From: an uncultured delta proteobacterium
Lineage (GTDB): Bacteria; Desulfobacterota; BSN033; UBA1163
Length of the DNA: 64,000 bases
Assembly (NCBI GenBank): GCA_963708295.1
Contig: CAVPSJ010000016.1
Coordinates: forward strand, 32,001 to 96,000
Direction: 5' to 3'
Under the pieces are notes generated by a model, which had not been told where the DNA came from, did not search any database, and worked only from the letters and a program-made list of their open reading frames with translations. This document shows positions 1 through 64,000 of the stretch, piece by piece. The first letter of the stretch is position 1. The number at the start of each line of letters is the position of its first letter. The translations under genes were made by a program, and so were the position numbers.

Positions 1-1398
1 CTCTTGGAGCTGGCCCGTCTTCCGTTAGAGAGCCGTCTTCGTGAGGGGGGATATCCCTGGGTGATCGGTGGAGGCGTAGCCGTTTTTCTAAACCCTGAAC
101 CCATCAGCGACTTTTTTGACCTTTTCATCCTCGGTGAGGCAGAAGAGGTCATCGGGGAATTCTTGGAAGTATGCCGCCAGGCCCTATTGGATAAAGAGAG
201 GAAGGAGAAGGATCATTTATTGATCAATCTCAGTCGAGTCGAAGGGGTGTACGTCCCGAAGTTTTACCGGGTGATCTACGGGGAGGACGGAAAAATAGCG
301 GCGATGGATCCCGATTCAGGATTTCCCAAAAAGGTGAAAAGGAGATGGATCCCCAAGCTCGATCAATTTCCAACCCAGTCCGCTCTTTTCACTCCGGATA
401 CAGAGTTTAGCGAAATGGCTTTAGTCGAGATGAATCGGGGTTGCCCGAGAGGGTGCCGCTTCTGCGCGGCTTGCTTCGTCTATTATCCTTTTCGAAATCG
501 AAGCCTTGCCCTTCTTGAATCGATTTCGAAGGAAGCCCTTTTGGAAGAACATCGGGTTGGATTGACCGGGACGGCAGTTTCCGACCATCCCCAACTCTTC
601 CCCCTCTGTCAGAGCATCCTCTCTCATCAGGGAGAAATCTCTTTGTCTTCGTTAAGAGTGGATGCCGTTACCCCATCCCTGATTCAGTGCCTTAAGGCGG
701 GTGAAGAACGGACGGTAGCCATTGCTCCTGAGGCAGGTTCGGAAAGACTTCGAAGGATGGTGAAAAAAGGCTACAAGGAAGAGGCGATCTTGAAATCCGT
801 CGATACTCTGGTGGAGAATGGCGTTTCCCAAATCAAATGCTATTTTTTGATTGGCCTTCCCACGGAGACCGAGGAGGATGTGAAGGAAATTCTCCAGCTC
901 GCCAAGCGGATTCGCCATCACATCCTTTCAGGCCAGAAGGACGGAAGGAAAAGATGGCGGTTAGTACTAAGCGTCAACCCCTTCATTCCCAAACCCGCCA
1001 CCCCCTTTCAGTGGGCACCGCTGGAAGAGGTGGGCGAGTTGAAGAAGAAGTTGAAGATGATTCAAAGAGGAATTCAACGTGAGGGGGGAACGGAGATGAT
1101 TCATGACCTTCCAAAATGGGCTTACGTTCAGGCCTTGCTCTCAAGAGGAGATCGAAGGGTGGCGAAAATATTGATGGCGTCTCACCGGCATCATGGAGAT
1201 TGGAGACAGGCCTTTCGAGAGACGGATATCAACCCTGACTTCTATGTTTATCGAAAAAGGGATTTGGATGAAATCTTTCCCTGGGATTTCATCGACCACG
1301 GCATCCCGAAGGAACGATTGAGAGAGGAGTATGTGAAGGCAATGAAGGAGGCAGGGGTCAGTGAGCCAGACAGGGAGATGCCCAGGGAAAAGACATAA
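1..1398 (+). CDS. Radical SAM protein, TIGR03960/YgiQ-like (5' end outside window)
   Basis: RGCPRGCRFC CxxxCxxC motif, APEAGSERLR, YFLIGLPTE, FIPKPATPFQW and PWDFID motifs; frame open at the window start. Confidence 0.8.
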   Translation, partial: LLELARLPLESRLREGGYPWVIGGGVAVFLNPEPISDFFDLFILGEAEEVIGEFLEVCRQALLDKERKEKDHLLINLSRVEGVYVPKFYRVIYGEDGKIAAMDPDSGFPKKVKRRWIPKLDQFPTQSALFTPDTEFSEMALVEMNRGCPRGCRFCAACFVYYPFRNRSLALLESISKEALLEEHRVGLTGTAVSDHPQLFPLCQSILSHQGEISLSSLRVDAVTPSLIQCLKAGEERTVAIAPEAGSERLRRMVKKGYKEEAILKSVDTLVENGVSQIKCYFLIGLPTETEEDVKEILQLAKRIRHHILSGQKDGRKRWRLVLSVNPFIPKPATPFQWAPLEEVGELKKKLKMIQRGIQREGGTEMIHDLPKWAYVQALLSRGDRRVAKILMASHRHHGDWRQAFRETDINPDFYVYRKRDLDEIFPWDFIDHGIPKERLREEYVKAMKEAGVSEPDREMPREKT

Positions 1399-1745
1399 TG
1401 GGGAGATGGGGTGATGGGGAGACGTAAAGAGACAGAAGCAGTACGCAGTAAGCCGTAGGCAGAAGGCAAAGAACGGAGGGCGGGCACATCATTCGAAGTC
1501 TCGCGTTTGAAGTCTGATGCCCGATGGGACGAAAGGACCGAAAGTTCAGTCTCTGAATTGCAGGCGGGGAGATGAACCGGCGGGTTGCGGAGGCAGCTTT
1601 GATCGTATATACTGCTTACCGGTTCATCTTGAAAAGAACCGATCCTCACCGGAACCCCGCGGATGTGAGCCTGGGGATGGTTCGTCGAAATAGCCTTTAG
1701 GCGAACCGGCGGGACAAGCCCGTGAGGCAAGGAAAGAAGCGAGAG

Positions 1746-2984
1746 ATGTTGAGTCCCTATCGAGCCTTGGATTTGACCGACGAGAAAGGTCTTTTGTGTG
1801 GGAAGATTCTGGCTGATCTTGGGGCGGACGTGATACAGGTTGAAAAACCGGGAGGAAATCCTGCCCGGAGTGTTCCCCCCTTTTTTGAAGATGTCGCCGG
1901 CCCGGAAAGAAGCCTCACCTGGTTTGCCTTCAGCGCCGGCAAGAGAAGCATTACCCTTGATTGGGATTCCGGGGCTGGAAAGGATCTTTTTAAGCGGATC
2001 GCCAAGACAGCCGATTTTATCATCGAGTCAGCCCCCTCCGGATGCCTTGAAAGGGCAGGCCTGGGTTATGAGGAGTTGACCAAAACAAATCCCCGTCTCA
2101 TCCTGGCATCCATTACACCCTTCGGCCAGTCGGGTCCGTTTAAAGACTACAAGGCCGGCGATCTCGTCGCTTCGGCCATGGGTGGGATGGTCTGCTGTAC
2201 CGGGGAACCGGATCGCGCTCCGGTACGAATCAGTGCCGACCTGGCTTATTGTCAGGCGGGCGTCCACGCCGCGATCGGACTTTTAATTGCCCTTTCTCAC
2301 CGTGCAGCTACGGGACAAGGACAGCGGGTGGATGTCTCGATGCAAGCCAGCATCGTTCGAACACTCCACACTCAGTTGCCGTATTGGGAATATGGTAACC
2401 GCATTGTGAAGAGGTCCGGGATTAGGCGGTTCCGAGGAGGAGTCTCGACGCGAGAAATCTGGCCCTGTAAAGACGGTTTCGTGTCCTGGATGTTCTTCGG
2501 GGGCGCCGTCGGGACGCAACAGATGCGGGGCATGGTGGAGTGGATGGAAGGTAAAGGGATGGCGGGAGGCCTAAGCGCTGAGGTGCAGAATTGGGCGACC
2601 CTGGACTTGACGAAAGTAGACCCGGAAAAAATAAAGTCCTGGGAAGAAGTGATTGGCGATTTCTTCCTTTCTCATACCAAAGAGGAGCTTTATCAAGAGG
2701 CTCTGGAAAAACGCATTCCCCTCGCGCCGCTGAATGACATGTCAGAGGTTGTTAACGATGAGCAGCTCGCCGCCAGAGACTTCTGGGTAGGTGTTGACCA
2801 CGCTGAGTTAAAGATCAACCTCCGTTACCCGGGATTTCTTTTCCTGACCAGCGAAGAGAATTGCCTGCCCAAAGTAAGGCGCCGTGCACCTTTTGTCGGC
2901 GAACACAATTCAGAAATTTATTTGGATGAATTAGGTCTCAGTGAAGCGGAATTGAATTCCTTACGAAGGGAAGGCATTGTATAG
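1746..2984 (+). CDS. Family III CoA-transferase (CaiB/BaiF)
   Basis: ALDLTD...LADLGADVIQVEKPGG, GKRSITLD, GQGQRVDVSM and APFVGEHN motifs. Confidence 0.9.
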   Translation: MLSPYRALDLTDEKGLLCGKILADLGADVIQVEKPGGNPARSVPPFFEDVAGPERSLTWFAFSAGKRSITLDWDSGAGKDLFKRIAKTADFIIESAPSGCLERAGLGYEELTKTNPRLILASITPFGQSGPFKDYKAGDLVASAMGGMVCCTGEPDRAPVRISADLAYCQAGVHAAIGLLIALSHRAATGQGQRVDVSMQASIVRTLHTQLPYWEYGNRIVKRSGIRRFRGGVSTREIWPCKDGFVSWMFFGGAVGTQQMRGMVEWMEGKGMAGGLSAEVQNWATLDLTKVDPEKIKSWEEVIGDFFLSHTKEELYQEALEKRIPLAPLNDMSEVVNDEQLAARDFWVGVDHAELKINLRYPGFLFLTSEENCLPKVRRRAPFVGEHNSEIYLDELGLSEAELNSLRREGIV

Positions 2985-2988
2985 TAGT

Positions 2989-3127
2989 TTGACCGGAACG
3001 TGCCCCGTGGGGTCAAGTCGACAAGACCCGACCACGGGGGGCACCCTATGAACGAAGCTTCCTGTGCTCACATTCTGTTCGCCACTGCGTGCCCGGGAAG
3101 CCCCGCCCTGTGGGCGAGGAGCTTCAA
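2989..3127 (+). mobile_element. Non-autonomous IS200/IS605-like palindromic element, copy 1
   Basis: Begins TTGAC, has left hairpin CGTGCCCC...GGGGGCAC and right hairpin GAAGCCCCGCCC-TGT-GGGCGAGGAGCTTC, ends TTCAA; related copies at 47000 and 52849. Confidence 0.6.
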
Positions 3128-4339
3128 ATGGAAAAGACCGCACTCGAGGGAATAAAGGTTGTTGATTTCAGCTGGGCATTTGCCGGGCCCTTTATCGGGG
3201 CCTATCTGGGCGATTATGGGGCGCAGGTCATCAAAGTGGAGAGCCATTCTCGCCTGGATATTACCCGGGTCACCGCACCCTACAAAGATGGAATCACGGG
3301 CGTCAACCGTTCAGGGTGCTTCCTTGTCGTTAATAATAGCAAATACGGAATCACCCTAAACTTAAGGCATCCCCGTGCATCCGAGATCATCGGGAAGCTT
3401 ATTGCCTGGGCCGACGTTGTTGTTGAAAACTTTGGGGCAGGAGTGATGGAGCGTCTGGGGTTGGGCTATGATGAGCTCAAGAGGATAAAACCAGAGATGA
3501 TTATGTTGAGCGCAACGATTCAAGGCCAGACCGGGCCACGGTCAACCTTTGCCGGGTACGGCTGGAACACCGTTGCCCTCACGGGAATCGGCAATCTTAC
3601 GGGCTGGCCAGACCGGTCTCCGGTGGGCACGCTTCAAGCCTATCCGGATAGCGTGGTTCCCTGGTTCGGGGTGGTGGCTGTCTTGGCCGCTTTGGAATAT
3701 CGCCGTAGGACGGGCAGAGGGCAATACATTGATGTGAGCCAGTATGAAACCACCTGCCAATTCCTTGCGCCCCTTCTTCTAGATTATGCCGCGCATCATC
3801 GGGTGGCTATGCGGGCCGGAAACCGATGCCCCTATGCTGCGCCACATGGAGTGTATCGTTGCCGAGGCGAGGACCGATGGTGTGCCATCAGCGTCTTTGC
3901 TGAAAAGGAATGGGAAGCTTTTTGCCGGGTTTTAGGATCACCCGCTTGGGCGGGGAATGAAAGGCTTGCCTCGCTCCATGGGAGGAAGGAAAACGAGGAC
4001 GAGCTTGACAGGTTGGTCGAGCAGTGGACGGTCAACTTCACGCCTGAAGAAGTGATGTCTCTCATGCAACAGGCGGGTGTACCGGCCGGAGTGGTGAAAA
4101 CAAACAAAGAATTGTTTGAAGATCCTCAGCTGACAGACCGGGGCTTCTTCCAGCGTGTGGAGCATCCCGAGATTGGACCCTGTTATCAACAGGCATGGCC
4201 GATCAAGCTGTCCATCAGCCCGCTCAATATCCGTCCAGCGCCCTGCCTGGGCGAGCACAACGAATATGTGTACACCCAAGTCCTGGGACTCTCCGACCAG
4301 GAATTTGTCGAATATCTCGACCAGGGCGTCTTTGAATAA
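3128..4339 (+). CDS. Family III CoA-transferase (CaiB/BaiF)
   Basis: ALEGIKVVDFSWAFAGP, ADVVVENF, GRGQYIDVSQ and APCLGEHN; ATG at 3128 preceded by GAGGAG. Confidence 0.92.
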   Translation: MEKTALEGIKVVDFSWAFAGPFIGAYLGDYGAQVIKVESHSRLDITRVTAPYKDGITGVNRSGCFLVVNNSKYGITLNLRHPRASEIIGKLIAWADVVVENFGAGVMERLGLGYDELKRIKPEMIMLSATIQGQTGPRSTFAGYGWNTVALTGIGNLTGWPDRSPVGTLQAYPDSVVPWFGVVAVLAALEYRRRTGRGQYIDVSQYETTCQFLAPLLLDYAAHHRVAMRAGNRCPYAAPHGVYRCRGEDRWCAISVFAEKEWEAFCRVLGSPAWAGNERLASLHGRKENEDELDRLVEQWTVNFTPEEVMSLMQQAGVPAGVVKTNKELFEDPQLTDRGFFQRVEHPEIGPCYQQAWPIKLSISPLNIRPAPCLGEHNEYVYTQVLGLSDQEFVEYLDQGVFE

Positions 4340-4341
4340 GG

Positions 4342-5559
4342 TCACGGCCTCTTCTGCATGATCTCGCAGAGGAAACCTACCGCTTGCTTCGCGAAAACCT
4401 CGTCATTGATATGAGCATCGACCTCGACGATTCTGAAAGAGGGCTTCAGGCTTTGCCTTAATACCTCGACGAAAGCCCGATCTGCCTCCGGATCGTAAAG
4501 AGCCTTCCCCCGCCTATTTGCGGGTGAGAACCCCTGATTGGGGACGACCACTATGGTTGGGCCCAGAGCCTTGTTCAGCTTGTCGGCCATGGCTTTGCCG
4601 ATAGATGCCATCTCGTCTTTGTTTGCCCGGACGAGGGCAACCTCGGGAGTGTGCCTGTATACCTTCCGGTTCCTTAAGCCCTCGGGAATCTTTTCGGGCG
4701 GGCTGAAAACGATGAAATCCAGGCAACCCGGAACAACGACTTGGGGAATCCCTTTCTTTCCAGCCGCTTCTAACCTTGCTGGGCCAGCATCGCAAAACCC
4801 GCCAAACAAGTGGTCTGTGAGCTCGTGGGTCACGAGGTCAAGCACCCCATCGATCAAGCCTTGTTCAATGGCTTCTTCCATCGCCTGCCCGCCCGTCCCC
4901 ACGGTATGGAAAGCCACTACCTCGAAGCCTTTATTTTCCAGAGTTTTCTGAGCTGAGAAAACAGCGCGGTTAATCCCGCCCATGCTACTCATGGCAATGA
5001 AAGCCTTGCCTGAGGCCTCCAGTCCCGGATCTGCAGACACTGCCCCCATGACGGCTCCCGCTGCGCAAGTCAATAGTCTTTTCGTCATCCGATTCAAACC
5101 GACGATATCGGTTACCGAATGAACGACCGTGATGTCTTTCGTGCCGATGTAGGGTCGCATATCCCCTGAAGCGATGGTGCTGACCATGACCTTGGGTATG
5201 CCGAACGGTAGTGCCCTCATCGCTGCGGTGCCTATGGCGGTACCCCGCGATCCGCCCATGCACAGGATTCCATCCAATCTGCCGGAATCGAGAAGCCTCT
5301 GAACGATTTTAGACGCCCCTTCCATCATTACCCGGATCTCTTTATTCTCGTCTGCGGGGTCAACCACATCCTGAAGTTTCACCCCTGCCGCTCTCGCCAC
5401 TTCGTCACGGGAGATTTGAGGCTCGAATGGTGGGGCCCCACGCGTTCCGACGTCTACGACGATGACATCGAATCTCCCGCGGAGAATCAGGTCCTTAACG
5501 TATGCATACTCTTTTCCTTTACTATCTAAGCGTCCCAACAAAACGATCGTTTTTTTCAC
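4342..5559 (-). CDS. UPF0261 / Tm-1-like ATP-binding domain protein
   Basis: GRLDSKGKE, GGSRGT, ALPFGIPKVMVST, SVTDIVGLN and DAHINDEVFA motifs. Confidence 0.88.
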   Translation of the reverse strand: MKKTIVLLGRLDSKGKEYAYVKDLILRGRFDVIVVDVGTRGAPPFEPQISRDEVARAAGVKLQDVVDPADENKEIRVMMEGASKIVQRLLDSGRLDGILCMGGSRGTAIGTAAMRALPFGIPKVMVSTIASGDMRPYIGTKDITVVHSVTDIVGLNRMTKRLLTCAAGAVMGAVSADPGLEASGKAFIAMSSMGGINRAVFSAQKTLENKGFEVVAFHTVGTGGQAMEEAIEQGLIDGVLDLVTHELTDHLFGGFCDAGPARLEAAGKKGIPQVVVPGCLDFIVFSPPEKIPEGLRNRKVYRHTPEVALVRANKDEMASIGKAMADKLNKALGPTIVVVPNQGFSPANRRGKALYDPEADRAFVEVLRQSLKPSFRIVEVDAHINDEVFAKQAVGFLCEIMQKRP

Positions 5560-6017
5560 TCTCTCCTCCGGCCATCCTTCATCCCTTTAGAAGGCCCGTC
5601 TTTTCGAACGGAGTTGGTCTTGGCATAAAATGACTCATCACTTATCTTTATTGCGTTAAACATATTATACCATTGGCAGCACAATGACAATGTCGTGGTA
5701 AAAGGAGTAAGACCTGCCGGATCTACTCTATGAAGGCCCGCTCGTAGATTGCCCTTTCCAGTATCAAGAACGAAGAGCATGTTGGAAATTCCTCATAGGG
5801 AACGCAGTGATGCGTTCCCTACGGGTCCCTGGAAGTTTCTTATGATTATTGACATTACTGAGGGAATGACCTACTTTAAATGAAACGATATTGGCGGGGT
5901 GGATATGCAAAAAGGTGAATGAGGGGCGCAAGGGGTGTAACGATGAAGTATGGTAAGCAGACGACTCCCTGCTCGGGCACTTTGAGAGCGACAACCAGAG
6001 GGTTCTGAAAGGGGGAC

Positions 6018-7244
6018 GTGATCTTGAAGAAAATTATTCTATGTATAGGAACACTGGATACGAAAGGGCCCGAACTTCTGTACATAAAGCAACTGATAGA
6101 GCAAAGAGGCGGGTACGAGGCTTTGATCATGGACATTGGTAGCTTGGGCATAGCTCACTTTGCCGCCGACATTACGGCCGAACAGGTCGCTAAGGCAGCG
6201 GGAAAAACAATACACGAGGTGAGGAGTCTTAAGGAGGCGGGTCCGGCAGCGAAGATTATGGCCGTTGGAGCCATCAGGATAGTGAAGGACTTGCACCGTT
6301 CAGGAAAATTTCACGGGGCTATTTCCATCGGGGGCGGAATGGGGTCAGGGGTCGCATCGGCTGTGATGAGAGAACTTCCTATCGGGATGCCCAAGTTTAT
6401 GCTTTCCTCCCAGAAGATTGTGCAAGCAGGCATCCGGAAATATGTAGGGACGAAGGATATCGTCATTATGCCCTCGGTCGCTGATATCGCCGGATTTAAC
6501 AGGCTAACAAAGGATGCTCTGCGAAAGTCCGTTGGCGCAATCATAGGCATGATGGAAACAGCAGAGGGGGAGGTGTCCGAAAAACCCCTTGTCTTCATGA
6601 CGATGACGGGTCTGTCCACCGGCTGCGGACTTAGGGTGAAGTCGTTCCTTGAGGAGAAAGGATTCGAAGTAGCCGTATTTCACACCATTGGTGTCGGGGG
6701 GGAGACCCTTGAAGAACTGGTTAAAACCTATCGGGTCAGCGGGGTGATAGAATTAGGATTGAACGAGATCGGAAATGAGCTTTTTGGCGGATTGGCTTCC
6801 GCTGGCCCGAATCGGCTCGAAGCTGCGGGTGAGAGAGGGATTCCTCAAATCATCACCCCGGGTTGTATTGATATTATAAACTTCCTTGGTCCGGAAACAT
6901 TGCCCGACCGGTATAAGGATCGCCCTCTCTGTTTCCATAACCCGCAGGCAACCCTGCCCAGATTAAATGATGAGGAATTTAGATTGCTGGGTGAGACCGT
7001 GGGCAAAAAGCTAAACCGGGCAGTGGGCCCTGTGAGAGTTCTCATTCCTATTCGTGGTTTTTCTTCCCTCGACTGCCAAGGGAACATCTTCTATGACCCT
7101 ATTACGGACAGGGCGTTTATTGATTCTCTAAAAAGTTCGTTGAAAAAAGCGATTGAAGTGAAGGAAATTGACGCGCACATCAACGATGAGGAGTTTGCTG
7201 ACAGAGTGGCAAGTGAGTTCATGGAGATCGTCAAAGGAGGATGA
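6018..7244 (+). CDS. UPF0261 / Tm-1-like ATP-binding domain protein (paralog)
   Basis: GTLDTKGPE, LPIGMPK, SVADIAGFN, AGPNRLEAAG and DAHINDEEFA motifs. Confidence 0.88.
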   Translation: MILKKIILCIGTLDTKGPELLYIKQLIEQRGGYEALIMDIGSLGIAHFAADITAEQVAKAAGKTIHEVRSLKEAGPAAKIMAVGAIRIVKDLHRSGKFHGAISIGGGMGSGVASAVMRELPIGMPKFMLSSQKIVQAGIRKYVGTKDIVIMPSVADIAGFNRLTKDALRKSVGAIIGMMETAEGEVSEKPLVFMTMTGLSTGCGLRVKSFLEEKGFEVAVFHTIGVGGETLEELVKTYRVSGVIELGLNEIGNELFGGLASAGPNRLEAAGERGIPQIITPGCIDIINFLGPETLPDRYKDRPLCFHNPQATLPRLNDEEFRLLGETVGKKLNRAVGPVRVLIPIRGFSSLDCQGNIFYDPITDRAFIDSLKSSLKKAIEVKEIDAHINDEEFADRVASEFMEIVKGG

Positions 7245-7312
7245 CTCCTTCTAATCCCTCTCCTCCCATTTTTAGGAATGGCGAGTACAAGAGGATTTAA
7301 CAGAAAAGGTGT

Positions 7313-8020
7313 ATGATGAAGGTAGAAAAAGTTTCTTTCAAGAGTGAGGGCTACCGGATTTCAGGGATTCTTCACCTCCCCGACGAAAAGAACCCGCCCT
7401 GCGTGATCGCCTCCCATGGCCTCCTCTCCAGCAAGAACAGCGAAAAGTATATCGCCCTCGGGGAACGGATTTCGAAAGAGAGCATCGCTATGCTTCGGTT
7501 CGATTTCAGGGGGATCGGAGAGAGTGAAGGACGGCTCGAGGACGATACCGTGAGCAGGAGGATTGCGGATCTGAGTTCAGCTATCGCTTTTGTAAAATCC
7601 TATCCGGCGATAGGAAATCGGATCGGGTTACTTGGATCAAGCCTCGGAGGCTATGTTTCGTTAATCGGGGCTTCGAGAGAGAAGGAAATCAAAGCGGTTG
7701 TCATTTGGGCGACTCCCTTCCATTTGGACGATCTTGGGTCCAAGGGAACGGAGCAGAACCCTCTTCCTGAAGAGGCCTTCTTTGATGATCTCCCGAAACA
7801 CCGGCTTTTGCCTCTTTTGCCCAAGGTCTCAAACTGCTTCGTCATTCATGGGGAAAAAGACGAACTTGTTCCGGTAGACCAGGCCTGGGAGGTTTTTCAT
7901 ACCCTCGGTGCGCCCAAGGAGATTCGCGTGATCGAGGGCGCCGACCACCGCTTGACAAACCCTTCCCATCGCCAGCGCGCGATCGATCTCAGTGTGGATT
8001 GGTTCAAAAGGTATCTCTAG
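7313..8020 (+). CDS. Alpha/beta hydrolase
   Basis: HG oxyanion motif, RFDFRGIGESEG, GSSLGG nucleophile elbow, HGEKDELVP, GADH. Confidence 0.9.
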   Translation: MMKVEKVSFKSEGYRISGILHLPDEKNPPCVIASHGLLSSKNSEKYIALGERISKESIAMLRFDFRGIGESEGRLEDDTVSRRIADLSSAIAFVKSYPAIGNRIGLLGSSLGGYVSLIGASREKEIKAVVIWATPFHLDDLGSKGTEQNPLPEEAFFDDLPKHRLLPLLPKVSNCFVIHGEKDELVPVDQAWEVFHTLGAPKEIRVIEGADHRLTNPSHRQRAIDLSVDWFKRYL

Positions 8021-8351
8021 GCTGCTGAAAAAAAGCCCATCTGCGGCGTTTTCCGCCCTGCTCACCCTCTCGCGGGGTCGCCAAGACTTGCTCCTCATTC
8101 GTCGTGACGCCGTCCGGCTTTCTCACAAACTCGGTGGCGTGACAAACAGTTGTGACTTATTCGTTACAACTCCCCCCCTCATCCTTCCCCGTGTCAAGCA
8201 AGGGGCAGGCTTGTTGTAGCTTACAGCAGAACGGTTTCAAACCGTTCCCTACAAAGAACGTTGAGGCCCCCGAGAAACGGGATCTCGCAGACCTCAAGTT
8301 GCATGTGGCCCTTTTTGAGCAACCTGGAAAAGATAACTTTCTCAGCAGCCT
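8019..8351. repeat. MITE-like element with AGGCTGCTGA terminal inverted repeats and nested REP-type inserts
   Basis: AGGCTGCTGA at 8019 and TCAGCAGCCT ending at 8351; related shorter copy at 18364; contains the GAACGGTTTCAAACCGTTCCCTAC palindrome also found at 20755. Confidence 0.65.
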
Positions 8352-8450
8352 GCTTGCGTTTTAACCCCAGGGAGGATCAATCTGCAGGTTTTAGAGGACC
8401 GAAAAGGAGCAACGAAGAAATTTTGGAATGGACAGGCTATTCTTGGTAAA

Positions 8451-10178
8451 TCATTTTGTCGACTTCACTTCTTTTATTCTCCACTTACCGTCTTCCTTCT
8501 TGAAGGCAACATCCAAAACGGACTTGTTCTCCTGGTATTGACCCCCGCCTTTTAAAGAGGTTTTGATCAACCATTCGACCCTCGCCTTTGCCGTCTCGAC
8601 CGAGATTGAAAGGTTCCTGATATCATAGGACAGGTCGAGATAGTTGTACTTCTCCCAGTAAGCGACCGTTGACCTCTTTCTCCCTTCCATGTTTTCGAAA
8701 TCAGAAGCGTAACAGGAGACGAAAAGGTCAATGTCTTTCTTTAAATTTGACTGCCGAACATTCTCGAGGAGGGTCTTGATTTTCCCTGCCTCCTGAGCCT
8801 CCGCGGGAGGTGTATTAGAAGGTTCGGGAAGAGAAGAGGGAACGGGAGTGACTTCTTTTGAAAGAACAGCTGGTCCCTGTGTATTCTTGGATTCTCCCGG
8901 CTCCACGGCATGGGTGACAGGAGGCGTCTGGGCAGCGGGTCTGGCGGGAATCTGAACGGACACCTCTCGAGATATGGGTATTCGTGGTTCAGCTGGCTTC
9001 GGCTTCGCAAAATAGGAATAAACTTGCCAGAGCAACCATCCCCCTGCCACAACCATGATCAGGATGCTACCCGCTTCGAAACCCAGGCGGCGATAATCCT
9101 TCCCAAACTTAAACTTACTCAAGAAGGTCACCCCCTTAAGCAAGTCATTCGCCGACCTCTTGGCAACGGGCTGTTCAGGGGTTTGGGCTTGAAGGAATTG
9201 CTCTTCCAGGCTAAGCTCCGGAGTAGGCGTGGCTCGAGGCCCCTTCTTCTTACCTCGTTCAGGTGCTCCCACATCCTGTCCTTTAGGGCCGGAGGGAGAA
9301 GGCGGCTTGGAAGCGACTCCTGGCTTTCGATTCGAGGCCTCCGAAAGGTCAGGGGCTACTCTCCGAAGGAAGAGATCTCCCAGGCCGTCGGATTCGGAAG
9401 GCGGGGGATTGGGTTCGATTTCGGACGATTTAGATTCCTCGGTCCCCTTTCGAAAGGTCACGCCGAAAGCAGCGTCCAGGACCTCGGATTCGGAAGGGGA
9501 AAGATTGGATTCGGCATCGGATGATTTCGAATTTTCCTTTTCCTTGGGCGAAGTCTGTGATACAAGGGCCGCTCCGCATCTCACGCAGGTAGTTCCACGC
9601 TCGTAGATAATTTTGCAGGAAGGGCAAACAAGTTTCTTCCGAGGTGCTTCTACGACTATCTCCGGGGCTAATTGTTCTTCGAGGGTCTGTGTCTGTAAGC
9701 GGTTTTCGTCGTCTTTGGATCCATTCGATATTTCAGGCGCCCCGTTGGCCTGGACGGAAGTTTGGGGAACCAGGGCGGACTCACATTTGATACACGAGGT
9801 CCCGTGCTCGTAGATAATTTTACAGGTTGGGCAGATGAGTTTTCCAGGAGATGTCCCGTTCTTCTGTTTCTCAGAGGTTTCCACTGGTGGAAGTTTTTCT
9901 TCAAATTGAGCTCCGCGAGCAATTGGAGGCTCACTCTTTTCCTGAGAAGGGGTTTGACGTCCGAGAGGGGATCCGCATTGTATGCAAGAGCTTCCAAATT
10001 CATAAGTAATTTTACAATGGGGGCAGAACAATTTTCCCCCTGAGTTTTCCTCGTCGGCATGATTTACTTTCTTGGGGGCCGGTGCAGATTCTGTTTTCTG
10101 GGTGAGGGGACTTCCGCAATAATTACAAAACTTTTTGTCTTCTTCGTATTCGATATTGCAACTGGTGCAGACCTGCAT
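8451..10178 (-). CDS. Membrane-anchored protein: four double-zinc-ribbon repeats, low-complexity linker, one TM helix, C-terminal NTF2/SnoaL-like domain
   Basis: CTSC..CNYC, CPHC..CIQC, CPTC..CIKC, CPSC..CVRC repeats; TM segment ILIMVVAGGWLLWQVY; DIDLFVSCYASDF...KKEDGKWRI C-terminus. Confidence 0.7.
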   Translation of the reverse strand: MQVCTSCNIEYEEDKKFCNYCGSPLTQKTESAPAPKKVNHADEENSGGKLFCPHCKITYEFGSSCIQCGSPLGRQTPSQEKSEPPIARGAQFEEKLPPVETSEKQKNGTSPGKLICPTCKIIYEHGTSCIKCESALVPQTSVQANGAPEISNGSKDDENRLQTQTLEEQLAPEIVVEAPRKKLVCPSCKIIYERGTTCVRCGAALVSQTSPKEKENSKSSDAESNLSPSESEVLDAAFGVTFRKGTEESKSSEIEPNPPPSESDGLGDLFLRRVAPDLSEASNRKPGVASKPPSPSGPKGQDVGAPERGKKKGPRATPTPELSLEEQFLQAQTPEQPVAKRSANDLLKGVTFLSKFKFGKDYRRLGFEAGSILIMVVAGGWLLWQVYSYFAKPKPAEPRIPISREVSVQIPARPAAQTPPVTHAVEPGESKNTQGPAVLSKEVTPVPSSLPEPSNTPPAEAQEAGKIKTLLENVRQSNLKKDIDLFVSCYASDFENMEGRKRSTVAYWEKYNYLDLSYDIRNLSISVETAKARVEWLIKTSLKGGGQYQENKSVLDVAFKKEDGKWRIKEVKSTK

Positions 10179-10208
10179 GGATGCCTCTTTTAATTTAACC
10201 CTTCGGGG

Positions 10209-11228
10209 TTACATGGGTGCCGGTTGAATAGAAGCCGTTGGAGGAGGAAGAGAAGGAGGAGGTGCAGAAGAAGCCTTGGGTGCTTCGGAAGTGGCTAATT
10301 TACTCACCCAGGCAGTACTTCCGTCCTCAAGGCGGACACGCAACCAGCCTCCACTTACTTCAAGAATTTTCAGAGAAGCCCCCTTCTTTGCATTGCCGAC
10401 GATTTTATAGCCTGTTCCCGGCCCCTGACGCAGATTCACGGTGTCCCATACCACCTGAGTGGTGGGAAGAGGAGGAGGTGGGGGCGTGGTGACTTTCAGG
10501 GCGATGGGGGTCGGCTTCGGCTCTTCCTTCAGTAGAACGGGTAAAACCCGATAAGACTCGGGCGGAGTCTTAGCAACGATAAAACTGGCCGAATCCTCAA
10601 CTGCGGTGCGTATCGCCTTCTCCATCGGTGTTTTTGAGAAATCCTTAAACACTGCCGGCAGGGGGCCGCGCCTTCCCGATGTTCCCCCAACATCCGCCGC
10701 CTTCCCTTTCACTTTCTCGGTGGCGATCGCTTGGTGGGTTCTTGGGTCGGTCACCGTTACCGTAATCGTCACGTAAGATGTCCCGCCTGTGCCCTCTCCT
10801 GCTCCCGGAATTCCGGGCTTGAACTCTCTAACCACCCCTTCAACAAGGAGGTCGATCTCTTCCTCTTTACTGGGACGACGGCCTTCTCTAGCCTCTTGGT
10901 TCTTGATCACCTCATCCGAGGATTTCCGCAATTGAACAATATACCGCTTGGTGGCCAACAAGGCATTGCATAACATCTCAGCCACCCCATCTCCCACCTG
11001 GCTCATCTCTTTTCCGCTTGATCGGTCAGTGAACTTAATGACTGCAGTTCTTGCTTTAGGCCCTTTGTAATTTTCCTTTAATATCTGCTCGAAGGTCGGC
11101 CGAGAAGCGGAGGTGGGTTTTTCATCAGGATGAATGGTCTGATCGATGGCCGAACAACTTATGAGAATGAATACAGATGTGACGGAAGCCAGTAACTTAG
11201 GTGTCAAATTGGTGAATAATTCCTTCAT
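10209..11228 (-). CDS. CsgG/HfaB-like lipoprotein with C-terminal SH3b domain
   Basis: Lipobox LISC; YKGPKARTAVIKFTDRS, GVAEMLCNALLAT and TPMEKAIR (CsgG-like); VNLRQGPGTGY..GWLRVRLEDGSTAWVS (SH3_3). Confidence 0.75.
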   Translation of the reverse strand: MKELFTNLTPKLLASVTSVFILISCSAIDQTIHPDEKPTSASRPTFEQILKENYKGPKARTAVIKFTDRSSGKEMSQVGDGVAEMLCNALLATKRYIVQLRKSSDEVIKNQEAREGRRPSKEEEIDLLVEGVVREFKPGIPGAGEGTGGTSYVTITVTVTDPRTHQAIATEKVKGKAADVGGTSGRRGPLPAVFKDFSKTPMEKAIRTAVEDSASFIVAKTPPESYRVLPVLLKEEPKPTPIALKVTTPPPPPLPTTQVVWDTVNLRQGPGTGYKIVGNAKKGASLKILEVSGGWLRVRLEDGSTAWVSKLATSEAPKASSAPPPSLPPPTASIQPAPM

Positions 11229-11306
11229 GAAAAATCCAGAACCTGATTTTCGGCAAACCCAAGCCGTAGTTCAGACTGAAGTCCAGTACACAATTTTCCT
11301 TAAGTA

Positions 11307-11323
11307 AGCAAAATAAATGCCAG
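11307..11323 (-). promoter_or_regulatory. Sigma54 (-24/-12) promoter
   Basis: Minus strand reads CTGGCATTTATTTTGCT (GG-N10-GC), about 80 bp upstream of the ATG at 11228, with AT-rich DNA further upstream. Confidence 0.65.
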
Positions 11324-11466
11324 TTTTGTTTTGGGCTTAATTGGTTGAAATTATTTATTTTTAGAAATATTTTGTTTCTTGTTTTCCGCAAGAAGGTGTC
11401 AAATTTTTGATCGATGGTCATAAAATGTCCATGTTTCACAATTATCGGGCAGATCCAGTCATCATG

Positions 11467-12246
11467 TTAATTTCCGGTCCTTGTACCCTGTTTCACATGG
11501 TCCAGAATACCTCTCATGGCGGAGCCGGCCTGACCATGAACGACGAGATCTGCCATGTCATCGTAAGGAGTTGGGTCACGGTTGATGATCACCAATTTTG
11601 CTCCACTTCTCTTGGCCACCAAAGGCATGGACGCGGCGGGCTGGACAACCAGTGAGGAACCGATCACAATGAAGAGGTCGCAGAGCGAGGATCGATGATA
11701 AGCTTCCTCTGTTTCTCTTTCCGGCATCGATTGGCCAAATGAGATGGTGGCGGGTTTGAGAAGGCCGCCGCAGTCGTCGCAGCGGGGTGCCTTCTGTCCG
11801 GCTTTTATTCGTTCTTGGATTTCATTTCGATCATATCTCTTCTTACAGCTCAAACACGAGACGAATATGGCCGTCCCGTGAAGTTGAATCACTTTTTCTT
11901 CGGAGTTTCCAGCCTTAAAATGAAGACCATCGATGTTCTGAGTAATCACACAGTCGAGCTTACCGAGTCTCTCCAATTCGGCTATGGCGAGATGGGCCTC
12001 ATTCGGCCGGGCAATTTTTATCGGTTCGTACATTTCCGTCGCCATCTGCCAATATTTTTCCCGGGAGGCTTCACTTTCAAGGAAATTCTGAAAATAGAAA
12101 TCCTCCGGATTGTATCGGTCCCACACTCCCCCCGGGCTGCGGAAATCCGGAATCCCGGATTCCGTGCTGAGACCGGCTCCCGAAAAAACGATCAGTCTTT
12201 GAGCGGACTCAATCCACTGGGCCACTTTTCTTAGTTTATCTTCCAT
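11467..12246 (-). CDS. cobB: NAD-dependent protein deacylase (sirtuin)
   Basis: GAGLSTESGIPDFR, TQNIDGLH, LHG, two CxxC zinc pairs, GSSLVVQPAA. Confidence 0.93.
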   Translation of the reverse strand: MEDKLRKVAQWIESAQRLIVFSGAGLSTESGIPDFRSPGGVWDRYNPEDFYFQNFLESEASREKYWQMATEMYEPIKIARPNEAHLAIAELERLGKLDCVITQNIDGLHFKAGNSEEKVIQLHGTAIFVSCLSCKKRYDRNEIQERIKAGQKAPRCDDCGGLLKPATISFGQSMPERETEEAYHRSSLCDLFIVIGSSLVVQPAASMPLVAKRSGAKLVIINRDPTPYDDMADLVVHGQAGSAMRGILDHVKQGTRTGN

Positions 12247-12488
12247 TGGACACCCCCTTGCCTGGTATTCCCTGACTCCGAAATCCGAATATCGAAATCT
12301 CTGCCCTTGCTCCGCCGTGCGGGACTTCACGCAAACAGGCGAAACAAATTCGAATTTTCAAAATTCAAATCTCCAAAAAGTTTATCCGTTTCGAACATTT
12401 CGTATCTTGTGCTTCGAATTTATAAACGTCTATACCACACGCCGATCATGACTTGCAAGGTGAAGAGGGCATGTGATAAAATTTCATA

Positions 12489-13517
12489 ATGAAATGTAAT
12501 TTAATCAAGCAAGGATATCCCCAGGGAAACTGTTTTGTTGAGACTGAACAGGGGAAGTTTCTCGCCTGCGACGCTACTCTCAAAAAGACCGACAACGGCC
12601 TCCTCAGGCTGATCTCCGCCGCTCATCTCTCCCGTCCGGAAAATTACCTCTCCATCTACCAATCCGGTTGTATGTTCTCCTGTCGAAAATGTCACTCCTG
12701 GAATTTCACAAAAATTGCCAAGGGCGATTGGTGGTCTCCCGCTGACGTTTTGAAGGCCTGTAGGGAATATGAAAAGGAAGTCACGGTTCGGGAGCCTCGA
12801 AACAGGGCCACCGCCTTTCATGCCCACGATTCCTGCCGCGGTTGCGGGGCTTGTGTCATGCATGGAAAGCGGTCTTCCCTTTGTCCCAGAGTCATCGAGA
12901 AGAATGAAATCGTCTTGAGTCCTCAGGGATGGGGTCCTGCGCGCAATATCGTTGCCTTCACGGGAGGAGATCTGACCTGTTGCCCGGAGTACTATATCGC
13001 GTGCACTCGCCTCATCAAACAAGAAACCAAGCTCTGGGTACTGATCGAAACGAACGGTTATGGACTTACTCCTCAAAACCTCGATGCCTTCAAGGAGGCA
13101 GGGGTGGACTCGTTCTGGCTTGACCTCAAGGCCTACGACGGGACCGACCACAAATGGCTGACCGGCTGCTTCAACCGGAATATTCTCAAACTTCCGGGAG
13201 AGATCGTGAAAAGGGGTTTTGTTCTAGAAGTTCTCTCCCTCTACATTCCAAACCTCGTGGAGACGCCCCAGTTGAAAAAGATGGCCCAACTCATTTTTGA
13301 CGTCGATCCCGAGATTCCCTATACCCTGTCGGCTTTTTTCCCTGAATATCAGATGAAGCGGTACAAAAGCCCAAAGGTCTCCGAGATGATAGAGGCCTAC
13401 ATGGGAGTGAGGGCCGTCGGACTCAGGAACGTGAGACTGGGAAACACTGGAGTTTTCGCGTCGTCGGAGCAGGACTATGTTCTTTTGAAAAGAAAGGTGG
13501 CGGCGGGGGACTACTAG
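12489..13517 (+). CDS. Radical SAM protein, PFL-activating-enzyme-like
   Basis: CMFSCRKC, FTGGD, ETNG and LDLKA motifs; extra CRGCGAC...C insert. Confidence 0.8.
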   Translation: MKCNLIKQGYPQGNCFVETEQGKFLACDATLKKTDNGLLRLISAAHLSRPENYLSIYQSGCMFSCRKCHSWNFTKIAKGDWWSPADVLKACREYEKEVTVREPRNRATAFHAHDSCRGCGACVMHGKRSSLCPRVIEKNEIVLSPQGWGPARNIVAFTGGDLTCCPEYYIACTRLIKQETKLWVLIETNGYGLTPQNLDAFKEAGVDSFWLDLKAYDGTDHKWLTGCFNRNILKLPGEIVKRGFVLEVLSLYIPNLVETPQLKKMAQLIFDVDPEIPYTLSAFFPEYQMKRYKSPKVSEMIEAYMGVRAVGLRNVRLGNTGVFASSEQDYVLLKRKVAAGDY

Positions 13518-13552
13518 GTGTGCTGAGTTGAAAATTGAAAGAAAGGGCGGGA

Positions 13553-15040
13553 ATGGAGCGGATTAAGAATTATATCAACGGGAAATGGGTTGGTTCCAAG
13601 TCTGGGGAGACTTTTCGATCGATCAACCCAGCCAATATAGACGACGTGGTCGGAGTCGTTTCGAGATCAGGCCGGGAAGATGTGGATCAAGCCGTCCGGG
13701 CCGCGCAAGGGGCCTATGACGCGTGGCGGCTCACCCCGGCCCCGCGTCGAGGTGAGATCCTGTTCAGGGCTGCGGAGATTCTGTTGCGAAATAAGGAGTC
13801 TCTGGGAAAGATGGAAACGCGGGAAATGGGGAAAATTCTTTCGGAAGGCCTGGGCGATGTCCAGGAGGCCATTGACATGGGTTACTACATGGCCGGAGAG
13901 GGAAGGAGACTTTCCGGGGAGACGGTTCCCTCCGAACTGTCCCATAAGGATATGAAATCCGTTCGCGTTCCCGTCGGGGTGTTCGGTTTGATTACTCCGT
14001 GGAATTTTCCTATGGCCATCCCAGCCTGGAAGGTTTTTCCGGCTCTGATCTGCGGGAATACGGTCGTCTTCAAACCTTCCAGTGACACGCCTGTATGCGC
14101 CGCGAAGTTCGTGGAAGCGTTGGTGGAAGCGGGTTTGCCCAAAGGGGTTCTTAACCTCTTTCATGGGCCAGGAGGAGAAGCAGGGGAATATCTGGTGAGC
14201 CATCCGGGAGTGGATGCCGTTTCCTTCACCGGTTCTTTTGATACCGGGAAGCGGCTCGAAGCAATCTGTGGAGCCATCCATCGGACGATCGCGACGGAGA
14301 TGGGTGGAAAGAACGCAATCATTGTCATGGACGATGCGAATCTCGATTTGGCCGTGGAGGGGGCTGTCTGGGGCGGTTTCGGAACGACCGGCCAGCGGTG
14401 CACGGCTGCCAGTCGAATCGTTGCGCACAGGAAGGTCTACCGGAAATTCATCGAAAGGTTTAAGACTGCCGCCTCCCGCCTCAAACTGGGAGACGGTCTT
14501 CAAAAAGAGACGGACATGGGTCCGGTGATCAACGAATCTCAGTTCAACAAGATTCTTAGATACATCGAGATCGGGAGGAGCGAAGGCGCGAAGCTCATCT
14601 TAGGAGGGAAGGCCTGCCGGAAGGGCAATTGCTCCAAAGGGTATTTCATCGAACCCACGATTTTTATCGATGTCACCCCTGAGATGCGGATTGCCCGGGA
14701 GGAAATTTTTGGACCGGTTGTTTCAGTGATCAAGGCAGAAAACCTTGAGGACGCCGTTCAGATCGTCAATCGCACGTCCTACGGACTTTCCTCCTCGATC
14801 TACACTCAGAACGTCAATGCATCGGCCATCGCAGAGAGAGATCTGGACACAGGAATCGTGTACATCAATGCCTCCACCATCGGCGCGGAAATCCAGCTTC
14901 CTTTTGGAGGGATCAAGCATTCGGGCTATGGAAGGAAGGAGGCAGGAGGTCGAGGAGGCGCCTTGGACACCTACAGTCGATGGAAGGTGATCTACCGGGA
15001 TTTCAGCGGTCGTCTTCAGAAGGCGCAGATTGATAAGTAA
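13553..15040 (+). CDS. NAD(P)-dependent aldehyde dehydrogenase
   Basis: ITPWNFP, FTGS, EMGGKN, GQRCTA, EEIFGPV and PFGG motifs. Confidence 0.95.
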   Translation: MERIKNYINGKWVGSKSGETFRSINPANIDDVVGVVSRSGREDVDQAVRAAQGAYDAWRLTPAPRRGEILFRAAEILLRNKESLGKMETREMGKILSEGLGDVQEAIDMGYYMAGEGRRLSGETVPSELSHKDMKSVRVPVGVFGLITPWNFPMAIPAWKVFPALICGNTVVFKPSSDTPVCAAKFVEALVEAGLPKGVLNLFHGPGGEAGEYLVSHPGVDAVSFTGSFDTGKRLEAICGAIHRTIATEMGGKNAIIVMDDANLDLAVEGAVWGGFGTTGQRCTAASRIVAHRKVYRKFIERFKTAASRLKLGDGLQKETDMGPVINESQFNKILRYIEIGRSEGAKLILGGKACRKGNCSKGYFIEPTIFIDVTPEMRIAREEIFGPVVSVIKAENLEDAVQIVNRTSYGLSSSIYTQNVNASAIAERDLDTGIVYINASTIGAEIQLPFGGIKHSGYGRKEAGGRGGALDTYSRWKVIYRDFSGRLQKAQIDK

Positions 15041-15178
15041 ATGGAGTAATGGAGTGTTGGAATGATGGAACAATGGGTCCCAAACGTAATGCCTAATACC
15101 TGTCCGAATCTTGGAGATCTCTTAATAAAGAATAAGAACTTTTTAATCCAATACTCCGATACTCCATTATTCCAATAC
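15041..15178. repeat. Inverted arrays of degenerate 8-mers (TGGAGTAA-type / TACTCCA-type)
   Basis: ATGGAGTAATGGAGTGTTGGAATGATGG ... CCAATACTCCGATACTCCATTATTCCAAT form a long imperfect foldback after the ALDH stop. Confidence 0.55.
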
Positions 15179-15261
15179 ACCCTTATGCCAACAAAGGGTT
15201 GAATCTTTGTCAGTGGTATGATAATGAAAATCCAAGGCTTGTGTTCTTAAGGGGAGGTCTC

Positions 15262-16629
15262 ATGGATAAGAAAGTCCTCATCGTGGATGATGAGGAGAGA
15301 GTTGTGGAATCGATCGCAGGCGTCCTGGAGGACGAAGGCTTCCGGGTCGCTACGGCGAGGAGCGGAGAAGACGCGATTCGAGCCTTCGAGCAGGAAAAGC
15401 CGGATGTCACCCTTCTCGACATCTGGATGCCCGGGATGGATGGCATCGAGATATTGAAACGACTCAAAGGGATTGCCCCGGAGTGCCAGGTCATCATGAT
15501 CTCCGGTCATGCAACGATCTCTACTGCCATGACCTCCGTGAAATTAGGGGCCTTTGACTTCATTGAAAAGCCTCTTTCCCTCGATGTGCTTCTGCTCACC
15601 ATTCGTCGAGCCCTCGATCGTCAGGAGAACTTATCATCCGTCGAGGGATCGGAAACAAGGGTCGGCCAGGAGCCTCTTCAAGACCGGAAGATTTCTCCGG
15701 AGGAGATCGTTGGCGAGCCTCCTGTTCCTCCATCTGAGTTGCTGCGCCAGGCCATTCCCGTGGCGAAGGAGGCTGCCAGAAGAAAAGGAACCTCTTCGTT
15801 GCCTCAGCGTACCCTGAGACAGAGTATGGTGCTTTATGGAACCGGACTCCATTCTGGAAAGAAGACAGGACTTCTTCTCCAACCCCTTCCCCCGCATAGT
15901 GGAATTCTCTTTGGAAGCATCTCGTCGGATGAGGTGGTTCCTGCCCATCTGGATTTTGTTCAGACGACCGATTTTGCCACCTCGCTGAAGAGGGGAAGTG
16001 CCATTGCCAAGACGGTCGAGCATCTTATGGCGGTGTTGCACGCCTATCATGTCAGCAACCTGATGGTGAAGATGATCGAAGAGATTCCGATCATGGACGG
16101 GTCTGCCTCGGAGTTCTGCAAAATGATAGAAGAGGCAGGGATAGAGGAACAGGAAGAGAAGGTTAATGAATTGATCATTGATCGAAAAATGGAAATTATT
16201 CACAAACAGAAGTCCCTCATTATCGAGCCAGCGGAGAACTTCTCGATTCACTTCTTTCTGGACTACCCGCCGCCTATTGGGCAGCAGACCCTGGACTTTG
16301 TCCTGGAGAGCGAGGAGGTCTTTAAGGATCAAATCGCTCCGGCGAGAACCTTTGGTTTTGTCAAAGATATAGAGATGCTCAATCGGATGGGATTAGCAGG
16401 AGGAGGACGGCTTCATAATATTATCCTGGTAGATGATGAGAAGATCGTCAACACTGAGCTTCGATTTCCGGATGAATTTGTAAGGCATAAAATTCTCGAT
16501 TTGATCGGTGATTTCTATCTCCTCAATCGCCCGATTCGGGGGAAGGTGACCGCCCATTTAACCGGCCACACGGAAAACATCGCCCTGATGAAGAAGATTC
16601 AGGAAGCGGCAAGAGAGAAGGAACGGTGA
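15262..16629 (+). CDS. lpxC: Response-regulator receiver domain fused to UDP-3-O-acyl-GlcNAc deacetylase
   Basis: N-terminal VLIVDDE..LLDIWMPGMDG..ISGH..KP receiver; C-terminal QRTL..GTGLHSG, TVEHL, EIPIMDGS, APARTFG, HKILDLIGD and GH; one uninterrupted ORF. Confidence 0.9.
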   Translation: MDKKVLIVDDEERVVESIAGVLEDEGFRVATARSGEDAIRAFEQEKPDVTLLDIWMPGMDGIEILKRLKGIAPECQVIMISGHATISTAMTSVKLGAFDFIEKPLSLDVLLLTIRRALDRQENLSSVEGSETRVGQEPLQDRKISPEEIVGEPPVPPSELLRQAIPVAKEAARRKGTSSLPQRTLRQSMVLYGTGLHSGKKTGLLLQPLPPHSGILFGSISSDEVVPAHLDFVQTTDFATSLKRGSAIAKTVEHLMAVLHAYHVSNLMVKMIEEIPIMDGSASEFCKMIEEAGIEEQEEKVNELIIDRKMEIIHKQKSLIIEPAENFSIHFFLDYPPPIGQQTLDFVLESEEVFKDQIAPARTFGFVKDIEMLNRMGLAGGGRLHNIILVDDEKIVNTELRFPDEFVRHKILDLIGDFYLLNRPIRGKVTAHLTGHTENIALMKKIQEAAREKER

Positions 16630-16657
16630 GAGGTCACTTTTCTCTTTGGAGGGAGAC

Positions 16658-17053
16658 ATGGCACAAGAAGAACGACCCCCGATGAAAGAATTCCTGGATA
16701 TGCTCGCGGATCTTCTGACCGAAAAGTATTTCGAACGGGTGGAAGAGCGAATCAAAAAGATCCCCGAACTCCGGAGATTGATCACGGCGAAAGAAGCAAG
16801 CCAGTATTTAAGCCTTTCCACAGATACCGTCTACCGAATGGCCGCGTTGAAGAAACTTCCCTACCTCAAGATCGGGGATCGGGTTCTTTTCGACGTCAAA
16901 GCCCTCGATCACTGGATTGAGAGGCATATGATCGGGGATAAGGAATGGAAGAAAGAAGAATCGAAGCCGGGGATCGAAAAGGAAAAGGCGAATACAAAAG
17001 CCTTGAAAGAATCCGACCTTCTTGACTTGCTCAAGAAAAAAGGAAAAGATTAG
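16658..17053 (+). CDS. Excisionase-like (HTH_17) DNA-binding protein
   Basis: LITAKEASQYLSLSTDTVYRMA...LPYLKIGDRVLFD...LDHWI pattern. Confidence 0.8.
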   Translation: MAQEERPPMKEFLDMLADLLTEKYFERVEERIKKIPELRRLITAKEASQYLSLSTDTVYRMAALKKLPYLKIGDRVLFDVKALDHWIERHMIGDKEWKKEESKPGIEKEKANTKALKESDLLDLLKKKGKD

Positions 17054-17193
17054 GTCATCCAATCTTTATTCCCTTCGAGGATATCGCCTCTCAGACCAGC
17101 CCTTTGTTTTCTCCTTCCTTTTTGCTATTCTTATCGGATAAAATGTTTTTATCAACGCACAACTTTTTGATGAAGCGGCATAGAAGTCTGTAA

Positions 17194-18357
17194 ATGGGGA
17201 GGGAGACGGTGGATTATTTTCAATTAGAAGGATCTTTGAGTGAAGGAGAGAAAAACTTCAGAGATAAAGTCCGAAAATTTGTAGATGAAGAATGCATGCC
17301 CCTCATCGCTACGCATTTCGATAGCGGAGCTTTTCCCATGGATGTCATCCCCAGAATGGCGGAGATGGGTCTCTTCGGCATCCATATGGATGGATACGGT
17401 TGCACCAAAGCAAGTCATATGATTTATGGGTTGATCTGTCAGGAGCTGGGGCGTTGTGATAGCGGTCTCAGGGCCATGTTTTCAGTCCAGAATTCCTTGG
17501 TGATGTACCCGATCTATGCCTTCGGATCTGAAGAACAGAAAGGAAGATGGCTTCCCAAGATGGCACGAGGTGAGGTAATAGGCTGTTTCGGCCTCTCCGA
17601 ACCCGATTTTGGATCGGATCCTTCTGGAATGCAAACGAGAGCCGTGAAGCAAGGAAATCATTTCCTATTGAATGGAACCAAAATGTGGATTACCAATGGA
17701 TCCATTGCTCGCGTAGCAGTGGTCTGGGCGAAAATGGATGATGGAATCCGTGGGTTCCTGGTAGAGGAGGGCACTCCGGGGTTTCAGGAAACGCTCATCC
17801 AGAGAAAGTTTTCTTATCGAACTTCTCCCACTTCACTTCTTGTTCTCAAAGACTGCATCATTCCCGAAGAAAATCTCCTCCCTGGGACAAAGGGTTTGAA
17901 GTCAGTTTTAAGCTGCTTGAACTTTGCCCGTTACGGAGTGGCTTCCAGCGCGTTGGGTTCTGCTATCGCCTGCTATGAAGTTGCCGAGAGTTTTGCCCGC
18001 AAGAGAGAGGTCTTTGAAAAGCCGATTGCCTCCTATCAGCTTGTCCAGGAAAAGCTGGTGCAGATGGTTTTGGAAATTACCAAGGCGCAGTTGCTCACCC
18101 ACCATCTGGGCAGATTGTTGGATCAGCATCAAGCGAGACCTTCTCAGATCTCAATGGCTAAGCTGAACAATGTGAGAGAGGCGATGAAGATAGCGCGGAC
18201 GGCCAGGGATATTCTCGGGGCTCGGGGAATTCTGGCCGATCACCACGTCATTCGGCATCTCTGCGATCTCGAGGCCATGAGCACGCTGGAGGGGACGGAG
18301 AGTGTTCATACGCTGATCGTCGGCCAGGATATTACCGGCATTTCAGCTTTTCACTAG
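17194..18357 (+). CDS. Acyl-CoA dehydrogenase, glutaryl-CoA dehydrogenase-like
   Basis: SVQNSLVMYPI, GCFGLSEPDFGSDP, GTKMWITNG, TLEGTESVH and GQDITGISAF. Confidence 0.9.
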   Translation: MGRETVDYFQLEGSLSEGEKNFRDKVRKFVDEECMPLIATHFDSGAFPMDVIPRMAEMGLFGIHMDGYGCTKASHMIYGLICQELGRCDSGLRAMFSVQNSLVMYPIYAFGSEEQKGRWLPKMARGEVIGCFGLSEPDFGSDPSGMQTRAVKQGNHFLLNGTKMWITNGSIARVAVVWAKMDDGIRGFLVEEGTPGFQETLIQRKFSYRTSPTSLLVLKDCIIPEENLLPGTKGLKSVLSCLNFARYGVASSALGSAIACYEVAESFARKREVFEKPIASYQLVQEKLVQMVLEITKAQLLTHHLGRLLDQHQARPSQISMAKLNNVREAMKIARTARDILGARGILADHHVIRHLCDLEAMSTLEGTESVHTLIVGQDITGISAFH

Positions 18358-18363
18358 TAGAAG

Positions 18364-18514
18364 AGGCTGTTGAAAAACGCCCATCTGCTTCGTTTCCCTC
18401 ATCCTTCGTCATTGCAGCGTACCCTCAAGTACGCCTCATTCCTCAGGACTTCGGGAGCCTTGCATCTGGGCATTTTTGAGCAGCCTGAGGAATAGACACT
18501 TTTCCAGCAAGCTG
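18364..18514. repeat. MITE-like AGGCTG repeat (related to 8019-8351)
   Basis: AGGCTGTTGAAAAACGCCCATCTG ... TTGCATCTGGGCATTTTTGAGCAGCCT, matching the ends of the 8019 element. Confidence 0.6.
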
Positions 18515-18742
18515 TTAATTCATTCGTTTGAGCAATATTCAAATTGAAGTCTGGAATAAGACCTTGACCTACGGAGTATGAATATCGGCATGGGTTGAAA
18601 ATTGAAAGCGTAAAAGTCAGGGTTTGATTATACAGGCATTGTCAAATGTAACGGGTATGGGGAAGCGGGGTTCGGGAATCTCGCCCCGCAATATATCATT
18701 TCTAACTCTAACGATAACCGGAAATAAGTGCGTGATAAAAGG

Positions 18743-19147
18743 TTACTTTTTTTCTGTTGGGTAATTTTCCTTAAGCCATTCTCCCCAACCGCCTTTGAGG
18801 GCATAAACCTTTGTGTATCCCATTTTTACCAGTTTTTGTGCCACACTGGCACTGGTTGCTTCCTGAGGTCAGGCACAGTAAAAAACGAGGGTTTTGTCCT
18901 TGGGATACTTGCTTGCCCAGGAATCAAAGGCTTTGGGATCTTCTCGAATAGCCCCTTTAATTTTCAAGTCACTATCTGTCCAGTCCTTGCCGTAGCGGAC
19001 ATCTATGATAAGCAAATCAAGGTTGCCCAGTCTCGCCTTGAGTTCGTCCTTTGTCATCCGAGGGGCATCTCCAGACTTCCCAAACATCGTGCAGCCCGCA
19101 ACCATGAAAAGAATTGATAGAGCGGCTAGGAGCAATCTCTTTTTCAT
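18743..19147 (-). CDS. Rhodanese-related selenoprotein, lipoprotein (Sec at UGA 18869-18871)
   Basis: ORF track stops at VFYCA*, but the frame continues PQEATSASVAQKLVKMGYTKVYALKGGWGEWLKENYPTEKK*, completing a rhodanese fold; lipobox VAGC; hairpin after the UGA. Confidence 0.85.
18828..18868 (-). promoter_or_regulatory. Bacterial SECIS-like hairpin
   Basis: mRNA after the UGA: CCUCAGGAAGCA-ACCA-GUGCCA-GUG-UGGCAC-AAAAAC-UGGU; 6-bp apical stem with a G-starting loop 22 nt after the UGA. Confidence 0.7.
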
Positions 19148-19200
19148 CTTTTACCTCCCTGGATATCTCCTTGACGAATTGCAAAGTGTCTTATGCGATT

Positions 19201-19443
19201 TCACTTTTTTCGAAAGTGTCGTTCAAACAGTTCCTTGGCCTTCTGAAAACCTTCCTCGGTCATCCCAAGCGATTTTGCCTTACCGATAGGGTTGGAGATA
19301 TATCCTTTTTCGTGAAGCCTATTCATGGTGTCCCAGTCAAATCCTTTCCATACCCTTGCACCCAAACCCTCTTGTCTCTCATGGGTCACCAAATAGAGAA
19401 GCGCCAGCGTATATTCATCTATTTTATCCTGATCGTAATTCAT
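19201..19443 (-). CDS. Small conserved protein, DUF6429-like
   Basis: DKIDEYTLALLYL...WKGFDWDTMNRLHEKGYISNP.GKAKSL.MTEEG; GGAGG RBS. Confidence 0.75.
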   Translation of the reverse strand: MNYDQDKIDEYTLALLYLVTHERQEGLGARVWKGFDWDTMNRLHEKGYISNPIGKAKSLGMTEEGFQKAKELFERHFRKK

Positions 19444-19474
19444 TCTTCCTCCTGCGGTGGTTGTTAGATGTATC

Positions 19475-19880
19475 CTATTCACTTAGTATTTCGCTCGTCC
19501 CGTCGGCGCCGAGCCTCACAACAACCATGTCGTCACCATGTTTGCAACGGTAATACTGTGCATTGGTATCGTCAGTTTTCACCTTAGTACAACTTTTTTC
19601 TATCTCCTTTGTGTCGCCAGGACGAAACCGAAACTTTACATTTACGCGCCCTACGTCAACTTTATGTCTTTCGTGTATATCGTAGGCGGACCTAGGAATG
19701 AAGCTTGGCACCCAGCCTTTACCAATGAGTTCCGATTCTTCGAGTTGTTCGATATGTCTCAAAGTGAGATTCAGCAAGTTTCTAAGTATCCAAATAGCCA
19801 ACCGCTCCGACAAATATGACTACCATTCCGACAAGTATTGCTACCAGCGTGAATAGGATGAAGCTGCATCGTTTTCATAC
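19475..19880 (-). pseudogene. Degraded gene for a small exported/membrane-anchored protein
   Basis: Hydrophobic N-terminus (FILFTLVAILVGMVVIFVGAVGYL), then an in-frame TAG and frameshifts, then GWVPSFIPRSAYDIHERH. Confidence 0.4.
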
Positions 19881-20298
19881 ATCCGACAATAGTTGGACTG
19901 CAAGTCTGTACTTTCCTCAGATCTCTATGCTTACCCATTGGTTTTGTCAAACAGATTTTGGAAGATTTATGAAACTTCGATCTCCGGAAACTGCGAAAGA
20001 ATCCGAAATAGAATACCAGACCCTCATAATCGGATATGAGTAAAATCTTCACCCCTGCCTCGCCGAAGCGGCTTCTTGCAGGCTATGTAAGCTCTCTTAT
20101 GCAGAACAATAAGAGGGGAAGATTCCTCCTTTTTGCAAAGGGAGGCCAGGAGGGATTTAGCTTCCAGTGTCTACACAATTACGACCTTGCGGACACTGTT
20201 GCAACCTAAACTAATTCATCGAAACCGAGAGGGTTGACTCAAGGCCTTTGATATAATAGAAAAGAAAGTAGAGGAACTTTTGAAAGGAGGAAACTGGA

Positions 20299-20739
20299 AT
20301 GCAATCACTTACTCTTGAGGCTGCCGACCTCATTGCCAACAAATCCCTGGAAAAAGGAAGAGCTTTAGGTTTTGCTCCGCTGACGGTTGTGATCCTCGAC
20401 GCAGGAGGACAGATCAAAGTCATCAAGCGAGAAGATGGTTCGAGCTTGCTTCGATCGGACATCGCCATGGGGAAAGCTTGGGGTGTCCTCGGAATGGGAT
20501 TTGGCGGCCGGGAGCTTGCCCGACGGGCAGCCAAAATGCCTACGTTCTTCAATGCCCTTTCCGACCTATCAGGCGGCAAGATGGTTCCCGTGCCGGGAGG
20601 CGTCCTGATTCGCTCTGCCTCCGGGGATATCATCGGATCCGTCGGGATCAGCGGCGACACCTCCGATAACGACGAAACGTGTGCGGTTTATGGAATCAAA
20701 TCTGCGGGCCTTACCCCGGATACAGGCGATAAAGAGTAG
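20299..20739 (+). CDS. GlcG/HbpS-family heme-binding protein
   Basis: VVILDAGG, REDG, IAMGKA, VPGGVLI and GSVGISGDTSDNDE. Confidence 0.9.
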   Translation: MQSLTLEAADLIANKSLEKGRALGFAPLTVVILDAGGQIKVIKREDGSSLLRSDIAMGKAWGVLGMGFGGRELARRAAKMPTFFNALSDLSGGKMVPVPGGVLIRSASGDIIGSVGISGDTSDNDETCAVYGIKSAGLTPDTGDKE

Positions 20740-20754
20740 GTCGGGTCGGGAAGG

Positions 20755-20783
20755 GTAGGGAACGGTTTCAAACCGTTCCCTAC
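20755..20783. repeat. GTAG-type REP palindrome
   Basis: GTAGGGAACGGTTT-C-AAACCGTTCCCTAC perfect inverted repeat; partial copy at 8229-8252. Confidence 0.7.
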
Positions 20784-21051
20784 GAATCCATGTAGGCGCA
20801 CCATCGCTTTTTGCATGTTCTATAATTGAGAAAACATAATTATACTGGTCCGGCAAATCCCCATCCCCTTCCTAACCTCCCTCTTGAAGGGGAGGAACAT
20901 AGAGGAACACAACGGTTTCCCTCCTCTTCAGGGGAGAGGGCAAGCCCTGCACCACGTAGGGTGCAGGACAATGCCCTGAACCTCACATGGTTCAGGGGGT
21001 GGGGGTGGGGTTCATCAGTTGTCTATTCAATTTTGGACCGATTAGTAACTG

Positions 21052-22176
21052 CTAATCATTCAGCAGGGACATGATCTTCTCGTCGGGTTCCAACCGAATT
21101 GCTTCATGATCGCAGGATTCCTTGCATGCGGTGCAAAGCATGCACTTCTCGGAGTCAAGGACCGGCGAATCGGGTCCCGTGGTTAGAGCACCGGAGGGAC
21201 AGACATCGACGCACGCCTTGCATTCCTGATCGCATTTCTCAGAAGAGAAAACCGGACGGTAAGCCACTCGTGTCCGGAAAAATTCCCGGTTCGTCCATCC
21301 GCTTCCCACTCCGGCCTTATATCTATAGCTTGACTCAGGCGGGACCGGCCGGTGATAATCCTCAATAGTTGATATCTCCCCTACCACCTCAATTGCATTC
21401 AGATCGGTTTCCCCCAGCCCAAGCTCTCTGGCAATAGTCAGGTACGGGACATCGCCTACGGTGAAGCCAACGATCTTCGCCTCCACTGTGTCCAGGGCCA
21501 CGGCATCTGTGGCTGCCAGGATCTTGTTGACCCAGCGTGTCTCCGGAGAGGCCGGTCCATAACCTTCCATCGCAAGGATCCCGTCCATGATCACAAGGTC
21601 CGGGGGCCGCATGCGATAAAGTTCGACGACAACCCTCGCAAATCTTTTCGGATCTCCCGAATAGTAGTGAAACCACGATTTTTGGGCTCCTGCCAGCAAC
21701 CCGTAGTTATTCTTCATCGCCCCGCTGATCATCGTCAGTCCGTGGGTTTTCATCTTTGGAACGGAGATGTAGATATCCGCCTCCATGACATCCCGAAGGA
21801 GGGCGATCTTCCGTTTAAAAGGTTCTTTCATCTCCACGACGGTCATCCGCCTGTTCAGGTTCCGGTAATAAGAACCCGCCGCCTCCTTCTGGCGCGAAAT
21901 TCGAAATACATATTCCGAATTTCCGTAAGATTCCGTCCCCACGGAATCACCGACGACAATCCGGGAGGGCCTGAAGGTTTCTATCTTCTGGACCACGGCC
22001 TTCACCAGCTTGTAGTGAGTGGCCATCGCTTGAAGATCCGGATCGGAGGCTTTCAGTGCATTCGTCTTGATCGCCACCGTTTTCCCGGCCATGTCGATGG
22101 GAAAATGGGAAAACGCCTGCTCGACGGCTTCGTGGCAGGTGTCGTAGGTGCTCTCCATGACAAGGACCTTGCTCAT
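21052..22176 (-). CDS. DUF362 protein with C-terminal 2x[4Fe-4S] ferredoxin domain
   Basis: IKTN, VPKMKTH, GAMKNNYG, MEGYGP and DAVALD; CDQECKACVDVCP and CMLCTACKESC. Confidence 0.88.
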   Translation of the reverse strand: MSKVLVMESTYDTCHEAVEQAFSHFPIDMAGKTVAIKTNALKASDPDLQAMATHYKLVKAVVQKIETFRPSRIVVGDSVGTESYGNSEYVFRISRQKEAAGSYYRNLNRRMTVVEMKEPFKRKIALLRDVMEADIYISVPKMKTHGLTMISGAMKNNYGLLAGAQKSWFHYYSGDPKRFARVVVELYRMRPPDLVIMDGILAMEGYGPASPETRWVNKILAATDAVALDTVEAKIVGFTVGDVPYLTIARELGLGETDLNAIEVVGEISTIEDYHRPVPPESSYRYKAGVGSGWTNREFFRTRVAYRPVFSSEKCDQECKACVDVCPSGALTTGPDSPVLDSEKCMLCTACKESCDHEAIRLEPDEKIMSLLND

Positions 22177-22379
22177 AGCTGGATCTCCATTACTAATCAG
22201 GCCATAATTGTCTGGACATCAGAAACTGAATCCCTCCTTCCCTCCCTTTGCAAAAGGTCCCGCCTTCCGCGGGATTTGGCAAAGAGGGGCCGTTCGACAG
22301 CCCTCACGGGGGAGATTTTATGAATAATATGTCTTCTCAATTATGGACTCCTTGGTAAGGCTTGGTAACATGGTGGCTA

Positions 22380-23669
22380 TTATGGAAAGCTCTTGGGATA
22401 GAGTTGTTTTGGAAGCCAGAGGGTGATTTCCGGTACGTAGGTTGTGATAAAGAGAGCGATCAGACTCACGATGATAAAGGGCATAAGCCCGGCCACAATC
22501 TTCCTCATCGGCGCCCGGAATATACTCATGGTGACGAAAATATTAAATCCGAAGGGCGGGGTATACATGCCTATGGAGATGTTCAAAACCAGTATGACTC
22601 CAAGGTGGACCGGATTCACTCCGAGAGCCGTTGCAATCGGGTAAAAGAGAGGTGTCAGGACCACAAGCGTCGAATTGGGCTCCAGAAACATTCCTGCAAT
22701 AAGAAAAACAATGTTGATCAGCATCAAGATCATGAACTGCGATGCGCCCGCGCTCTTTACCCAGCTGTTGACCATAGCGGGAACTCCGCCGACCGTGAGG
22801 ATCCACACAAAGACCCCTGAAGAAGCGATGATGATCATAATCTTTGCGGTGACCAGTCCCGATTCGATGGCAATCTGAAAAAGCTTCTTCAGCGTCATTT
22901 CCCGGTAAATGAAAAGAGCGACGAACATCGCATAAATCGTAGAGACAGCAGACGCCTCGGTCGGCGTAAAGATTCCCGAATAAATGCCGCCGAGGATGAG
23001 AACGGGCATTCCCAGTGCCCAGCCTGCGGATTTCGTTCTTTGGAGAACCACGCGGATATCGAAGGCACCCGTGGAAGGCACTTTCTCCCGATAGACGTGC
23101 GCAACCACCCAGCCGGCGAAGCACAACCCCAAAAGGATGCCTGGGCCGACCCCTCCCATAAAGACAGCCCCGACGGAAGCTCCTGTGATGGCCGAATAGA
23201 CGATCATTCCGATGCTGGGTGGGATCACGCTCGCGATTGCTCCCGTGCACGTAACGAGACCCAAAGAAAAGGTCTCCCCGTATTTCCCTTTGACGAGGGG
23301 ACGATAGAGAATCGAGCCCACCGCTGCCGTGGTGGCTGCACTCGACCCCGACACCGTTCCAAAAATTTCGCAGGTGGCGATGGTCGTCATCGCAAGGCCC
23401 CCACGTATCCATCCCACAATAGACTCTACCCATGCAACGAGCCGTGTGGTCAGCCCTCCTGCGCCCATAACGCTTGCGCCGAATATAAAGAACGGGATGG
23501 CCATCAAGGCGAACTTGTCGATGCTTCCAAACATCTGGGTCGCGATGAGGGTGATAGGCGCGATCTTAAACGCCCAGATGACGATGACGGCTGTGGCTAC
23601 CATCAGAACGAACATGGGGACGTTAAGCAAAAGCAGTAAACCACCAAGGATACAAAGTGCCGTCAGCAT
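22380..23669 (-). CDS. dctM: TRAP transporter large permease
   Basis: AIPFFI, SGSSAAT, IPPSIGM, GIFTPTEAS and TPPFGFN; TAATG overlap with dctQ. Confidence 0.93.
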   Translation of the reverse strand: MLTALCILGGLLLLLNVPMFVLMVATAVIVIWAFKIAPITLIATQMFGSIDKFALMAIPFFIFGASVMGAGGLTTRLVAWVESIVGWIRGGLAMTTIATCEIFGTVSGSSAATTAAVGSILYRPLVKGKYGETFSLGLVTCTGAIASVIPPSIGMIVYSAITGASVGAVFMGGVGPGILLGLCFAGWVVAHVYREKVPSTGAFDIRVVLQRTKSAGWALGMPVLILGGIYSGIFTPTEASAVSTIYAMFVALFIYREMTLKKLFQIAIESGLVTAKIMIIIASSGVFVWILTVGGVPAMVNSWVKSAGASQFMILMLINIVFLIAGMFLEPNSTLVVLTPLFYPIATALGVNPVHLGVILVLNISIGMYTPPFGFNIFVTMSIFRAPMRKIVAGLMPFIIVSLIALFITTYVPEITLWLPKQLYPKSFP

Positions 23670-24196
23670 TACGAATCGTGCCTCCCCTGATCGAAGGAGA
23701 TATCGGATGGTTTGATTGGTTTTCTCATTTGGTGGCGCAAAGCCGTCTCCGCATATCCGAGCATCATCAAAATACTTCCAACCGGAAAGGCGCCGTAAAT
23801 AAGCCACATGGGGATAAAAGCTGCTTCGCTGGTCTGTCCGGTCTCAATCACCATTTTGACGAGTCCGTTACCGAAAAAGAATATTGCGATGACGGTAAGG
23901 ATGCAGAAGATGTTGATGGCCAGAAAAGCGATCCTCCGGAGCTTTTCAGGCCATATGTTGTAAAGGGCTTCCATGCTGACGTGTGCACCTTCGCGAGAGA
24001 TCACACCGGCCCCGACAAAGACCGTCCAAAGCAAGATGTAGCGCGTTACCTCCTCGGCCCAAGACATGCCGTAGTGGAACACATACCTCAGCACCACGTT
24101 GATGAAAAGCAGGAACGCCGAAAAGGTCATGATGGCGCCCACCAGGATCTTGCCTCCGAGCATCAAACGCTGGTTGAACCTGAAGAACTTCTCCAA
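23669..24196 (-). CDS. dctQ: TRAP transporter small permease
   Basis: NVVLRYVF...WAEEVTRY...H motif, four TM segments. Confidence 0.9.
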   Translation of the reverse strand: MEKFFRFNQRLMLGGKILVGAIMTFSAFLLFINVVLRYVFHYGMSWAEEVTRYILLWTVFVGAGVISREGAHVSMEALYNIWPEKLRRIAFLAINIFCILTVIAIFFFGNGLVKMVIETGQTSEAAFIPMWLIYGAFPVGSILMMLGYAETALRHQMRKPIKPSDISFDQGRHDS

Positions 24197-24274
24197 AATC
24201 TCTCCTTGTTGAGGGGGCCTCCCCTACCGGGCGCCCCTTGAAAGCAGGTCATTGAATTCTCTTACATAAAGATG

Positions 24275-24311
24275 CCCGCCCCGTTCGCGAAGAAAAGCTC
24301 CTCGGGGCGGG
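24275..24311 (-). terminator. GC-rich hairpin between dctP and dctQ (mRNA stabiliser or partial terminator)
   Basis: CCCGCCCCG ... CGGGGCGGG 9-bp inverted repeat. Confidence 0.45.
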
Positions 24312-24344
24312 AAAAGATTGATCTCTGTTCCTGTCCTCTTGTTA

Positions 24345-25366
24345 TTACTGCGCTGCGGCGATGGCTGCCTTCAGCTTGTCCAGATAATATCCCGCCTTGC
24401 CTCCGAACTGGGTAGCCACCTTATCCCACACGGGGGGAGCGAGCTTCTGAAATTCCTTCCACTCTGCCGGGGTCAGCTTGTAGACGACATTTCCGTGTTT
24501 CTCGAACACTTTAAGAGCTTTGGCATCGTCCTCATCGATCCATTTGGATTCTTCAGGAGCGACCTCCCGGAATGTGGTGATCATCTTTTTCTGAATGTCC
24601 GGCGGGATTTTATCCCACCATGCCTTTCCGACGACGATGATCTCCGGCATGAGGGCGTGATTGCTTATGGTAATGTATTTTTGTACCTCATAATACTTCA
24701 TCTCCTGGATCCGGTAGAGCATGTTTTCTTGTGCATCGACCGTGCCAAGCTGGAGAGCGTTGTAAAGCTCAGAGAGATCGATGGGAACCGGCGTCGACCC
24801 GTAAGACTTGTACTGCTCCATCAGCACCGGCGAGGGCATGACGCGGACCTTATGACCATTGAAATCACCCGGCGTTCGCACCGGAAAATTTGATGTAAAT
24901 TGTTTCCAACCGGCGGTCCAGAAAGCAAGGGCCTCCATTTTGGCCTTCTGTGTTTCCTGGCCTATTTCATCCCCGAAAGGCCCTGTCATCACCTTGTAAT
25001 AAGTCTTAATGTCTGGAAACATGAAGGGGAGGTCCAAAAGAGTGATCATCTTGCTGAAGGCGCCGAAATAGGACGCTGGTGTCAGCGTACATTCCAGAGA
25101 GCCCATCTGGATCTGCTCGAACATCGCCCGCGTGGCGCCAAGCTGGGAAGAGGGAAATATCTTTACCTCCACCTGTCCTCCGGTTCGCTCGGTGATGAGT
25201 TTGGCAAAGAGCTCAGCGCCTCTCACTCTCGGAGACCCTGGATCGTTGCTCAAACCGATTTTCATTTTTATCGGCTCCGCGGCAAGAGCTTCCGTTGAAA
25301 GGGAAAACAGGAAGACAGCAGCAAAGATAAGACTGATACAACTGAAAAGGAATGCGGTCTTTTCAT
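24345..25366 (-). CDS. dctP: TRAP substrate-binding protein (1-bp indel just after the start)
   Basis: FPSSQLG, KVRVM, ELYNALQLGTVDAQEN and YEVQKY; the AAGGAGG RBS precedes ATG 25366, which is out of frame by one base in an A-run. Confidence 0.9.
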
Positions 25367-25594
25367 GGCTTACCTCCTTCTTATAAGATGAATTCAGCAA
25401 ATAGGATTCTTCGAACTGAGAAAAACCGAGAGAATAACTACCATGTCCGGTTCTAACATGTCAACATAATTCTTCGACTGCAAACACCATCAGTCATCCA
25501 ACAGTAGACAGTAGATCTTCAGAAATCGGTTTGTCTCCCCATCTCCCCATCTCCCTATCCCGTAAGAACGTTATCTAATGTCTGGAGGCCGGGT

Positions 25595-26623
25595 CTACCC
25601 AATTCGGTCTCCGGCATCTCGCGGCGGCTCACCGAAGACTTCAGGGTTGAGCAGATCCGGCGGTCGCCTGCCCTGGATCATGGCTTCGAGATTCTCCACC
25701 GTTCTCAACGCCATGGCCTCTCTTGTCTCGCGGGCCGCGCTTCCAATGTGGGGAGTGACGACGACATTAGGAAAATCCAGGAGGCCGGAAAACGGACCAG
25801 GATCAGGATTTGGAAATTCCCGTTCAAAAACATCCAGCCCCGCGCCTTTAATTCTTCCTTCTTTCAGTGCCTTGGCAAGTGCTTTCTCATCGAGGACCGC
25901 TCCGCGTGACGTATTGATGAGGATCGCAGTTGGCTTCATCAAGGAGAGCAGATGCTCTCCCACGAGCCCTTTGCTGCTCGGAGTCAGGGTTGGGGTCAGA
26001 GCCACGAAATCTGCCTCGCGGAATAGAGCTTCCATCTCCCGCCACTCGACGTTCAGCTGTGTTTCTTCCTGTGGCGAAAGTCGGGTCCGCTTAGTATAGA
26101 TCACCCGCATTCCGCAGCCTTGCGCTTTTTTTGCCAGCGCTTTGCCGATTTTGCCCAGGCCGACAATCCCCAGGGTTTTGTCGAAGATCCGTGTCGTGAG
26201 GAAGGCCATGGACTGATACTGTTTCCACTGCTTTTCCCTCATGACGCGGTCCCCCTCGGGCAAACGCCAGGCCGTCCCGATCAGCAGGGCGAACGTCAAT
26301 TCCGCCGTGGTCTCAACCAGCATATTCGGTATGCCCGTTACCGGAATTCCCCGCGCCGTTGCGGTTTTGATATCGACGAACTTCGGAAAAATGTACATGG
26401 CCGCGATCCCTTTCAAATCCGGGAGCGCGGTGTCGATCACTTCCGCAGGAAACGGAATTTCCGCAAGCGCATAAAGGTAATTCTTGCCTTTGACCGATTT
26501 CAGAAGCTCTTCCCGGCTGATCACCCGATCGATATGAGGAAAAACTTCAACGTCTGCCACTTGCTTCAGACGGTTTAGCGCCACTTCAGGAATCGGTTGG
26601 GGTATGAAAACTTTCGAACGCAT
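25595..26623 (-). CDS. D-2-hydroxyacid dehydrogenase (glyoxylate reductase / D-glycerate dehydrogenase-like)
   Basis: GLGKIG, NTSRG, LDVFEREF and TPHIGSA motifs. Confidence 0.9.
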   Translation of the reverse strand: MRSKVFIPQPIPEVALNRLKQVADVEVFPHIDRVISREELLKSVKGKNYLYALAEIPFPAEVIDTALPDLKGIAAMYIFPKFVDIKTATARGIPVTGIPNMLVETTAELTFALLIGTAWRLPEGDRVMREKQWKQYQSMAFLTTRIFDKTLGIVGLGKIGKALAKKAQGCGMRVIYTKRTRLSPQEETQLNVEWREMEALFREADFVALTPTLTPSSKGLVGEHLLSLMKPTAILINTSRGAVLDEKALAKALKEGRIKGAGLDVFEREFPNPDPGPFSGLLDFPNVVVTPHIGSAARETREAMALRTVENLEAMIQGRRPPDLLNPEVFGEPPRDAGDRIG

Positions 26624-27091
26624 AGATACCTCCTCGGGGAAAAGTCCATTCAAGATTCGTTAGGTGACGCCAATATAGCAAAGGAGAGTCTGTGCGTCAA
26701 TAATCAAACACTCGTAGCCCGAGAGATGAGACCGGGGGAGATCTGGGAATGAGATGGTAAAGACCGTTTACAGTGTTTCGAAAGACTCGAGAAGAGGGCT
26801 TCGAAATTGCCGATTTCCAACTTCGAGCCTTCCGGCAATAACGGGAAATGAGGGAGAGGAGGACGAACGGTCGGCCGTTTTTTTACCTACGAGGAGGACA
26901 CTGGGGATGGTAAGATTTTAATGAATGGCAACTGTGAAGGGCTTAAGTCGTGCAGTGAAAGAAGCCGATGCAATTAAGTGAGAGGGAGATTATCTTTGCT
27001 CTTGCAAACGCAGGTCCTCGGTGATAATGTTACCTGTAACCGTGAGCCTAAGAAGGATGTGCTTTGATGAAGGAACGGTCTTTCGGGAGGA

Positions 27092-27562
27092 ATGAAGTTG
27101 GAGCGTCTTTGTGACTGGTATATTCGCCACGCAAAGCTAATCGGTGCATTTTACTGCTGGATTCCCACGCTCGCCTGGTTCGGAGCGACGATGTTCTTTG
27201 TCTCGTTCCGGGAAGTCTACTTCCTCCGGCTGGCCCTTTCTCTCCTCTTGGGTGGTTGGATTGCGGCCCGGATCAATGATTATGGTGTTCGCCTCTGGTT
27301 GATCAAACACCGATCCCAAGAAGGCCCGGGAACCGTCGTTGACGGTATTCTCATTGGAGCAGGTGTTGGAATGGGGACAACCTTTTTGCCACCGCTCACA
27401 TCATTGATAGCTACCCATCATCCAGAGGAGGCGAAGCTTTTGATCATTCTATCATGGTCGGCAGGAATTGTTTTTGGAGGTCTGATTGGAGGTATGCTGG
27501 CTTGGATTGGCCGAAAGTATCTCGATCATGCCTCCGTTGCCACGGAGGAGAGTCAAAGGTGA
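27092..27562 (+). CDS. Hypothetical 4-TM membrane protein, first gene of the biosynthetic operon
   Basis: GGGAGG RBS, four hydrophobic stretches, stop overlaps the next start (GTGA). Confidence 0.7.
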
Positions 27563-28033
27563 GATTTCTTCTCATCGATCGGATCACTGAATGGGAACCC
27601 GGGAAACGTGCCTGTGCCGTGAAAAATGTTGCTCTCAGTGAAGATTTCTTCGACGACCACTTTCCCACTGAAGCCGATCATGCCAGCGGTTCTGATCATC
27701 GAGGGGATGGCGCAACTTTCTGGCTTGCTTATTGAGGAAGGGGTACGCAAGGAGTCGAGGCGGAATGTGAAGGCCCTGATGAGCATCATTGAAAAGGCAA
27801 AGTTTCGGCGACCGGTTTATCCTGGAGACAAGCTTGTCTATGATGCGGAGATCGGTTCGGTTAACGAACTCGGAGGCAGAGCGAACGTGAAGGCTCGTGT
27901 CGACGGAGAATTGGTCACGGAGTGCGGCTTTGTCTTTACATTTCACGAATTCCATCATCCCCAGCTCGAATCCCGACGGTCTGAAATTCTCTCCCTCTGG
28001 CTGAAGGGGCACCATTCCCATGGGACCGAATGA
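27559..28033 (+). CDS. FabZ-like 3-hydroxyacyl-ACP dehydratase (frameshift near 27667)
   Basis: RFLLIDRI...KNV...FFDDHFP joined across +1 base to [14 protein letters not shown]...[10 protein letters not shown]; catalytic His/Glu present. Confidence 0.85.
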
Positions 28034-28975
28034 AGTCGTCATCACCGGTATGGGAATGATTACCCCCCTTGGCGCGACGTTCGCTGAATGTGCTCGGGCA
28101 TGGCGCGAAGGACGATCGGCAGTCCGCCAACCCCTGCCGGAGTTGAATGGCACCCCTCTCGAGGGTGTCGGCGTCCCACCTCTTCCGGACATTAAAGCAG
28201 CTGAGCGCTTAGGCAGTCGTCGGATGCTCAAATACATGTCCCATGCCGCGGTTCTTGGCTGTCTGGCAGGCCGAGAGGCTCTTGAAAATGCCTCTGTAAA
28301 AGCCCGGTTTTCCCCAGAACGGGTAGGACTCTACGCTGGAACTGGGCTGGCGACTGCCGATATCGATGAAGTCAAGGCGATGGTCGAAGCTTCCATTGAT
28401 GAAGGAGGGCAGTTTTCTTGTCGGCTCCTGGGTGAACATGGTCTGGCAGCGACAAACCCGCTTCTCTCCTTCAAGATATTGGCCAACATGCCTCCCTGCC
28501 TGATTTCGATCATCGAATGTATTAAGGGGCCGAACCTTGTCTTCACTCCCTGGGAAGGACAGACGGGTGCAGCCCTTGTCGAAGCATGGAAGGCTGTGGC
28601 CAGCGGAGAGGTCGACTGTGCCCTTGCTGGTGCTGCAGACAACGCGGCTCATCCGGCAACTTTCGTCTATCTCTACCATGCCGGCCTTCTTAGAGGTGAG
28701 GAATATCCTGCTTCGGGTGCCGCTTATTTCGTCTTCGAGAGACGGGAGACTGCTGAGAGGGACGGCAAAAGGATCCACGGTGAAGATCGAACATATTTCA
28801 CTGACCCCTTCTGATGGCAGGAGTGGTCGACCCACTTTCGGAACGTCTTGGCCGGACCTTCGCTGCTGCTCCGGCCATCCTCCTGGGCTTTAATTGCGCG
28901 CAAAGGAAAAGCGAACTCTCCATCTGCGGGGTCGACCAGCAGAGGTTCGAGGTGAGGTTGGAGTTTTTCGTATGA
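28020..28975 (+). CDS. Truncated ketosynthase-fold protein lacking the catalytic Cys (chain-length-factor-like); frameshifted near 28780-28900, 3' end approximate
   Basis: VVITGMGMITPLG, RVGLYAGTG, LANMPPCLISI..IKGPN; TPWEGQT where active KSs have TACxxS/G. Confidence 0.7.
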
Positions 28976-30211
28976 GGAGAGTTGCCATCACCGGGTTTGG
29001 CGTGGTTTCACCCATCGGTGTGGGTAGGGAAAGCTTCTGGGATTCTCTGGCTCGAGGGGTGAGCGGAATTTCTCCGATCACGCATTTCGATGCTACGACT
29101 TTTGAGGTCCAACTGGCGGGGGAGGTGAAGGAAGCATTGGTCGTGCCTGAACCCGTTGAAGAGGTATCGAAAGAAGACCCAAAGGTCGGGTTTGCCTATT
29201 GGGCCTGCGTCGAGGCCCTCTCTCAGGCAGGGATCGCCAGGTTCGATGGAGAGAACGCTTCTTCATGTCGGTACGAGCCTTGAGATCTTCGATCTGAGCA
29301 AAGTCATCTATGATGGAAAGCCCGACTTTAAAACAGTTGCAACAAACATTCTAAAAGGAATAAGCCCTCCTTTGCAGACGCCCCTCGATCAGGCCTCTGG
29401 CTTGCTGATGCGGGAGTTCGGACGCCCTGGGCAGTCCTTGACAAACTGTTCTGCGTGTGCTGCTGGCGCTCAGGCGATTGGACATGGCTTCCATGCGATT
29501 CGCTCAGGCTATTTCGAACGGGCTGTTTGCGGTGGCTTCGATTCGATGATCAATCCCTTGGGGATCGGCGGGTTCCAACTCTTGGGGGCTTTAACCACTG
29601 ACAATCGGCAAGGAGCGCGTGCGTGTCGTCCTTTCGATTCATCACGCAAGGGCACCGTCCTCGGCGAAGGGGCGGCCATGTTTGTCCTCGAGCCTTTGGA
29701 AAAAGCCAGGGCTGAAGGGAAGGAGATTCTTGGAGAAATGGTGGGTTATGGTTCAACGCTCGATGCTTACAGCCTGAGCGCTCCTGATCCGGAGGGAGAC
29801 GGTGCGACAAGAACGATGTTCATGGCTTTAAAGGACGCGGGAATCCCTCCTTCAGAGGTGCACCATATTAACACCCACGGCACAGGAACCCAACTGAACG
29901 ATGAGGTAGAGGCCAAGGCCATCCGAAGGGTGTTTGCTAAAACCTGGGAGAAGATTCCTGTGACTGCCACCAAGTCGATGACAGGCCATCTCATTGCAGC
30001 AGCCGGTCCTATTGAATTGGGAGCATGCCTTTTCACTCTCTTACGGAGAGTTGTACCGCCTAATGTTTCGTTGGAGCGTGTGGCGCAAGGTTGCGAACTC
30101 CATCATGTGGCGGAGCCTGGAATTCCATTCGAGGGGGAATACGTTCTTACCAATTCGTTTGGATTTGGTGGTCAGAACGCTTCGCTGGTATTGAGGGGGT
30201 ACGGTGGCTGA
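28972..30211 (+). CDS. fabF: Beta-ketoacyl-ACP synthase II-like (frameshift near 29250)
   Basis: MRRVAITGFGVVSPIG; CSACAAG, HGTGT and KSMTGHLIAAAG catalytic triad motifs; NSFGFGGQN. Confidence 0.88.
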
Positions 30212-30950
30212 GCAAATAAGACGTATCGCTCTCATTGCAGGAGGAAGTGGTGCCATCGGCTCTGCAGTCGCCAAGAGGCTGGCTTCGGATGGCGTTAGGG
30301 TCTTTGTGGGCTTCTACAAGAATCGCGAAGCGGCTGAGACTGGAGTTTCCAAAATTGCTGCCGCCGGCGGCAATGGAGAGGCAATTCATCTCGATATCAC
30401 CTCCTCTTCTGAGTCCGAGGAGGTGTGTCAGCACATCTTCAGCGGTTGCGGAAGACTGGATATTCTCGTCAACTGTGCTGCCATTAATATGGAGGCACCT
30501 GCATTGGGAATCGAGGACGAAGCATGGAATGGCGTGATGGAGGTCAACTTGACAGGAGCATTCCGTCTCTGCCGGGCAGCCGCGAAATATATGATGCTCA
30601 ATCGCTGGGGCCGGATCATCAACGTCTCTTCCGTTTCAAGCGGGTTCGGTGGCCGCGGCCAGATGAACTATGCCGCCAGCAAGGCAGGTCTTGAAAGCAT
30701 GACACGCGTCCTGGCCTTGGAACTGGGCCGAAAAGGGATCCTGGCCAACTGCGTGGCACCGGGGGTGATCGAGACGAAGATGTCAGAGCGGATCCGCCAG
30801 GCCCATAAAGGGGCACTGGTTGAAGCGATCGCGGTTCGACGTTTCGGCCAACCTGAGGAAGTTGCAAAGGTTGTGGCTTTTATTGCCTCTGATGCCTCAG
30901 CCTATGTCACGGGACAGATCATTCGCGTGGATGGAGGAATGGGCTTGTGA
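30204..30950 (+). CDS. fabG: 3-oxoacyl-ACP reductase (SDR)
   Basis: GGSGAIG, VNCA, GQMNYAASK, APGVIET and VDGG motifs. Confidence 0.88.
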   Translation: MAEQIRRIALIAGGSGAIGSAVAKRLASDGVRVFVGFYKNREAAETGVSKIAAAGGNGEAIHLDITSSSESEEVCQHIFSGCGRLDILVNCAAINMEAPALGIEDEAWNGVMEVNLTGAFRLCRAAAKYMMLNRWGRIINVSSVSSGFGGRGQMNYAASKAGLESMTRVLALELGRKGILANCVAPGVIETKMSERIRQAHKGALVEAIAVRRFGQPEEVAKVVAFIASDASAYVTGQIIRVDGGMGL

Positions 30951-31564
30951 ATCTGACCAACGACTTTCTCCAATTCGTCCGAAGCCGTCGAAGTATCAGG
31001 AAATTCCGAAAGGGTCCTCTCCCGAGGGAAGCTCTTCACCACATGATCGAGGCAGCTAGCTGGGCTCCCTCAGCCAGCAATCGACAGGACTGGGAGTTTA
31101 CCACCATCACTTCCCCCACCATGAAGAAGAGAATGGAAGATATCGTTCGGAGCCGCTGGAAGTTGATCCTCGACAAGAGCCAAACAGGAGCAATCCAGGA
31201 GGAGTTGGAGAAGTATGCGAAGAATTTCGACTGGTTTTCCCATGCCCCCGTGCTTATGGTCGTTTCCGCCAAGAGGCCAGAGGCCTTTCTTTCCAGCCTA
31301 TTGGGTGAAGCAGCTGAGGATGTGGCAGGGACAGTGATCTCTGCGGCCATGGCCGCTCAGAATCTGATGCTGGCGGCCCATGCCATGGGGATCGGAAGCT
31401 GTTGCATTACGGGACCTTTAGCAGCACAAGAGGCTCTGAAGGAGCTTCTCGGGTTCAGCCAGCGGAGGAAAATTGTCTGCCTCGTTGCCCTGGGCTATCC
31501 AGCCGAGGAGCCAGAAGCCCCTCTCCGCAAGGCTGTGGAGAAGATTGCGAGATACATCGAATGA
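30947..31564 (+). CDS. Nitroreductase-family flavoprotein
   Basis: RRSIRKF, APSASNRQDW, AAQNLMLAAHAMGIGSC and LGYP. Confidence 0.9.
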   Translation: MNLTNDFLQFVRSRRSIRKFRKGPLPREALHHMIEAASWAPSASNRQDWEFTTITSPTMKKRMEDIVRSRWKLILDKSQTGAIQEELEKYAKNFDWFSHAPVLMVVSAKRPEAFLSSLLGEAAEDVAGTVISAAMAAQNLMLAAHAMGIGSCCITGPLAAQEALKELLGFSQRRKIVCLVALGYPAEEPEAPLRKAVEKIARYIE

Positions 31565-31959
31565 ACCGGGATGAGGTCGTTCGAGGCGTTTGTGAGTGTG
31601 TCGCTGCTGTCGTGGATGCGGATCCGTCCAACGTTCACGAAGGCCACCGCATTCTTGAAGATCTTGGAGCCGATTCACTGGACCTGCTTGATCTCGTCTT
31701 TCATCTTGAGCAGAGATTCAAAATTAAAATCTCACCGCGCGATATTGAGCGCCGGGCCCAGAAGGAGCTCGGGAGAATCCCGCTCGAAGTGGACGGAGTA
31801 TATACTCCCGAAGCCATCGAGCAGTTGAGAAGGGCCATGCCCGAGGTGCCGCGGGAAGAACTTTCGGAAGGACTCCGCTCGGCAGATCTTCCAAGAAGCT
31901 TTCGCGTGGCGACCTTCGTTCGTCTGGTCGCCCGTCTCATGGAGGAACAGTATGGATAG
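31561..31959 (+). CDS. Extended acyl carrier protein (132 aa)
   Basis: DLGADSLDLLDLVFHLEQRFKIKI phosphopantetheine-Ser motif, then a ~50-aa insertion before FRVATFVRLV. Confidence 0.85.
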   Translation: MNRDEVVRGVCECVAAVVDADPSNVHEGHRILEDLGADSLDLLDLVFHLEQRFKIKISPRDIERRAQKELGRIPLEVDGVYTPEAIEQLRRAMPEVPREELSEGLRSADLPRSFRVATFVRLVARLMEEQYG

Positions 31960-32665
31960 TGTGGCACTGGTGACTGGAGGCAGCGGCGCAGTGGGAGGGG
32001 CCATCGTCCGGCGCTTTTCGCAGGACGGATTTAAAGTGGCCTTCACCTTCCATCATCGCCAGGAACGGGCGGAGCAGCTTCAGAAAGAAACCGGTGCCTT
32101 CGGGTTCCAGGGAGATCTGCTAGATCGGGAACAGGTCAGGGAGATTGTGGAAAAAGTTCTTGAGACCTTCGGGCACATCGACGTCCTCGTCAACAATGCG
32201 GGCCTGACACAGGTGATGCCCTTTGCTTTGATCGAAGAGGAGGATTGGGATCAGATCCTCACGGCCAATCTGAAGACCATGTTCCTGGTCACCAAGGAGG
32301 TCGTCCGGTCAATGATCAAACGCAGGAGAGGAGTGGTGATCAATATCGGTTCCCTAGCAGGGCACCGGCTTCTCGATGTTCCCGTTCATTATGCCACAGC
32401 CAAGGCGGGGGTCAGTGGCTTTACCTTGTCGCTGGCCAAAGAGCTTTCTCGTTACAATATTCGGGTGAACGAGGTGGTGCCGGGTCTCCTTTCAAAAGGC
32501 ATTGGGGAATTGGTCCCCGAGAAAGAAAGAGCCGAATACTTGAGGTATTGTGCGGCAGGGCGTCCGGGTGAGCCGGAGGAGGTTGCAGATTTAGTGGCTT
32601 TCCTCGCAAGCGAAAAAGCACGATATATCAACGCGCAGCCCGTGTTTGTCGACGGGGGAATCTGA
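31952..32665 (+). CDS. Second FabG-like SDR
   Basis: TGGSGAVG, VNNAG, YATAK and VDGG. Confidence 0.88.
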   Translation: MDSVALVTGGSGAVGGAIVRRFSQDGFKVAFTFHHRQERAEQLQKETGAFGFQGDLLDREQVREIVEKVLETFGHIDVLVNNAGLTQVMPFALIEEEDWDQILTANLKTMFLVTKEVVRSMIKRRRGVVINIGSLAGHRLLDVPVHYATAKAGVSGFTLSLAKELSRYNIRVNEVVPGLLSKGIGELVPEKERAEYLRYCAAGRPGEPEEVADLVAFLASEKARYINAQPVFVDGGI

Positions 32666-32666
32666 A

Positions 32667-33110
32667 ATGCGCTGGAGATTCGTGGATAGAATGGAGGCCT
32701 TTGAGCCCTGGACCTTCTTGAGGGGTCGAAAGTCGATTTCTCTTGAAGAGTATTGTCTGCTCGACGCCTTGGGTCGAAAAGGTGTGTTTCCCGAGACCCT
32801 GGCTCTTGAAAGCTGCACTCACCTCGGACGATGGCTCGTCATGAAAAGTTCCGATTTCCTTAAGATCGGCCTTCTTTCCGAGGTTCGTGAGTTTTCTTTT
32901 GCGAATGAGTGTGGCATGGGACAATCTCTGGAGATGACAGTGCGTGTGCAGAAAAAAGAAGAGGGTTCCATCGAAGCAGCATGTGAGGCAACGGCGGAAG
33001 GGAGACCCATCTGCCGGGGAGTCCTGATTCTCGCCTTTAGGGAGCTTGGGGAACTCGTCGATCCTGAAACGATGAGAGCCACGTGGCAGGAACTTTATGT
33101 CAAGACTTGA
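32667..33110 (+). CDS. FabZ-like hotdog protein lacking the catalytic HFP motif
   Basis: MRWRFVDR..GRKSISLEE..VFPETLALES follows the FabZ layout but has no His-Phe-Pro. Confidence 0.7.
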   Translation: MRWRFVDRMEAFEPWTFLRGRKSISLEEYCLLDALGRKGVFPETLALESCTHLGRWLVMKSSDFLKIGLLSEVREFSFANECGMGQSLEMTVRVQKKEEGSIEAACEATAEGRPICRGVLILAFRELGELVDPETMRATWQELYVKT

Positions 33111-34509
33111 CGAGCGGGCGTACACCTATTTTTCGACGGTTCGATCCATGTGCCGCTCTTGCCGGGCGGTCGTTCCTGCCCGGGTCTTTTTCCAGGAAGG
33201 AAAGGTCTGGCAGCAGAACCTCTGCCCTTGCGGCAACAGCCAGCCGGCATTGATCGCAGCGGACAAGGATTGGTATCTGGAAAATATCCTGAGGCCCATC
33301 TCCGATCGCTCTCCGCTCAAGTTATCACACCCGCTGAAGAATGGATGCCCTCATGATTGCGGACCGTGCGCATGGCATGCCACACCCTGCCAGCTTCCTG
33401 TAATTTCGGTGACGAACGCCTGCAACCTGGGCTGCCCCATCTGTTTTACCTACAATCGTCCCGACCGGACCTATTTTATGTCCGTGGAGGAAATGGAACG
33501 AACCGTTGATTGGATCATTGCATCCTCCGATCGAGTCGATTTGATCAATATCACGGGGGGGGAACCGACCCTCCACCCTCGAATCCTCGACCTCCTGCGC
33601 TGCTGCAAGCGGCCTGAGATCGGCCGGATCACGATGAACTCCAATGGTCTCCGCCTCGCAGAAGATCCCGACCTTTGCGAACAACTGGCCGCGTTAGGTG
33701 CCTATGTCATCCTCTCCTTCAATACCTTCGATCCCAAGACAGCCCTCCTTCTTCATGGAAAGGATGTTGTGGAAGAGAAGCTTCAGGCCATTGAAAACCT
33801 CACCCGGGCAGGGGTCAAGATAACCCTTCTTTACGTGATGATGCGCGATACGAATGAGAATGCCCTTGCGGGGATCCTTGATTTGATAAGGACCAACGAT
33901 CAGATCTTGAGCCTCACGGTTCAGACCATGACCTATACGGGCCAGGGGGGTGGCTATTGGCCCCTTCGTCAACCTATCCCCGTCGATGAGGCGGCACGCA
34001 TGGTGTGCCAGCAGTCCGGTGGTGCATTTGTCTTCTCGGATTTCCTCCCGCGACCGTCGAGCCATCCGTTGTGCTATCTGACATGTTATGTGCTCAAGTC
34101 AGGGCGGACCTTTCTGCCCTTTGCAAGGTTCGCTCCCGCCGAGAAGATCCTTTCCCTCATGAAAGACTCCTATCTGATCCGCCTTGGCGACGAGGAGGAT
34201 TTTTTCAGGGAGGCCATCAACCGGCTCTATTCGGAGGGGAAAACAGAGCCCTTGAAACTATTTCGGGAATTGATCGAAGCGCTCTATCCTCGCAACCGGG
34301 ACATCAGCATCTTTGAGCGTCAGCGGCTTGCGGAGTCGTCGGTTCGTACCATTTACATTCATGCCCATATGGATGAGGACACCTTCGACTGCTCCCGTGC
34401 CATGCTCTGTCCGGACCTCGTGCCGGCAGAACCGGGCAGGCTGATCCCGGCCTGCACGTATAACCTTTTCTACCGGATGAAGGATGAGAGGTTTTATGTT
34501 AACCGATAA
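33097..34509 (+). CDS. Radical SAM enzyme, tetraether synthase (Tes/GDGT-MAS, MJ0619)-like, paralog 1
   Basis: SMCRSC...CPC N-terminal site; GCPHDCGPCAWH; CNLGCPIC; TGGEPTLHP; SHPLC; HMDEDTFD..R...C...GRLIPACTYN. Confidence 0.8.
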   Translation: MSRLDERAYTYFSTVRSMCRSCRAVVPARVFFQEGKVWQQNLCPCGNSQPALIAADKDWYLENILRPISDRSPLKLSHPLKNGCPHDCGPCAWHATPCQLPVISVTNACNLGCPICFTYNRPDRTYFMSVEEMERTVDWIIASSDRVDLINITGGEPTLHPRILDLLRCCKRPEIGRITMNSNGLRLAEDPDLCEQLAALGAYVILSFNTFDPKTALLLHGKDVVEEKLQAIENLTRAGVKITLLYVMMRDTNENALAGILDLIRTNDQILSLTVQTMTYTGQGGGYWPLRQPIPVDEAARMVCQQSGGAFVFSDFLPRPSSHPLCYLTCYVLKSGRTFLPFARFAPAEKILSLMKDSYLIRLGDEEDFFREAINRLYSEGKTEPLKLFRELIEALYPRNRDISIFERQRLAESSVRTIYIHAHMDEDTFDCSRAMLCPDLVPAEPGRLIPACTYNLFYRMKDERFYVNR

Positions 34510-35066
34510 AGATAAAGCGAAGCGGAAAGCAGAGAGGGATGCGCTCCAAACCTACTGCAAAGGCAGCCAGAATCGTCCCTTTGTTCTGGAACGCAACGAT
34601 GCCTATTATGTCTGCGAGGTCCTCTTTCCGTCCATCCTTGACCACATCCGAATCCCCATTCGGTGTCTGATGGTGGGCATCGTGAATGCAGTACCCATTT
34701 CGGCTCTTAAAGCTCTTCTTCTACCGCGTGCTTGGAATGAAGATCGGGAAGGGAGTCTATATCGCTCCTGAGGTATTGATGGATCCGCTCTACCCGTGGC
34801 TGATCGAACTCGAAGATGACTGTTTTCTCGGAATGGGATGCAAGATCTTCACCCATGAGTACACCGCGACCTACTTCAGGATAGGTCGTGTGCGGATCGG
34901 AAGAGGTTCGGTCATCGGAGCCTACTCGATCATACGCTCCGGAGTGACGATTGGAGAAAGAGTGACCGTGGGGTTCAACAGTTACGTCAATAAAGATATT
35001 GGCGATGGCGAGACCGTGGGCGGCGTTCCAGCCAACCCTTTAAGACGGAGTCCGGGAAGAGGATAA
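34496..35066 (+). CDS. Hexapeptide-repeat acyltransferase, YvoF-like (frameshift near 34710)
   Basis: YRVLGMKIGKGV...IFTHEY...RIGRVRIG..SVIGAYS.IRSGVTIG...GGVPA left-handed beta-helix. Confidence 0.8.
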
Positions 35067-36079
35067 TGGGGTTTCTTGTAAATTATCTGGAAAACGTCGT
35101 GTCCCTTGGATTCCGAAGAGAGCCCGCCCGCCCTCTCCTCTTCTCGTACTATGTCACCCATCGCTGTGAGCTGAACTGTCGCTATTGCTGCGATGGGGAT
35201 GGAAAACGGTTCAAAGAGGATCCCGTCCCCGAACTCTCGGTGGATGAAGCGGCCAGGCTCTTCTCTGTCGTTAGAAGGGCTTGTGACACATTGGATATCA
35301 CGGGTGGGGAGCCGATGGTGCGGGAAGACCTGGAAGAAATACTTGCCTGTGCCCGCCAGATGGGATTCAGAACGGTTCTCAACACAAAAGGGATCGGGTT
35401 GAACGATCGACCCGACGTCATGCGACTTACCGATGTCCTTGTTCTCAGCCTCGATGCCATGGACCCGGAAGCTCTCTCAGAAGTGATCGGACGGCCAAAG
35501 GCGACGGCTGAGAAGATCATCGAGGCCGTTCATTTCGCCCTCTCCAAGAGAAAGGAGACCGGAACAAAGCTTGTCTTCACTGCTGTCGCCACCCCCGCCA
35601 ACCTGACCGGAGTATGGGAAGTACTCCGCTTTGCTTCAAAACATTCCGTTGCCTTTAATGTTTCTCCGGAGATCGTTGGCACCACCGTCCATTCGAAGCT
35701 TCGCGATAATTCCGATTACGATCATCTGATTGCAGAGGTGATCATGGCGAAGAGAGAAGGGTCGGGGATCCTTGGGGTCCCGCGTTATCTTCAGAGGATC
35801 CGGGATTTTGGCCCCTTCCGTTGCTACCCCCTTCTGATGCCGACGATCAGACCGGACGGGAGGATGTATTATCCTTGCCTTGAAAGCAAACGAGCTGAGG
35901 TCAGCCTCCTCGAGGCGGGAAGTTATCCCACGGCCTTGAAGGCAGCCCGTGAACGTGCTGGAGATCTCCCGGACTGCAAGGATAGCTGCCATCTCTTCTG
36001 CCATATGGCGATCTCCCTCTATCAGCGACATCCTTTTTCTGCGCTGGGGGAAATCAAACAGTGGAGGATAAAATGCTGA
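35066..36079 (+). CDS. Radical SAM protein with C-terminal Cys-rich (SPASM/Twitch-like) domain
   Basis: CELNCRYC, TGGEP, SLD; C...RPDGRMYYPC...CKDSCHLFC. Confidence 0.85.
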   Translation: MGFLVNYLENVVSLGFRREPARPLLFSYYVTHRCELNCRYCCDGDGKRFKEDPVPELSVDEAARLFSVVRRACDTLDITGGEPMVREDLEEILACARQMGFRTVLNTKGIGLNDRPDVMRLTDVLVLSLDAMDPEALSEVIGRPKATAEKIIEAVHFALSKRKETGTKLVFTAVATPANLTGVWEVLRFASKHSVAFNVSPEIVGTTVHSKLRDNSDYDHLIAEVIMAKREGSGILGVPRYLQRIRDFGPFRCYPLLMPTIRPDGRMYYPCLESKRAEVSLLEAGSYPTALKAARERAGDLPDCKDSCHLFCHMAISLYQRHPFSALGEIKQWRIKC

Positions 36080-37098
36080 GGCAGATTTCACAGGAACTCC
36101 ATTACCAGCACCGATCCTTGAGGTTGGGTCTCGCTTTCTTCCGCCGCCGCTTGCTCCATTGCAATCTACAGGTGACTTACCGTTGTAATTTTCACTGTCA
36201 GATCTGCGACTTCTGGAAGGAACCTCACGATCCCTCCGATGAACTGACGGTGGAGCAGATCCAGAGGATTGGCAAAAACCTCAACCGTTTGGGCACCCTG
36301 GTCATCTCCCTTGGCGGAGGTGAGCCACTCATCCGCCAGGATCTCTATCAGGTGATCGCCGTGCTCAATAAAACCAACCATTTCCCAATCCTCATCACGA
36401 ACGGTTGGTTCGTGAATGAAACCATAGCCAAAGACATCTTGCGGGCGGGTCTGCAAGAGATCTCGGTTTCCGTCGACTACGCGGATCCGGCCAAACACGA
36501 TGCCCAACGCGGGCGCGTCGGTGCTTGGGATCGTGCCATCAAAGCGCTTGAGCTGCTCAACCGTTATCGTCCTGACCGCCGTCATCGAGTCCACATGATC
36601 ACGGTGCTGATGGACGACAACCTTGAGGAAATCGAACCCCTCCTCCAGCTCTGTCGAGATCTCGGGGTGACTTACTTCATCAACCTCTATTCCTCCGGCC
36701 GTGGAACAAAACCATGCCGTGCGCCAGACGGAAACGTTAGCGATAAACTCCTGGAGCTCAAAACCAGGTACCCTGAGTTCATCTCGTTGACATCCTACGT
36801 GGGGCAGTTCGATCAAGCGATCGCTGAAGGCGGTATCGGCAACTGCCACGCGGGAACTCTCACGTTTAATATCGGAAGCCGGGGCGAGGTCTCACGGTGT
36901 ATCGATACGATCGACGAGCCGGTTGGGAACATTTTGACGGACGAGATCACAGACCTCCGCGACCGACTTCAAACGGCGCAGGAAAAGGGAAGCTGCGCGC
37001 ATTGTTGGACCTCATGCCGGGGCTCTGTCGAGTCTTTATACAAGCCGCCACGAGTCCGCCAGTTCCGGGAGTTCTGTGTCTCGGTGAAGAGGCATTGA
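36073..37098 (+). CDS. Radical SAM/SPASM protein
   Basis: CNFHCQIC, GGGEP, TNG and HDAQRG; CHAG...GEVSRC...CAHCWTSC. Confidence 0.87.
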   Translation: MLRQISQELHYQHRSLRLGLAFFRRRLLHCNLQVTYRCNFHCQICDFWKEPHDPSDELTVEQIQRIGKNLNRLGTLVISLGGGEPLIRQDLYQVIAVLNKTNHFPILITNGWFVNETIAKDILRAGLQEISVSVDYADPAKHDAQRGRVGAWDRAIKALELLNRYRPDRRHRVHMITVLMDDNLEEIEPLLQLCRDLGVTYFINLYSSGRGTKPCRAPDGNVSDKLLELKTRYPEFISLTSYVGQFDQAIAEGGIGNCHAGTLTFNIGSRGEVSRCIDTIDEPVGNILTDEITDLRDRLQTAQEKGSCAHCWTSCRGSVESLYKPPRVRQFREFCVSVKRH

Positions 37099-38513
37099 TG
37101 GAAACTCTGGGGATGACTCAATCGACCTGCAGCGTCTGCCGCGCCGTCATTCCCGCTAAGATCGTCACGGACGGACAGGAGTGTTTACTTCCATAAGTTC
37201 TGCCACGACCATGGCGAATCCCGCATCTTAATCTTCGGTGATCTTCCTCAATTACCTCCGAACGCTCAGATATGTGAAACCGGCGTGGGAACCCAAGACG
37301 TTCGTGGGCGACGCCAGGGCCAGGTGTCCGGAGGGGTGCGGGTTCTGCGAGCGGCATGAACAGCACCTCTGCATGCCAATCATTGAGATTACGAATCGGT
37401 GTGACCTGGTCTGCCCTGTCTGCATCAATGCGTCAGGCAGAGAATTCGACGGGAACTTCAACTCCATGGGATCTCTCGCTTCATGAGTTCCGCACCTTCT
37501 CGATGTGATCCTTGAAGCAGAGCGCCAGGTCGATGTCCTCAATCTATCAGGCGGTGAGCCGCTTCTTCATCCGCGGCTCCTTGATATGATCGACGAAGCC
37601 CTGTCAAGAAAGGAAATCGTTCGGGTCAGCCTCTCCACCAATGGTCTTCGATTCCGAGACGAACCCCGCCTCCTTCAGGAACTCCACAGGCGTCACGTGG
37701 TCATCTCACTGCAATTTGATGGCTTCAATGAAACGATCTACGAGACCCTTCGCGGAAAACCAATGCTTCGGAAGAAACTTGAGATCCTTGACATGCTGAA
37801 AGATTGTGGGATAACGACGTCGCTGACTATGACCGCTGGCGGAGAGGTGAATGACGACCAGTTCCCCCCAATGCTCGATTATCTCTTCGGACATGACCAT
37901 GTGGTCAGTCTGATGGTGCAACCTGTAGCTTTTGTGGGCCGCGGAGGCGCCATGCCACAATAAGGTCAAACGCCTCACGGTTCCCGATGTCGTCCGCCTC
38001 CTCGAGAAAGCAGGCCATCCAGCCGTCAAGGCAGATGACTTTGTGCCTCTGCCCTGCAGCCATCCCCTCTGCTTCAGCCTGGCCTTCTATCTCATGCTCG
38101 ACAGCGGAGGCGTCGTCTCCGTAAGCAGGCTTACAGATGCCGCAACGCTGATGGATTCTCTCTCGAACCGTGTTGTTTTTGGACTCGATCTGGATGAACA
38201 CGAAAGGCTGAAGCAAATGATCTACGACCTCTGGAGCGGGCCGTCAGGAGCGGTTCCGGAGAACAAGGCGGTCCTCGAGACGCTTCGCAATATCCTCAAA
38301 AAGATGTCCCAGACCTGCTGCGGTCCTTTTAATCCACGACAGGCCTTCACGCTTGCAGAGCGAAAGGTAAAGTCGATCTTCATCCATGCGTTCCAGGATG
38401 CGGAAACCTTTGATCTGACTCGGGTCCGGCGGTGCTGCCAGGCCTATCCGCAGCCCGATGGGAAACTTATTCCTGCTTGTGTCCACAACGTCCTGGGGAG
38501 GGAAAGGCGGTGA
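37098..38513 (+). CDS. Tes/GDGT-MAS-like radical SAM enzyme, paralog 2 (several frameshifts)
   Basis: Joined frames give TQSTCSVC...KFCHDHG; CPEGCGFCERH; CDLVCPVC; SGGEPLLHP; LQFDG; CSHPLC; FQDAETFDLTRVRRCC...DGKLIPACVHN. Confidence 0.78.
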
Positions 38514-38572
38514 AGATCCTTTGGGTCATTTGCCCGAGCTGCTACGCCGGGCATCTTCTGAAGAGGAGAGCG

Positions 38573-40065
38573 ATGATTTTCTATACGCGGAATACCTATC
38601 TCGATCATAACGCGACAACGCCCGTTGCGAAGGAAGTGCGAAGAGCGATGGAACGTGTACTCAAGAAGATCCCCGGAAATGCATCGTCCCTTCACACCCA
38701 TGGACGGACCGCACGCGGGCTGGTGGACCAGGCCCGGAGATCGGTTGCTGCGCTTCTCGGATGCCCACCCGAACAGGTGATCTTTACTTCCGGTGGAACC
38801 GAGGGAAATAATGCAGTGATCAAAGGCGTGTTTGCCGAATCCGGGAAGGGCCATATCATTACATCAAAGATCGAGCACGAATCCGTTCTCGGAGCGTGCG
38901 AACAGGTGGAGAAGATGGGTGGAGAGGTCACCTACCTCTCCGCCGGCAGAGACGGGCTCGTCCGCCTCGAAGATGTGAAGGCCGCCATTCGCCCGGACAC
39001 GATCCTGGTCTCGATCATGCACGGCAATAACGAGACCGGCGCGATTCAGCCAGTCGAGGAGATCGGACGGATCTGCCAAAGTACCGGAATTCCATTTCAT
39101 ACCGATGCCGTTCAGACGTATGGAAAGATCCGGACGAATGTGGATGAACTGGGTTGCGAATTCCTCACGCTGACAGCGCACAAAATCAACGGTCCCAAGG
39201 GAGCAGGGGCCCTCTACTGGCGCGGTAAGACGAAATGGAACCCTCTGGTCTATGGGGGCGACCAGGAACAAAAGCTACGGGCGGGCACGGAAGGCGTTCA
39301 CCAGATCGTGGGTCTGGGTGCGGCAGCGGATTTGGCACGAGGTCGAATGGAACAGGAACTGCCCAGGCTCTGGGAACTTCGGAGACAACTTCTTCAGGGG
39401 CTGAGAAAGATCGTCCCCGATATCCGGGTCAATGAAGCGCCTCCGGACCGGCAGCTTCCTGGGACCATCAATCTTACTTTTCCGGGAAAGGAGGGCGTTC
39501 GAATTCTGGCCGGCCTCGACTGTTATGAGATCAGCGTATCGATCGGGTCAGCTTGCACCGCCGACCGGGTTGAGCCTTCCCACGTGCTCCTGGGAATGGG
39601 ACTGAGTGAGAAGGAGGCCCTTTCGTCGATTCGCATCAGCATGGGGACAACGACAAGACCTGCAGATGTCCGCTACTTGCTGGCAGTCCTTCGAAGAAGT
39701 CCTGAAAGGTGACCCTGCAGGCTTTTCGTACCTTGATCCCCAGCACCTTACCGAAGAGCGAATCCGTTCCGAGAAGACCTTTCTGATCGATCTTCGGTTT
39801 CCCTACGAGCGGATGCTGTCTCCCACCATTCCTGGCGCAGCAGGAGTGGTCGCATATCTATTTTGAGAGATATCTGAAGCGGATACCCTGGGACAAAGAG
39901 GTGATCATGATGTGTGGCACCGGAATCTTTTCCTTCTCGGCGGGATACCGACTTGCCAGAGCGGGTCATCCGGCTGTTCGGGTCGTTTACGGCGGGTATG
40001 CGGCGTGGCACGGCCTTTACCCTGAACTCATTCACCGCTTAAGAGGGGGACCGCCTTCGGGTTAG
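38573..40065 (+). CDS. Cysteine desulfurase (IscS/NifS type) fused to a C-terminal rhodanese domain (two frameshifts near 39690 and 39840)
   Basis: YLDHNATTP, FTSGGTE, HTDAVQ, AHKINGPKG and GSACT; then LIDLR...IPGA...EVIMMCGTG...VYGGYAAW rhodanese motifs ending at TAG 40063-40065. Confidence 0.8.
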
Positions 40066-40123
40066 GGCAACCGCATCGTATCCGCTGGTCAGACGAAACG
40101 ATATCCGGCGGGCCGCTTTTTTC

Positions 40124-40750
40124 CTATACCAGGAATGGAATAAACCTGTATCGCACCCGCTTCATGTATTCCCGATACTCCGGCTGCTGAATGAGAAATC
40201 GCTCTTCAAGGATCGCCCGGTAGACGTAACATGCTGTCGAGATAATGAAAACAAGCACGGTAAAAAGGTTGAAGTGACTCATCAGGAAGCCCACACGCAG
40301 GAGGATATCGGTCGCATACATGGGATGCCTGACGATCCCGTAAAGACCACGCGATTTCAGTCTGCGGAACGCGATCAGGATGCCGAAACTGCGTCCGAGG
40401 TTTAACAGCGTAGCGACGCCGAGCACATTCGCGCAAAAAATGACCACCTGCGAGATCTGCTTTGCCACCTGGGGCCCCGTTGCCGGTTGTCCCATAAACG
40501 CTGCTCCGGAACAGAACGCAATGATCGCAATCGCTTGATGCAAGAGGTTTGTCTGAATCAACTGATGGGGTTTACGAATGAGAAAGATAACGGCGAGCAG
40601 CAGACTTTGAATGGTAAAACTGATTTCCACATACCCGAGCGTCCCCTTAAGATGGTATTGGTAAGTCTGCCAGATCCCCCACCCGGCGAAATTGAGAAAT
40701 AGGTAGATATTAAGAAGGGATTGCCAGTGTTTTTTGAAAAACGCTTCCAA
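40124..40750 (-). CDS. Isoprenylcysteine carboxyl methyltransferase (ICMT/PEMT)-family membrane protein
   Basis: LGRSFGI...GLYGIVRHPMY...RAILEERFL...YREYMKRVRYRFIP, multiple TM segments. Confidence 0.85.
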   Translation of the reverse strand: MEAFFKKHWQSLLNIYLFLNFAGWGIWQTYQYHLKGTLGYVEISFTIQSLLLAVIFLIRKPHQLIQTNLLHQAIAIIAFCSGAAFMGQPATGPQVAKQISQVVIFCANVLGVATLLNLGRSFGILIAFRRLKSRGLYGIVRHPMYATDILLRVGFLMSHFNLFTVLVFIISTACYVYRAILEERFLIQQPEYREYMKRVRYRFIPFLV

Positions 40751-40905
40751 TCGATTTTCGTTCCGATAGGATACCGCAGGCTAAAGCTTGCAGCTACAAA
40801 GAGAATATCACAATACAACGTCCTGAGTCACGCCTGACTGCTTAACCACCCGTTGCATCAATAAAAATCTAGAAACCGCATTTTCATTTCAACCTCAGGG
40901 TTGAA

Positions 40906-41901
40906 TTACGGGATCAGTGGCGACAGCGCATGGGCAAGCCGGATTATTTCAGGGCCATTCAACCAACTTGACGCGGATACATGCGATAGCAGCGATGTCA
41001 ACACCAACCGGTGGTCTTTGTTGCGATGGCACGTCTCAAGTTCAGAGAAAAGGCGTTCTGCCTGCGCCGCCGGAACAACTTGATCGTGCCGGTCGTGAAT
41101 GAGCGTCACCGGACAGTCGAGATGCTCCAGATTGCCAGCGGGGGAAAGTTTCTTGAGCACCTCCGGCTCCTGGAAAACGCTTGAATACTTCCGTATCGAG
41201 GTCATGGAGATAGCGAATCATAAAAACGTCGTTTTTCTTCCAAAGACGCTTCGGAACAATATCGGTCGAGCAGCATTTCGATTTCCTGCCAGACCTCCTG
41301 AGAAAAAGCAACAGCATCCCGTCGCCCATAAAGAAAGACAAGCCGTTGATGGATGGCCTCGTCCCATTCCGTGTCGCTCTGTGGCTCGCGTTCCAGGTTC
41401 AGGGCATATCCTTCCAGAACATCTGATAAGTTATGATACGCGCCGAGCGTGATGACCCACGGAATGTGCTTTGATACTTCGAGGTGACCCGCCACGATGA
41501 GCGCGTAACTTCCGCCAAAACTAAACCCAATCAACCCCACCGGCTGGTGAATCGTGTCGGCGGTGAGGGCCACGACGTTTGCGAGTTCGTCCAGGTCGGA
41601 TGTCTCCCATCGACAGGATGCCAGTCCCCCGAGGGTCGGGACCACACAGGTGGTCCCAAAGTGCGCCGCGGTGCGGGCAAAGTGGATCAGTCGTGGGTCC
41701 TGTCCGCCTTTGAGGGTCACCCCGTGGACAGCAACGCAGGCAGCCAATGTTCTATGTTGATGCTGGTAGACCGACCATGCGCGTCCCCGATGAAGAGCAT
41801 TCCTGATGTTCTACAACCGAGGGATCTGGAGGGCGCTGGTTTCCCCTCCATGCTAACCGCGCCAGAAAAGCGTGCGATTTGATGAGTCTCAATAATCCCA
41901 T
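40906..41901 (-). CDS. Alpha/beta hydrolase (frameshifts near 41790 and 41215)
   Basis: VHG, GFSFGG nucleophile, IHDRHDQVVP and LLSHV across three joined ORFs. Confidence 0.7.
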
Positions 41902-41905
41902 GGGA

Positions 41906-43313
41906 TCAGTGCGTGATGCGTTCTCCGCCGCGATGGACGACATTATACGCGCATGTGGGCATCAGTCTTCCATCCGCGAGCATCGTGCGGCTGATGCACA
42001 TTTTGGCGCGCCCGATATCGAAGTTCAATCCATCCATGTAGGAATGGACGAGCACCACCTTGACCAGGTTTTGACTGCGGGCTTTGAATTCCTCGAGAGA
42101 GAGTGCGCCCGCAACCGGAAATAACATATCAATGAGATGGCGAATCGCCGCCAGTCCCTTTACCGTATCCGGATCCTTCTTCCCGCTGGCCCAAAGTCTA
42201 TTGACCACATCGCGGAAGAGACTCTCAAGTTCGGCGTTCAACACCAAAAGCGCTTTATTCGAGATGAGGGCTTGATAGTCTAGAGGGTCTAAGAACCGTT
42301 TCAGCGGAATGAACCCGCCGTCAGGCAGAGGCAGATGGTAAGCAATCTGCAGACATTCAGGATGCGAGAAGGACACGGGAGAAAAATCCGAAGCCAAAAT
42401 CGTTCCACCGGTTTGCGCCTCCAGGCGGATCAGGACATCCTGGGCGGTGATGCGGTGTTCTCTGCCATGGTCGAAACGGCTGCCTTTGCCTATATAAGCC
42501 ATGGTCGCAATATCCAGCGTGCCAATGGAGGGATCCGTTAGAAACATTTCGTAGAGTTTGCCAAGTTCGTGGTCGTTGATTCCGCCAACGATGGTTGGGC
42601 AAAGTCCGACTTTCGAGCCGGCGGTTTTGAGGACCGTCAGCGCCCGTCTCTTCTCGTCCAAAAGAGCTTTTCCTCTGAGCGTCGAGTAGATGCCGTCCGA
42701 GAAGCCATCCCATTGCAACACGACATAGAGGTTTTCTTTCGCCATTCGGCTGGCAAAGTTAGGATCGCCGGCAATCCGCTGGCCATTGGTGTACACCCAG
42801 ATGTCTTCGAATCCAAACTGTTTGAGCAGTCTCACAAGATCGAAGAAATGAGGGTGCACGGTTGGTTCTCCGCCACCCAACGTCACGATTTGCCCTGGTC
42901 CGGCATAGGCCAGAATGGCTTTTACCATGGATTCCATCTCGGCAATGGATACGAAATGGCCGTGTTTGTCAGGACTTCCAAGACAGATTGGACAATTGAG
43001 ATCACAGGCATTGGTAATCTCAAAGAGGAAGAAGGCTGATTTCTGCCGGTGTCCAGCACATTCTCCGCAGTCCAGAGGACATCCTTTGGCCATGACGGTC
43101 TGCCGGCTCGCCGGCGTAACCGTCTGAGCGGAGAAGGACTGTAAGCTCCGTAACCAATCGTAATCAGCAGGCGATGCGCGTTTTAAAAGAACCGTGATCT
43201 GGACAAAACTTCTCATGATGTACCCCTTGTTCATCCTCAACCAGGTCGGCCGTCAGTAAGCGGTGGCAGACCGGGCAAATACTTGCACGCGACTGATGAA
43301 AAATGCGTTTCAT
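41906..43313 (-). CDS. Tes/GDGT-MAS-like radical SAM enzyme, paralog 3 (frameshift near 43170)
   Basis: ATG 43313 gives MKRIFHQSRASICPVC...KFCPDHG; then GCPLDCGECAGH; CDLNCPIC; GGGEPTVHP; LQWDG; SHPEC; YMDGLNFDIGRAKMC...DGRLMPTCAYN. Confidence 0.8.
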
Positions 43314-43410
43314 TTTCGCCCCTCCAAGAGTTTCTTAACTTTTCAGGGTATGTTATCCCGGATCTTTCATAAGAGTTTATCCATGTCCGTTTTTGCGACT
43401 GGCGGTTATC

Positions 43411-44748
43411 TCACACTCCCGGTTTTTTGATTCGAGCCGGTTTTGCGCGTACCGGCGTCGTGATAGATGTCTGGCACACCCTCAACGGTTCTAACTGAGA
43501 TGAGGTTCTCAGTTGCGCGTAAGTCGAATTCGACTCACACAAATGAAGGTCCACCGCTTCCGAATCCGCTGTTTCGCCGTCAAGGTAGAGGGTATACCCT
43601 CTACGATTCTGTCCAGAATGACTCTCAGACGTCAAGAAGTATTTCAAACTCAGGATGCCGCTTTTACGGACTGCTCTCACAACCTCGTCTTCAGTAAGCC
43701 AATCGCCTCCCAGGTCAAAGCTCCGGCAATCGCGTCCGTGAATTTTTATGACGGGCGGTCTGAGGCTGATGAGAGAAACCACGTCACCGGTTTGATAGTT
43801 CCACAGTCCGCCCGGAGTTGTAACACAGAGCTTATACTTCTGGTTGAGAGCCACGGTTCCAAGGCCTGCGATTTGGCCTTTTCTGTCCATGGGAAGAAAC
43901 GTAAAGAACACTCGTCGATAATTTAGCAGAAATACTCCTGCAGATTGGGGCAGACCATACGTCCCTTCATTCGAGCCATAGACATCCACCACAGTAGCAT
44001 TCGGGAAGGCTGACTTATAAAGGTGGGCTTGGTCTACCGCCCAGTAACCACAATTGAAGACAATTTGCACGTCAGGTAGCACGATGTCTGTGGCGAGGGT
44101 AAAGGCAACGATTTCTATCGGATTGCCGGCAATTACCGTGACCCGGTGACGGAGTGCAAGGTCTGCAAGCCGAGTGAAATTGGGAGGTTCTTCCTGCTCA
44201 GGAAGATCCTTGTAAGTGGGAAGAAACCTGCTCCTGAAGGTTTGTAAATAGGCAAAGGGTGTACCTTCGGCATAGACTGTCCATCGACCCAAGGGCCGTC
44301 CCTTTCTGGGGCCAATATACAATGTCTTGCCATGCTGCCAGGACAGAGAGCCATGCTGCAAGCCGCCAAGGAGCGCCGCGTCGACCGCCGTACTCCGTGT
44401 GCTTCTGAGGATCGCACGACTCAAGGGAATCAGTTTCGGCATAGCCTCCGTTCCTGATGTCATTTCGAAGCACTCGGGTCTGCCCGCAAAGAGCACATCG
44501 TCTTCACCTGCGATGATTGCCTCGATACTCGTTCGGAAATCATCGTAAGATTTTGGCGGCACCCGCTCCAGAAAATCCTGGTTTTTTTGAATCGAGGCAA
44601 AATCGTGCTCCTTGCCGAAGGCTGTTTCTGCGCTCCTCTTCACCAGTCGAAGCAAAAGCTTCTTCTGGGAAACGAGCGGATCAGCATTCAAGAGCTGCCA
44701 CTTCCGTAACGTGGCAAGAGCCAAAAGAAACCGGTTTTCGATAGCCAT
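43411..44748 (-). CDS. GH3-family acyl-adenylate/amide ligase
   Basis: TAFGKEHDF, MTSGT..PKLIP, YGSNEG and TTPGGLWNYQTGDVV GH3 motifs. Confidence 0.8.
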   Translation of the reverse strand: MAIENRFLLALATLRKWQLLNADPLVSQKKLLLRLVKRSAETAFGKEHDFASIQKNQDFLERVPPKSYDDFRTSIEAIIAGEDDVLFAGRPECFEMTSGTEAMPKLIPLSRAILRSTRSTAVDAALLGGLQHGSLSWQHGKTLYIGPRKGRPLGRWTVYAEGTPFAYLQTFRSRFLPTYKDLPEQEEPPNFTRLADLALRHRVTVIAGNPIEIVAFTLATDIVLPDVQIVFNCGYWAVDQAHLYKSAFPNATVVDVYGSNEGTYGLPQSAGVFLLNYRRVFFTFLPMDRKGQIAGLGTVALNQKYKLCVTTPGGLWNYQTGDVVSLISLRPPVIKIHGRDCRSFDLGGDWLTEDEVVRAVRKSGILSLKYFLTSESHSGQNRRGYTLYLDGETADSEAVDLHLCESNSTYAQLRTSSQLEPLRVCQTSITTPVRAKPARIKKPGV

Positions 44749-45004
44749 TGGATTTGCTTCAGAGTGGCCAAGGAACGTCTGTCTTTCGGAGAGGAGTCTA
44801 CTTTTTCCCGGATGGCATGTCAACCTTTTTCTGGAAACGAAAGTCGACAAACCTCCCGCTGGCAAAACCCTCCCTTGGTCAACCCCAGTGACCGAGAAGT
44901 GAGAAGGTTTTTTTGCTTGACAAAGATTCATGGGATTGTTTAGAAATTCGGTGAGGCACTCGCATCAGAAAGGCGATGATCTCTCTTCGAGAAAGGAGTA
45001 CACC

Positions 45005-45370
45005 ATGAAGGTCTTCAAGTCGGAAGAGTATATTAAGATGAAGAACCCAACCCCCGGGCAGCCTTACCGGCCGGAGATTCTTACCCAGGAGCATCAGGCG
45101 AAGAATCTGGGAGGGATGTTCGGTCTCCTGGTGGCGGGTAGCCAGGTGCCTTATCATTACCACAACTACCGGGAGTCAATCATCATTGTCATCAGCGGGG
45201 AAGCGACGGAAGTCGTCGAAGGCAAGGAGTTTCCGATCAAGGCTGGCGATGTTTTATTTATTCCCTCGGGTGAGAAACATACGACCATTAACAGGTCCAA
45301 GCAGGATTTTCGATATCTGGAATTCTTCACCCATCCGCCCATCGGCGCCGATTTCGTCGAAGTGAAATAA
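45005..45370 (+). CDS. Cupin domain protein
   Basis: HYH...E...SG...GDVLFIPSGEKH; AAGGAG RBS. Confidence 0.88.
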   Translation: MKVFKSEEYIKMKNPTPGQPYRPEILTQEHQAKNLGGMFGLLVAGSQVPYHYHNYRESIIIVISGEATEVVEGKEFPIKAGDVLFIPSGEKHTTINRSKQDFRYLEFFTHPPIGADFVEVK

Positions 45371-45384
45371 AAGAAACTTTTATC

Positions 45385-45585
45385 TCACCGCGGAGACGCG
45401 AAGATCGCAGAGAGAATCTGCTTTTGATCCAATCGGGAGATGGCGATTGGACCAAAGACCGTTTTCTTCGAGAGTCAGGTTGTCGCAGGACGCCCTTTTC
45501 GTGAGGGACAAGCCATTTTGATTTGCGGCCGTCTCCCCGCAAATCAAAAGTTCCTTTCTCAGCGTTCTCTGTGCCTCTGCGGTGA
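45385..45585. repeat. Intergenic inverted-repeat element (CACCGC(A/G)GAG type)
   Basis: TCACCGCGGAGACGCGAAGATCGCAGAGAG ... CTCAGCGTTCTCTGTGCCTCTGCGGTGA between convergent genes. Confidence 0.6.
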
Positions 45586-45624
45586 ATTCATGTCTCTTTC
45601 AAGAGGCTGCGTCGATAGCAAAAT

Positions 45625-46668
45625 TCAAATTATGAGAGCGGCTCTTCCGGTGATTTTATTCGCTAAGATCATCTGGTGGGCCGTCTCGGCCTCCTCTAAA
45701 GGGAACGTCCTCGTCACAACGGGTTTGATTTTGCCTTGTTGAACAAGCTTCACGGCGTCAATCAGTTCTGCCATGGAGACGTATCGAGATCCGTGGACCT
45801 CAAGCCCTTTCTGCAACACGACCAGGGGATCGAGCCGAAAGCTTGGATCCACCTTGAAGACACTTGACGGCCGATATCCGAGGATGACGAGCTTTCCAGC
45901 CCTAGCCAGGCTTTCAAATCCCGCCTGCAATGTTTGAGAAGAAGCAACAAAATCGAGGACAGCTTCGGCGCCTTTACCGTCTGTCAGCCGCAAGACTTCT
46001 TGCGCCAGATTGTTTTCCTTGGTATCGATGATCTCATCGGCCCCTAGTGTCTTCGCCCTCTCAAGCTTCTCTCTTGAGATATCAGCGGCAAGGACCCTGC
46101 CTCCGCAGAGTCTTGCCATCTGCACGGCATGAATCCCCACACCCCCTCCGGCGCCAATGACAAGGACCGTATCTCCGGGTCCCACGTTTGCTTCCTCCCG
46201 GCAAGCATGGAGCGGTGTGGCGATCGCGTCTGAGATGATGGAGGCTTCTGTAAAAGGAATCGATTCGGGCAGAGGACAGAGATTGAGGGCCGGGGCGCAC
46301 ATATACTCGGCATAACCTCCGTCGCAGGCCATGCCGACGTACCCTCTCCAATTCTCGCAGAGGGTTTCCCGCCCGCTTCGGCAGAATTTGCAAACTTTGC
46401 AGGTCAGGTAGAAATGGCAGACCACCCGATCCCCAATTTTAACATTGCTCACTTCACTGCCGATCTCGACAATCTCTCCCGCGACTTCATGCCCTAGGAT
46501 TCTCGGATATCGGGTGACGAGTCCCGGAGTGTTTTTCATGATGATGATCGTCAATCCCACTCCTGCGGCCCTGACCCGGATCTTTGCCTCGCAAGGACCT
46601 ACACGGGGTTCGTCCACCTCGTTGAATGTGACCGGACCTCCCAACTCATGAAGAAGCATCGCTCTCAT
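45625..46668 (-). CDS. Zinc-type (MDR) alcohol dehydrogenase
   Basis: GHE, CKVCKFC...C structural Zn site, GAGGGVG; the usual catalytic-Zn Cys (GxCxxD) is replaced (GVGLT). Confidence 0.88.
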   Translation of the reverse strand: MRAMLLHELGGPVTFNEVDEPRVGPCEAKIRVRAAGVGLTIIIMKNTPGLVTRYPRILGHEVAGEIVEIGSEVSNVKIGDRVVCHFYLTCKVCKFCRSGRETLCENWRGYVGMACDGGYAEYMCAPALNLCPLPESIPFTEASIISDAIATPLHACREEANVGPGDTVLVIGAGGGVGIHAVQMARLCGGRVLAADISREKLERAKTLGADEIIDTKENNLAQEVLRLTDGKGAEAVLDFVASSQTLQAGFESLARAGKLVILGYRPSSVFKVDPSFRLDPLVVLQKGLEVHGSRYVSMAELIDAVKLVQQGKIKPVVTRTFPLEEAETAHQMILANKITGRAALII

Positions 46669-46692
46669 TGGTTTCCCTCCACCCTTTCTTCA

Positions 46693-46978
46693 TCAACCTC
46701 CTGCTCAAGCCGAGCGAACCGTAAAGGTGATCTCATCCCCATCGACGGAAACGTAATTTGTTTCGAGCTCTCTCAAGGGAAGCGACGTTTCTCCCGTTCA
46801 CGAGAACGACGCAGCCCTCCTGCAGGGAGAGATCGTCCTTGAGAAATCGTCTCCAGGGTCCTTCATGATGTCTTTGGAGGGAGGCGAGCACGTCTCGCAG
46901 CGTGGCGGATTCAAGGTCCAAAGTGATCGGCCGTTTTAAAGAAAATTCCGTTCCGAATACGTTAGTGATGATTGTCAT
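46693..46978 (-). CDS. MoaD/ThiS-family sulfur carrier (frameshifted near the 3' end)
   Basis: TLRDVL...VLVNGRNV...DGDEIT, ends GCA GGA GGT TGA (AGG*); follows the AOR gene. Confidence 0.7.
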
Positions 46979-46999
46979 GAATGGAGAACGTTTCTCTTC

Positions 47000-47178
47000 T
47001 TGACCGGAGCGTGCCCCGTCCCGCCAAAGCGGGATAGGCGGGGTTAAGGGGCGCAATATGAATGAAATTTCCTTTGCTCACATTCTGTTCGCCACTGGCG
47101 TGCCCGGGAAGCTCTTCGACATGCTCAGAGCCGGGAGCTTTCGTCGAACGGCCCCGCCCTGTGGGCGGCGAGCTTCAA
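47000..47178 (+). mobile_element. IS200/IS605-like palindromic element, copy 2, with nested CTTCGAC-type repeat
   Basis: TTGACCGGAGCGTGCCCC...TGCTCACATTCTGTTCGCCACTG..GCCCGGGAAG [insert] CCCCGCCCTGTGGGCGGCGAGCTTCAA. Confidence 0.6.
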
Positions 47179-47180
47179 TT

Positions 47181-49005
47181 TCAGAGTTGATGCTTCTTGA
47201 GGGTCTCTTCGGTCGGGATTCCCGAGACATCCCATCCCCTCAAGGCATAGTATTCGTCGATCATCTGGTTGAGGTTTTCTTCGCCGATAAACTGTCCTTT
47301 GGCCGGTCCGTCGGGAAGGGGTTCGTTGAGCGTCCGGTAGGGAAGCGTATCGTCTTCCCGCGTGAATCCCTCCCTGTTGTTGAACATCCGGATGAGCGTT
47401 TCAATGCGGTCGGCGATCTTCAGGAAGTCTTCTTTTGAAACGGACTCTCCGCTGGCAGCATGGTAATACTCAGAATAGACATCCAGCGACATGGGAACGA
47501 ACTTGGCGGGCATATCGCAAACCAGCAAGGAATGAAGGACGCAGTTTTCATCGTACAATTCTTTGATCATGGCCGCCTTGCCTTCGATGGTGTAAGGAGG
47601 ATAACCCCCGAGAATCTCTTTTGCAGGAGGCCAGGCCCTTCGATGGCAGGCCCCTCTCGGGCTCACGGCATAGGAGAGTCCCGATCCGAAAGCACCTCTG
47701 GGTTCATAAGCAGGAAACTCCAATCCCCTTGACGTGCATCGCAAATCGTTCGGAGTCGTTGCCCACGTAGCGCGGCGACAGCTCCTCACTCCTTCCGCTA
47801 GGATGTCCCCAAAACCCTGTCGCATGGCTATTCATTTCAACGGCCGCGAGGCTGGCATCGGCATCTCCAAAACGGATTTCCAAACCCTCTGTCTGGCTTG
47901 AGGAGATCAATTCCCTTTCGAAACATTCCATGACAAAGGCAATGATGTTGCCCGCCGAAATCGTATCGATTCCCAGTTTGTCGCAGAGAATATTGGCCTG
48001 CATGACGACGGGAAGACAGTCAATGAGCTGATTCGATCCAAACATGCCCAGGGTCTCATATTCCGGCCCTTCGAGGGTGATGCCTTTGTATTTGCCCTCA
48101 GAGACTTCGGTGACCAAGCTGCAATGTATGAAACAGGAGAGACAGGCCTTATGGCTCTTGAGGCTCTTATAGACGCCGACGGAATCGATTTTCTCCAAGG
48201 CCTTCTCCCAAGTACCGAAGCGAAAATTCATCGTAGGCAGAATTCCACCTACGTGGGTTACGTTCAGGGTCAGAGGGGTCCCGAACTTCATTCTGGCCTG
48301 AGCCACGGGGCTTTTCAGTGCGATCCGGTAGTTTTTGCGGTTCAGATCGACGATCGCCTGGCGATCAAAGGTCTCAACGCTTTTGTCTCCCTTGACCACA
48401 ATGGCCTTGAGGTTCTTTGAGCCCATGACCGCTCCCACGCCACCCCTCCCGGCCTGGCGGTAAAGGTCGCTGTTGATGCAGGCGAACTTGACCAGCTTCT
48501 CGCCCGCCGGACCGATCGATGAGACCCCTGCGGACGGATTTTTCTCCATCTCTTTCAGCATCCGCTCCGTTTCGAAGCTGTCTTTTCCCCAGAGGAAACG
48601 TGCGTCTCGGATTTCGATACCCTTGCCGTCCATCCTGAGATAGCAGGGATGATTGGATTTCCCGCGGATCACCAGGCCATCGTAGCCTGCCTTCTTTAAT
48701 TCCACCGATATCCTTCCGCTGGAATAGCTATCGCACCAACCCTGAGTCAGCGGTGATTTGGTGACCACGACGAATTTGGAGGAACCGGTAACATAGGTTC
48801 CTGTGAGCGGTCCGGTCAAAAAGAAGAGCAGGTTCTCCGGAGAGAGGGGGTCTGTCTTCGGTGGCAGCATATCATAGAGAAGCTTGATTCCTAACCCTCT
48901 CCCGCCCAGGTATTTCTCATACAATTCCTTCTTGACGGGGAGTGTTTTGGACTTCCCTGAAGTCAGATCTATCTCTAAAAGTCTCCCGCAAATTCCTTTC
49001 ATCAT
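47181..49005 (-). CDS. Aldehyde:ferredoxin oxidoreductase family (W/Mo-pterin), frameshifts near 47730-47830
   Basis: LGGRGLG, KSPLT, IGPAGE, GRGGVGAVMGSKNLKA, CLSCFIHC, EYE, CDKLGIDTIS, HVKG and YYALRGWD..GIP. Confidence 0.9.
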
Positions 49006-49150
49006 TGCCTCTTTGAAGAAAATTACTCAATGTTTAACTATAAGATATCATCTATCGCTGCGCCAATATAGGCGCACCTTCGTAAGCTTTGGAGCCCGGT
49101 TGTTTGTCCCGTTTTTCCCTTCCTTCGTCCGGTTACGGCACTGTCTCCAT

Positions 49151-50084
49151 TTATCTCTTTCTCATCCCGGGAGAAGTCCGTTTTCCTTTTCTCGATAATC
49201 CGGCCATTTCTTCATAGATCTTCATGACGGCCGTGGCATCCTCCCGGTCCCAGCCATTGTAATGGGCCTTCAACAGGAGCTGCTGATAGAGCGCTCCCAC
49301 TGGAAGCATAACGCCCAGTCGCTTCGCTGTTTCCATTGAGAGGGCCAGATCCTTGTTGGCGATGATCACAGGGCCTTTCGGGGAAAAAATGCCGCTGAGC
49401 ATATCCCTTCCACGCGAGATAAGGAGATCGCTTGAGGCAGCCCCTGAGGTGATTACATCGAACAACACATCAGGCCTGAGGCCCGCCTTCATGCCCAGCA
49501 CCAACCCCTCAATCGCAGCGGCCTGATTGAGGTACAAAGTATGATTGATGACAAGCTTTAATGTCGCCCCGTCCCCCATCCTTCCGGCATACACCGACTT
49601 TTTGCCGATTTGATCCAGAACGGGCTTGATCCTCTCGAAGACGGATCGCTTGCCCCCTGCCATGAAGACCATATTTCCCATCCGGGCTTGAGCAGAAGAT
49701 CCGGAGATGGGAACGTCCATCCATTCGATCCCCTTTTGGGCGAGCCTCTCCCCCATCGCCCTGCTCTCCCAGGGGGGGGGAGGTACTGGTGTCCAACACG
49801 ATCAGACCCTTTTGCGCGCCCGCAGTTATACCGTCTTTCCCCTCAAGCGCCTCAAGAACCGCGTTCCAGTTAGGGAGGGAGAGTATTACGAGGTCGGCTC
49901 CTCTTGCCGCTTCTTTTGGAGAATGCGCTGTCTTCAGCCCGAGGGGAACCAGATTGGCAACTTGCTTCTTCACGATATCAAAACCCTTTACCGGATAGCC
50001 TGCCTTCATCAGCAATGTGGCAATCGGTGTCCCCATCAGGCCGAGGCCGATGACCGAGATTTTCCTGATTTCCATGAAATTCAC
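49151..50084 (-). CDS. 3-hydroxyisobutyrate / 2-hydroxy-3-oxopropionate dehydrogenase family (frameshift at the G9 run 49772-49780)
   Basis: IGLGLMG, DTSTS, DVPISG, KLVIN and KDL motifs in two overlapping ORFs. Confidence 0.85.
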
Positions 50085-50121
50085 TTCCTCCTTCTCAACG
50101 TGGGCGTTTGTCGCCTGCCTG

Positions 50122-51177
50122 TCAGACTTTTAGATCCACCGGTTTCCCGGTGCGAGCTGAATCAATGGCCGCCCGAATCAATGCCAGGGCGACCAGGGCC
50201 CCCTGTCCGTCCGTTTCGGGTTTTTTCCCGGTGCGGATACAGTCGGCGAATTCATCGATCTCTTCGAGGATCGGATCGCCGATCGGGAAGGAAATGTTTT
50301 CGGGTTTATCCTTGGTCTTGCCGATGAGCTGCAGGACGGTATATTTGTCAACGACCGGCCAGATCCGGAGGTACTCTTCAAGAGGCGCGTTGGGGAGAGC
50401 GAGGTTGCAGAAGAGCTGGGCATCGGTTCCATAAACATAGATCCAGTTCGTCCTGGGCGTCACATAACTGGACCCGATATAGCCCAGAGCGCCTGACTCG
50501 AATTGGAAAGTCGTCATGGTCACGTCCTCCACATCCGCACGGGTATAGAGCTTATTGAAGAAGGCGAAGACCTTCTGAATAGGCCCGAAATAGTAGTTCA
50601 GTGTGTCGGCATGATGGACCCCCATGGTCATCAGGGCTCCTGCAGGACAGCCCGAGTCGTCTCCGCGCCATCGCCATTTATCGGGTGTCAATTCAAACCC
50701 CATCCTTCCGGAGAAATTGGATTCCACCATGACAGGCTTCCCGATGGCCCCCTGATCGATTAACTCCTTGGCTTTTCGAAATCCGGATACCCGTCGTATA
50801 TCGTGGCCGGCCAGCAAAACCACCCCCGCCTTCTGGCAGGCTTCGATCATCTTTTTTCCGTCGGCCAACGTGTTGGCAATGGGCTTGTCGACAAAGACGT
50901 GTTTCCCATGTTGAGCCGCCAGCACGGCATGCTCGGCATGGACGGCATTCGGCGTGACAAGGAGAACGCCTTCCACGTCATCCCGCTTCAGGACGTCTTC
51001 AAAACTCTTCTCCTGATCGCATCCGTGCTTCTGGCTGAAGGCCAGCCGCTTTTCGGGCGTTCTTGCATAGCAGGTGACCAGTCTCGCCTTCTTGCTTCTC
51101 AGGACGGTGCTGCCGATGATGCCGCCCCAACCTCCAATACCGATGAGAGCCATCCCTACCTTGTCCTGTTTCGCCAT
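50122..51177 (-). CDS. Gfo/Idh/MocA oxidoreductase
   Basis: IGIGGWG, TPNAVH, GKHVFVDKP and GALMTMGVH. Confidence 0.9.
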   Translation of the reverse strand: MAKQDKVGMALIGIGGWGGIIGSTVLRSKKARLVTCYARTPEKRLAFSQKHGCDQEKSFEDVLKRDDVEGVLLVTPNAVHAEHAVLAAQHGKHVFVDKPIANTLADGKKMIEACQKAGVVLLAGHDIRRVSGFRKAKELIDQGAIGKPVMVESNFSGRMGFELTPDKWRWRGDDSGCPAGALMTMGVHHADTLNYYFGPIQKVFAFFNKLYTRADVEDVTMTTFQFESGALGYIGSSYVTPRTNWIYVYGTDAQLFCNLALPNAPLEEYLRIWPVVDKYTVLQLIGKTKDKPENISFPIGDPILEEIDEFADCIRTGKKPETDGQGALVALALIRAAIDSARTGKPVDLKV

Positions 51178-51501
51178 GGAAACTTCCTCCTTTGCTATTC
51201 GAATTTCCCCGGGTCCAGCAAGATTTTAACCATTTAGGATTTTTCTTGTCAAACCCATTTTGCTTCAGGTCCAAGAAACTCCCATTCACCCGAACCGCAG
51301 AGGCACTTAGATTTCTTACTTCCTTGAACCGGGAAACGCGGGTACCGCCACGGTTGAAAAATGATTGGATATCGGCTTATAATGCTCGTGATTCCGAAAC
51401 GATGATCAATCCTTCCTGTCAACCCGCCTCGATGACGGTTTCAGAGAAGAGAGTAAGCGAGTTGATCAAAGGGAGTCAAAATTTCCGAGGAGGTCTTGAA
51501 C

Positions 51502-51852
51502 ATGCCATTTTTTAAGTGGAGCGAGATGAAAGCGGATTATATCACCCCCAGTTATTCCCGCGCCCACGGACCGGCAATCAAAGGTGAGAAGATCGAGGTG
51601 GCCTTGATCCACTACCCGGCCGGAACGGTGGCGAAGCCTCACACTCACCCGAACGAGCAGGTCCAGGTCGTGATGAAAGGGAAGGCGAAATATCGGGTGG
51701 GGAAAGATGAGAAGGTTCTGGGGCCGGGAGAAGCGGTCCTCATCCCTGCAAACACCGAGCACGAGGTGGAGATTCTGGAGGATATGGAGGTCATTAACTG
51801 TAAGGATGCCGTTGCGGGATGGAGTGTCTATGACGCGCGGTGGGAAAAATAG
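51502..51852 (+). CDS. Cupin domain protein
   Basis: HTHPNEQ...IPANTEH; GAGGAGG upstream. Confidence 0.88.
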   Translation: MPFFKWSEMKADYITPSYSRAHGPAIKGEKIEVALIHYPAGTVAKPHTHPNEQVQVVMKGKAKYRVGKDEKVLGPGEAVLIPANTEHEVEILEDMEVINCKDAVAGWSVYDARWEK

Positions 51853-51896
51853 CCCGCTGTTGATTTTGCTCATTTCTTCGAAAGAAATCGGGGACG

Positions 51897-52736
51897 ATGG
51901 CGATGAAGGTAAAGATTGCTGCGATCCAAACGCAAACTTTTTTGGAAGCCGACGAACAGAAAAAGAATATTGAAAAGGCAAGAGATTACGTAGCGGAAGC
52001 GGCGAGGCAGGGTGCAAAATTCATCTGCTTTCCTGAGACCTATCCGGGACCTTGGAAAGCCCCACTGAGCTATTCTCCTGTCGCGCCGTTGGAAGAGATG
52101 GCCTCCAAGTTCGGCGTCTACATCGTCGCGGGCGCCAACTGGCCCGTTCCGGGAAAACCGGACAGAGGGTATTGTTCTGAAATCCTTATAGGTCCGGGCG
52201 GATTGATCGGTCGGTATAATCGGACCATTCCCAAAGGCCCATGGATATACAAGGGGGGCCGATTTTGGGATTTCGATTATCTCGAAGACAGTGAATTGCC
52301 CGTCTTCGACACCCCTTTCTGCAAGGTTGGCCTTCTCATCTGCAGTGAAGTCTATGTCCCCGAGTTATCGCGCCTTCTTGCTTTAAAAGGGGCGGAGATC
52401 ATCTTTTTGCCGGCAGGGGTCTGCAAATACGAGCTTCACGAGACCTGGCGGAACCTCATCTGGTCAAGAGCGATCGAAAACCTCGCCTACACGGTGACAT
52501 GCCAGAATATTCTGGGGGCGGAGCATGGGCTTGCCATGATCTGTAGCCCCGAAGAGATCGTGGTCGAATCGAAGAAGCCCGGCATCTTTATGGCTGAGTG
52601 TGACATCGACCGAATTCGCTGGCTGAGAGACGAACGAGATCTGTACGGACCGCCCATGCCGTGGAGGACGAAACCGGGCGTTTTGCGTGACTGGCGCCGT
52701 CCCGAGCTGTTCCGAAAGAATTTTCCGGATTGGTGA
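51897..52736 (+). CDS. Carbon-nitrogen hydrolase (nitrilase superfamily)
   Basis: FPE, LICSE, LALKGAEIIFLP and RAIEN. Confidence 0.88.
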   Translation: MAMKVKIAAIQTQTFLEADEQKKNIEKARDYVAEAARQGAKFICFPETYPGPWKAPLSYSPVAPLEEMASKFGVYIVAGANWPVPGKPDRGYCSEILIGPGGLIGRYNRTIPKGPWIYKGGRFWDFDYLEDSELPVFDTPFCKVGLLICSEVYVPELSRLLALKGAEIIFLPAGVCKYELHETWRNLIWSRAIENLAYTVTCQNILGAEHGLAMICSPEEIVVESKKPGIFMAECDIDRIRWLRDERDLYGPPMPWRTKPGVLRDWRRPELFRKNFPDW

Positions 52737-52848
52737 CAGGCATCCGCAAGAATGAAAGAGAATGAAATAGGTGTTGACCTTGGCGGACAAGGATGATAGA
52801 AGAAAAGATCTTCTTGCGGCTGGAGACTTCCGTCAAGGAGAAGCACGG

Positions 52849-52958
52849 CTGACCGGAGAGTACCCCGCAATCCCCCCCCTTCAGGGTGGGGCAAGGGGTA
52901 CAATATAAAAGAAACTACCATGCCGGAAAGCTCCGCCCTAAAGGGCGGAGAGCTTTAA
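52849..52958 (+). mobile_element. IS200/IS605-like palindromic element, copy 3 (divergent)
   Basis: CTGACCGGAGAGTACCCC...GGGGTAC...GAAAGCTCCGCCCTAAAGGGCGGAGAGCTTTAA. Confidence 0.5.
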
Positions 52959-52981
52959 TTTTACGATAAGAAAGGAGAGCA

Positions 52982-53953
52982 ATGATGAGAAATCGGACAG
53001 GGATAGGATCTTTAGCTATTTTCTTAGGCCTCATGATGTTGGCTCTTGGGTCTCAGTTCGTGCAGGCTCAAGAATACCCTACGAAACCAGTGGCGCTGAT
53101 CATCCCTTTTGGTGCGGGAGGATCTCATGACCTGACGGCTCGTGCCGTGACCAGTGTCGGCGCAGATCATCTGGGGCAGCCCGTACTCGTTCAACTCAAG
53201 CCCGGTGGCGGGGGAGCCATCGCATCGGATTTTGTAGTCAAGGCGGCGCCGGATGGTTATACGTTGCTTTTTGGCGGGTCAGGGCCGAATACCACTCTGC
53301 CGGCGATTGAGGGCAGGTCGAAAGGTCCTGACGATTTTGTGGCAGTGTGTCGCGTGAATTACAGCCCTGCGGTTATCATCGCTCGAGCGGATGCACCCTA
53401 TAAGACGTTTAAGGAAATGCTGGCATGGGCCAAGGCCAATCCCGGCAAACTCGTCTTCGGAAATACAGGACCCTGGGGAGCAGGCGATCTTTCCTGGAAG
53501 ATGATTATCAAAGAGACCGGCATCGAGACAAAGAACGTTCCCTATGATGGAGGCGGCCCGGCCTTGATGGCGCTTCTGGGCGGCCACGTGGATGTCTCCG
53601 GTCTCTTCTCAGCCCAGACGCTCCCCCATATCCAGGCAGGAAAGCTGAGGGCACTGGCGGTCACGGATACTCAGCGGGATCCTGCCATGAAGGATGTGCC
53701 GACATGTAGGGAGGCGGGGGCAAATATGGTGTATCTTATGTGGAGAGGTGTGGTTGCTCCAAAGGGGACGCCTCGTGCGGTGGTGGACAAACTGGCCGCA
53801 GCTTTCAAGAATATGACCGAAGACAAGTCGGTCGTTCCCATGATCAAGAAACTGGGTGATGAGATCAACTATCTGGGGCCCGATGAATTTGCCAAGTTCT
53901 GGCGGGAGGAGTTTGAGACTCAAAAAGAACTCGGTAAGATGTTCAAGAAATGA
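52982..53953 (+). CDS. Tripartite tricarboxylate transporter substrate-binding protein (Bug/TctC)
   Basis: Signal peptide, YPTKPV..IIPFGAGGSHD, PGGGG, PDGYTL, PYDGGG and WRG..APKGTP. Confidence 0.92.
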   Translation: MMRNRTGIGSLAIFLGLMMLALGSQFVQAQEYPTKPVALIIPFGAGGSHDLTARAVTSVGADHLGQPVLVQLKPGGGGAIASDFVVKAAPDGYTLLFGGSGPNTTLPAIEGRSKGPDDFVAVCRVNYSPAVIIARADAPYKTFKEMLAWAKANPGKLVFGNTGPWGAGDLSWKMIIKETGIETKNVPYDGGGPALMALLGGHVDVSGLFSAQTLPHIQAGKLRALAVTDTQRDPAMKDVPTCREAGANMVYLMWRGVVAPKGTPRAVVDKLAAAFKNMTEDKSVVPMIKKLGDEINYLGPDEFAKFWREEFETQKELGKMFKK

Positions 53954-53963
53954 GAGGAGGTAT

Positions 53964-54094
53964 AAGCACCAAATCCCAAACACCAATAATCAAATAATGT
54001 AAATCCCAATCACCAAAATTCAAGAAAAATAGGGTTTCTTGGTTATTGGAGTTTGATGCTTGGATATTATTTGAAATTTGGTTATTGGAATTTG
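53964..54094. repeat. Inverted arrays of degenerate 7-mers (CCAAAT-type / ATTTGG-type)
   Basis: AAGCACCAAATCCCAAACACCAATAATCAAAT ... TTGGTTATTGGAGTTTG...ATTTGGTTATTGGAATTTG foldback; a similar CGAAAT/TTTCG array lies at 12276-12420. Confidence 0.55.
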
Positions 54095-54160
54095 ACTCGT
54101 AAGGGCCGCCGAAGGCAGGTTCTTTTTCAAATCGCGAATTTCTTGTGAGAGGAGTATTTC

Positions 54161-55176
54161 ATGAAGCATGATGCCATCGACATTCATACCCATGTTGAGT
54201 TTGCCGGTACCATGGACATTTTGAAGAAGACGATATACGGAAGAGGAGATCTTCGACCGTTTCACTTCTTCCGTTTCGGGTCGTCATTCGGCAGAACTCA
54301 ACAAAGAGCATCGTTGCGGGTATCCGGGATGCGTTGCGGGATCCTCAGAAGAAGATTCGCGACATGGATGAGAAAGGGATGGAAGTCTACATTCTCTCTT
54401 CGACCCCTTTCTCTTTCTTTTATGAAGTGGAGAACGACCTGGCCGTGGAGCTGGCCCGATACCACAATGACCAGCTTTCGGAGATGGTCAAGAAACATCC
54501 TGATCGCTTTGCAGCCGTGGCCACCCTTCCGCTGCAGGTCCCGGACGAAGCCGTGAAGGAGCTGGAGAGGGCGGTCAAAAAGCTGGGCCTTCGGGGTGTT
54601 GAAATCGGTTCGAATGTAGCCAAGCGGGAGTTGGGAGATGAAACCTTTTGGCCCATCTATAAGGCGCTGGAGGACCTGGGTGTGCCCATGTTCATCCATC
54701 CCCACCATGTCGCCGGGCTGGACCGGCTGATGGATTTTTATCTCAACAATCTTATCGGAAATCCTCTGGATACGACCATTGCCGCAACCCGGCTGATCTT
54801 CAGCGGGACGCTCGAGAAATTTCCTAAACTCAAGGTTGTCCTGGCCCACGGCGGCGGTCAATTTCCTTTCATCTTCGGAAGGATCGAGCATGGATACAAG
54901 GTCCGGCCGGAGCCAAAGGAGAAGGTTCATCAGCCTCCGCGGGCATTTTTGAAAAATCTCTATTTTGACACGATCACCCACAATCCCGACGCTCTCCGGT
55001 ATCTCATCGCCTTCGCCGGAAGCGATCATGTCCTCTTGGGGAGTGATTATCCTTACGATATGGGAGATCCGAATCCTGTCCAAACCGTTTCCAAACTTTC
55101 AGGGATCAAGGCAGCAGACCGGCGAAAGATCATGCGGGAGAATGCGATCGCGCTCTTTGGGTTGAAGGCTTCGTAG
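54161..55176 (+). CDS. Amidohydrolase_2 family (ACMSD-like decarboxylase/hydratase), frameshifted near 54250-54340
   Basis: IDIHTH, FIHPH, LAHGGG, LYFDT and LGSDYPYDMG. Confidence 0.85.
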
Positions 55177-55284
55177 CCTCCGTCAGTTCTAAGTTCTTTC
55201 CCTTATCGTCGCATTCAATCGGCAACCATGCGGCTCTAAACTATAAGACTCTCAAACTAGAGACTTACCTTGGCAGACATTGTC

Positions 55285-55415
55285 AAACTAATACAAACGC
55301 AATAAATCTTATGACAATCAGCGAAATCGCCCCTCACCCCATCCCTCTCCACAGCGGGGAGAGGGGAGGGTGAGGGGGCTTCATGTCAAAAAAATAACTG
55401 CGTTTGTATTAGTTT
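55285..55415. repeat. Nested palindromic element with 17-bp perfect terminal inverted repeat
   Basis: AAACTAATACAAACGCA / TGCGTTTGTATTAGTTT flank CCCCTCACCC..CTCTCC..GGAGAG..GGGTGAGGGG. Confidence 0.65.
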
Positions 55416-55497
55416 CTGACCTCCGCCTCCATTAGGGTGAATATATGGTTATCGTATCATAGCTTTTTTGAGGTATCGAAGGGTGCGGATTTATAGC

Positions 55498-55655
55498 GAG
55501 ACTGTAGGAAAAGTCCCTGAGCAGATTCTCGGGGAGATGCAGAAAAACATGACCACACAGAATGCGCCACAATCAACGATCTCACGATGATGAAGGATCA
55601 TGAGACCCCCCCCAAAACACCCGTTAACTCTACTGAAGGGTTTTTCGACAGTCTC
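55498..55655. mobile_element. MITE with GAGACTGT terminal inverted repeats (IS1182/IS5-like ends)
   Basis: GAGACTGTAGGAAAA ... TTTTTCGACAGTCTC, flanked on both sides by AGC. Confidence 0.6.
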
Positions 55656-55721
55656 AGCAGATAGTGAACCCTTTAGATCCTCCACGGGTGTTTTAAAGTT
55701 TGGTAGATCTCTGGCAAATGT

Positions 55722-57016
55722 TTACTTGAGGAACCACGATGCACGAATGATCGTTCCTTTTCCCTTGGTCGATTCGATGGCAAAAGAACCCCCCGAAAGC
55801 TCGATTCGTTCCCTCATGCTCGTAAGACCTAATCCCCGCTTCGTGCTATCCGAATCGAGCACTTTTTTCAGATCGAAACCCCGACCATTGTCTTCGAGAA
55901 CAAGTTCAATTCTCCCGTCCATCTTTCGCAAAGACAAATGGACAACATCTGCTTTGCTGTGCTTGGCGATGTTGTTCGTCGCTTCCTGCAAGACTCTGAA
56001 GATTGCTATCTTCAAGGGATCAACCACTTCATCTTCTTGGATATCGATCTCCTGTCTGATACGGATATGCGCATACGTTGATTCAAATTGTCGGCAGAAC
56101 CACTCGATGGTTGCCAAGATCCCAAGATCGTCCAGCATGGAAGGTCTTAGAGCCATCTGGATTCTTCGGGTTTCTTGAATTGTTTCCTGAAGGATGGGGA
56201 TCATACTCTCCACGGAGGCTCTTGTTGGGGATTGCTGTCTCCTACTTGCCCCAGTATATCTTCCACCTTGAATTTAGTGGCAGCCAGGGATGATCCGATA
56301 CTGTCGTGGATTTCCTGGGCAACCCGTCTTCTTTCTTTTTCCTGGGCAGTGAGGAGTTCCGTAGAGAGATGCCGAAGGTAACTTTCTGACTCCCGCAACT
56401 TATTTTCTATCTTTTGACGCTTATCAATCTCGGTCTTCAATTCTTCGTTAATTACCTCCAATTCCTGAGTTCGTTGATGAACACGAGTCTCCAACTCGTC
56501 ACGGCATTTTCTGAGTTCCTCCTCCATTTGCTTATGCCTGCTGATGTCGCGCACGACACTCACCACGAAGATGTCTTTCTCAATTTCCAACGGTCCAAGG
56601 GATATATCTAAGGGAAACTCGCTTCCGTCCTTCCTTCTGCCATATAGTTCCAACCCCATACCCATAGGACGGACATGAGGTTTATCAAAATAACTCTGCC
56701 GATGTTCTATATGCCTTTGCCTGAAGCGTTCCGGCATTAAAATCTCAACCGGCTTGTCGAGCATTTCATCTCGCCCGTAACCGAAAAGTCTTTCCGCCTG
56801 TGCGTTAACTTGAACGAGGTGTCCGTCACGGTTAACGACCACTATAGCATCGGGAGCAAATTCGAAGAGACCATGGTACATCGCCTTGGTTCTAACGAGT
56901 TCCTCGTAGGTCTTCTCGTGCTGATCCTTGATTTTTTCCAGCTCATTAATACGCTGACGCAATTTTATTAAATCGTTAATGAGCTGTTCCTTTGTCAGAT
57001 CTTCGTAGGTTGCCAT
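55722..57016 (-). CDS. PAS sensor histidine kinase, NarX/HisKA_3 type (frameshift near 56210)
   Basis: PAS (APDAIVVVN...RRKDGSEFP), ERRRVAQEIHDSIG, LRPSMLDDLG, DNGRGF and GLGLTSMRER. Confidence 0.88.
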
Positions 57017-57521
57017 TTGCCCTTTCTATATCTTGAGATATCGATTCGGGCCGTGGGTTTTCAATCCATGACCCTTCATTTTTAACCATTCGGGTCATTA
57101 TAACCTGAATCCAGCGATAAAGAAAAAAAGGTACTTATTTAAAGTGAGCTATCGGCAGCATGGAGATGTCAAAGGAGAACTTCTGCTTTCACTCTGTGAT
57201 TCCTTTATTCACATGGGTATTTATAAGAAGAAACAAAAAAGGCAGCAATGAAGAATTCTAAGCGGTGAGTATCTTACCAATACAAATTGCCGGGGGAAAA
57301 TAAGGCAATACAAACCTCTGATCGTAGTGAATCGTTCTTACCCAAGGTACGGGATTTTTTAAAGAAAAATACATGCATCACCGTATTGATTCGTTTCGTA
57401 GAGGTGGTAGCTTGAAAATAGGCTCTAAAAGGCGTGAACTGTGAACCGAGGCTATTTTCAAAAGGGCAAAACCGCTGGAGCTGGATGGGGGCGTTCTTAT
57501 GGAGAAAGAGAGAAGAAAAAA

Positions 57522-60500
57522 ATGAAAGAGAAAAAGGACCGGTCCTCATCCTCTGCGGCCCTTGCCAGAGGTTCACAGCCAAATTCACCTGTGAGAAGGA
57601 CTCCCGGGACTGCGAAGATTAGCTCCAGAACGTCTCCTGCCAAACCCAAATCGAAGACAAACACCTCTTCAAAATCACCTGAGAAAGAGCTCCCGAAATC
57701 CAAATCGTTCATGATCGTTGGCATTGGCGCGTCTGCCGGTGGATTAGAGGCATTTGCTCAACTTCTCCGAAACCTCCCTGCCAATACCGGTATGGCCTTT
57801 GTGCTGGTCCAACATCTCGATCCGAAGCATGAGAGCGTGTTGACCGAACTTCTCTCCCGGAGAACGAATATCCCGGTCAACGAGGTAAAGGACGGGATGG
57901 CAGTGGAACCCGACCGTGTCTACGTCATGCCGCCCAACACGGATATGACCATTTCAGACGGGGTCCTGGGCCTGAGGCCCCGCACCGAGGTGCGCGGGCA
58001 TCATATGCCGATCGACCATTTTTTCCACTCCCTGGCGGAAGATCAAAAGGAGAATGCAATCGGGGTGATCCTGTCGGGAACGGCTTCGGATGGCGCGCTG
58101 GGACTCAGGGCAATCAAGGCAGAAGGAGGCATTACCTTTGCCCAGGACGAAAAATCGGCCAAATACGGCGGCATGCCGCATAGCGCCGTTGTGGCCGGTG
58201 CTGTCGATTTAGTTCTGCCCCCGGAGGGGATTGCAAAGGAGCTGGTCAGAATCAGCCGTCATCCTTATCCCCGGGCCTATCTTCCGGGCAGAGCCGTGAC
58301 ACTGGCGAAGACTATAGAGGCAGAAGACTCCTTTCCCAAAAATGGGAATGATCTTGGCAAGATTCTCACCCTCCTTGAGTCCTCCAGCGGCGTGAATTTT
58401 ACATATTACAAGCCTTCGACGCTCAAACGGCGGATCCTGCGGCGCATGGCTATTTGCAAAATGAAAGACATGAAAGATTACAGCAAGCATCTTCAGGAAA
58501 ACCCTGCTGAATTGGAAGCCCTGTACCATGACGTTCTGATCAATGTGACCGGCTTTTTCCGGGATCCTGAAACATTTGAAGCCCTGAAGGCAAAGGTCTT
58601 TCCCGAGATCACAAAAAATCGAGGACCGCAGACGCCGATCCGGGTATGGGTGCCTGGATGTTCCACCGGCGAGGAGGCCTACTCGCTCGCCATCTCCCTG
58701 GTTGAGTTCCTGGGGAAAAAAGCCACGAATATCCCCATCCAGATCTTTGCCACGGATCTCAGTGACGAGGTCATCAATAAAGCCCGCTCCGGCAGATACC
58801 CGGAGAACATTGCACAGGATCTCTCTCCGGAACGTCTGGAGCGCTTCTTTGTCAAGGTGGATGGCAGCTATCAGGTCAGCAAATCCATCCGGGAGATGTG
58901 CGTCTTTGCCAAGCATGACCTGACCCGGGACCCCCCTTTCTCGAATCTCGATCTCATCAGTTGCCGTAATGTGCTGATCTATATGGGGCCGGTTCTGCAG
59001 AAACGGGCCATGAGGGTTTTTCACTACGCCCTCAAACCGACCGGATTTCTCCTGCTTGGGAAGTCGGAGGCGATCGGCAGGTTCCCGGATCTCTTTGCCT
59101 CTGTGGACAGAAAATATAGGATCTATTCCAAGAAGCCGAGCTCAACCCGGCTTGACCTCGACCTTCCCAGTGCGATGTCCGGCTTCAAGAAGACCGATAT
59201 CAGCCGCGAAACGGGTGAGGCAGGATTCGATTTCAAGAAAGAGGCTGAGCGCATCCTCCTGTCGAAAGCCCCTGCCGGTGTCGTCGTCAATGACCGCCTG
59301 GAAATCCTTCACTTCCAGGGACAGACCGGCCTTTATCTTGAGCATTCACCGGGAGACGCGAGCTTTAACCTTCTAAAGATGGCCCGAGAGGGTATACGGC
59401 TGCCGCTGCGCACGGCGATCCACGAGGCGAAGAAGCAGGCTGCCCCTGTGAGGAATGAGGGTTTACAGGTCAAATTCAACGGTCAATTCAGAGAGGTAAA
59501 TCTGGAGGTCATCCCGCTCAAGGCCCCTCACCCGGGTGAAGGCTACTATCTGATCCTGTTTGAGGATCGCACCGCCCGCCCTACGCGTGAGCCCGGGACA
59601 AGAGCACTCCCTCATGCGAGAGGCAAGGTAAGGCCGGGACAGGCAAAGAGGAGGAGAAGAAAATGCCGAAGTCGCCCGATTGGAAGAGGAGCTTGAGGCA
59701 ACGAAGAAACATCTCCAGTCGATTATTGAGGAGTCCGATACCCTGAACGAGGAGATGAGGGCTGCCAATGAGGAGGTTCTGTCGAGCAACGAGGAGCTCC
59801 AAAGCCTCAACGAGGAACTGGAAACATCCAAAGAAGAACTTGAGTCGGCCAATGAGGAGCTGACGACGCTCAACGATGAGCTGCAAAACCGGAATATGGC
59901 ACTGGACCAGCTCAATAACGACATGATCAATCTGCTTACGAGCGTCAATCTCCCTGTCATCATGTTAGGAAGCGATCTTCGCATCCGACGTTTCACCCCG
60001 GTTGCAGAGAAATTGCTCAACATAGCGGCTACCGATGTAGGGCGTTCCATCCTTCACATCCGGCTCGGTATGAACGTCCCCGACTTGGAGACATCGATTC
60101 TGGAGGTCGTTAACACAGGCGCCACCAAAGAAGAAGAGGTTCAGGACCGGGAGGGTGTCTGGTATTCCATGCGGATAAGGCCCTACAGGACTCTGGAAAA
60201 CAGGATTGACGGTGCCGTTCTGACATGGGTTGATATCAATGCGCTCAAACGGAGCCTGGAGCAGATAAAAGAGTCGCGTGATTACGCTGAAGCGATCGTG
60301 GAGACGGTTCGGGAACCTCTCATCGTCCTGGACGGGGACCTGCGTGTGAAGACGGCGAACCGCTCTTTTTACCAGATATTCCAGACCTCGCCCGAGGAGA
60401 CAGAAGGCCGTCTGATTTACGAACTCGGCAACCGGCAGTGGGAAATGCCGGAACTCAGAAAACTGCTGGAGGAGATTCTCCCCAAGAACACTTCATTCAA

Positions 60501-61341
60501 GGACTTTGAGGTTGAACATGATTTTCCTGCGATCGGGCGCAGGATCATGCTGCTTAATGCCAGACGCATCGCTCAAAGGGGCAACGGGACGCAGATGATC
60601 CTTCTTGCCATGGAGGATGTCACAGAGCGTAAGCAGATGGAGAAAATATTGAGGGATTCTTTAGAGGATTCCCGGCATGTCTCCTCCCGGGCTCTGGAAG
60701 TACATGAAAGAGAAAGAAAACGGGTGGCCCATGACATCCACGACGGCATCGGGCAATCTTTGCTAACTGCCAAAATGAAGGTACACGATGCTCTGCAACA
60801 GGCCTTCGGATCCAACTCCGAACCAGGATCCAGGATCTCTGAAACCATCGACGCAATTCTTCAAGAAAACATCGCCGAAATCCGAAGGCTCTACATGGGA
60901 CTGCGACCCGCCACCCTCGATGATCTGGGTATTCTGCCGACCATTACGTGGTTCTGCCGGGAGTTCCAGAGCACTTATCCCGGCATTCGCCTCGAAACAG
61001 AAATCGAGATAGAAGAAGAAAAAGTCCATCCTCTTCTAAAAACAACAATCTACAGAGTCATGCAGGAAGCATTGAAAAACGTTGCAGAGCACAGCAAGGC
61101 AGATCTTGTCCATCTTTCATTGAGCAATATCGGCGATAAGGTCCAATTGATTATTAAGGATAACGGTCAGGGCTTCAATGTCGAGGAAGTCCTTTCTGCC
61201 GAAAGTCCCAAAAGGGGATTCGGCCTTACCAGCATGAGAGAGAGGACTGAGATTTCGGGTGGAGTTTTTGCCGTTGAGTCGGTCAAAGGGAAAGGGACTA
61301 CCATCACGGCTTCATGGAAAGCCACAACTGCGCCGCAATAG
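57522..61341 (+). CDS. CheB/CheR fusion with PAS domains and HisKA_3 kinase (frameshift near 59660)
   Basis: GASAGG/VQHL/SDG (CheB), VWVPGCSTGEEAYS and SCRNVLIY (CheR), NEELQSLNEELETSKEEL coiled coil, PAS, HDIHDGIGQ and DNGQGF. Confidence 0.88.
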
Positions 61342-61727
61342 CCGAGATCATTCTACCCCTATGATGATCTGGGCGTCCAAGGAGTCTAATGGGATCTGCT
61401 ACCACCAAATGGTCCAAAGCAGAACCGATCCGTCCAAATACCCCTGCGGTTCGCAATCTGATTCATCAATACCATGAGGGCAGTCATCATCCGTACGGTT
61501 CTTTCACAAATTTCGTGGGTGACACACGCTCTTACCCATAGTCACCTTTGCAATATTATTGAGAACTGGATAGCAGAATCTTCAAAGGAACCGTCATAGA
61601 GTTTTGGCGATAGATCGCCCGGCGCTGCCATTATCTTTGTGTTTTAGCCGGCCCAGTACACCCACCTGCCTCCTGTATAGTCTTTTATCCAAGGGTGTGG
61701 TTTATTGAACTGGCAAGGTTAACTTCT

Positions 61728-63036
61728 TCAGCGGTTCTCTTTTCGCTGGCGAAAGAGTACGTGTTCGAGGAGCAGGGAAAAGAGGATGCCCATCACCAGG
61801 CTATTTCCGACCAGGGACGCGATGACGTTCGGAAAGAGCTGAAAGAATGGCTTGGGGATGATGGAAATCATCGCCCCCATGAGGATTGGAATCCCTACGG
61901 TGAAATAGTCCCTCCGTTCGATCGCTCCCTTTCCCCGAGAGCATCACATTAATACCCACCAGGAGCTGAGAGGAGAGAGCAACGAAAAGGACGGAACCGA
62001 TCACGGAAGGTGGAATTGCGGTAAGAACGGCCCATAGCTTGGGAATAAAAGCACAGACGATCATGATTGCTCCGCTCATGGTGAGCACATAACGACTGGC
62101 CACTCGCGTCACCAGGACGATTCCCGGACTGATGGAAAGGCTCACGAGGCCTGCGACTCCCAAAATTCCTGCGATCACCCCCCCGACACCGTTCATGCCG
62201 ATGCCTCGATGGATCCGATCTTCCAGACCTTCTGTTCCGACCACTTCGGAGATTCCCTGGATACTTCCCAACGAGTTTGCCGTAACCGCCAAATAGGTGC
62301 AGACGATGGCCAGGATTGCCGGTAAGGAGAAGCTTGGCCATACTCCTAAGAAAGGCGACGGCAGGGCGAACCAGCTTGACTGGCCGATCAGACTAAATGA
62401 AATTCTTCCCTGAAGAAGAAAAAGGACCAGGCCGAATAAGATCCCGGCCAGCATGGAGGTGGTTTGCAGGAATCCTCGTAACCGGTGGGACATGAAGGCA
62501 ACGAGGAGGATGATGAGAAGAGAAATTCCAAAAACACTCAGCTCTCCATTGGGAGAAGCCTTGTTGATGCCGATGAGCAAGGGGGAGATGAAAGAGAGCA
62601 GGGTGAGCGCCACCAGGATTAAGATCACCCCCACCACATGAGGCGTAAAGAGAGACGAAAGCCATTTAAGCCATTTAAATACTCCGATGAGTATCAGAAA
62701 AAGGCCTCCGAAAATCATCCCGCCCTCGATCACAGGAAGCCCGCCTTGAGGAGCCAAAACCAAAAACGTTACCAAAATGGCCGAGGAGGGTCCTTCCAGC
62801 ACAGGGTACCGGTGACCGATCAAGCTCTGAAGCATGGTCATCAGACCTGCAGCGATCAGCAGACGTTGCGAGAAGCTGATCTGGCCTGCGGGATCAAGCC
62901 CCAGGGCCACCCCGCAGAGGGTAGAGAAAAAGACCACCGTTGGAATGGACGTCATGACCCATTGAAGGCCATAAATTAGATTCTTATGGAAAGGCGGCCT
63001 TTCATTCAATTGATAAAGGAAGGTTTCTTGTCCCAA
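61728..63036 (-). CDS. NCS2-family nucleobase (xanthine/uracil) permease, frameshift near 61925
   Basis: YGLQW, LQSLIGHRYP, FTPHVVG, TRVASRY and IPPSVIG; multiple TM segments. Confidence 0.85.
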
Positions 63037-63532
63037 CGGTCCTTCACCTCTCAGATTAGACGAGTAATGGGCCCCACTGCCCTGCAGCGGGGAGCTTGAC
63101 AGCTACGTCCGTAGCTTTTCCAGCACATCTCGGGCGTTAGTAGACTTGTCTCTAAACGGGGCATAACACGGGCAAATAGGTTTCTACTTTTTTCTGCTCA
63201 GTATGGAAAAGAGAATAGCATGGGGCCACTCTTCGTGCAATTACGAAATTTGCACTTCACCTCGATGGGGGTGTTGAAGAGTAAGGATTTGACCTTCTCA
63301 TTCGTACGTTCCGGCGAGGAAAAGCTTGGGGAGTAAGCACCACTTTGTCATTGACAAATCGTTTTAATTTGTTTTAATTGATTCAAGGTCAAGGCCAACG
63401 ATAAAATCTCAGAATGGCTTGGGCTAGAGTGCCGTTTGGGTTGATGGCTCCCAAGACAACTCCTCGATGGAGTTGTTCAGGGCGTGTCGTTAAAGTGCGA
63501 TTCTTGAAAGAAGATCAAAGGAGGATAAGAAA

Positions 63533-64000
63533 ATGACGAAATGCTTTTTCAGCTCATCAGAAAAGTGGTCTTGTGTCTTCTGGGTATGTTCGTCATGGTT
63601 GCTTTCAGCCGCCACTGCCTTTTCGCAGGATTATCCCACCAAAGCAATCACCGCAGTGGTGGGAATGGAGCCCGGAGGTATCGTGGACGTCGCCACCCGT
63701 GTCCTCGTGGATGACGCAAAAAAGGTGATCGGCCAGGATATCCTCGTGGAAAACAAACCCGGTGCGAGCCACATGGTTGCAGGAAGTTATGTCATTTCCT
63801 CCAAACCGGACGGATATACTCTCTGGAGTTCCACGGATGCACCCTTTGTCCGGATGCCCCACATGATGAAACTGAAATTCGATCCCATCGCGGAAACGAC
63901 TCCGATCATCTTTTACGGGGTCTTTACCCATTTCATCCTTGTCCCGGCAGAGAGCCCGTTCAAAACCCTCAAGGATCTGCTGACGTTTGCCAAGGAAAAC
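63533..64000 (+). CDS. Bug/TctC substrate-binding protein (3' end outside window)
   Basis: GGAGG RBS; QDYPTKAIT..PGGIVD...VENKPGAS...KPDGYTL. Confidence 0.85.
   Translation, partial: MTKCFFSSSEKWSCVFWVCSSWLLSAATAFSQDYPTKAITAVVGMEPGGIVDVATRVLVDDAKKVIGQDILVENKPGASHMVAGSYVISSKPDGYTLWSSTDAPFVRMPHMMKLKFDPIAETTPIIFYGVFTHFILVPAESPFKTLKDLLTFAKEN

Follow-up and report, generated by a model that had tools for sequence, protein, structure and literature searches.

The present study revealed a candidate lipid biosynthetic locus at positions 27092-44748 of the 64,000-nucleotide stretch of DNA analyzed here (the window), in which a type II fatty acid synthase (FAS)-like gene set, five radical SAM genes and several tailoring genes were identified from Pfam and NCBIfam matches and translations. 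Because dedicated fatty-acid-building enzymes, three tetraether-synthase relatives and a sulfur-supply enzyme stand together, the product is probably a modified lipid of an undescribed kind. On balance, we slightly favor the view that the locus is a single working gene cluster, horizontally mobile, which directs the biosynthesis of a modified fatty-acyl lipid. All of the gene classes named in a first-pass annotation were recovered by the same matches and translations at or near the positions where it had placed them, and its impression that this is not a recognized, characterized cluster agrees with our literature searches, which found no account of a cluster with this gene set.

Gene content and organization

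The following genes were assigned in the locus.

27092..27562, + strand: mem, small membrane protein with four transmembrane segments (hydrophobic segments read from the translation)
27559..28033, + strand: FabZ1, 3-hydroxyacyl-ACP dehydratase (PF07977, 1.4e-15; 1-nt indel near 27665)
28020..28814, + strand: KSa, short ketosynthase-like, CLF-like protein (PF00109 N-terminal domain only, 1.2e-15)
28969..30211, + strand: KSb, FabF-like active ketosynthase (PF00109 and PF02801; indel at about 29251)
30204..30950, + strand: FabG-type ketoreductase (adh_short_C2, 4e-62; YAASK motif)
30947..31564, + strand: NTR, nitroreductase-family flavoprotein (PF00881, 6e-40)
31561..31959, + strand: ACP, acyl carrier protein of 132 aa with a C-terminal extension (NCBIfam ACP models, to 3.7e-12)
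31952..32665, + strand: SDR, FabG-like ketoreductase, core gene (adh_short, 1.6e-51; YATAK motif)
32667..33110, + strand: FabZ2, hotdog protein without the catalytic His (weak FabZ match, 1.1e-8)
33097..34509, + strand: Tes1, intact GDGT-MAS/Tes-superfamily radical SAM of 470 aa (PF04055 and Zn_ribbon_HMPTM)
34484..35066, + strand: AcT, hexapeptide-repeat acetyltransferase (PF00132; indel near 34700-34720)
35066..36079, + strand: rSAM_A, radical SAM with a 5-Cys C-terminal motif (PF04055, 2e-16)
36061..37098, + strand: rSAM_B, radical SAM with a 5-Cys C-terminal motif (PF04055, 4e-25)
37002..38513, + strand: Tes2, second Tes-superfamily radical SAM (at least three frame pieces; start uncertain, 37002-37100)
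38573..40065, + strand: NifS-type cysteine desulfurase-rhodanese fusion (PF00266, 7e-76; indels at about 39694 and 39843)
40124..40750, - strand: ICMT/PEMT-family membrane methyltransferase (PF04191, PF04140)
40906..41901, - strand: alpha/beta hydrolase with several indels (weak Abhydrolase and Peptidase_S9 matches)
41906..43337 (upper end approximate), - strand: Tes3, third Tes-superfamily radical SAM (PDB 7TOL, 1.8e-45)
43411..44748, - strand: GH3-family acyl acid amido synthetase (PF03321, PF23571, PF23572)

The entries from mem to FabZ2 constitute the FAS-like set, and the remaining genes are its companions. The claim that nearly every start on the + strand overlaps or abuts the preceding stop held at most junctions, namely mem/FabZ1 (GTGA, 27559-27562), FabZ1/KSa (14 nt), KSb/FabG (8 nt), FabG/NTR (4 nt), NTR/ACP (ATGA, 31561-31564), ACP/SDR (8 nt), SDR/FabZ2 (abutting), FabZ2/Tes1 (14 nt), Tes1/AcT (26 nt), AcT/rSAM_A (1 nt) and rSAM_A/rSAM_B (7-19 nt), but failed at KSa/KSb (about 154 nt) and Tes2/NifS (about 59 nt), the only clear gaps. 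Indels leave the rSAM_B/Tes2 junction uncertain.

Within the FAS-like set, mem had no family match in Pfam or NCBIfam, and its orthologues adjoin the cluster in seven loci (L001, L008, L013, L016, L010, L069 and L075). FabZ1 had been given a start at 27626, which was incorrect; the true start is the GTG at 27559, from which frame 3 reads MRFLLIDRI...DDHFP before the frame shifts. Read through the indel, the protein carries the catalytic DDHFP His, as in the 10 orthologues inspected (10/10), and its orthologues are intact, with this His and an EGMAQ motif. KSa has no Cys at the active-site position of its translation, and its orthologue in L069 is 382 aa long. KSb carries CSAC, HGTGT and GH motifs, its C-terminal fragment scored 300 bits against the NCBIfam fabF model, and its top PDB matches were FabF proteins (1e5m, 1.4e-66). 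The ACP match lies in the frame of the ORF at 31402-31959 (residues 54-117), with a DSL serine motif in the translation, and the SDR matched the 3-oxoacyl-ACP reductase 2ph3 (1e-48). FabZ2 had no Pfam match, and in 12 of 12 aligned orthologues the HFP position lacks a His. No thioesterase, acyltransferase or enoyl reductase of known type was confidently assigned among the cluster genes. The PDB relatives of NTR include the fatty-acid enone reductase CLA-ER (4qlx, 2e-7), and the title of that entry gives a precedent for a nitroreductase-fold enone reductase working on fatty acids.

The description of the three large radical SAM proteins as Tes-like was confirmed, as they are relatives of GDGT-MAS (MJ0619) and not MoaA-like, with end-to-end 7TOL matches of E 3e-41 and 2e-45; for Tes1, the match (E 2.9e-41) joins residues 15-466 to 25-504. 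Tes1 scored 169 bits against the NCBIfam Tes model (cut-off 450) and 170 bits against TrsS (cut-off 490), Tes3 scored 178 and 224 bits against the same models, respectively, and Tes2 fragments matched both. Because the Tes scores of 169-178 bits compare with a cut-off of 450, these proteins are classed as superfamily members rather than Tes equivalogs. Twelve Cys are kept across 87 aligned Tes-like sequences, mapping to an N-terminal ribbon, a CX3CX2C, the radical SAM CX3CX2C and three C-terminal positions, and Tes1, Tes2 and Tes3 each form a clade of their own (support at least 0.95). The N-terminal Zn-ribbon part of Tes3 sits in another frame, with the N-terminus aligned to 43316-43143; about 50 orthologue clusters of this protein (53-87% identity) are mostly 468 aa long with PF23545. 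The two smaller radical SAM proteins had been labeled SPASM enzymes. No Pfam SPASM match was obtained, but five C-terminal Cys are indeed conserved, at 253, 271, 304, 308 and 312 in 14 aligned sequences of rSAM_A, together with its CX3CX2C, and at 262, 280, 312, 315 and 319 in 12 of rSAM_B, which also matched SkfB in the PDB (3e-13).

Among the tailoring genes, the top NCBIfam match of AcT was heptaprenylglyceryl phosphate O-acetyltransferase (82 bits, cut-off 300). The desulfurase fusion scored 399 bits for NifS, with the rhodanese Cys motif in a third frame, and the methyltransferase scored 39.5 bits for isoprenylcysteine O-methyltransferase (cut-off 160). The hydrolase carries a GFSFGG motif, and alignment of GH3 to its L064 orthologue corrects the earlier description by placing its start at 44748.

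Conservation, frame breaks and mobility

Co-conservation was assessed in 25 loci whose Tes1 orthologue is full-length and at least 55% identical. First, gene order was retained in 15 of the 17 loci with enough flank and Tes1 preceded Tes2 in 17/17, while FabZ2 was present in 21/22, SDR in 19/20, ACP in 17/19, and KSb, KSa and FabZ1 in 15/17 each. NTR was found in 14/18 sufficiently flanked loci and also in the Myxococcota variants, and an SDR adjoins Tes-like genes in Myxococcota and Acidobacteriota loci too. FabG is an accessory gene, on the cluster strand in 3/10 well-flanked loci. The pattern was broken by L014, where Tes1-Tes2 and an rSAM_A fragment lie at a contig end with no FAS genes in the 10 kb upstream, and by L017, with 7.8 kb upstream without KS genes. 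Since the same order recurs in dozens of independent contigs, the arrangement is far beyond chance; the cluster occurs in several anaerobic bacterial phyla, and the proposal of one co-conserved biosynthetic cluster was thus borne out. Second, the convergent GH3-Tes3 genes had rightly been counted as part of the system, being joined to the core in two different layouts: convergent in the window, L064, L065, L068 and L078, and on the same strand directly upstream in L069, L070, L071 and L075. Only Tes3 is kept upstream on the same strand in L073, L074 and L084 (L074 also has a GH3 fragment), and GH3 adjoins Tes3 in all 17 metagenome loci retaining sequence upstream of Tes3. Since none of the 10 well-flanked loci identified through Tes1 carries GH3-Tes3, we class it as an accessory module. 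Third, the methyltransferase was likewise rightly included, as it lies within the operon, in the order Tes2-ICMT-NifS, in L006, L010 and L026.

In the window, the copy is interrupted by at least 11 frame breaks over about 18 kb, and the region around it is variable and contains IS-like repeats, which might suggest a decaying or chance neighborhood of pseudogenized remnants, or of unrelated genes merely side by side; if the breaks were true, this copy would be dead. We regard this explanation as extremely improbable. Contigs of relatives (about 92-99% identical) have exactly one base fewer at 29251, 37954, 38564, 39694 and 39843, the first (in KSb) in two contigs of a relative, and contig X1 record 5 aligns across the AcT break (34609-34762) with 0 mismatches and 1 gap. 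Intact ORFs are present in L064 and L069; those of L064 include AcT (193 aa), the NifS-rhodanese fusion (496 aa), Tes2 (502 aa, aligned to the window in three frames) and the hydrolase (330 aa, aligned in four pieces). Moreover, a split is likewise seen in an unrelated AFOR gene, as would fit indel errors of a general kind, and gene order is kept across phyla. The frameshifts look like assembly indels, and the organism itself probably carries intact genes.

The host genome is Thermodesulfobacteriota-like. The region holding the cluster, unmatched by same-genus DNA, spans at least 45 kb, and 400 other genomes sampled from the host's phylum yielded no Tes1 orthologue. Judged from these sequence comparisons, the cluster is horizontally acquired.

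Proposed pathway and alternative products

Herein, we propose that a dedicated type II line would make an acyl chain on the long ACP of the cluster, with KSb/KSa as a ketosynthase-CLF pair, the FabG-like SDR (plus FabG) as ketoreductase, FabZ1 as dehydratase and the nitroreductase-family flavoprotein as the missing ene-reductase or an electron donor. Tes1 and Tes2, as an obligate pair of putative deep paralogues of archaeal GDGT-MAS, might take hydrogen from unactivated chain carbons and form new bonds there, either C-C (a tail-to-tail dimer or macrocycle, as with Tes) or C-S. The NifS-rhodanese may provide persulfide sulfur for the Tes1/Tes2 auxiliary clusters or for the product, and rSAM_A and rSAM_B may perform further radical tailoring. 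The hydrolase would free the chain and GH3 would join it to an amine, giving an N-acyl amino-acid-type head as with OlsH, with Tes3 acting at this release or ligation stage; the ICMT-type enzyme could methylate a remaining carboxylate and the hexapeptide transferase acetylate a hydroxyl. GH3 scored 92.5 bits against the OlsH model (cut-off 620), and in excerpts of PMC12493201 GH3 OlsH and the alpha/beta hydrolase OlsI yield an ornithine lipid. The proposed use of an ACP-built chain differs from known Tes and Mss, whose substrates are described in passages of PMC13274423 as assembled, complete phospholipids.

It is also conceivable, though unlikely, that the Tes-like enzymes leave sulfur in the ACP-bound acyl chain without joining carbons, giving a thiol, thioether ring, sulfide-bridged lipid or lipoate-like cofactor, as LipA or BioB would, with resupply by NifS-rhodanese or the rhodanese of a membrane protein, X, and S-methylation by the ICMT-family enzyme. 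LipA and BioB act on acyl chains bound to ACP or protein. NifS-rhodanese or X, which has an N-terminal rhodanese domain in most cases, adjoins Tes2 in 10/10 well-flanked loci, and the S-methyltransferase MddA belongs to the ICMT family, with a weak match here (22 bits). According to excerpts of PMC13459092, GDGT-MAS chemistry itself passes through a substrate C-S(cluster) bond before the C-C bond. However, NifS may only serve the numerous Fe-S clusters that five or six radical SAM enzymes require, no NifS or rhodanese match was obtained within 10 kb in the Myxococcota variants with the queries used, no sulfur-carrier protein was seen, and no known Tes relative retains sulfur in its product.

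A canonical bacterial membrane-spanning glycerolipid pathway of the iso-diabolic acid or brGDGT type, with FAS-made tails coupled tail to tail by Tes1/Tes2 in assembled phospholipids and methyls or rings added by the other radical SAM enzymes, appears quite improbable. Bacterial Tes homologues have been proposed to make brGDGTs (PMC8941075; PMC11868695), iso-diabolic tetraesters from Tes homologues are reported in Acidobacteria (Chen et al. 2025, as cited in PMC13023045), related loci pair GH3 with a B12 radical SAM, and the contigs of close relatives come from runs labeled soil metagenomes. Nevertheless, genes for glycerol lipids, ether formation (Ger, PlsA, ElbD) or an acyltransferase are absent from the cluster, its head-group enzyme is a GH3 amide ligase, and identity to GDGT-MAS is low, with scores far under the Tes cut-off.

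We consider highly improbable a polyene-derived carbocyclic or ladderane-like lipid, in which KS/CLF, ketoreductase and dehydratase would make an unsaturated chain for cyclization by the radical SAM enzymes. FabI, FabK and FabV were not found among the cluster genes, both SDRs carry the YxxxK ketoreductase motif, the KS/CLF pair resembles the anammox amxFabF heterodimer (bioRxiv 10.64898/2026.05.19.726425), and "Ladderane-type" clusters of unknown role are reported outside anammox phyla (PMC9902471). On the other hand, the window has neither the phytoene-dehydrogenase-like gene nor the B12 radical SAM of anammox cluster I, no HZS_alpha match was obtained in the host genome (91% completeness), KSb is nearest to canonical FabF, and the nitroreductase could act as an ene-reductase.

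Directly established for the cluster are its gene families, conserved gene order and the Fe-S ligand pattern of the Tes-like enzymes, and from these we infer a product chemistry of C-C coupling, sulfur insertion or cyclization. Expression of the cluster could now be used to look for this probable modified lipid.

Gene content of the cluster

ORF listing and family scans of the window bore out the gene list of the first-pass annotation, which had described the cluster (27092-44748) as a set of fatty acid synthase-like genes accompanied by three tetraether synthase (Tes)-like and two other radical SAM genes.

Genes of the cluster in order along the window
27092-27562, plus strand: 4-TM protein, first gene
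Second, plus strand: FabZ1, dehydratase with the catalytic His
Third, plus strand: KSa, short ketosynthase-like protein without the active-site Cys, KS N-terminal domain only
Fourth, plus strand: KSb, FabF-like ketosynthase with Cys-His-His, closest PDB entries canonical FabF
Fifth, plus strand: FabG
Sixth, plus strand: NTR, nitroreductase-family flavoprotein
Seventh, plus strand: ACP of 132 aa, ATG at 31561 in the frame of ORF 31402-31959
Eighth, plus strand: SDR, second FabG-like protein (PDB 2ph3, 1e-48)
Ninth, plus strand: FabZ2, hotdog protein with Val replacing the catalytic His
Tenth, plus strand: Tes1
After Tes1, plus strand: AcT, hexapeptide acetyltransferase
After AcT, plus strand: rSAM_A, then rSAM_B
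After rSAM_B, plus strand: Tes2
Last of the plus-strand series: NifS-Rhd, NifS-rhodanese fusion
Minus strand: ICMT/PEMT-type methyltransferase (ICMT), alpha/beta hydrolase, Tes3, GH3 ligase

Eleven plus-strand junctions of the cluster overlap or abut. The motifs CSAC, HGTGT and GH are present in KSb, and the aligned site of KSa has no Cys, the pattern of a putative KS/CLF pair. The catalytic His is missing from FabZ2 in all 12 aligned orthologues. Neither rSAM_A nor rSAM_B matches PF13186 (SPASM), and their C-terminal regions each have five Cys conserved across 14 (rSAM_A) and 12 (rSAM_B) aligned sequences; the top PDB match of rSAM_B is SkfB (3e-13). The GH3 ligase carries the GH3 Pfam domains and the motifs TSGT, YGSNEG and YQTGD. 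A RiPP or lipopeptide cluster was also considered and was rejected, because no unassigned, precursor-sized gap was seen among the genes. A complex prediction for Tes1 and FabZ2, run without controls, gave a score of 0.00 (mark, 0.32) and has no bearing either way. No RNA run was listed in a search of sequencing runs with the window, in which the highest share of sampled words per run was at most 0.12.

Tes-superfamily radical SAM proteins

The assignment of the large radical SAM proteins to the Tes superfamily, also proposed in the first-pass annotation, held. Residues 15-466 of Tes1 align to residues 25-504 of GDGT-MAS (PDB 7TOL; E 2.9e-41), Tes3 aligns to the same structure in two stretches (E 1.8e-45), and MoaA-type models scored much lower. 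Across 87 aligned Tes-like ORFs, taken from the related loci and the window, 12 Cys are conserved in every group of sequences (C19, C22, C43; C84, C88, C91; C109, C113, C116; C326, C438, C453; Tes1 numbering). The radical SAM CX3CX2C motif (C109, C113, C116) is present in all 87 sequences, with matches to PF04055, and the full-length architecture of Tes/GDGT-MAS was found, comprising the N-terminal Cys ribbon, a second CX3CX2C and the C-terminal Cys triad, with PF23545 matches on Tes1 and on Tes3 orthologues. The extra conserved Cys presumably correspond to the ligands of the extra metal sites. In a FastTree phylogeny of the same 87 sequences, the orthologues of Tes1, Tes2 and Tes3 form three separate clades with support of at least 0.95, and most Myxococcota homologues are sister to Tes1 under midpoint rooting without an outgroup. 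For Tes3, about 50 clusters of orthologues were found, with identities of 53-87%.

Conservation of gene order and of a sulfur-transfer partner

A scan of genome collections with Tes1 returned 42 loci, against which all window proteins were searched with tblastn. Whether the gene order is conserved across genomes had been posed as a check in the first-pass annotation, and across these Tes1-selected loci the order FabZ1-KSa-KSb-(FabG)-(NTR)-ACP-SDR-FabZ2-Tes1-(AcT)-(rSAM_A-rSAM_B)-Tes2 does recur. In the 25 loci whose Tes1 orthologue is full-length and at least 55% identical, counting for each gene only the sufficiently flanked loci, Tes2 was found in 17/17, FabZ2 in 21/22, SDR in 19/20, ACP in 17/19, NTR in 14/18, and KSb, KSa and FabZ1 in 15/17 each. 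Two exceptions are L014, with no FAS genes in the 10 kb upstream, and L017, with no KS genes in the 7.8 kb upstream (L numbers denote related loci from genome or metagenome collections). Of the accessory genes, AcT occurs in 7, rSAM_A in 6, rSAM_B in 6 and FabG in 3 of the 10 loci flanked by 6 kb or more on each side. The set is present in slightly different order in a Bacillota MAG (L020), and a Myxococcota variant reads FabZ-KS-(CLF)-KS-FabG-NTR-(ACP)-Tes-SDR-SDR, a further Tes being encoded on the opposite strand. In L030, from a 6-Mb chromosome record, a CrtC/Svf1-type, carotenoid hydratase-like lipocalin lies between Tes2 and the NifS-rhodanese gene (13448-14542) and is another candidate for lipid-tail tailoring.

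In loci without the NifS-rhodanese fusion, a gene designated X directly follows Tes2 (for example L002:15387-16349, L015:12831-14153, L003:13047-14420 and L040:13683-15002, among others). Its product is a polytopic membrane protein in which four clustered Cys and the motifs GE..C, C-x5-C-x2-C-x7-C and FWEE are invariant; most copies also have a rhodanese domain at the N-terminus. No match to X was found in Pfam, NCBIfam or the named entries of the protein atlas, and its C-terminal domain leads to unnamed atlas clusters only. X is not in the window; it occurs in 9 of 10 well-flanked loci, with two labels for X pooled, and the tenth, L030, carries NifS-rhodanese. A sulfur-transfer partner is a constant of the cluster, and such a constant persulfide supplier suggests either heavy turnover of Fe-S clusters or sulfur kept in the product.

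The GH3-Tes3 module

The convergent GH3-Tes3 module is part of the same system as the core (FabZ1-KSa-KSb-NTR-ACP-SDR-FabZ2-Tes1-Tes2). A metagenome scan with Tes3 yielded 23 loci, which, being selected by Tes3, show linkage and not frequency. The convergent layout of the window is repeated in L064, L065, L068 and L078; L069, L070, L071 and L075 have GH3-Tes3 on the same strand as the whole core set and immediately before it, and the truncated loci L073, L074 and L084 keep only Tes3 in this upstream position, in L074 together with a GH3 fragment. In addition, a B12-binding radical SAM gene is located directly upstream of GH3 in L063, L069-L072, L075 and L076 (L069:7190-8446), and is reduced to C-terminal remnants in the closest relatives of the window (L064-L066, L068, L078, L080 and L081), which represents recent gene decay; upstream of GH3 in the window, no such remnant was found. 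L006, L010 and L026 have the ICMT gene between Tes2 and NifS. Between Tes3 and FabZ1 of L069, an ORF (11385-12023) combines a LexA DNA-binding domain with an IS200-like Y1 transposase domain.

Frame breaks

At least 11 frame breaks were observed in the cluster, affecting FabZ1, KSb, AcT, Tes2 (at least two), NifS-Rhd (two to three), the hydrolase (several) and Tes3. Judging from sequence comparison, these breaks are probably assembly errors. Contigs from four public runs, aligned on 27000-45000, come from relatives about 92-99% identical to the window and cover the whole stretch; among the indels listed, these contigs have one base fewer at 29251, 37954, 38564, 39694 and 39843, and one contig with 0 mismatches shows a single gap across the site of the AcT break. 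All cluster genes are open in L064, a metagenome contig with 85-91% protein identity to the window (GH3 444 aa, Tes3 476 aa, hydrolase 330 aa, ICMT 208 aa, NifS-Rhd 496 aa, Tes2 502 aa, AcT 193 aa). The breaks in the Tes-like genes are indels and not conserved in-frame TGA codons. The cluster is probably intact in nature.

Outside the cluster, an aldehyde:ferredoxin oxidoreductase gene (window 47181-49005, minus strand) is likewise split by a frame break into the overlapping ORFs 47704-49005 and 47181-47825, which fits a genome-wide rate of indel error.

Host and mobility

The RpoB of the host has 83-87% identity to proteins that carry the labels Syntrophaceae, Thermodesulfobacteriota, Deltaproteobacteria or Desulfobacterota. 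A Planctomycetota host, the reading offered by the labels of related loci, was rejected in favour of a Thermodesulfobacteriota/Syntrophaceae-like one on the basis of RpoB. A mis-binned contig was rejected as well, since window 1-19162 matches a same-genus genome in long blocks at 80-85% nucleotide identity, similar to the rpoB control (85%). The contig is native to the host genome. To either side of the cluster, window 20000-27090, 44930-52000 and 52000-64000 share only short repeats with same-genus DNA, and the GC content of the cluster is 54-57%, compared with about 50% for the genome.

Because RpoB places the host among Thermodesulfobacteriota-like bacteria, the phylum samples of 400 genomes represent the host's own phylum. 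None of the 400 other sampled genomes matched Tes1 at E <=1e-120; with Tes3 as query at E 1e-20, distant homologues only were found in 76/400 (best identity 36%), and none of 11 same-family genomes matched. Among labelled relatives, Planctomycetota MAGs come nearest to the cluster, with Tes1 identity of 60-74%, and the other source labels include Sumerlaeota, Deltaproteobacteria and CSSED10-310. With a Thermodesulfobacteriota-like host and nearest labelled relatives in Planctomycetota, these results show transfer across phyla. The cluster is real, mobile and widely distributed.

ARAGORN and a gathering-threshold Rfam scan found no tRNA or RNA family, and thus no tRNA integration site and no riboswitch, in the window. 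Several repetitive elements were noted. Repeats of 75-125 nt (window 18361-18519, ~47000-47075 and 3038-3129) have many copies of 85-92% identity in same-genus and same-family genomes, and one of them lies at the left edge of the region without synteny. An IS-like element of about 750 bp (~55735-56495, with an inverted partial copy at ~60855-61318) occurs in multiple copies in related genomes; in the window it is part of the non-syntenic region right of the cluster. Elsewhere in the host genome (G000), further KS loci, some with tandem KS, were observed on contigs C4 (~228-231 kb and 211 kb), C15 (~301-303 kb), C11, C5 and C17, suggesting additional FAS- or PKS-like clusters.

Comparison with known systems

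First, the Tes-like proteins of the cluster share with archaeal Tes/GDGT-MAS (MJ0619; PDB 7TOL) the Zn-ribbon PF23545, the radical SAM motif and the extra Cys groups. However, they are three deep paralogues working as a fixed pair or trio rather than as a single enzyme; they are encoded within a FAS-like operon that also contains genes for an ACP and for sulfur transfer; the hosts are bacterial, and isoprenoid ether lipid genes are absent from the cluster. Against the NCBIfam Tes model NF045702 (cut-off 450 bits), Tes1 and Tes3 reach only 169-178 bits (169 and 177.7) and the Tes2 fragments 58 and 56 bits. TrsS, a radical SAM (seleno)protein, is the best NCBIfam model for Tes3 and is level with Tes for Tes1, but the scores (Tes1 170, Tes3 224.5 bits) are far under its cut-off of 490 bits (NF045646). 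TrsS genes occur in organometal or selenium gene context, which was not seen around the cluster.

Second, bacterial Tes homologues and Mss (membrane-spanning lipid synthases), which belong to the iso-diabolic acid and brGDGT route, are radical SAM proteins for which, in the available sections of the reports, coupling of fatty-acyl tails in anaerobic bacteria has been proposed or demonstrated (PMC13159169, PMC13274423, PMC8941075); these same sections describe them as single genes and mention no linkage to a KS/CLF-ACP set, a GH3 ligase or a rhodanese. As far as the accessible text of PMC13274423 goes, the known substrates of Tes and Mss are phospholipids. Bacterial Tes homologues also serve as single markers of brGDGT potential in the portions available of three studies (PMC8941075, PMC11868695, PMC13023045). 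No paper joining a Tes/MJ0619 homologue to KS/ACP genes was found in the open literature, supplements apart; the supplements of PMC8941075, PMC11868695 and PMC13159169 may list members of these Tes-like clades.

Third, anammox ladderane cluster I contains amxACP, amxFabZ, amxFabF2/FabFmut, a PDH-like protein and a B12 radical SAM (PMC10139942; bioRxiv 10.64898/2026.05.19.726425), and both clusters combine in one operon their own ACP, FabZ, an active and a catalytically dead KS, and radical SAM proteins. In contrast to cluster I, the window has neither a phytoene dehydrogenase-like gene nor a B12 radical SAM (Pfam, 27092-44931), its radical SAM proteins include members of the Tes superfamily, and the host is not anammox by the HZS_alpha test, with no HZS_alpha in its genome (91.5% complete). 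'Ladderane-type' clusters whose role is unknown have been described in other phyla (PMC9902471).

Fourth, the planctomycete OlsH/OlsI operon, in the available description, likewise has an alpha/beta hydrolase (OlsI, of O-acyltransferase type) together with an adenylating amide ligase of the GH3 family (PMC12493201). However, the OlsH model NF052613 (cut-off 620 bits) gives GH3 only 92.5 bits in the window and 90 in L064, the hydrolase has no NCBIfam match above noise, and a Tes-like radical SAM sits between GH3 and the hydrolase in the window.

Proposed product and significance

From the families, gene order and ligands observed, we infer a mechanism in which the core would supply KS/CLF, KR, DH and ACP functions for building an acyl chain. 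NTR may act as an ene-reductase, given that its PDB relatives include an enone reductase of fatty acids with the nitroreductase fold, or else as an electron donor. Tes-type enzymes, according to the accessible part of one report, abstract H from unactivated tail carbons, and the radical is kept as a C-S bond to an auxiliary cluster until C-C coupling takes place (PMC13459092). GH3 enzymes convert a carboxylic acid to an amide by way of its adenylate, and OlsH with the hydrolase OlsI produces ornithine lipid in a planctomycete, again from the available text (PMC12493201); the NCBIfam description of the ICMT-type family is carboxylate methylation of a lipidated amino acid. Given this Tes-type chemistry, the persulfide partner, the GH3/OlsH precedent and the role of the ICMT family, the product favoured by analogy for the GH3-bearing subtype would be a tail-modified fatty acid ending as an N-acyl amino-acid-type lipid. 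Herein, we also put forward a bolder proposal, which we hold to be unlikely as a whole: that the cluster would be a self-contained route to an undescribed class of dimeric or macrocyclic (membrane-spanning) N-acyl amino-acid lipids, whose tails would be assembled on the cluster's own ACP and joined by the Tes-like enzymes via C-C or sulfide bridges, with persulfide from NifS-rhodanese.

We rate the cluster as a putative variant of radical SAM lipid tailoring for which no description was found in the open literature, and the locus gives a compact group of roughly 10 core genes that could be expressed anaerobically. The makers and enzymes of membrane-spanning or bridged lipids in anoxic soils and sediments are an open question, which, in the available sections of several reports, bears on brGDGT palaeoclimate proxies (PMC11868695, PMC8941075, PMC13023045, PMC13274423). 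The present study shows that one large, widespread clade of bacterial Tes homologues occurs as a fixed pair or trio in a private fatty-acid line that also has a sulfur-transfer partner and, in some loci, a GH3 amide ligase; homologue counts for inferring brGDGT producers may take in enzymes with another job. If the bolder proposal is true, Tes-type chemistry would extend beyond glycerol lipids, and enzymes spread by horizontal transfer would directly account for part of the 'orphan' bridged or sulfur-bound lipids in anoxic soils and sediments.

Follow-up and report, generated by a model that had tools for sequence, protein, structure and literature searches.

Tes-like radical SAM enzymes and a type II fatty-acid/polyketide-like gene cluster on an accessory island of a Desulfobacterota genome

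Introduction

What do bacteria use relatives of the archaeal tetraether synthase GDGT-MAS/Tes for? The window analysed here, a stretch of 64,000 nucleotides from an uncultured Desulfobacterota genome, raises this question with three such genes, P1, P2 and P3. The passages on bacterial Tes homologues in PMC11868695 and PMC13459092 report no experiment on any of them, and the chemistry discussed below is therefore by analogy only. The gene cluster described in this work gives a testable lead to the function of the bacterial copies.

Results and Discussion

P1, P2 and P3 are real, anciently diverged genes of the radical SAM superfamily that contains the archaeal GDGT-MAS/Tes, and at superfamily level their products are full-length relatives of that enzyme (MJ0619, PDB 7TOL).

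33097..34509, + strand: P1, Tes/GDGT-MAS-superfamily radical SAM enzyme, 470 aa, intact reading frame; motifs CRSC..CPC, CPHDCGPCAWH, CNLGCPIC, SHPLC and HMD..FD..R..C..GRLIPACTYN
37098..38513, + strand: P2, Tes-superfamily radical SAM enzyme, 470 aa in relatives; motifs CSVC, CHDH, CPEGCGFCERH, CDLVCPVC, SHPLC and FQD..FD..R..CC..GKLIPACVHN
41906..43313, - strand: P3, Tes-superfamily radical SAM enzyme, 468 aa in relatives; motifs CPVC..CPDH, CPLDCGECAGH, CDLNCPIC, SHPEC and YMD..FD..R..C..GRLMPTCAYN

In phmmer searches of the PDB, P1 matched 7TOL with an E-value of 2.9e-41, and its next match was 3e-5 or weaker. Intact orthologs of P2 (L057:9134-10543) and P3 (L057:14095-15498) matched 7TOL at 8.4e-43 and 6.4e-53, respectively; MoaA followed at 3e-8 for the former, and no other match up to 1e-6 was found for the latter. 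The AF2 models of P1 (pLDDT 88) and of the P3 ortholog (pLDDT 86) matched 7tol/7tom in Foldseek over 492-496 columns, C-terminal domain included, with TMq of 0.81-0.82 and 0.77-0.78, respectively, and the next fold reached 0.36. In addition, PF23545, the Pfam model of the MJ0619 N-terminal zinc ribbon, matched the P3 N-terminus (43167-43334). The predicted relationship to the MJ0619 family in particular is thus upheld by sequence, by Pfam and by fold, the sequence and structural searches giving E-values of 3e-41 to 6e-53 and TM of 0.77-0.82.

In a phylogenetic tree of 86 rows, the paralogs fall into three clades, P1 (19 rows), P2 (17) and P3 (14), each set off by a branch with an SH-aLRT of 100. 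The uncharacterised NCBIfam model TrsS scored as high as or higher than the Tes model for all three (170 bits for P1, below the cut-off, and 259 bits for the P2 ortholog). We rejected the status of Tes equivalog for the three paralogs: the Tes model gave 169, 211 and 223 bits for P1 and the P2 and P3 orthologs against a cut-off of 450, and of two residues described by Lloyd et al. (2022) as invariant across 1000 archaeal GDGT-MAS homologues, Met439 is an invariant His in P1, P2 and P3, and Tyr459 is retained in P2 only.

All five motif classes that had been read from the DNA were found in place in each paralog, as was the FQD of P2 where P1 has HMD and P3 has YMD. The motifs are not chance occurrences, since the motif and ligand columns are 98-100% conserved in the family alignments of P1, P2 and P3 (48, 52 and 44 members, respectively). 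The GDGT-MAS ligands given by Lloyd et al. (2022), C9/C12/C33/H36, C73/C77/C80 plus a His, and CX3CX2C, align with conserved residues of the paralogs, and the four metal sites of GDGT-MAS are kept in each of P1, P2 and P3. The CxxxCxxCxxH auxiliary [4Fe-4S] site and the SAM cluster are common to GDGT-MAS and all three paralogs. The N-terminal site is of the Cys3His type, as in GDGT-MAS, but of a Cys4 type in the P1 family. The C-terminal cluster site of the paralogs comprises the Cys of SHPxC, two further Cys and a His, whereas GDGT-MAS has its labile Met439 there.

P1 and P2 are part of a conserved gene cluster that resembles type II fatty-acid/polyketide systems, with a KS-like protein, a KS, KRs, a dehydratase, a flavoprotein and a dedicated ACP. 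The genes around the paralogs are listed below; presence was counted in 23 well-flanked P1 loci.

28020..28963, + strand: KSa, ketosynthase-like; Pfam ketoacyl-synt, N-terminal KS domain only; 319 aa in L057; 23/23 loci
28972..30211, + strand: KSb, FabF-like ketosynthase; Pfam KS N- and C-terminal domains; 412 aa in L057; 23/23 loci
30204..30950, + strand: FabG1, short-chain dehydrogenase/ketoreductase; Pfam adh_short_C2, 4e-62; 10/23 loci
30947..31564, + strand: nitroreductase-family flavoprotein; Pfam Nitroreductase, 6e-40; 20/23 loci
31561..31959, + strand: acyl carrier protein, 132 aa; Pfam PP-binding, 39.6 bits (cut-off 20.8)
31952..32665, + strand: FabG2, ketoreductase; Pfam adh_short, 2e-51; 23/23 loci
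32646..33110, + strand: hot-dog dehydratase, distantly FabZ-like; NCBIfam FabZ, 35 bits (cut-off 113); no Pfam match; 22/23 loci
34484..35066, + strand: hexapeptide-repeat acyltransferase; Pfam Hexapep; a single gene of 193 aa in L057; 13/23 loci
35066..36079, + strand: rSA, generic MoaA/PTO1314-like radical SAM enzyme; Pfam Radical_SAM, NCBIfam; 10/23 loci
36061..37098, + strand: rSB, radical SAM/SPASM-type enzyme, its stop overlapping the P2 start by one base; 11/23 loci
38570..40065, + strand: NifS-like cysteine desulfurase-rhodanese fusion; Pfam Aminotran_5 and Rhodanese; 496 aa in L057; 6/23 loci
40124..40750, - strand: ICMT/PEMT-type membrane methyltransferase; Pfam PEMT and ICMT; NCBIfam isoprenylcysteine methyltransferase, 39.5 bits (cut-off 160)
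40906..41904, - strand: alpha/beta hydrolase; Pfam Abhydrolase_6, 26.4 bits for the L057 ortholog (330 aa)
43411..44748, - strand: GH3-family acyl-adenylate/amide synthetase; Pfam GH3 and GH3_M; nearest NCBIfam model lyso-ornithine lipid synthetase OlsH, 92.5 bits (cut-off 620); 3/23 loci

The ACP is extended at its C-terminus by about 50 aa, and in 10 of the 23 loci a strict pattern finds an ORF with a GxDS(L) motif upstream of FabG2. Just 3-11 of the 23 loci contain rSA, rSB, the NifS-like gene or the P3 module, which therefore stand outside the cluster core. The P3 module is a separate, divergently transcribed add-on that is much rarer (5 of 115 retrieved loci); three specialised steps for the three paralogs, as originally suggested, are a conjecture.

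One could envisage that the end product of such a cluster is a cofactor or a small natural product rather than a membrane lipid. A type II PKS-like system of the KS/CLF type would produce a short ACP-bound chain, which the Tes-like pair would cyclise, cross-link or thiolate, with the NifS-rhodanese protein as sulfur donor and GH3 conjugating the acid to an amine. Consistent with this, KSb reaches 200 bits with AmcF, a cispentacin model, and there is a weak match of the dehydratase to AmcE; KSa lacks the entire C-terminal catalytic KS domain, as do the chain-length-factor-like partners described in a preprint on an anammox FabF heterodimer; the NifS-rhodanese gene lies directly 3' of P2; Tes chemistry includes a bond between a substrate carbon and cluster sulfur (PMC9433317); and in antiSMASH surveys, Desulfobacterota, Myxococcota and Planctomycetota carry 'ladderane-type' clusters to which no function is assigned (PMC9902471). 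However, the AmcF and AmcE scores are under their cut-offs (325 bits for AmcF; the fabF model gives KSb 300 bits, with a cut-off of 494), NifS and GH3 occur in only 6 and 3 of the 23 loci, respectively, and chain length cannot be read from sequence. We consider a natural-product role distinctly unlikely.

Every P1-anchored locus with 1500 nt or more of downstream sequence has a P2-type gene (20/20), and every P2-anchored locus with 4500 nt or more of upstream sequence has a P1-type gene (23/23; 35/36 when 1500 nt or more was required); the two subtrees also share groupings in the tree. P1 and P2 are therefore an obligate, anciently diverged pair, whereas archaeal Tes acts alone. The predicted P1-P2 complex gave ipSAE values of 0.86, 0.87 and 0.86, compared with 0.00 for the best of three controls; the runs agreed in at least 95% of contacts and partner pLDDT was at least 83. 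When the tool was calibrated, 58 of 80 solved complexes attained this mark, as did 2 of 110 mismatched pairs. P1 and P2 probably form a heterodimer, although the prediction equally fits a dimer interface common to the whole family. The heteromeric enzyme that had been proposed for the paralogs is thereby supported, on computational grounds, for P1 with P2. Overall, what the original prediction observed was confirmed in part, and its interpretation is partly supported.

The cluster lies on an accessory island, some 26 kb long, in a genome of a Syntrophia-like member of the Desulfobacterota whose rpoB product is 87% identical to proteins labelled Syntrophaceae and Thermodesulfobacteriota. The flanks (up to ~18.4 kb and from ~45.0 kb) are syntenic in congeners, and no match at E <= 1e-20 was found in 13 of 14 genomes of the same genus or in any of 26 further relatives. 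The GC content of the cluster is 0.54-0.57, compared with 0.47-0.52 for the contigs. None of 300 further genomes from the host phylum has a P1 ortholog at E <= 1e-120; in the phylum to which a Planctomycetota-labelled MAG belongs, such an ortholog was found in 5 of 300 others. The whole P1/P2/P3 unit was acquired horizontally, and the KS/KS-like/KR/DH/ACP cluster with its Tes-like pair occurs mainly in Planctomycetota.

P2 is not open in the window. Relative to intact relatives, it has extra bases near 37182, 37250, 37442 and 37955 and lacks one near 37492, so that its motif pieces are spread over three frames; an in-frame TGA (37484-37486) falls in the out-of-frame stretch between the changes at ~37442 and ~37492. 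One extra base near 43169 puts the zinc-ribbon N-terminus of P3 out of frame. The original prediction had recognised this P3 frameshift correctly and overlooked the five changes in P2. Five neighbouring genes are broken too: KSa (near 28784-28820), KSb (one extra base near 29251), the hexapeptide acyltransferase (split by an extra base near 34713), NifS-rhodanese (near 39687 and 39839) and the alpha/beta hydrolase (three frame changes). P2 and P3 are each in one frame in four metagenome loci that are 80-91% identical in protein, and KSb is also in one frame in three of these four (L057, L059 and L071); locus L058 begins inside rSB.

These breaks could mean that P2, P3 and the five neighbours are genuine pseudogenes on a recently acquired island that is being inactivated by frameshifts, in which case not all paralogs would be functional here. 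About 17 frame changes lie within 17 kb of the island, five of them within 0.8 kb of P2, whereas elsewhere in the genome rpoB, rpoC and dnaE are intact and uvrA is split by one break (one indel in ~15 kb of these four genes). A non-systematic look at the remaining 37 kb of the window noted one indel, in an AOR gene, and the island, with ~15 indels in 17 kb, has about 20 times the indel density noticed outside. Absence of the island from 13 of 14 congeners also suggests that selection for it may be weak. In contrast, no nonsense substitution was found in ~5,200 frame-corrected codons, both stops seen being in out-of-frame stretches, despite ~15% nucleotide divergence between the window and L057; dN/dS of the broken genes (0.105-0.144 for pieces of P2 and 0.137 for P3) is the same as that of intact neighbours (0.075-0.19); and the damage consists of ~15 single-base insertions against 2 uncompensated deletions. 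Furthermore, when short contigs of near-identical sequence from other samples are set against the window, they have gaps in 37032-37374, the base at 37954 is missing from a contig with 92% identity, and the assembly is of a long-read type (20 contigs up to 1.17 Mb). The best public read run contained 0.12 of the sampled words. Because nearly all changes are +1 insertions, nonsense substitutions are absent and dN/dS is 0.09-0.14, the breaks are most likely consensus errors of long-read assembly; gene decay seems to us rather improbable.

Taken as a whole, the explanation that we favour, and hold to be moderately probable, is that P1 and P2 are paired Tes-like radical enzymes for lipid tails in a FAS-like cluster, that the island carrying them was acquired horizontally, and that the breaks are artefactual. 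The type II system (KS/KS-like/KR/DH/ACP) would build an acyl chain, and the gene context suggests that P1 and P2 would carry out radical chemistry on its unactivated hydrocarbon tail. By analogy with Tes, this could be C-C bond formation via an intermediate bound to cluster sulfur. The tail may be on the ACP, or already in a lipid, when the pair acts. Acyl-ACP, the substrate originally predicted, is a candidate on the basis of the adjoining KS, KR, DH and ACP genes; phospholipid-bound acyl chains are an equal candidate because GDGT-MAS binds whole phospholipids, and E. coli phospholipids co-purify with it (PMC9433317).

The latter property also fits a role as bacterial membrane-spanning-lipid synthases, which would join two phospholipid-bound fatty acyl chains at their tail ends. 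The ACP would then not be the carrier, the part of the FAS-like genes would be limited to providing a special precursor chain, and the products would be diabolic- or iso-diabolic-acid or brGDGT-type lipids. Such a role was proposed for bacterial homologues by Zeng et al. (2022) and a Black Sea study, proposals that include Tes homologues in 110 of 684 Planctomycetota MAGs, and the full-length fold, with its C-terminal domain, is kept here. However, the passages on bacterial homologues cited in the Introduction report no experimental test in any bacterium, and the strict link to a dedicated KS/KS-like/KR/DH/ACP set exceeds the needs of a lipid-remodelling enzyme. The obligate pair, as opposed to the single archaeal Tes, the changes at the family-invariant Met439 and Tyr459, and the rarity of the cluster (the 5 of 300 genomes noted above) also argue against membrane-spanning-lipid synthesis, which we regard as a possible but rather doubtful function.

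For P3, the OlsH-like GH3 synthetase, the alpha/beta hydrolase and the membrane methyltransferase of its module suggest that the enzyme may act on, or help to build, a derivatised (amino-)lipid.

Gene content of the cluster

An ORF scan with Pfam and NCBIfam matching of the window (G000:C16:32001-96000 in the host genome, G000; source assembly 4.95 Mb, 20 contigs) uncovered a run of lipid-type genes at about 28.0-44.9 kb, three of which, P1, P2 and P3, encode radical SAM proteins resembling Tes/GDGT-MAS.

Genes of the lipid-type cluster
KSa: + strand, ketosynthase-like, N-terminal KS domain only
KSb: + strand, FabF-like ketosynthase, both KS domains
FabG1: + strand, ketoreductase
Nitroreductase: + strand, nitroreductase-family flavoprotein
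ACP: 31561-31959, + strand, PP-binding domain at 39.6 bits
FabG2: + strand, second ketoreductase
Dehydratase: + strand, hot-dog protein, distantly FabZ-like
P1: 33097-34509, + strand, radical SAM, intact 470-aa ORF
Acyltransferase: + strand, hexapeptide type
rSA and rSB: + strand, two generic radical SAM enzymes
P2: 37098-38513, + strand, radical SAM, pieces in three frames
NifS: + strand, NifS-rhodanese fusion
ICMT: - strand, ICMT/PEMT-type methyltransferase
Hydrolase: - strand, alpha/beta hydrolase
P3: 41906-43313, - strand, radical SAM
GH3: - strand, GH3-family enzyme; nearest NCBIfam model lyso-ornithine lipid synthetase OlsH (92.5 bits, cut-off 620)

The stop codon TGA of rSB and the start codon ATG of P2 share one base (37096-37100), and P1 starts 14 nt within the dehydratase gene (33097-33110), overlaps that suggest translational coupling along the operon. 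The dehydratase gene is locally hypervariable (32664-33000), with many compensated indels; its product is 55% identical to that of the relative locus L057 and 79% identical to that of L059, though these two loci are otherwise near-identical, which suggests recombination within the gene. A spurious 85-aa ORF (31571-31828, + strand) overlaps the true ACP gene in another frame.

Relationship of P1, P2 and P3 to GDGT-MAS

Every motif that the original prediction had quoted was found in the sequences of P1, P2 and P3. Only two NCBIfam models, Tes (NF045702) and TrsS (NF045646), matched the proteins at full length: P1 scored 169 and 170 bits, respectively, the P2 ortholog 211 and 259, and the P3 ortholog 223 and 259. 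All three thus lie at less than half of the 450-bit Tes equivalog cut-off, and TrsS is the best or equal-best model for each, yet below its own cut-off of 490 bits. TrsS is listed without known function in the available part of a selenoproteome review, and unlike TrsS, P1-P3 lack selenocysteine as well as falling below the cut-off.

The specific kinship with MJ0619 (GDGT-MAS; PDB 7TOL/7TOM) that had been proposed for the three was borne out by searches of solved structures, in which 7TOL was matched by P1 at 2.9e-41, by the P2 ortholog at 8.4e-43 and by the P3 ortholog at 6.4e-53, while other structures matched the radical SAM core alone, at 3e-8 or weaker. AlphaFold models of P1 (pLDDT 88, pTM 0.90) and of an intact P3 ortholog (pLDDT 86, pTM 0.89) gave Foldseek TMq values of 0.81-0.82 and 0.77-0.78 against 7tol/7tom over 492-496 columns, and the next fold, SkfB, reached 0.36. 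The four-domain fold, including the C-terminal cluster/lipid-binding domain, is predicted to be retained in both models. Like GDGT-MAS, P1-P3 are proteins of 468-470 aa with identical domain order that carry the N-terminal CxxC..CxxH site, the CxxxCxxCxxH auxiliary cluster, the CxxxCxxC SAM cluster and the C-terminal Cys ligands; unlike it, P1 and P2 come as a pair rather than a single gene, and their surroundings are bacterial and FAS-like, not archaeal and ether-lipid-like.

Conservation and divergence of the metal sites

The accessible text of Lloyd et al. (2022; PMC9433317) describes four metal sites in GDGT-MAS: a mononuclear iron site (C9-X2-C12...C33-X2-H36), an N-terminal cluster held by C73, C77, C80 and a His, the CX3CX2C SAM cluster, and a C-terminal cluster with a labile Met439; Met439 and Tyr459 are given there as invariant across 1000 archaeal homologues. 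We compared these ligands with a joint alignment of 48 P1-, 52 P2- and 44 P3-family sequences (7TOL chain numbering is native plus 20 residues, as counted on the P1 alignment). Conservation reaches 98-100% in all three families for the CxxxCxxCxxH site, for the Cys of the SAM cluster and of SHPxC, for the first three Cys of site 1 and for two C-terminal Cys. The CX3CX2C and C73/C77/C80/His columns align with the MJ0619 ligands, and the SHPxC Cys aligns with SSHQHC of MJ0619.

Around this shared core the families diverge. The predicted fourth ligand of the rubredoxin-type site 1 is His in the P2 (94%) and P3 (100%) families and Cys in 79% of the 48 P1 rows, the P1 of the window having the CPC variant. 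In an ungapped reading anchored on D..FD, Met439 is replaced by an invariant His (H422 in P1, H429 in P2, H423 in P3) within the motifs IHAHMD, IHAFQD and VHSYMD, respectively; the FQD noted earlier in P2, as opposed to HMD and YMD in P1 and P3, is present. The Tyr459 position holds Leu in P1, Thr in P3 and Tyr in P2, where CCQAY resembles CCIHY around Tyr459 of MJ0619. Each family also has private invariant Cys residues (C98 in P1; C91, C319 and C446 in P2; C238 in P3). The original description of the metal sites as complete but differently tuned is fair at the sequence level.

Frame breaks in seven genes of the cluster

The frameshift that had been noted at the N terminus of P3 was confirmed: one extra base at about 43169 puts the zinc-ribbon (43167-43334; Pfam PF23545, 5.8e-14) out of frame with the body of the gene. 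The P2 motifs quoted earlier are likewise all present, but they had been drawn from different frames, which was left unstated, and P2 has no ORF in the window. Relative to intact orthologs, P2 has extra bases at about 37182, 37250, 37442 and 37955 and one missing base at about 37492. A selenocysteine at the TGA of P2 (37484-37486) was considered and rejected, since the codon lies between the extra base at about 37442 and the missing base at about 37492; in the corrected frame this stretch reads like the orthologs.

Four metagenome loci, L057, L058, L059 and L071, share the gene order of the cluster at 80-91% protein and about 84% nucleotide identity, with L058 beginning only at the rSB end. 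All four have P2 and P3 each in a single frame, the three that reach KSb have it in one frame as well, and in L057 a single open gene encodes each of the acyltransferase, the NifS-rhodanese fusion and the hydrolase. Compared with L057, the window has about 15 insertions of one base and 2 uncompensated deletions of one base, and seven genes are broken (KSa, KSb, the acyltransferase, P2, the NifS-rhodanese fusion, the hydrolase and P3). Besides those in P2 and P3, the insertions include bases at about 28784, 29251, 34713, 39687, 39839, 41171, 41217 and 41772. After frame correction, about 5,200 codons contained no nonsense substitution; two stops were seen, both of them in out-of-frame stretches. 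The dN/dS values are 0.144 and 0.105 for the P2 pieces and 0.137 for P3, and 0.075-0.19 for the intact neighbours. The absence of nonsense substitutions, the neighbour-like dN/dS and the strong insertion bias favour consensus errors of a long-read assembly.

Elsewhere in the genome, rpoB, rpoC and dnaE are whole and uvrA is split (G000:C14:129388-132134, two frames, break at about 131065), which fits sporadic assembly indel errors. Among the matches listed for Logan contigs, a 92%-identical contig is without base 37954, and near-identical short contigs have one or two gaps in 37032-37374; these public contigs lend partial support to assembly errors. No public sequencing run contained half of the sampled words, the best reaching 0.12, and there was no RNA run among those listed. 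A comparison of ORF coverage between the genome and the fetched loci does not bear on the question, the control loci being much GC-richer. What speaks against assembly errors is the far higher density of indels inside the island. We consider an assembly artefact the probable cause of the frame breaks and a recent real decay unlikely.

Outside the lipid cluster, the aldehyde:ferredoxin oxidoreductase gene (47181-49005, - strand) has a frame change and appears as two overlapping ORFs (AFOR_C positions 3-210 and 176-385). Together with the adjacent zinc alcohol dehydrogenase gene it shows about 71% nucleotide identity to genomes of the same class and has no match in most congeners.

P1 and P2 form an obligate pair

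A maximum-likelihood tree of 86 rows (IQ-TREE quick, LG+G4) covered 30 of the 115 loci, 11 P3-family proteins and 16 generic matches, with an arbitrary root and without verified Tes or TrsS; P0206 and P0218, named 'tetraether lipid synthase' by JGI, score only 260-261 bits. A branch with SH-aLRT 100 separates each of P1 (19 rows), P2 (17) and P3 (14) from the rest of the tree. P1 clusters with Myxococcota-labelled MAG copies, P2 is nested among generic bacterial Tes-like proteins and P3 sits on a long branch. On this tree P1, P2 and P3 appear as three old lineages, and the same groupings of loci recur in the P1 and P2 subtrees.

A P2-type gene was found in all 20 P1 loci with at least 1500 nt downstream, and a P1-type gene in all 23 P2 loci with at least 4500 nt upstream (35 of 36 at a threshold of at least 1500 nt). 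P1 and P2 are an obligate pair. The genes that accompany them were counted in the 23 loci with room on both sides, as listed below; among the 115 loci examined, 5 (L057, L058, L059, L071 and L107) have a P3-type gene.

Neighbours of the P1/P2 pair (loci with the gene, out of 23)
KSa: 23
KSb: 23
FabG2: 23
Dehydratase: 22
Nitroreductase: 20
Acyltransferase: 13
rSB: 11
rSA: 10
FabG1: 10
NifS: 6
ICMT: 5
Hydrolase: 3
GH3: 3

Structure prediction supports a P1-P2 dimer. The P1 of the window modelled with the intact P2 ortholog of L057 gave ipSAE values of 0.86, 0.87 and 0.86 (best of three controls, 0.00), with contact agreement of at least 95% between runs and a partner pLDDT of at least 83; in the calibration of this score, 58 of 80 solved complexes and 2 of 110 mismatched pairs came up to this mark. 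The predicted interface involves the N-terminal zinc-ribbon and auxiliary-cluster domains of both proteins, plus the FD(C) region. The same predicted surface may also serve homodimers across the family.

More distant versions of the cluster (L036, L037, L038, L040-L043, L046, L048 and L050, from Myxococcota- and other-labelled MAGs), at 33-39% identity to P1, have two or three Tes-like genes that are separated by 6-8 kb, frequently differ in strand and lie beside FabG and nitroreductase genes. Multiple Tes-like paralogs are the rule in these versions too.

The cluster is a horizontally acquired unit

The host rpoB product shares 87% identity with proteins that carry the labels Syntrophaceae, Thermodesulfobacteriota or 'Deltaproteobacteria'. 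Nearly all P1 orthologs with 60-74% identity are from Planctomycetota-labelled MAGs. At E <= 1e-120, a P1 ortholog was found in 0 of 300 other genomes of the host phylum and in 5 of 300 others in the phylum of a Planctomycetota-labelled MAG; a P3 query, which also matches P1 and P2 in G000, had a match at E <= 1e-20 in only one congener among 40 relatives. The flanks are syntenic with congeners up to about 18.4 kb (14001-18357) and again from about 45.0 kb (about 45005), and no congener match was found between these points of the window. GC is raised to 0.54-0.57 within the cluster. The genome carries two canonical fabF genes elsewhere. The cluster is therefore an accessory, horizontally acquired unit, and even in the phylum in which it occurs most often it is rare.

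The accessory region is flanked by short repeats (about 75-230 nt; 18364-18517, 20822-21048, 47000-47180 and 55287-55660), which recur at 80-93% identity on many G000 contigs and in genomes of the same genus. A mis-binned contig was rejected on the grounds that the repeats at 18364-18517, 47000-47180 and 55287-55660 recur on other G000 contigs and in congeners and that the flanks are syntenic. In a check for a link to anammox bacteria, Pfam HZS_alpha had no match in a Brocadiaceae-labelled MAG that carries P1/P2 (L010 = G041; 1.9 Mb, completeness not given).

Comparison with known systems and a putative function

P1-P3 are very probably the same proteins as the 'bacterial Tes homologues' of Zeng et al. 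(2022) and of the Black Sea MAG survey (2025), which in the available parts of both are counted in Planctomycetota and other phyla, with function unconfirmed. Branched tetraether lipids, which serve as climate proxies, have been ascribed to such homologues, none of which has been characterised. In contrast to those accounts, in whose accessible text we found neither paired paralogs nor a dedicated KS/KR/DH/ACP cluster, a third-paralog module or a heterodimer, one large branch of these homologues is never alone here: it consists of a conserved pair with predicted mutual binding that is linked to its own ketosynthase/ACP system and has passed from phylum to phylum. In the part of the wider literature available to us, no description was found of paired Tes-like genes inside a FAS-like cluster, altered ligands, a predicted heterodimer or a third-paralog module, and the supplementary tables (Table S2 of Zeng 2022; Tables S8-S9 of the Black Sea survey) may list the genes.

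Other bacterial systems offer partial parallels. Mss, a radical SAM enzyme for which the joining of two fatty-acyl tails has been proposed (Sahonero-Canavesi et al. 2022), is, as far as the accessible sources go, the only experimentally supported bacterial tail-coupling enzyme; like P1/P2 it is radical SAM, but the published description sets it apart as a different lineage, and a Tes homologue was reported there as not found in Mss-bearing Thermotoga and Thermoanaerobacter genomes. The anammox 'ladderane' candidates (Kuste3603-3608; Kuste3335-3352 with the radical SAM genes Kuste3342/3343, and Desulfotalea DP1853/DP1855) are, from the published excerpts, similar in their FAS II-like genes, non-canonical KS partner, dedicated ACP, FabZ-like dehydratase and radical SAM enzymes, and in 2009 such FAS-plus-radical-SAM clusters were pointed out as syntenic in a planctomycete and a deltaproteobacterium. 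Ladderane cluster I (Kuste3603-3608 type) is described in the same excerpts as having a B12-binding radical SAM enzyme and a phytoene-desaturase homologue beside amxACP, amxFabZ and a FabF pair; the present cluster differs in lacking both, in that no B12-binding or amine-oxidase/phytoene-desaturase domain was found by Pfam in the cluster proteins scanned. 'Ladderane-type' clusters are reported in many phyla without function (PMC9902471, accessible part). Type II FAS/PKS-like KS-CLF systems pair an active KS (Cys-His-His) with an inactive KS-like partner and have a dedicated ACP; by domain matches, KSb has both KS domains, KSa the N-terminal one only and the ACP a PP-binding domain.

Beyond the observed architecture and linkage, we infer a function for P1/P2 by analogy. 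In archaeal ether lipids, GDGT-MAS links two phytanyl chains at their ends; in the available text on Tes-type enzymes (PMC9433317; review PMC13459092), H is abstracted from an unactivated terminal carbon and two such carbons are coupled via a carbon-sulfur bond to the C-terminal cluster. Because the Tes-type pair is tied to a KS/KS-like/KR/DH/ACP set, the simplest reading would be that it modifies the tail of the chain built by this set, possibly by coupling, cyclisation or sulfur insertion. The chain might still be on the ACP, as the original prediction had it, or already be part of a lipid, which is the case for GDGT-MAS and has been proposed in the accessible literature for 'bacterial Tes homologues'. 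A bolder proposal, which we hold to be quite improbable as a whole, is that P1 and P2 descend from a tetraether synthase as an obligate heterodimer, re-tooled (His for the labile Met, a Cys4 first site in P1) to make C-C bonds on fatty acyl tails from its own KS/CLF-ACP system, in a cassette that moves across phyla and serves to make membrane-spanning or carbocyclic bacterial lipids. If true, the cluster would offer a tangible candidate, at the level of genes, for some of the bacterial brGDGT-type lipids whose origin is unexplained.

Since all three paralogs fall below the curated cut-off, with the invariant Met of the family replaced in all and the Tyr kept only in P2, matches to a 'Tes homologue' in metagenomes may not mean tetraether synthesis. 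With a length of about 10-17 kb, the cluster could be cloned as one defined unit, for instance in its intact L057-type form, for studying substrate, product and metal-site roles. Two further tandem ketosynthase pairs in the host genome, at G000:C15:301414-304945, adjoining a radical SAM match, and at G000:C4:228309-230998, may be other unusual lipid clusters.
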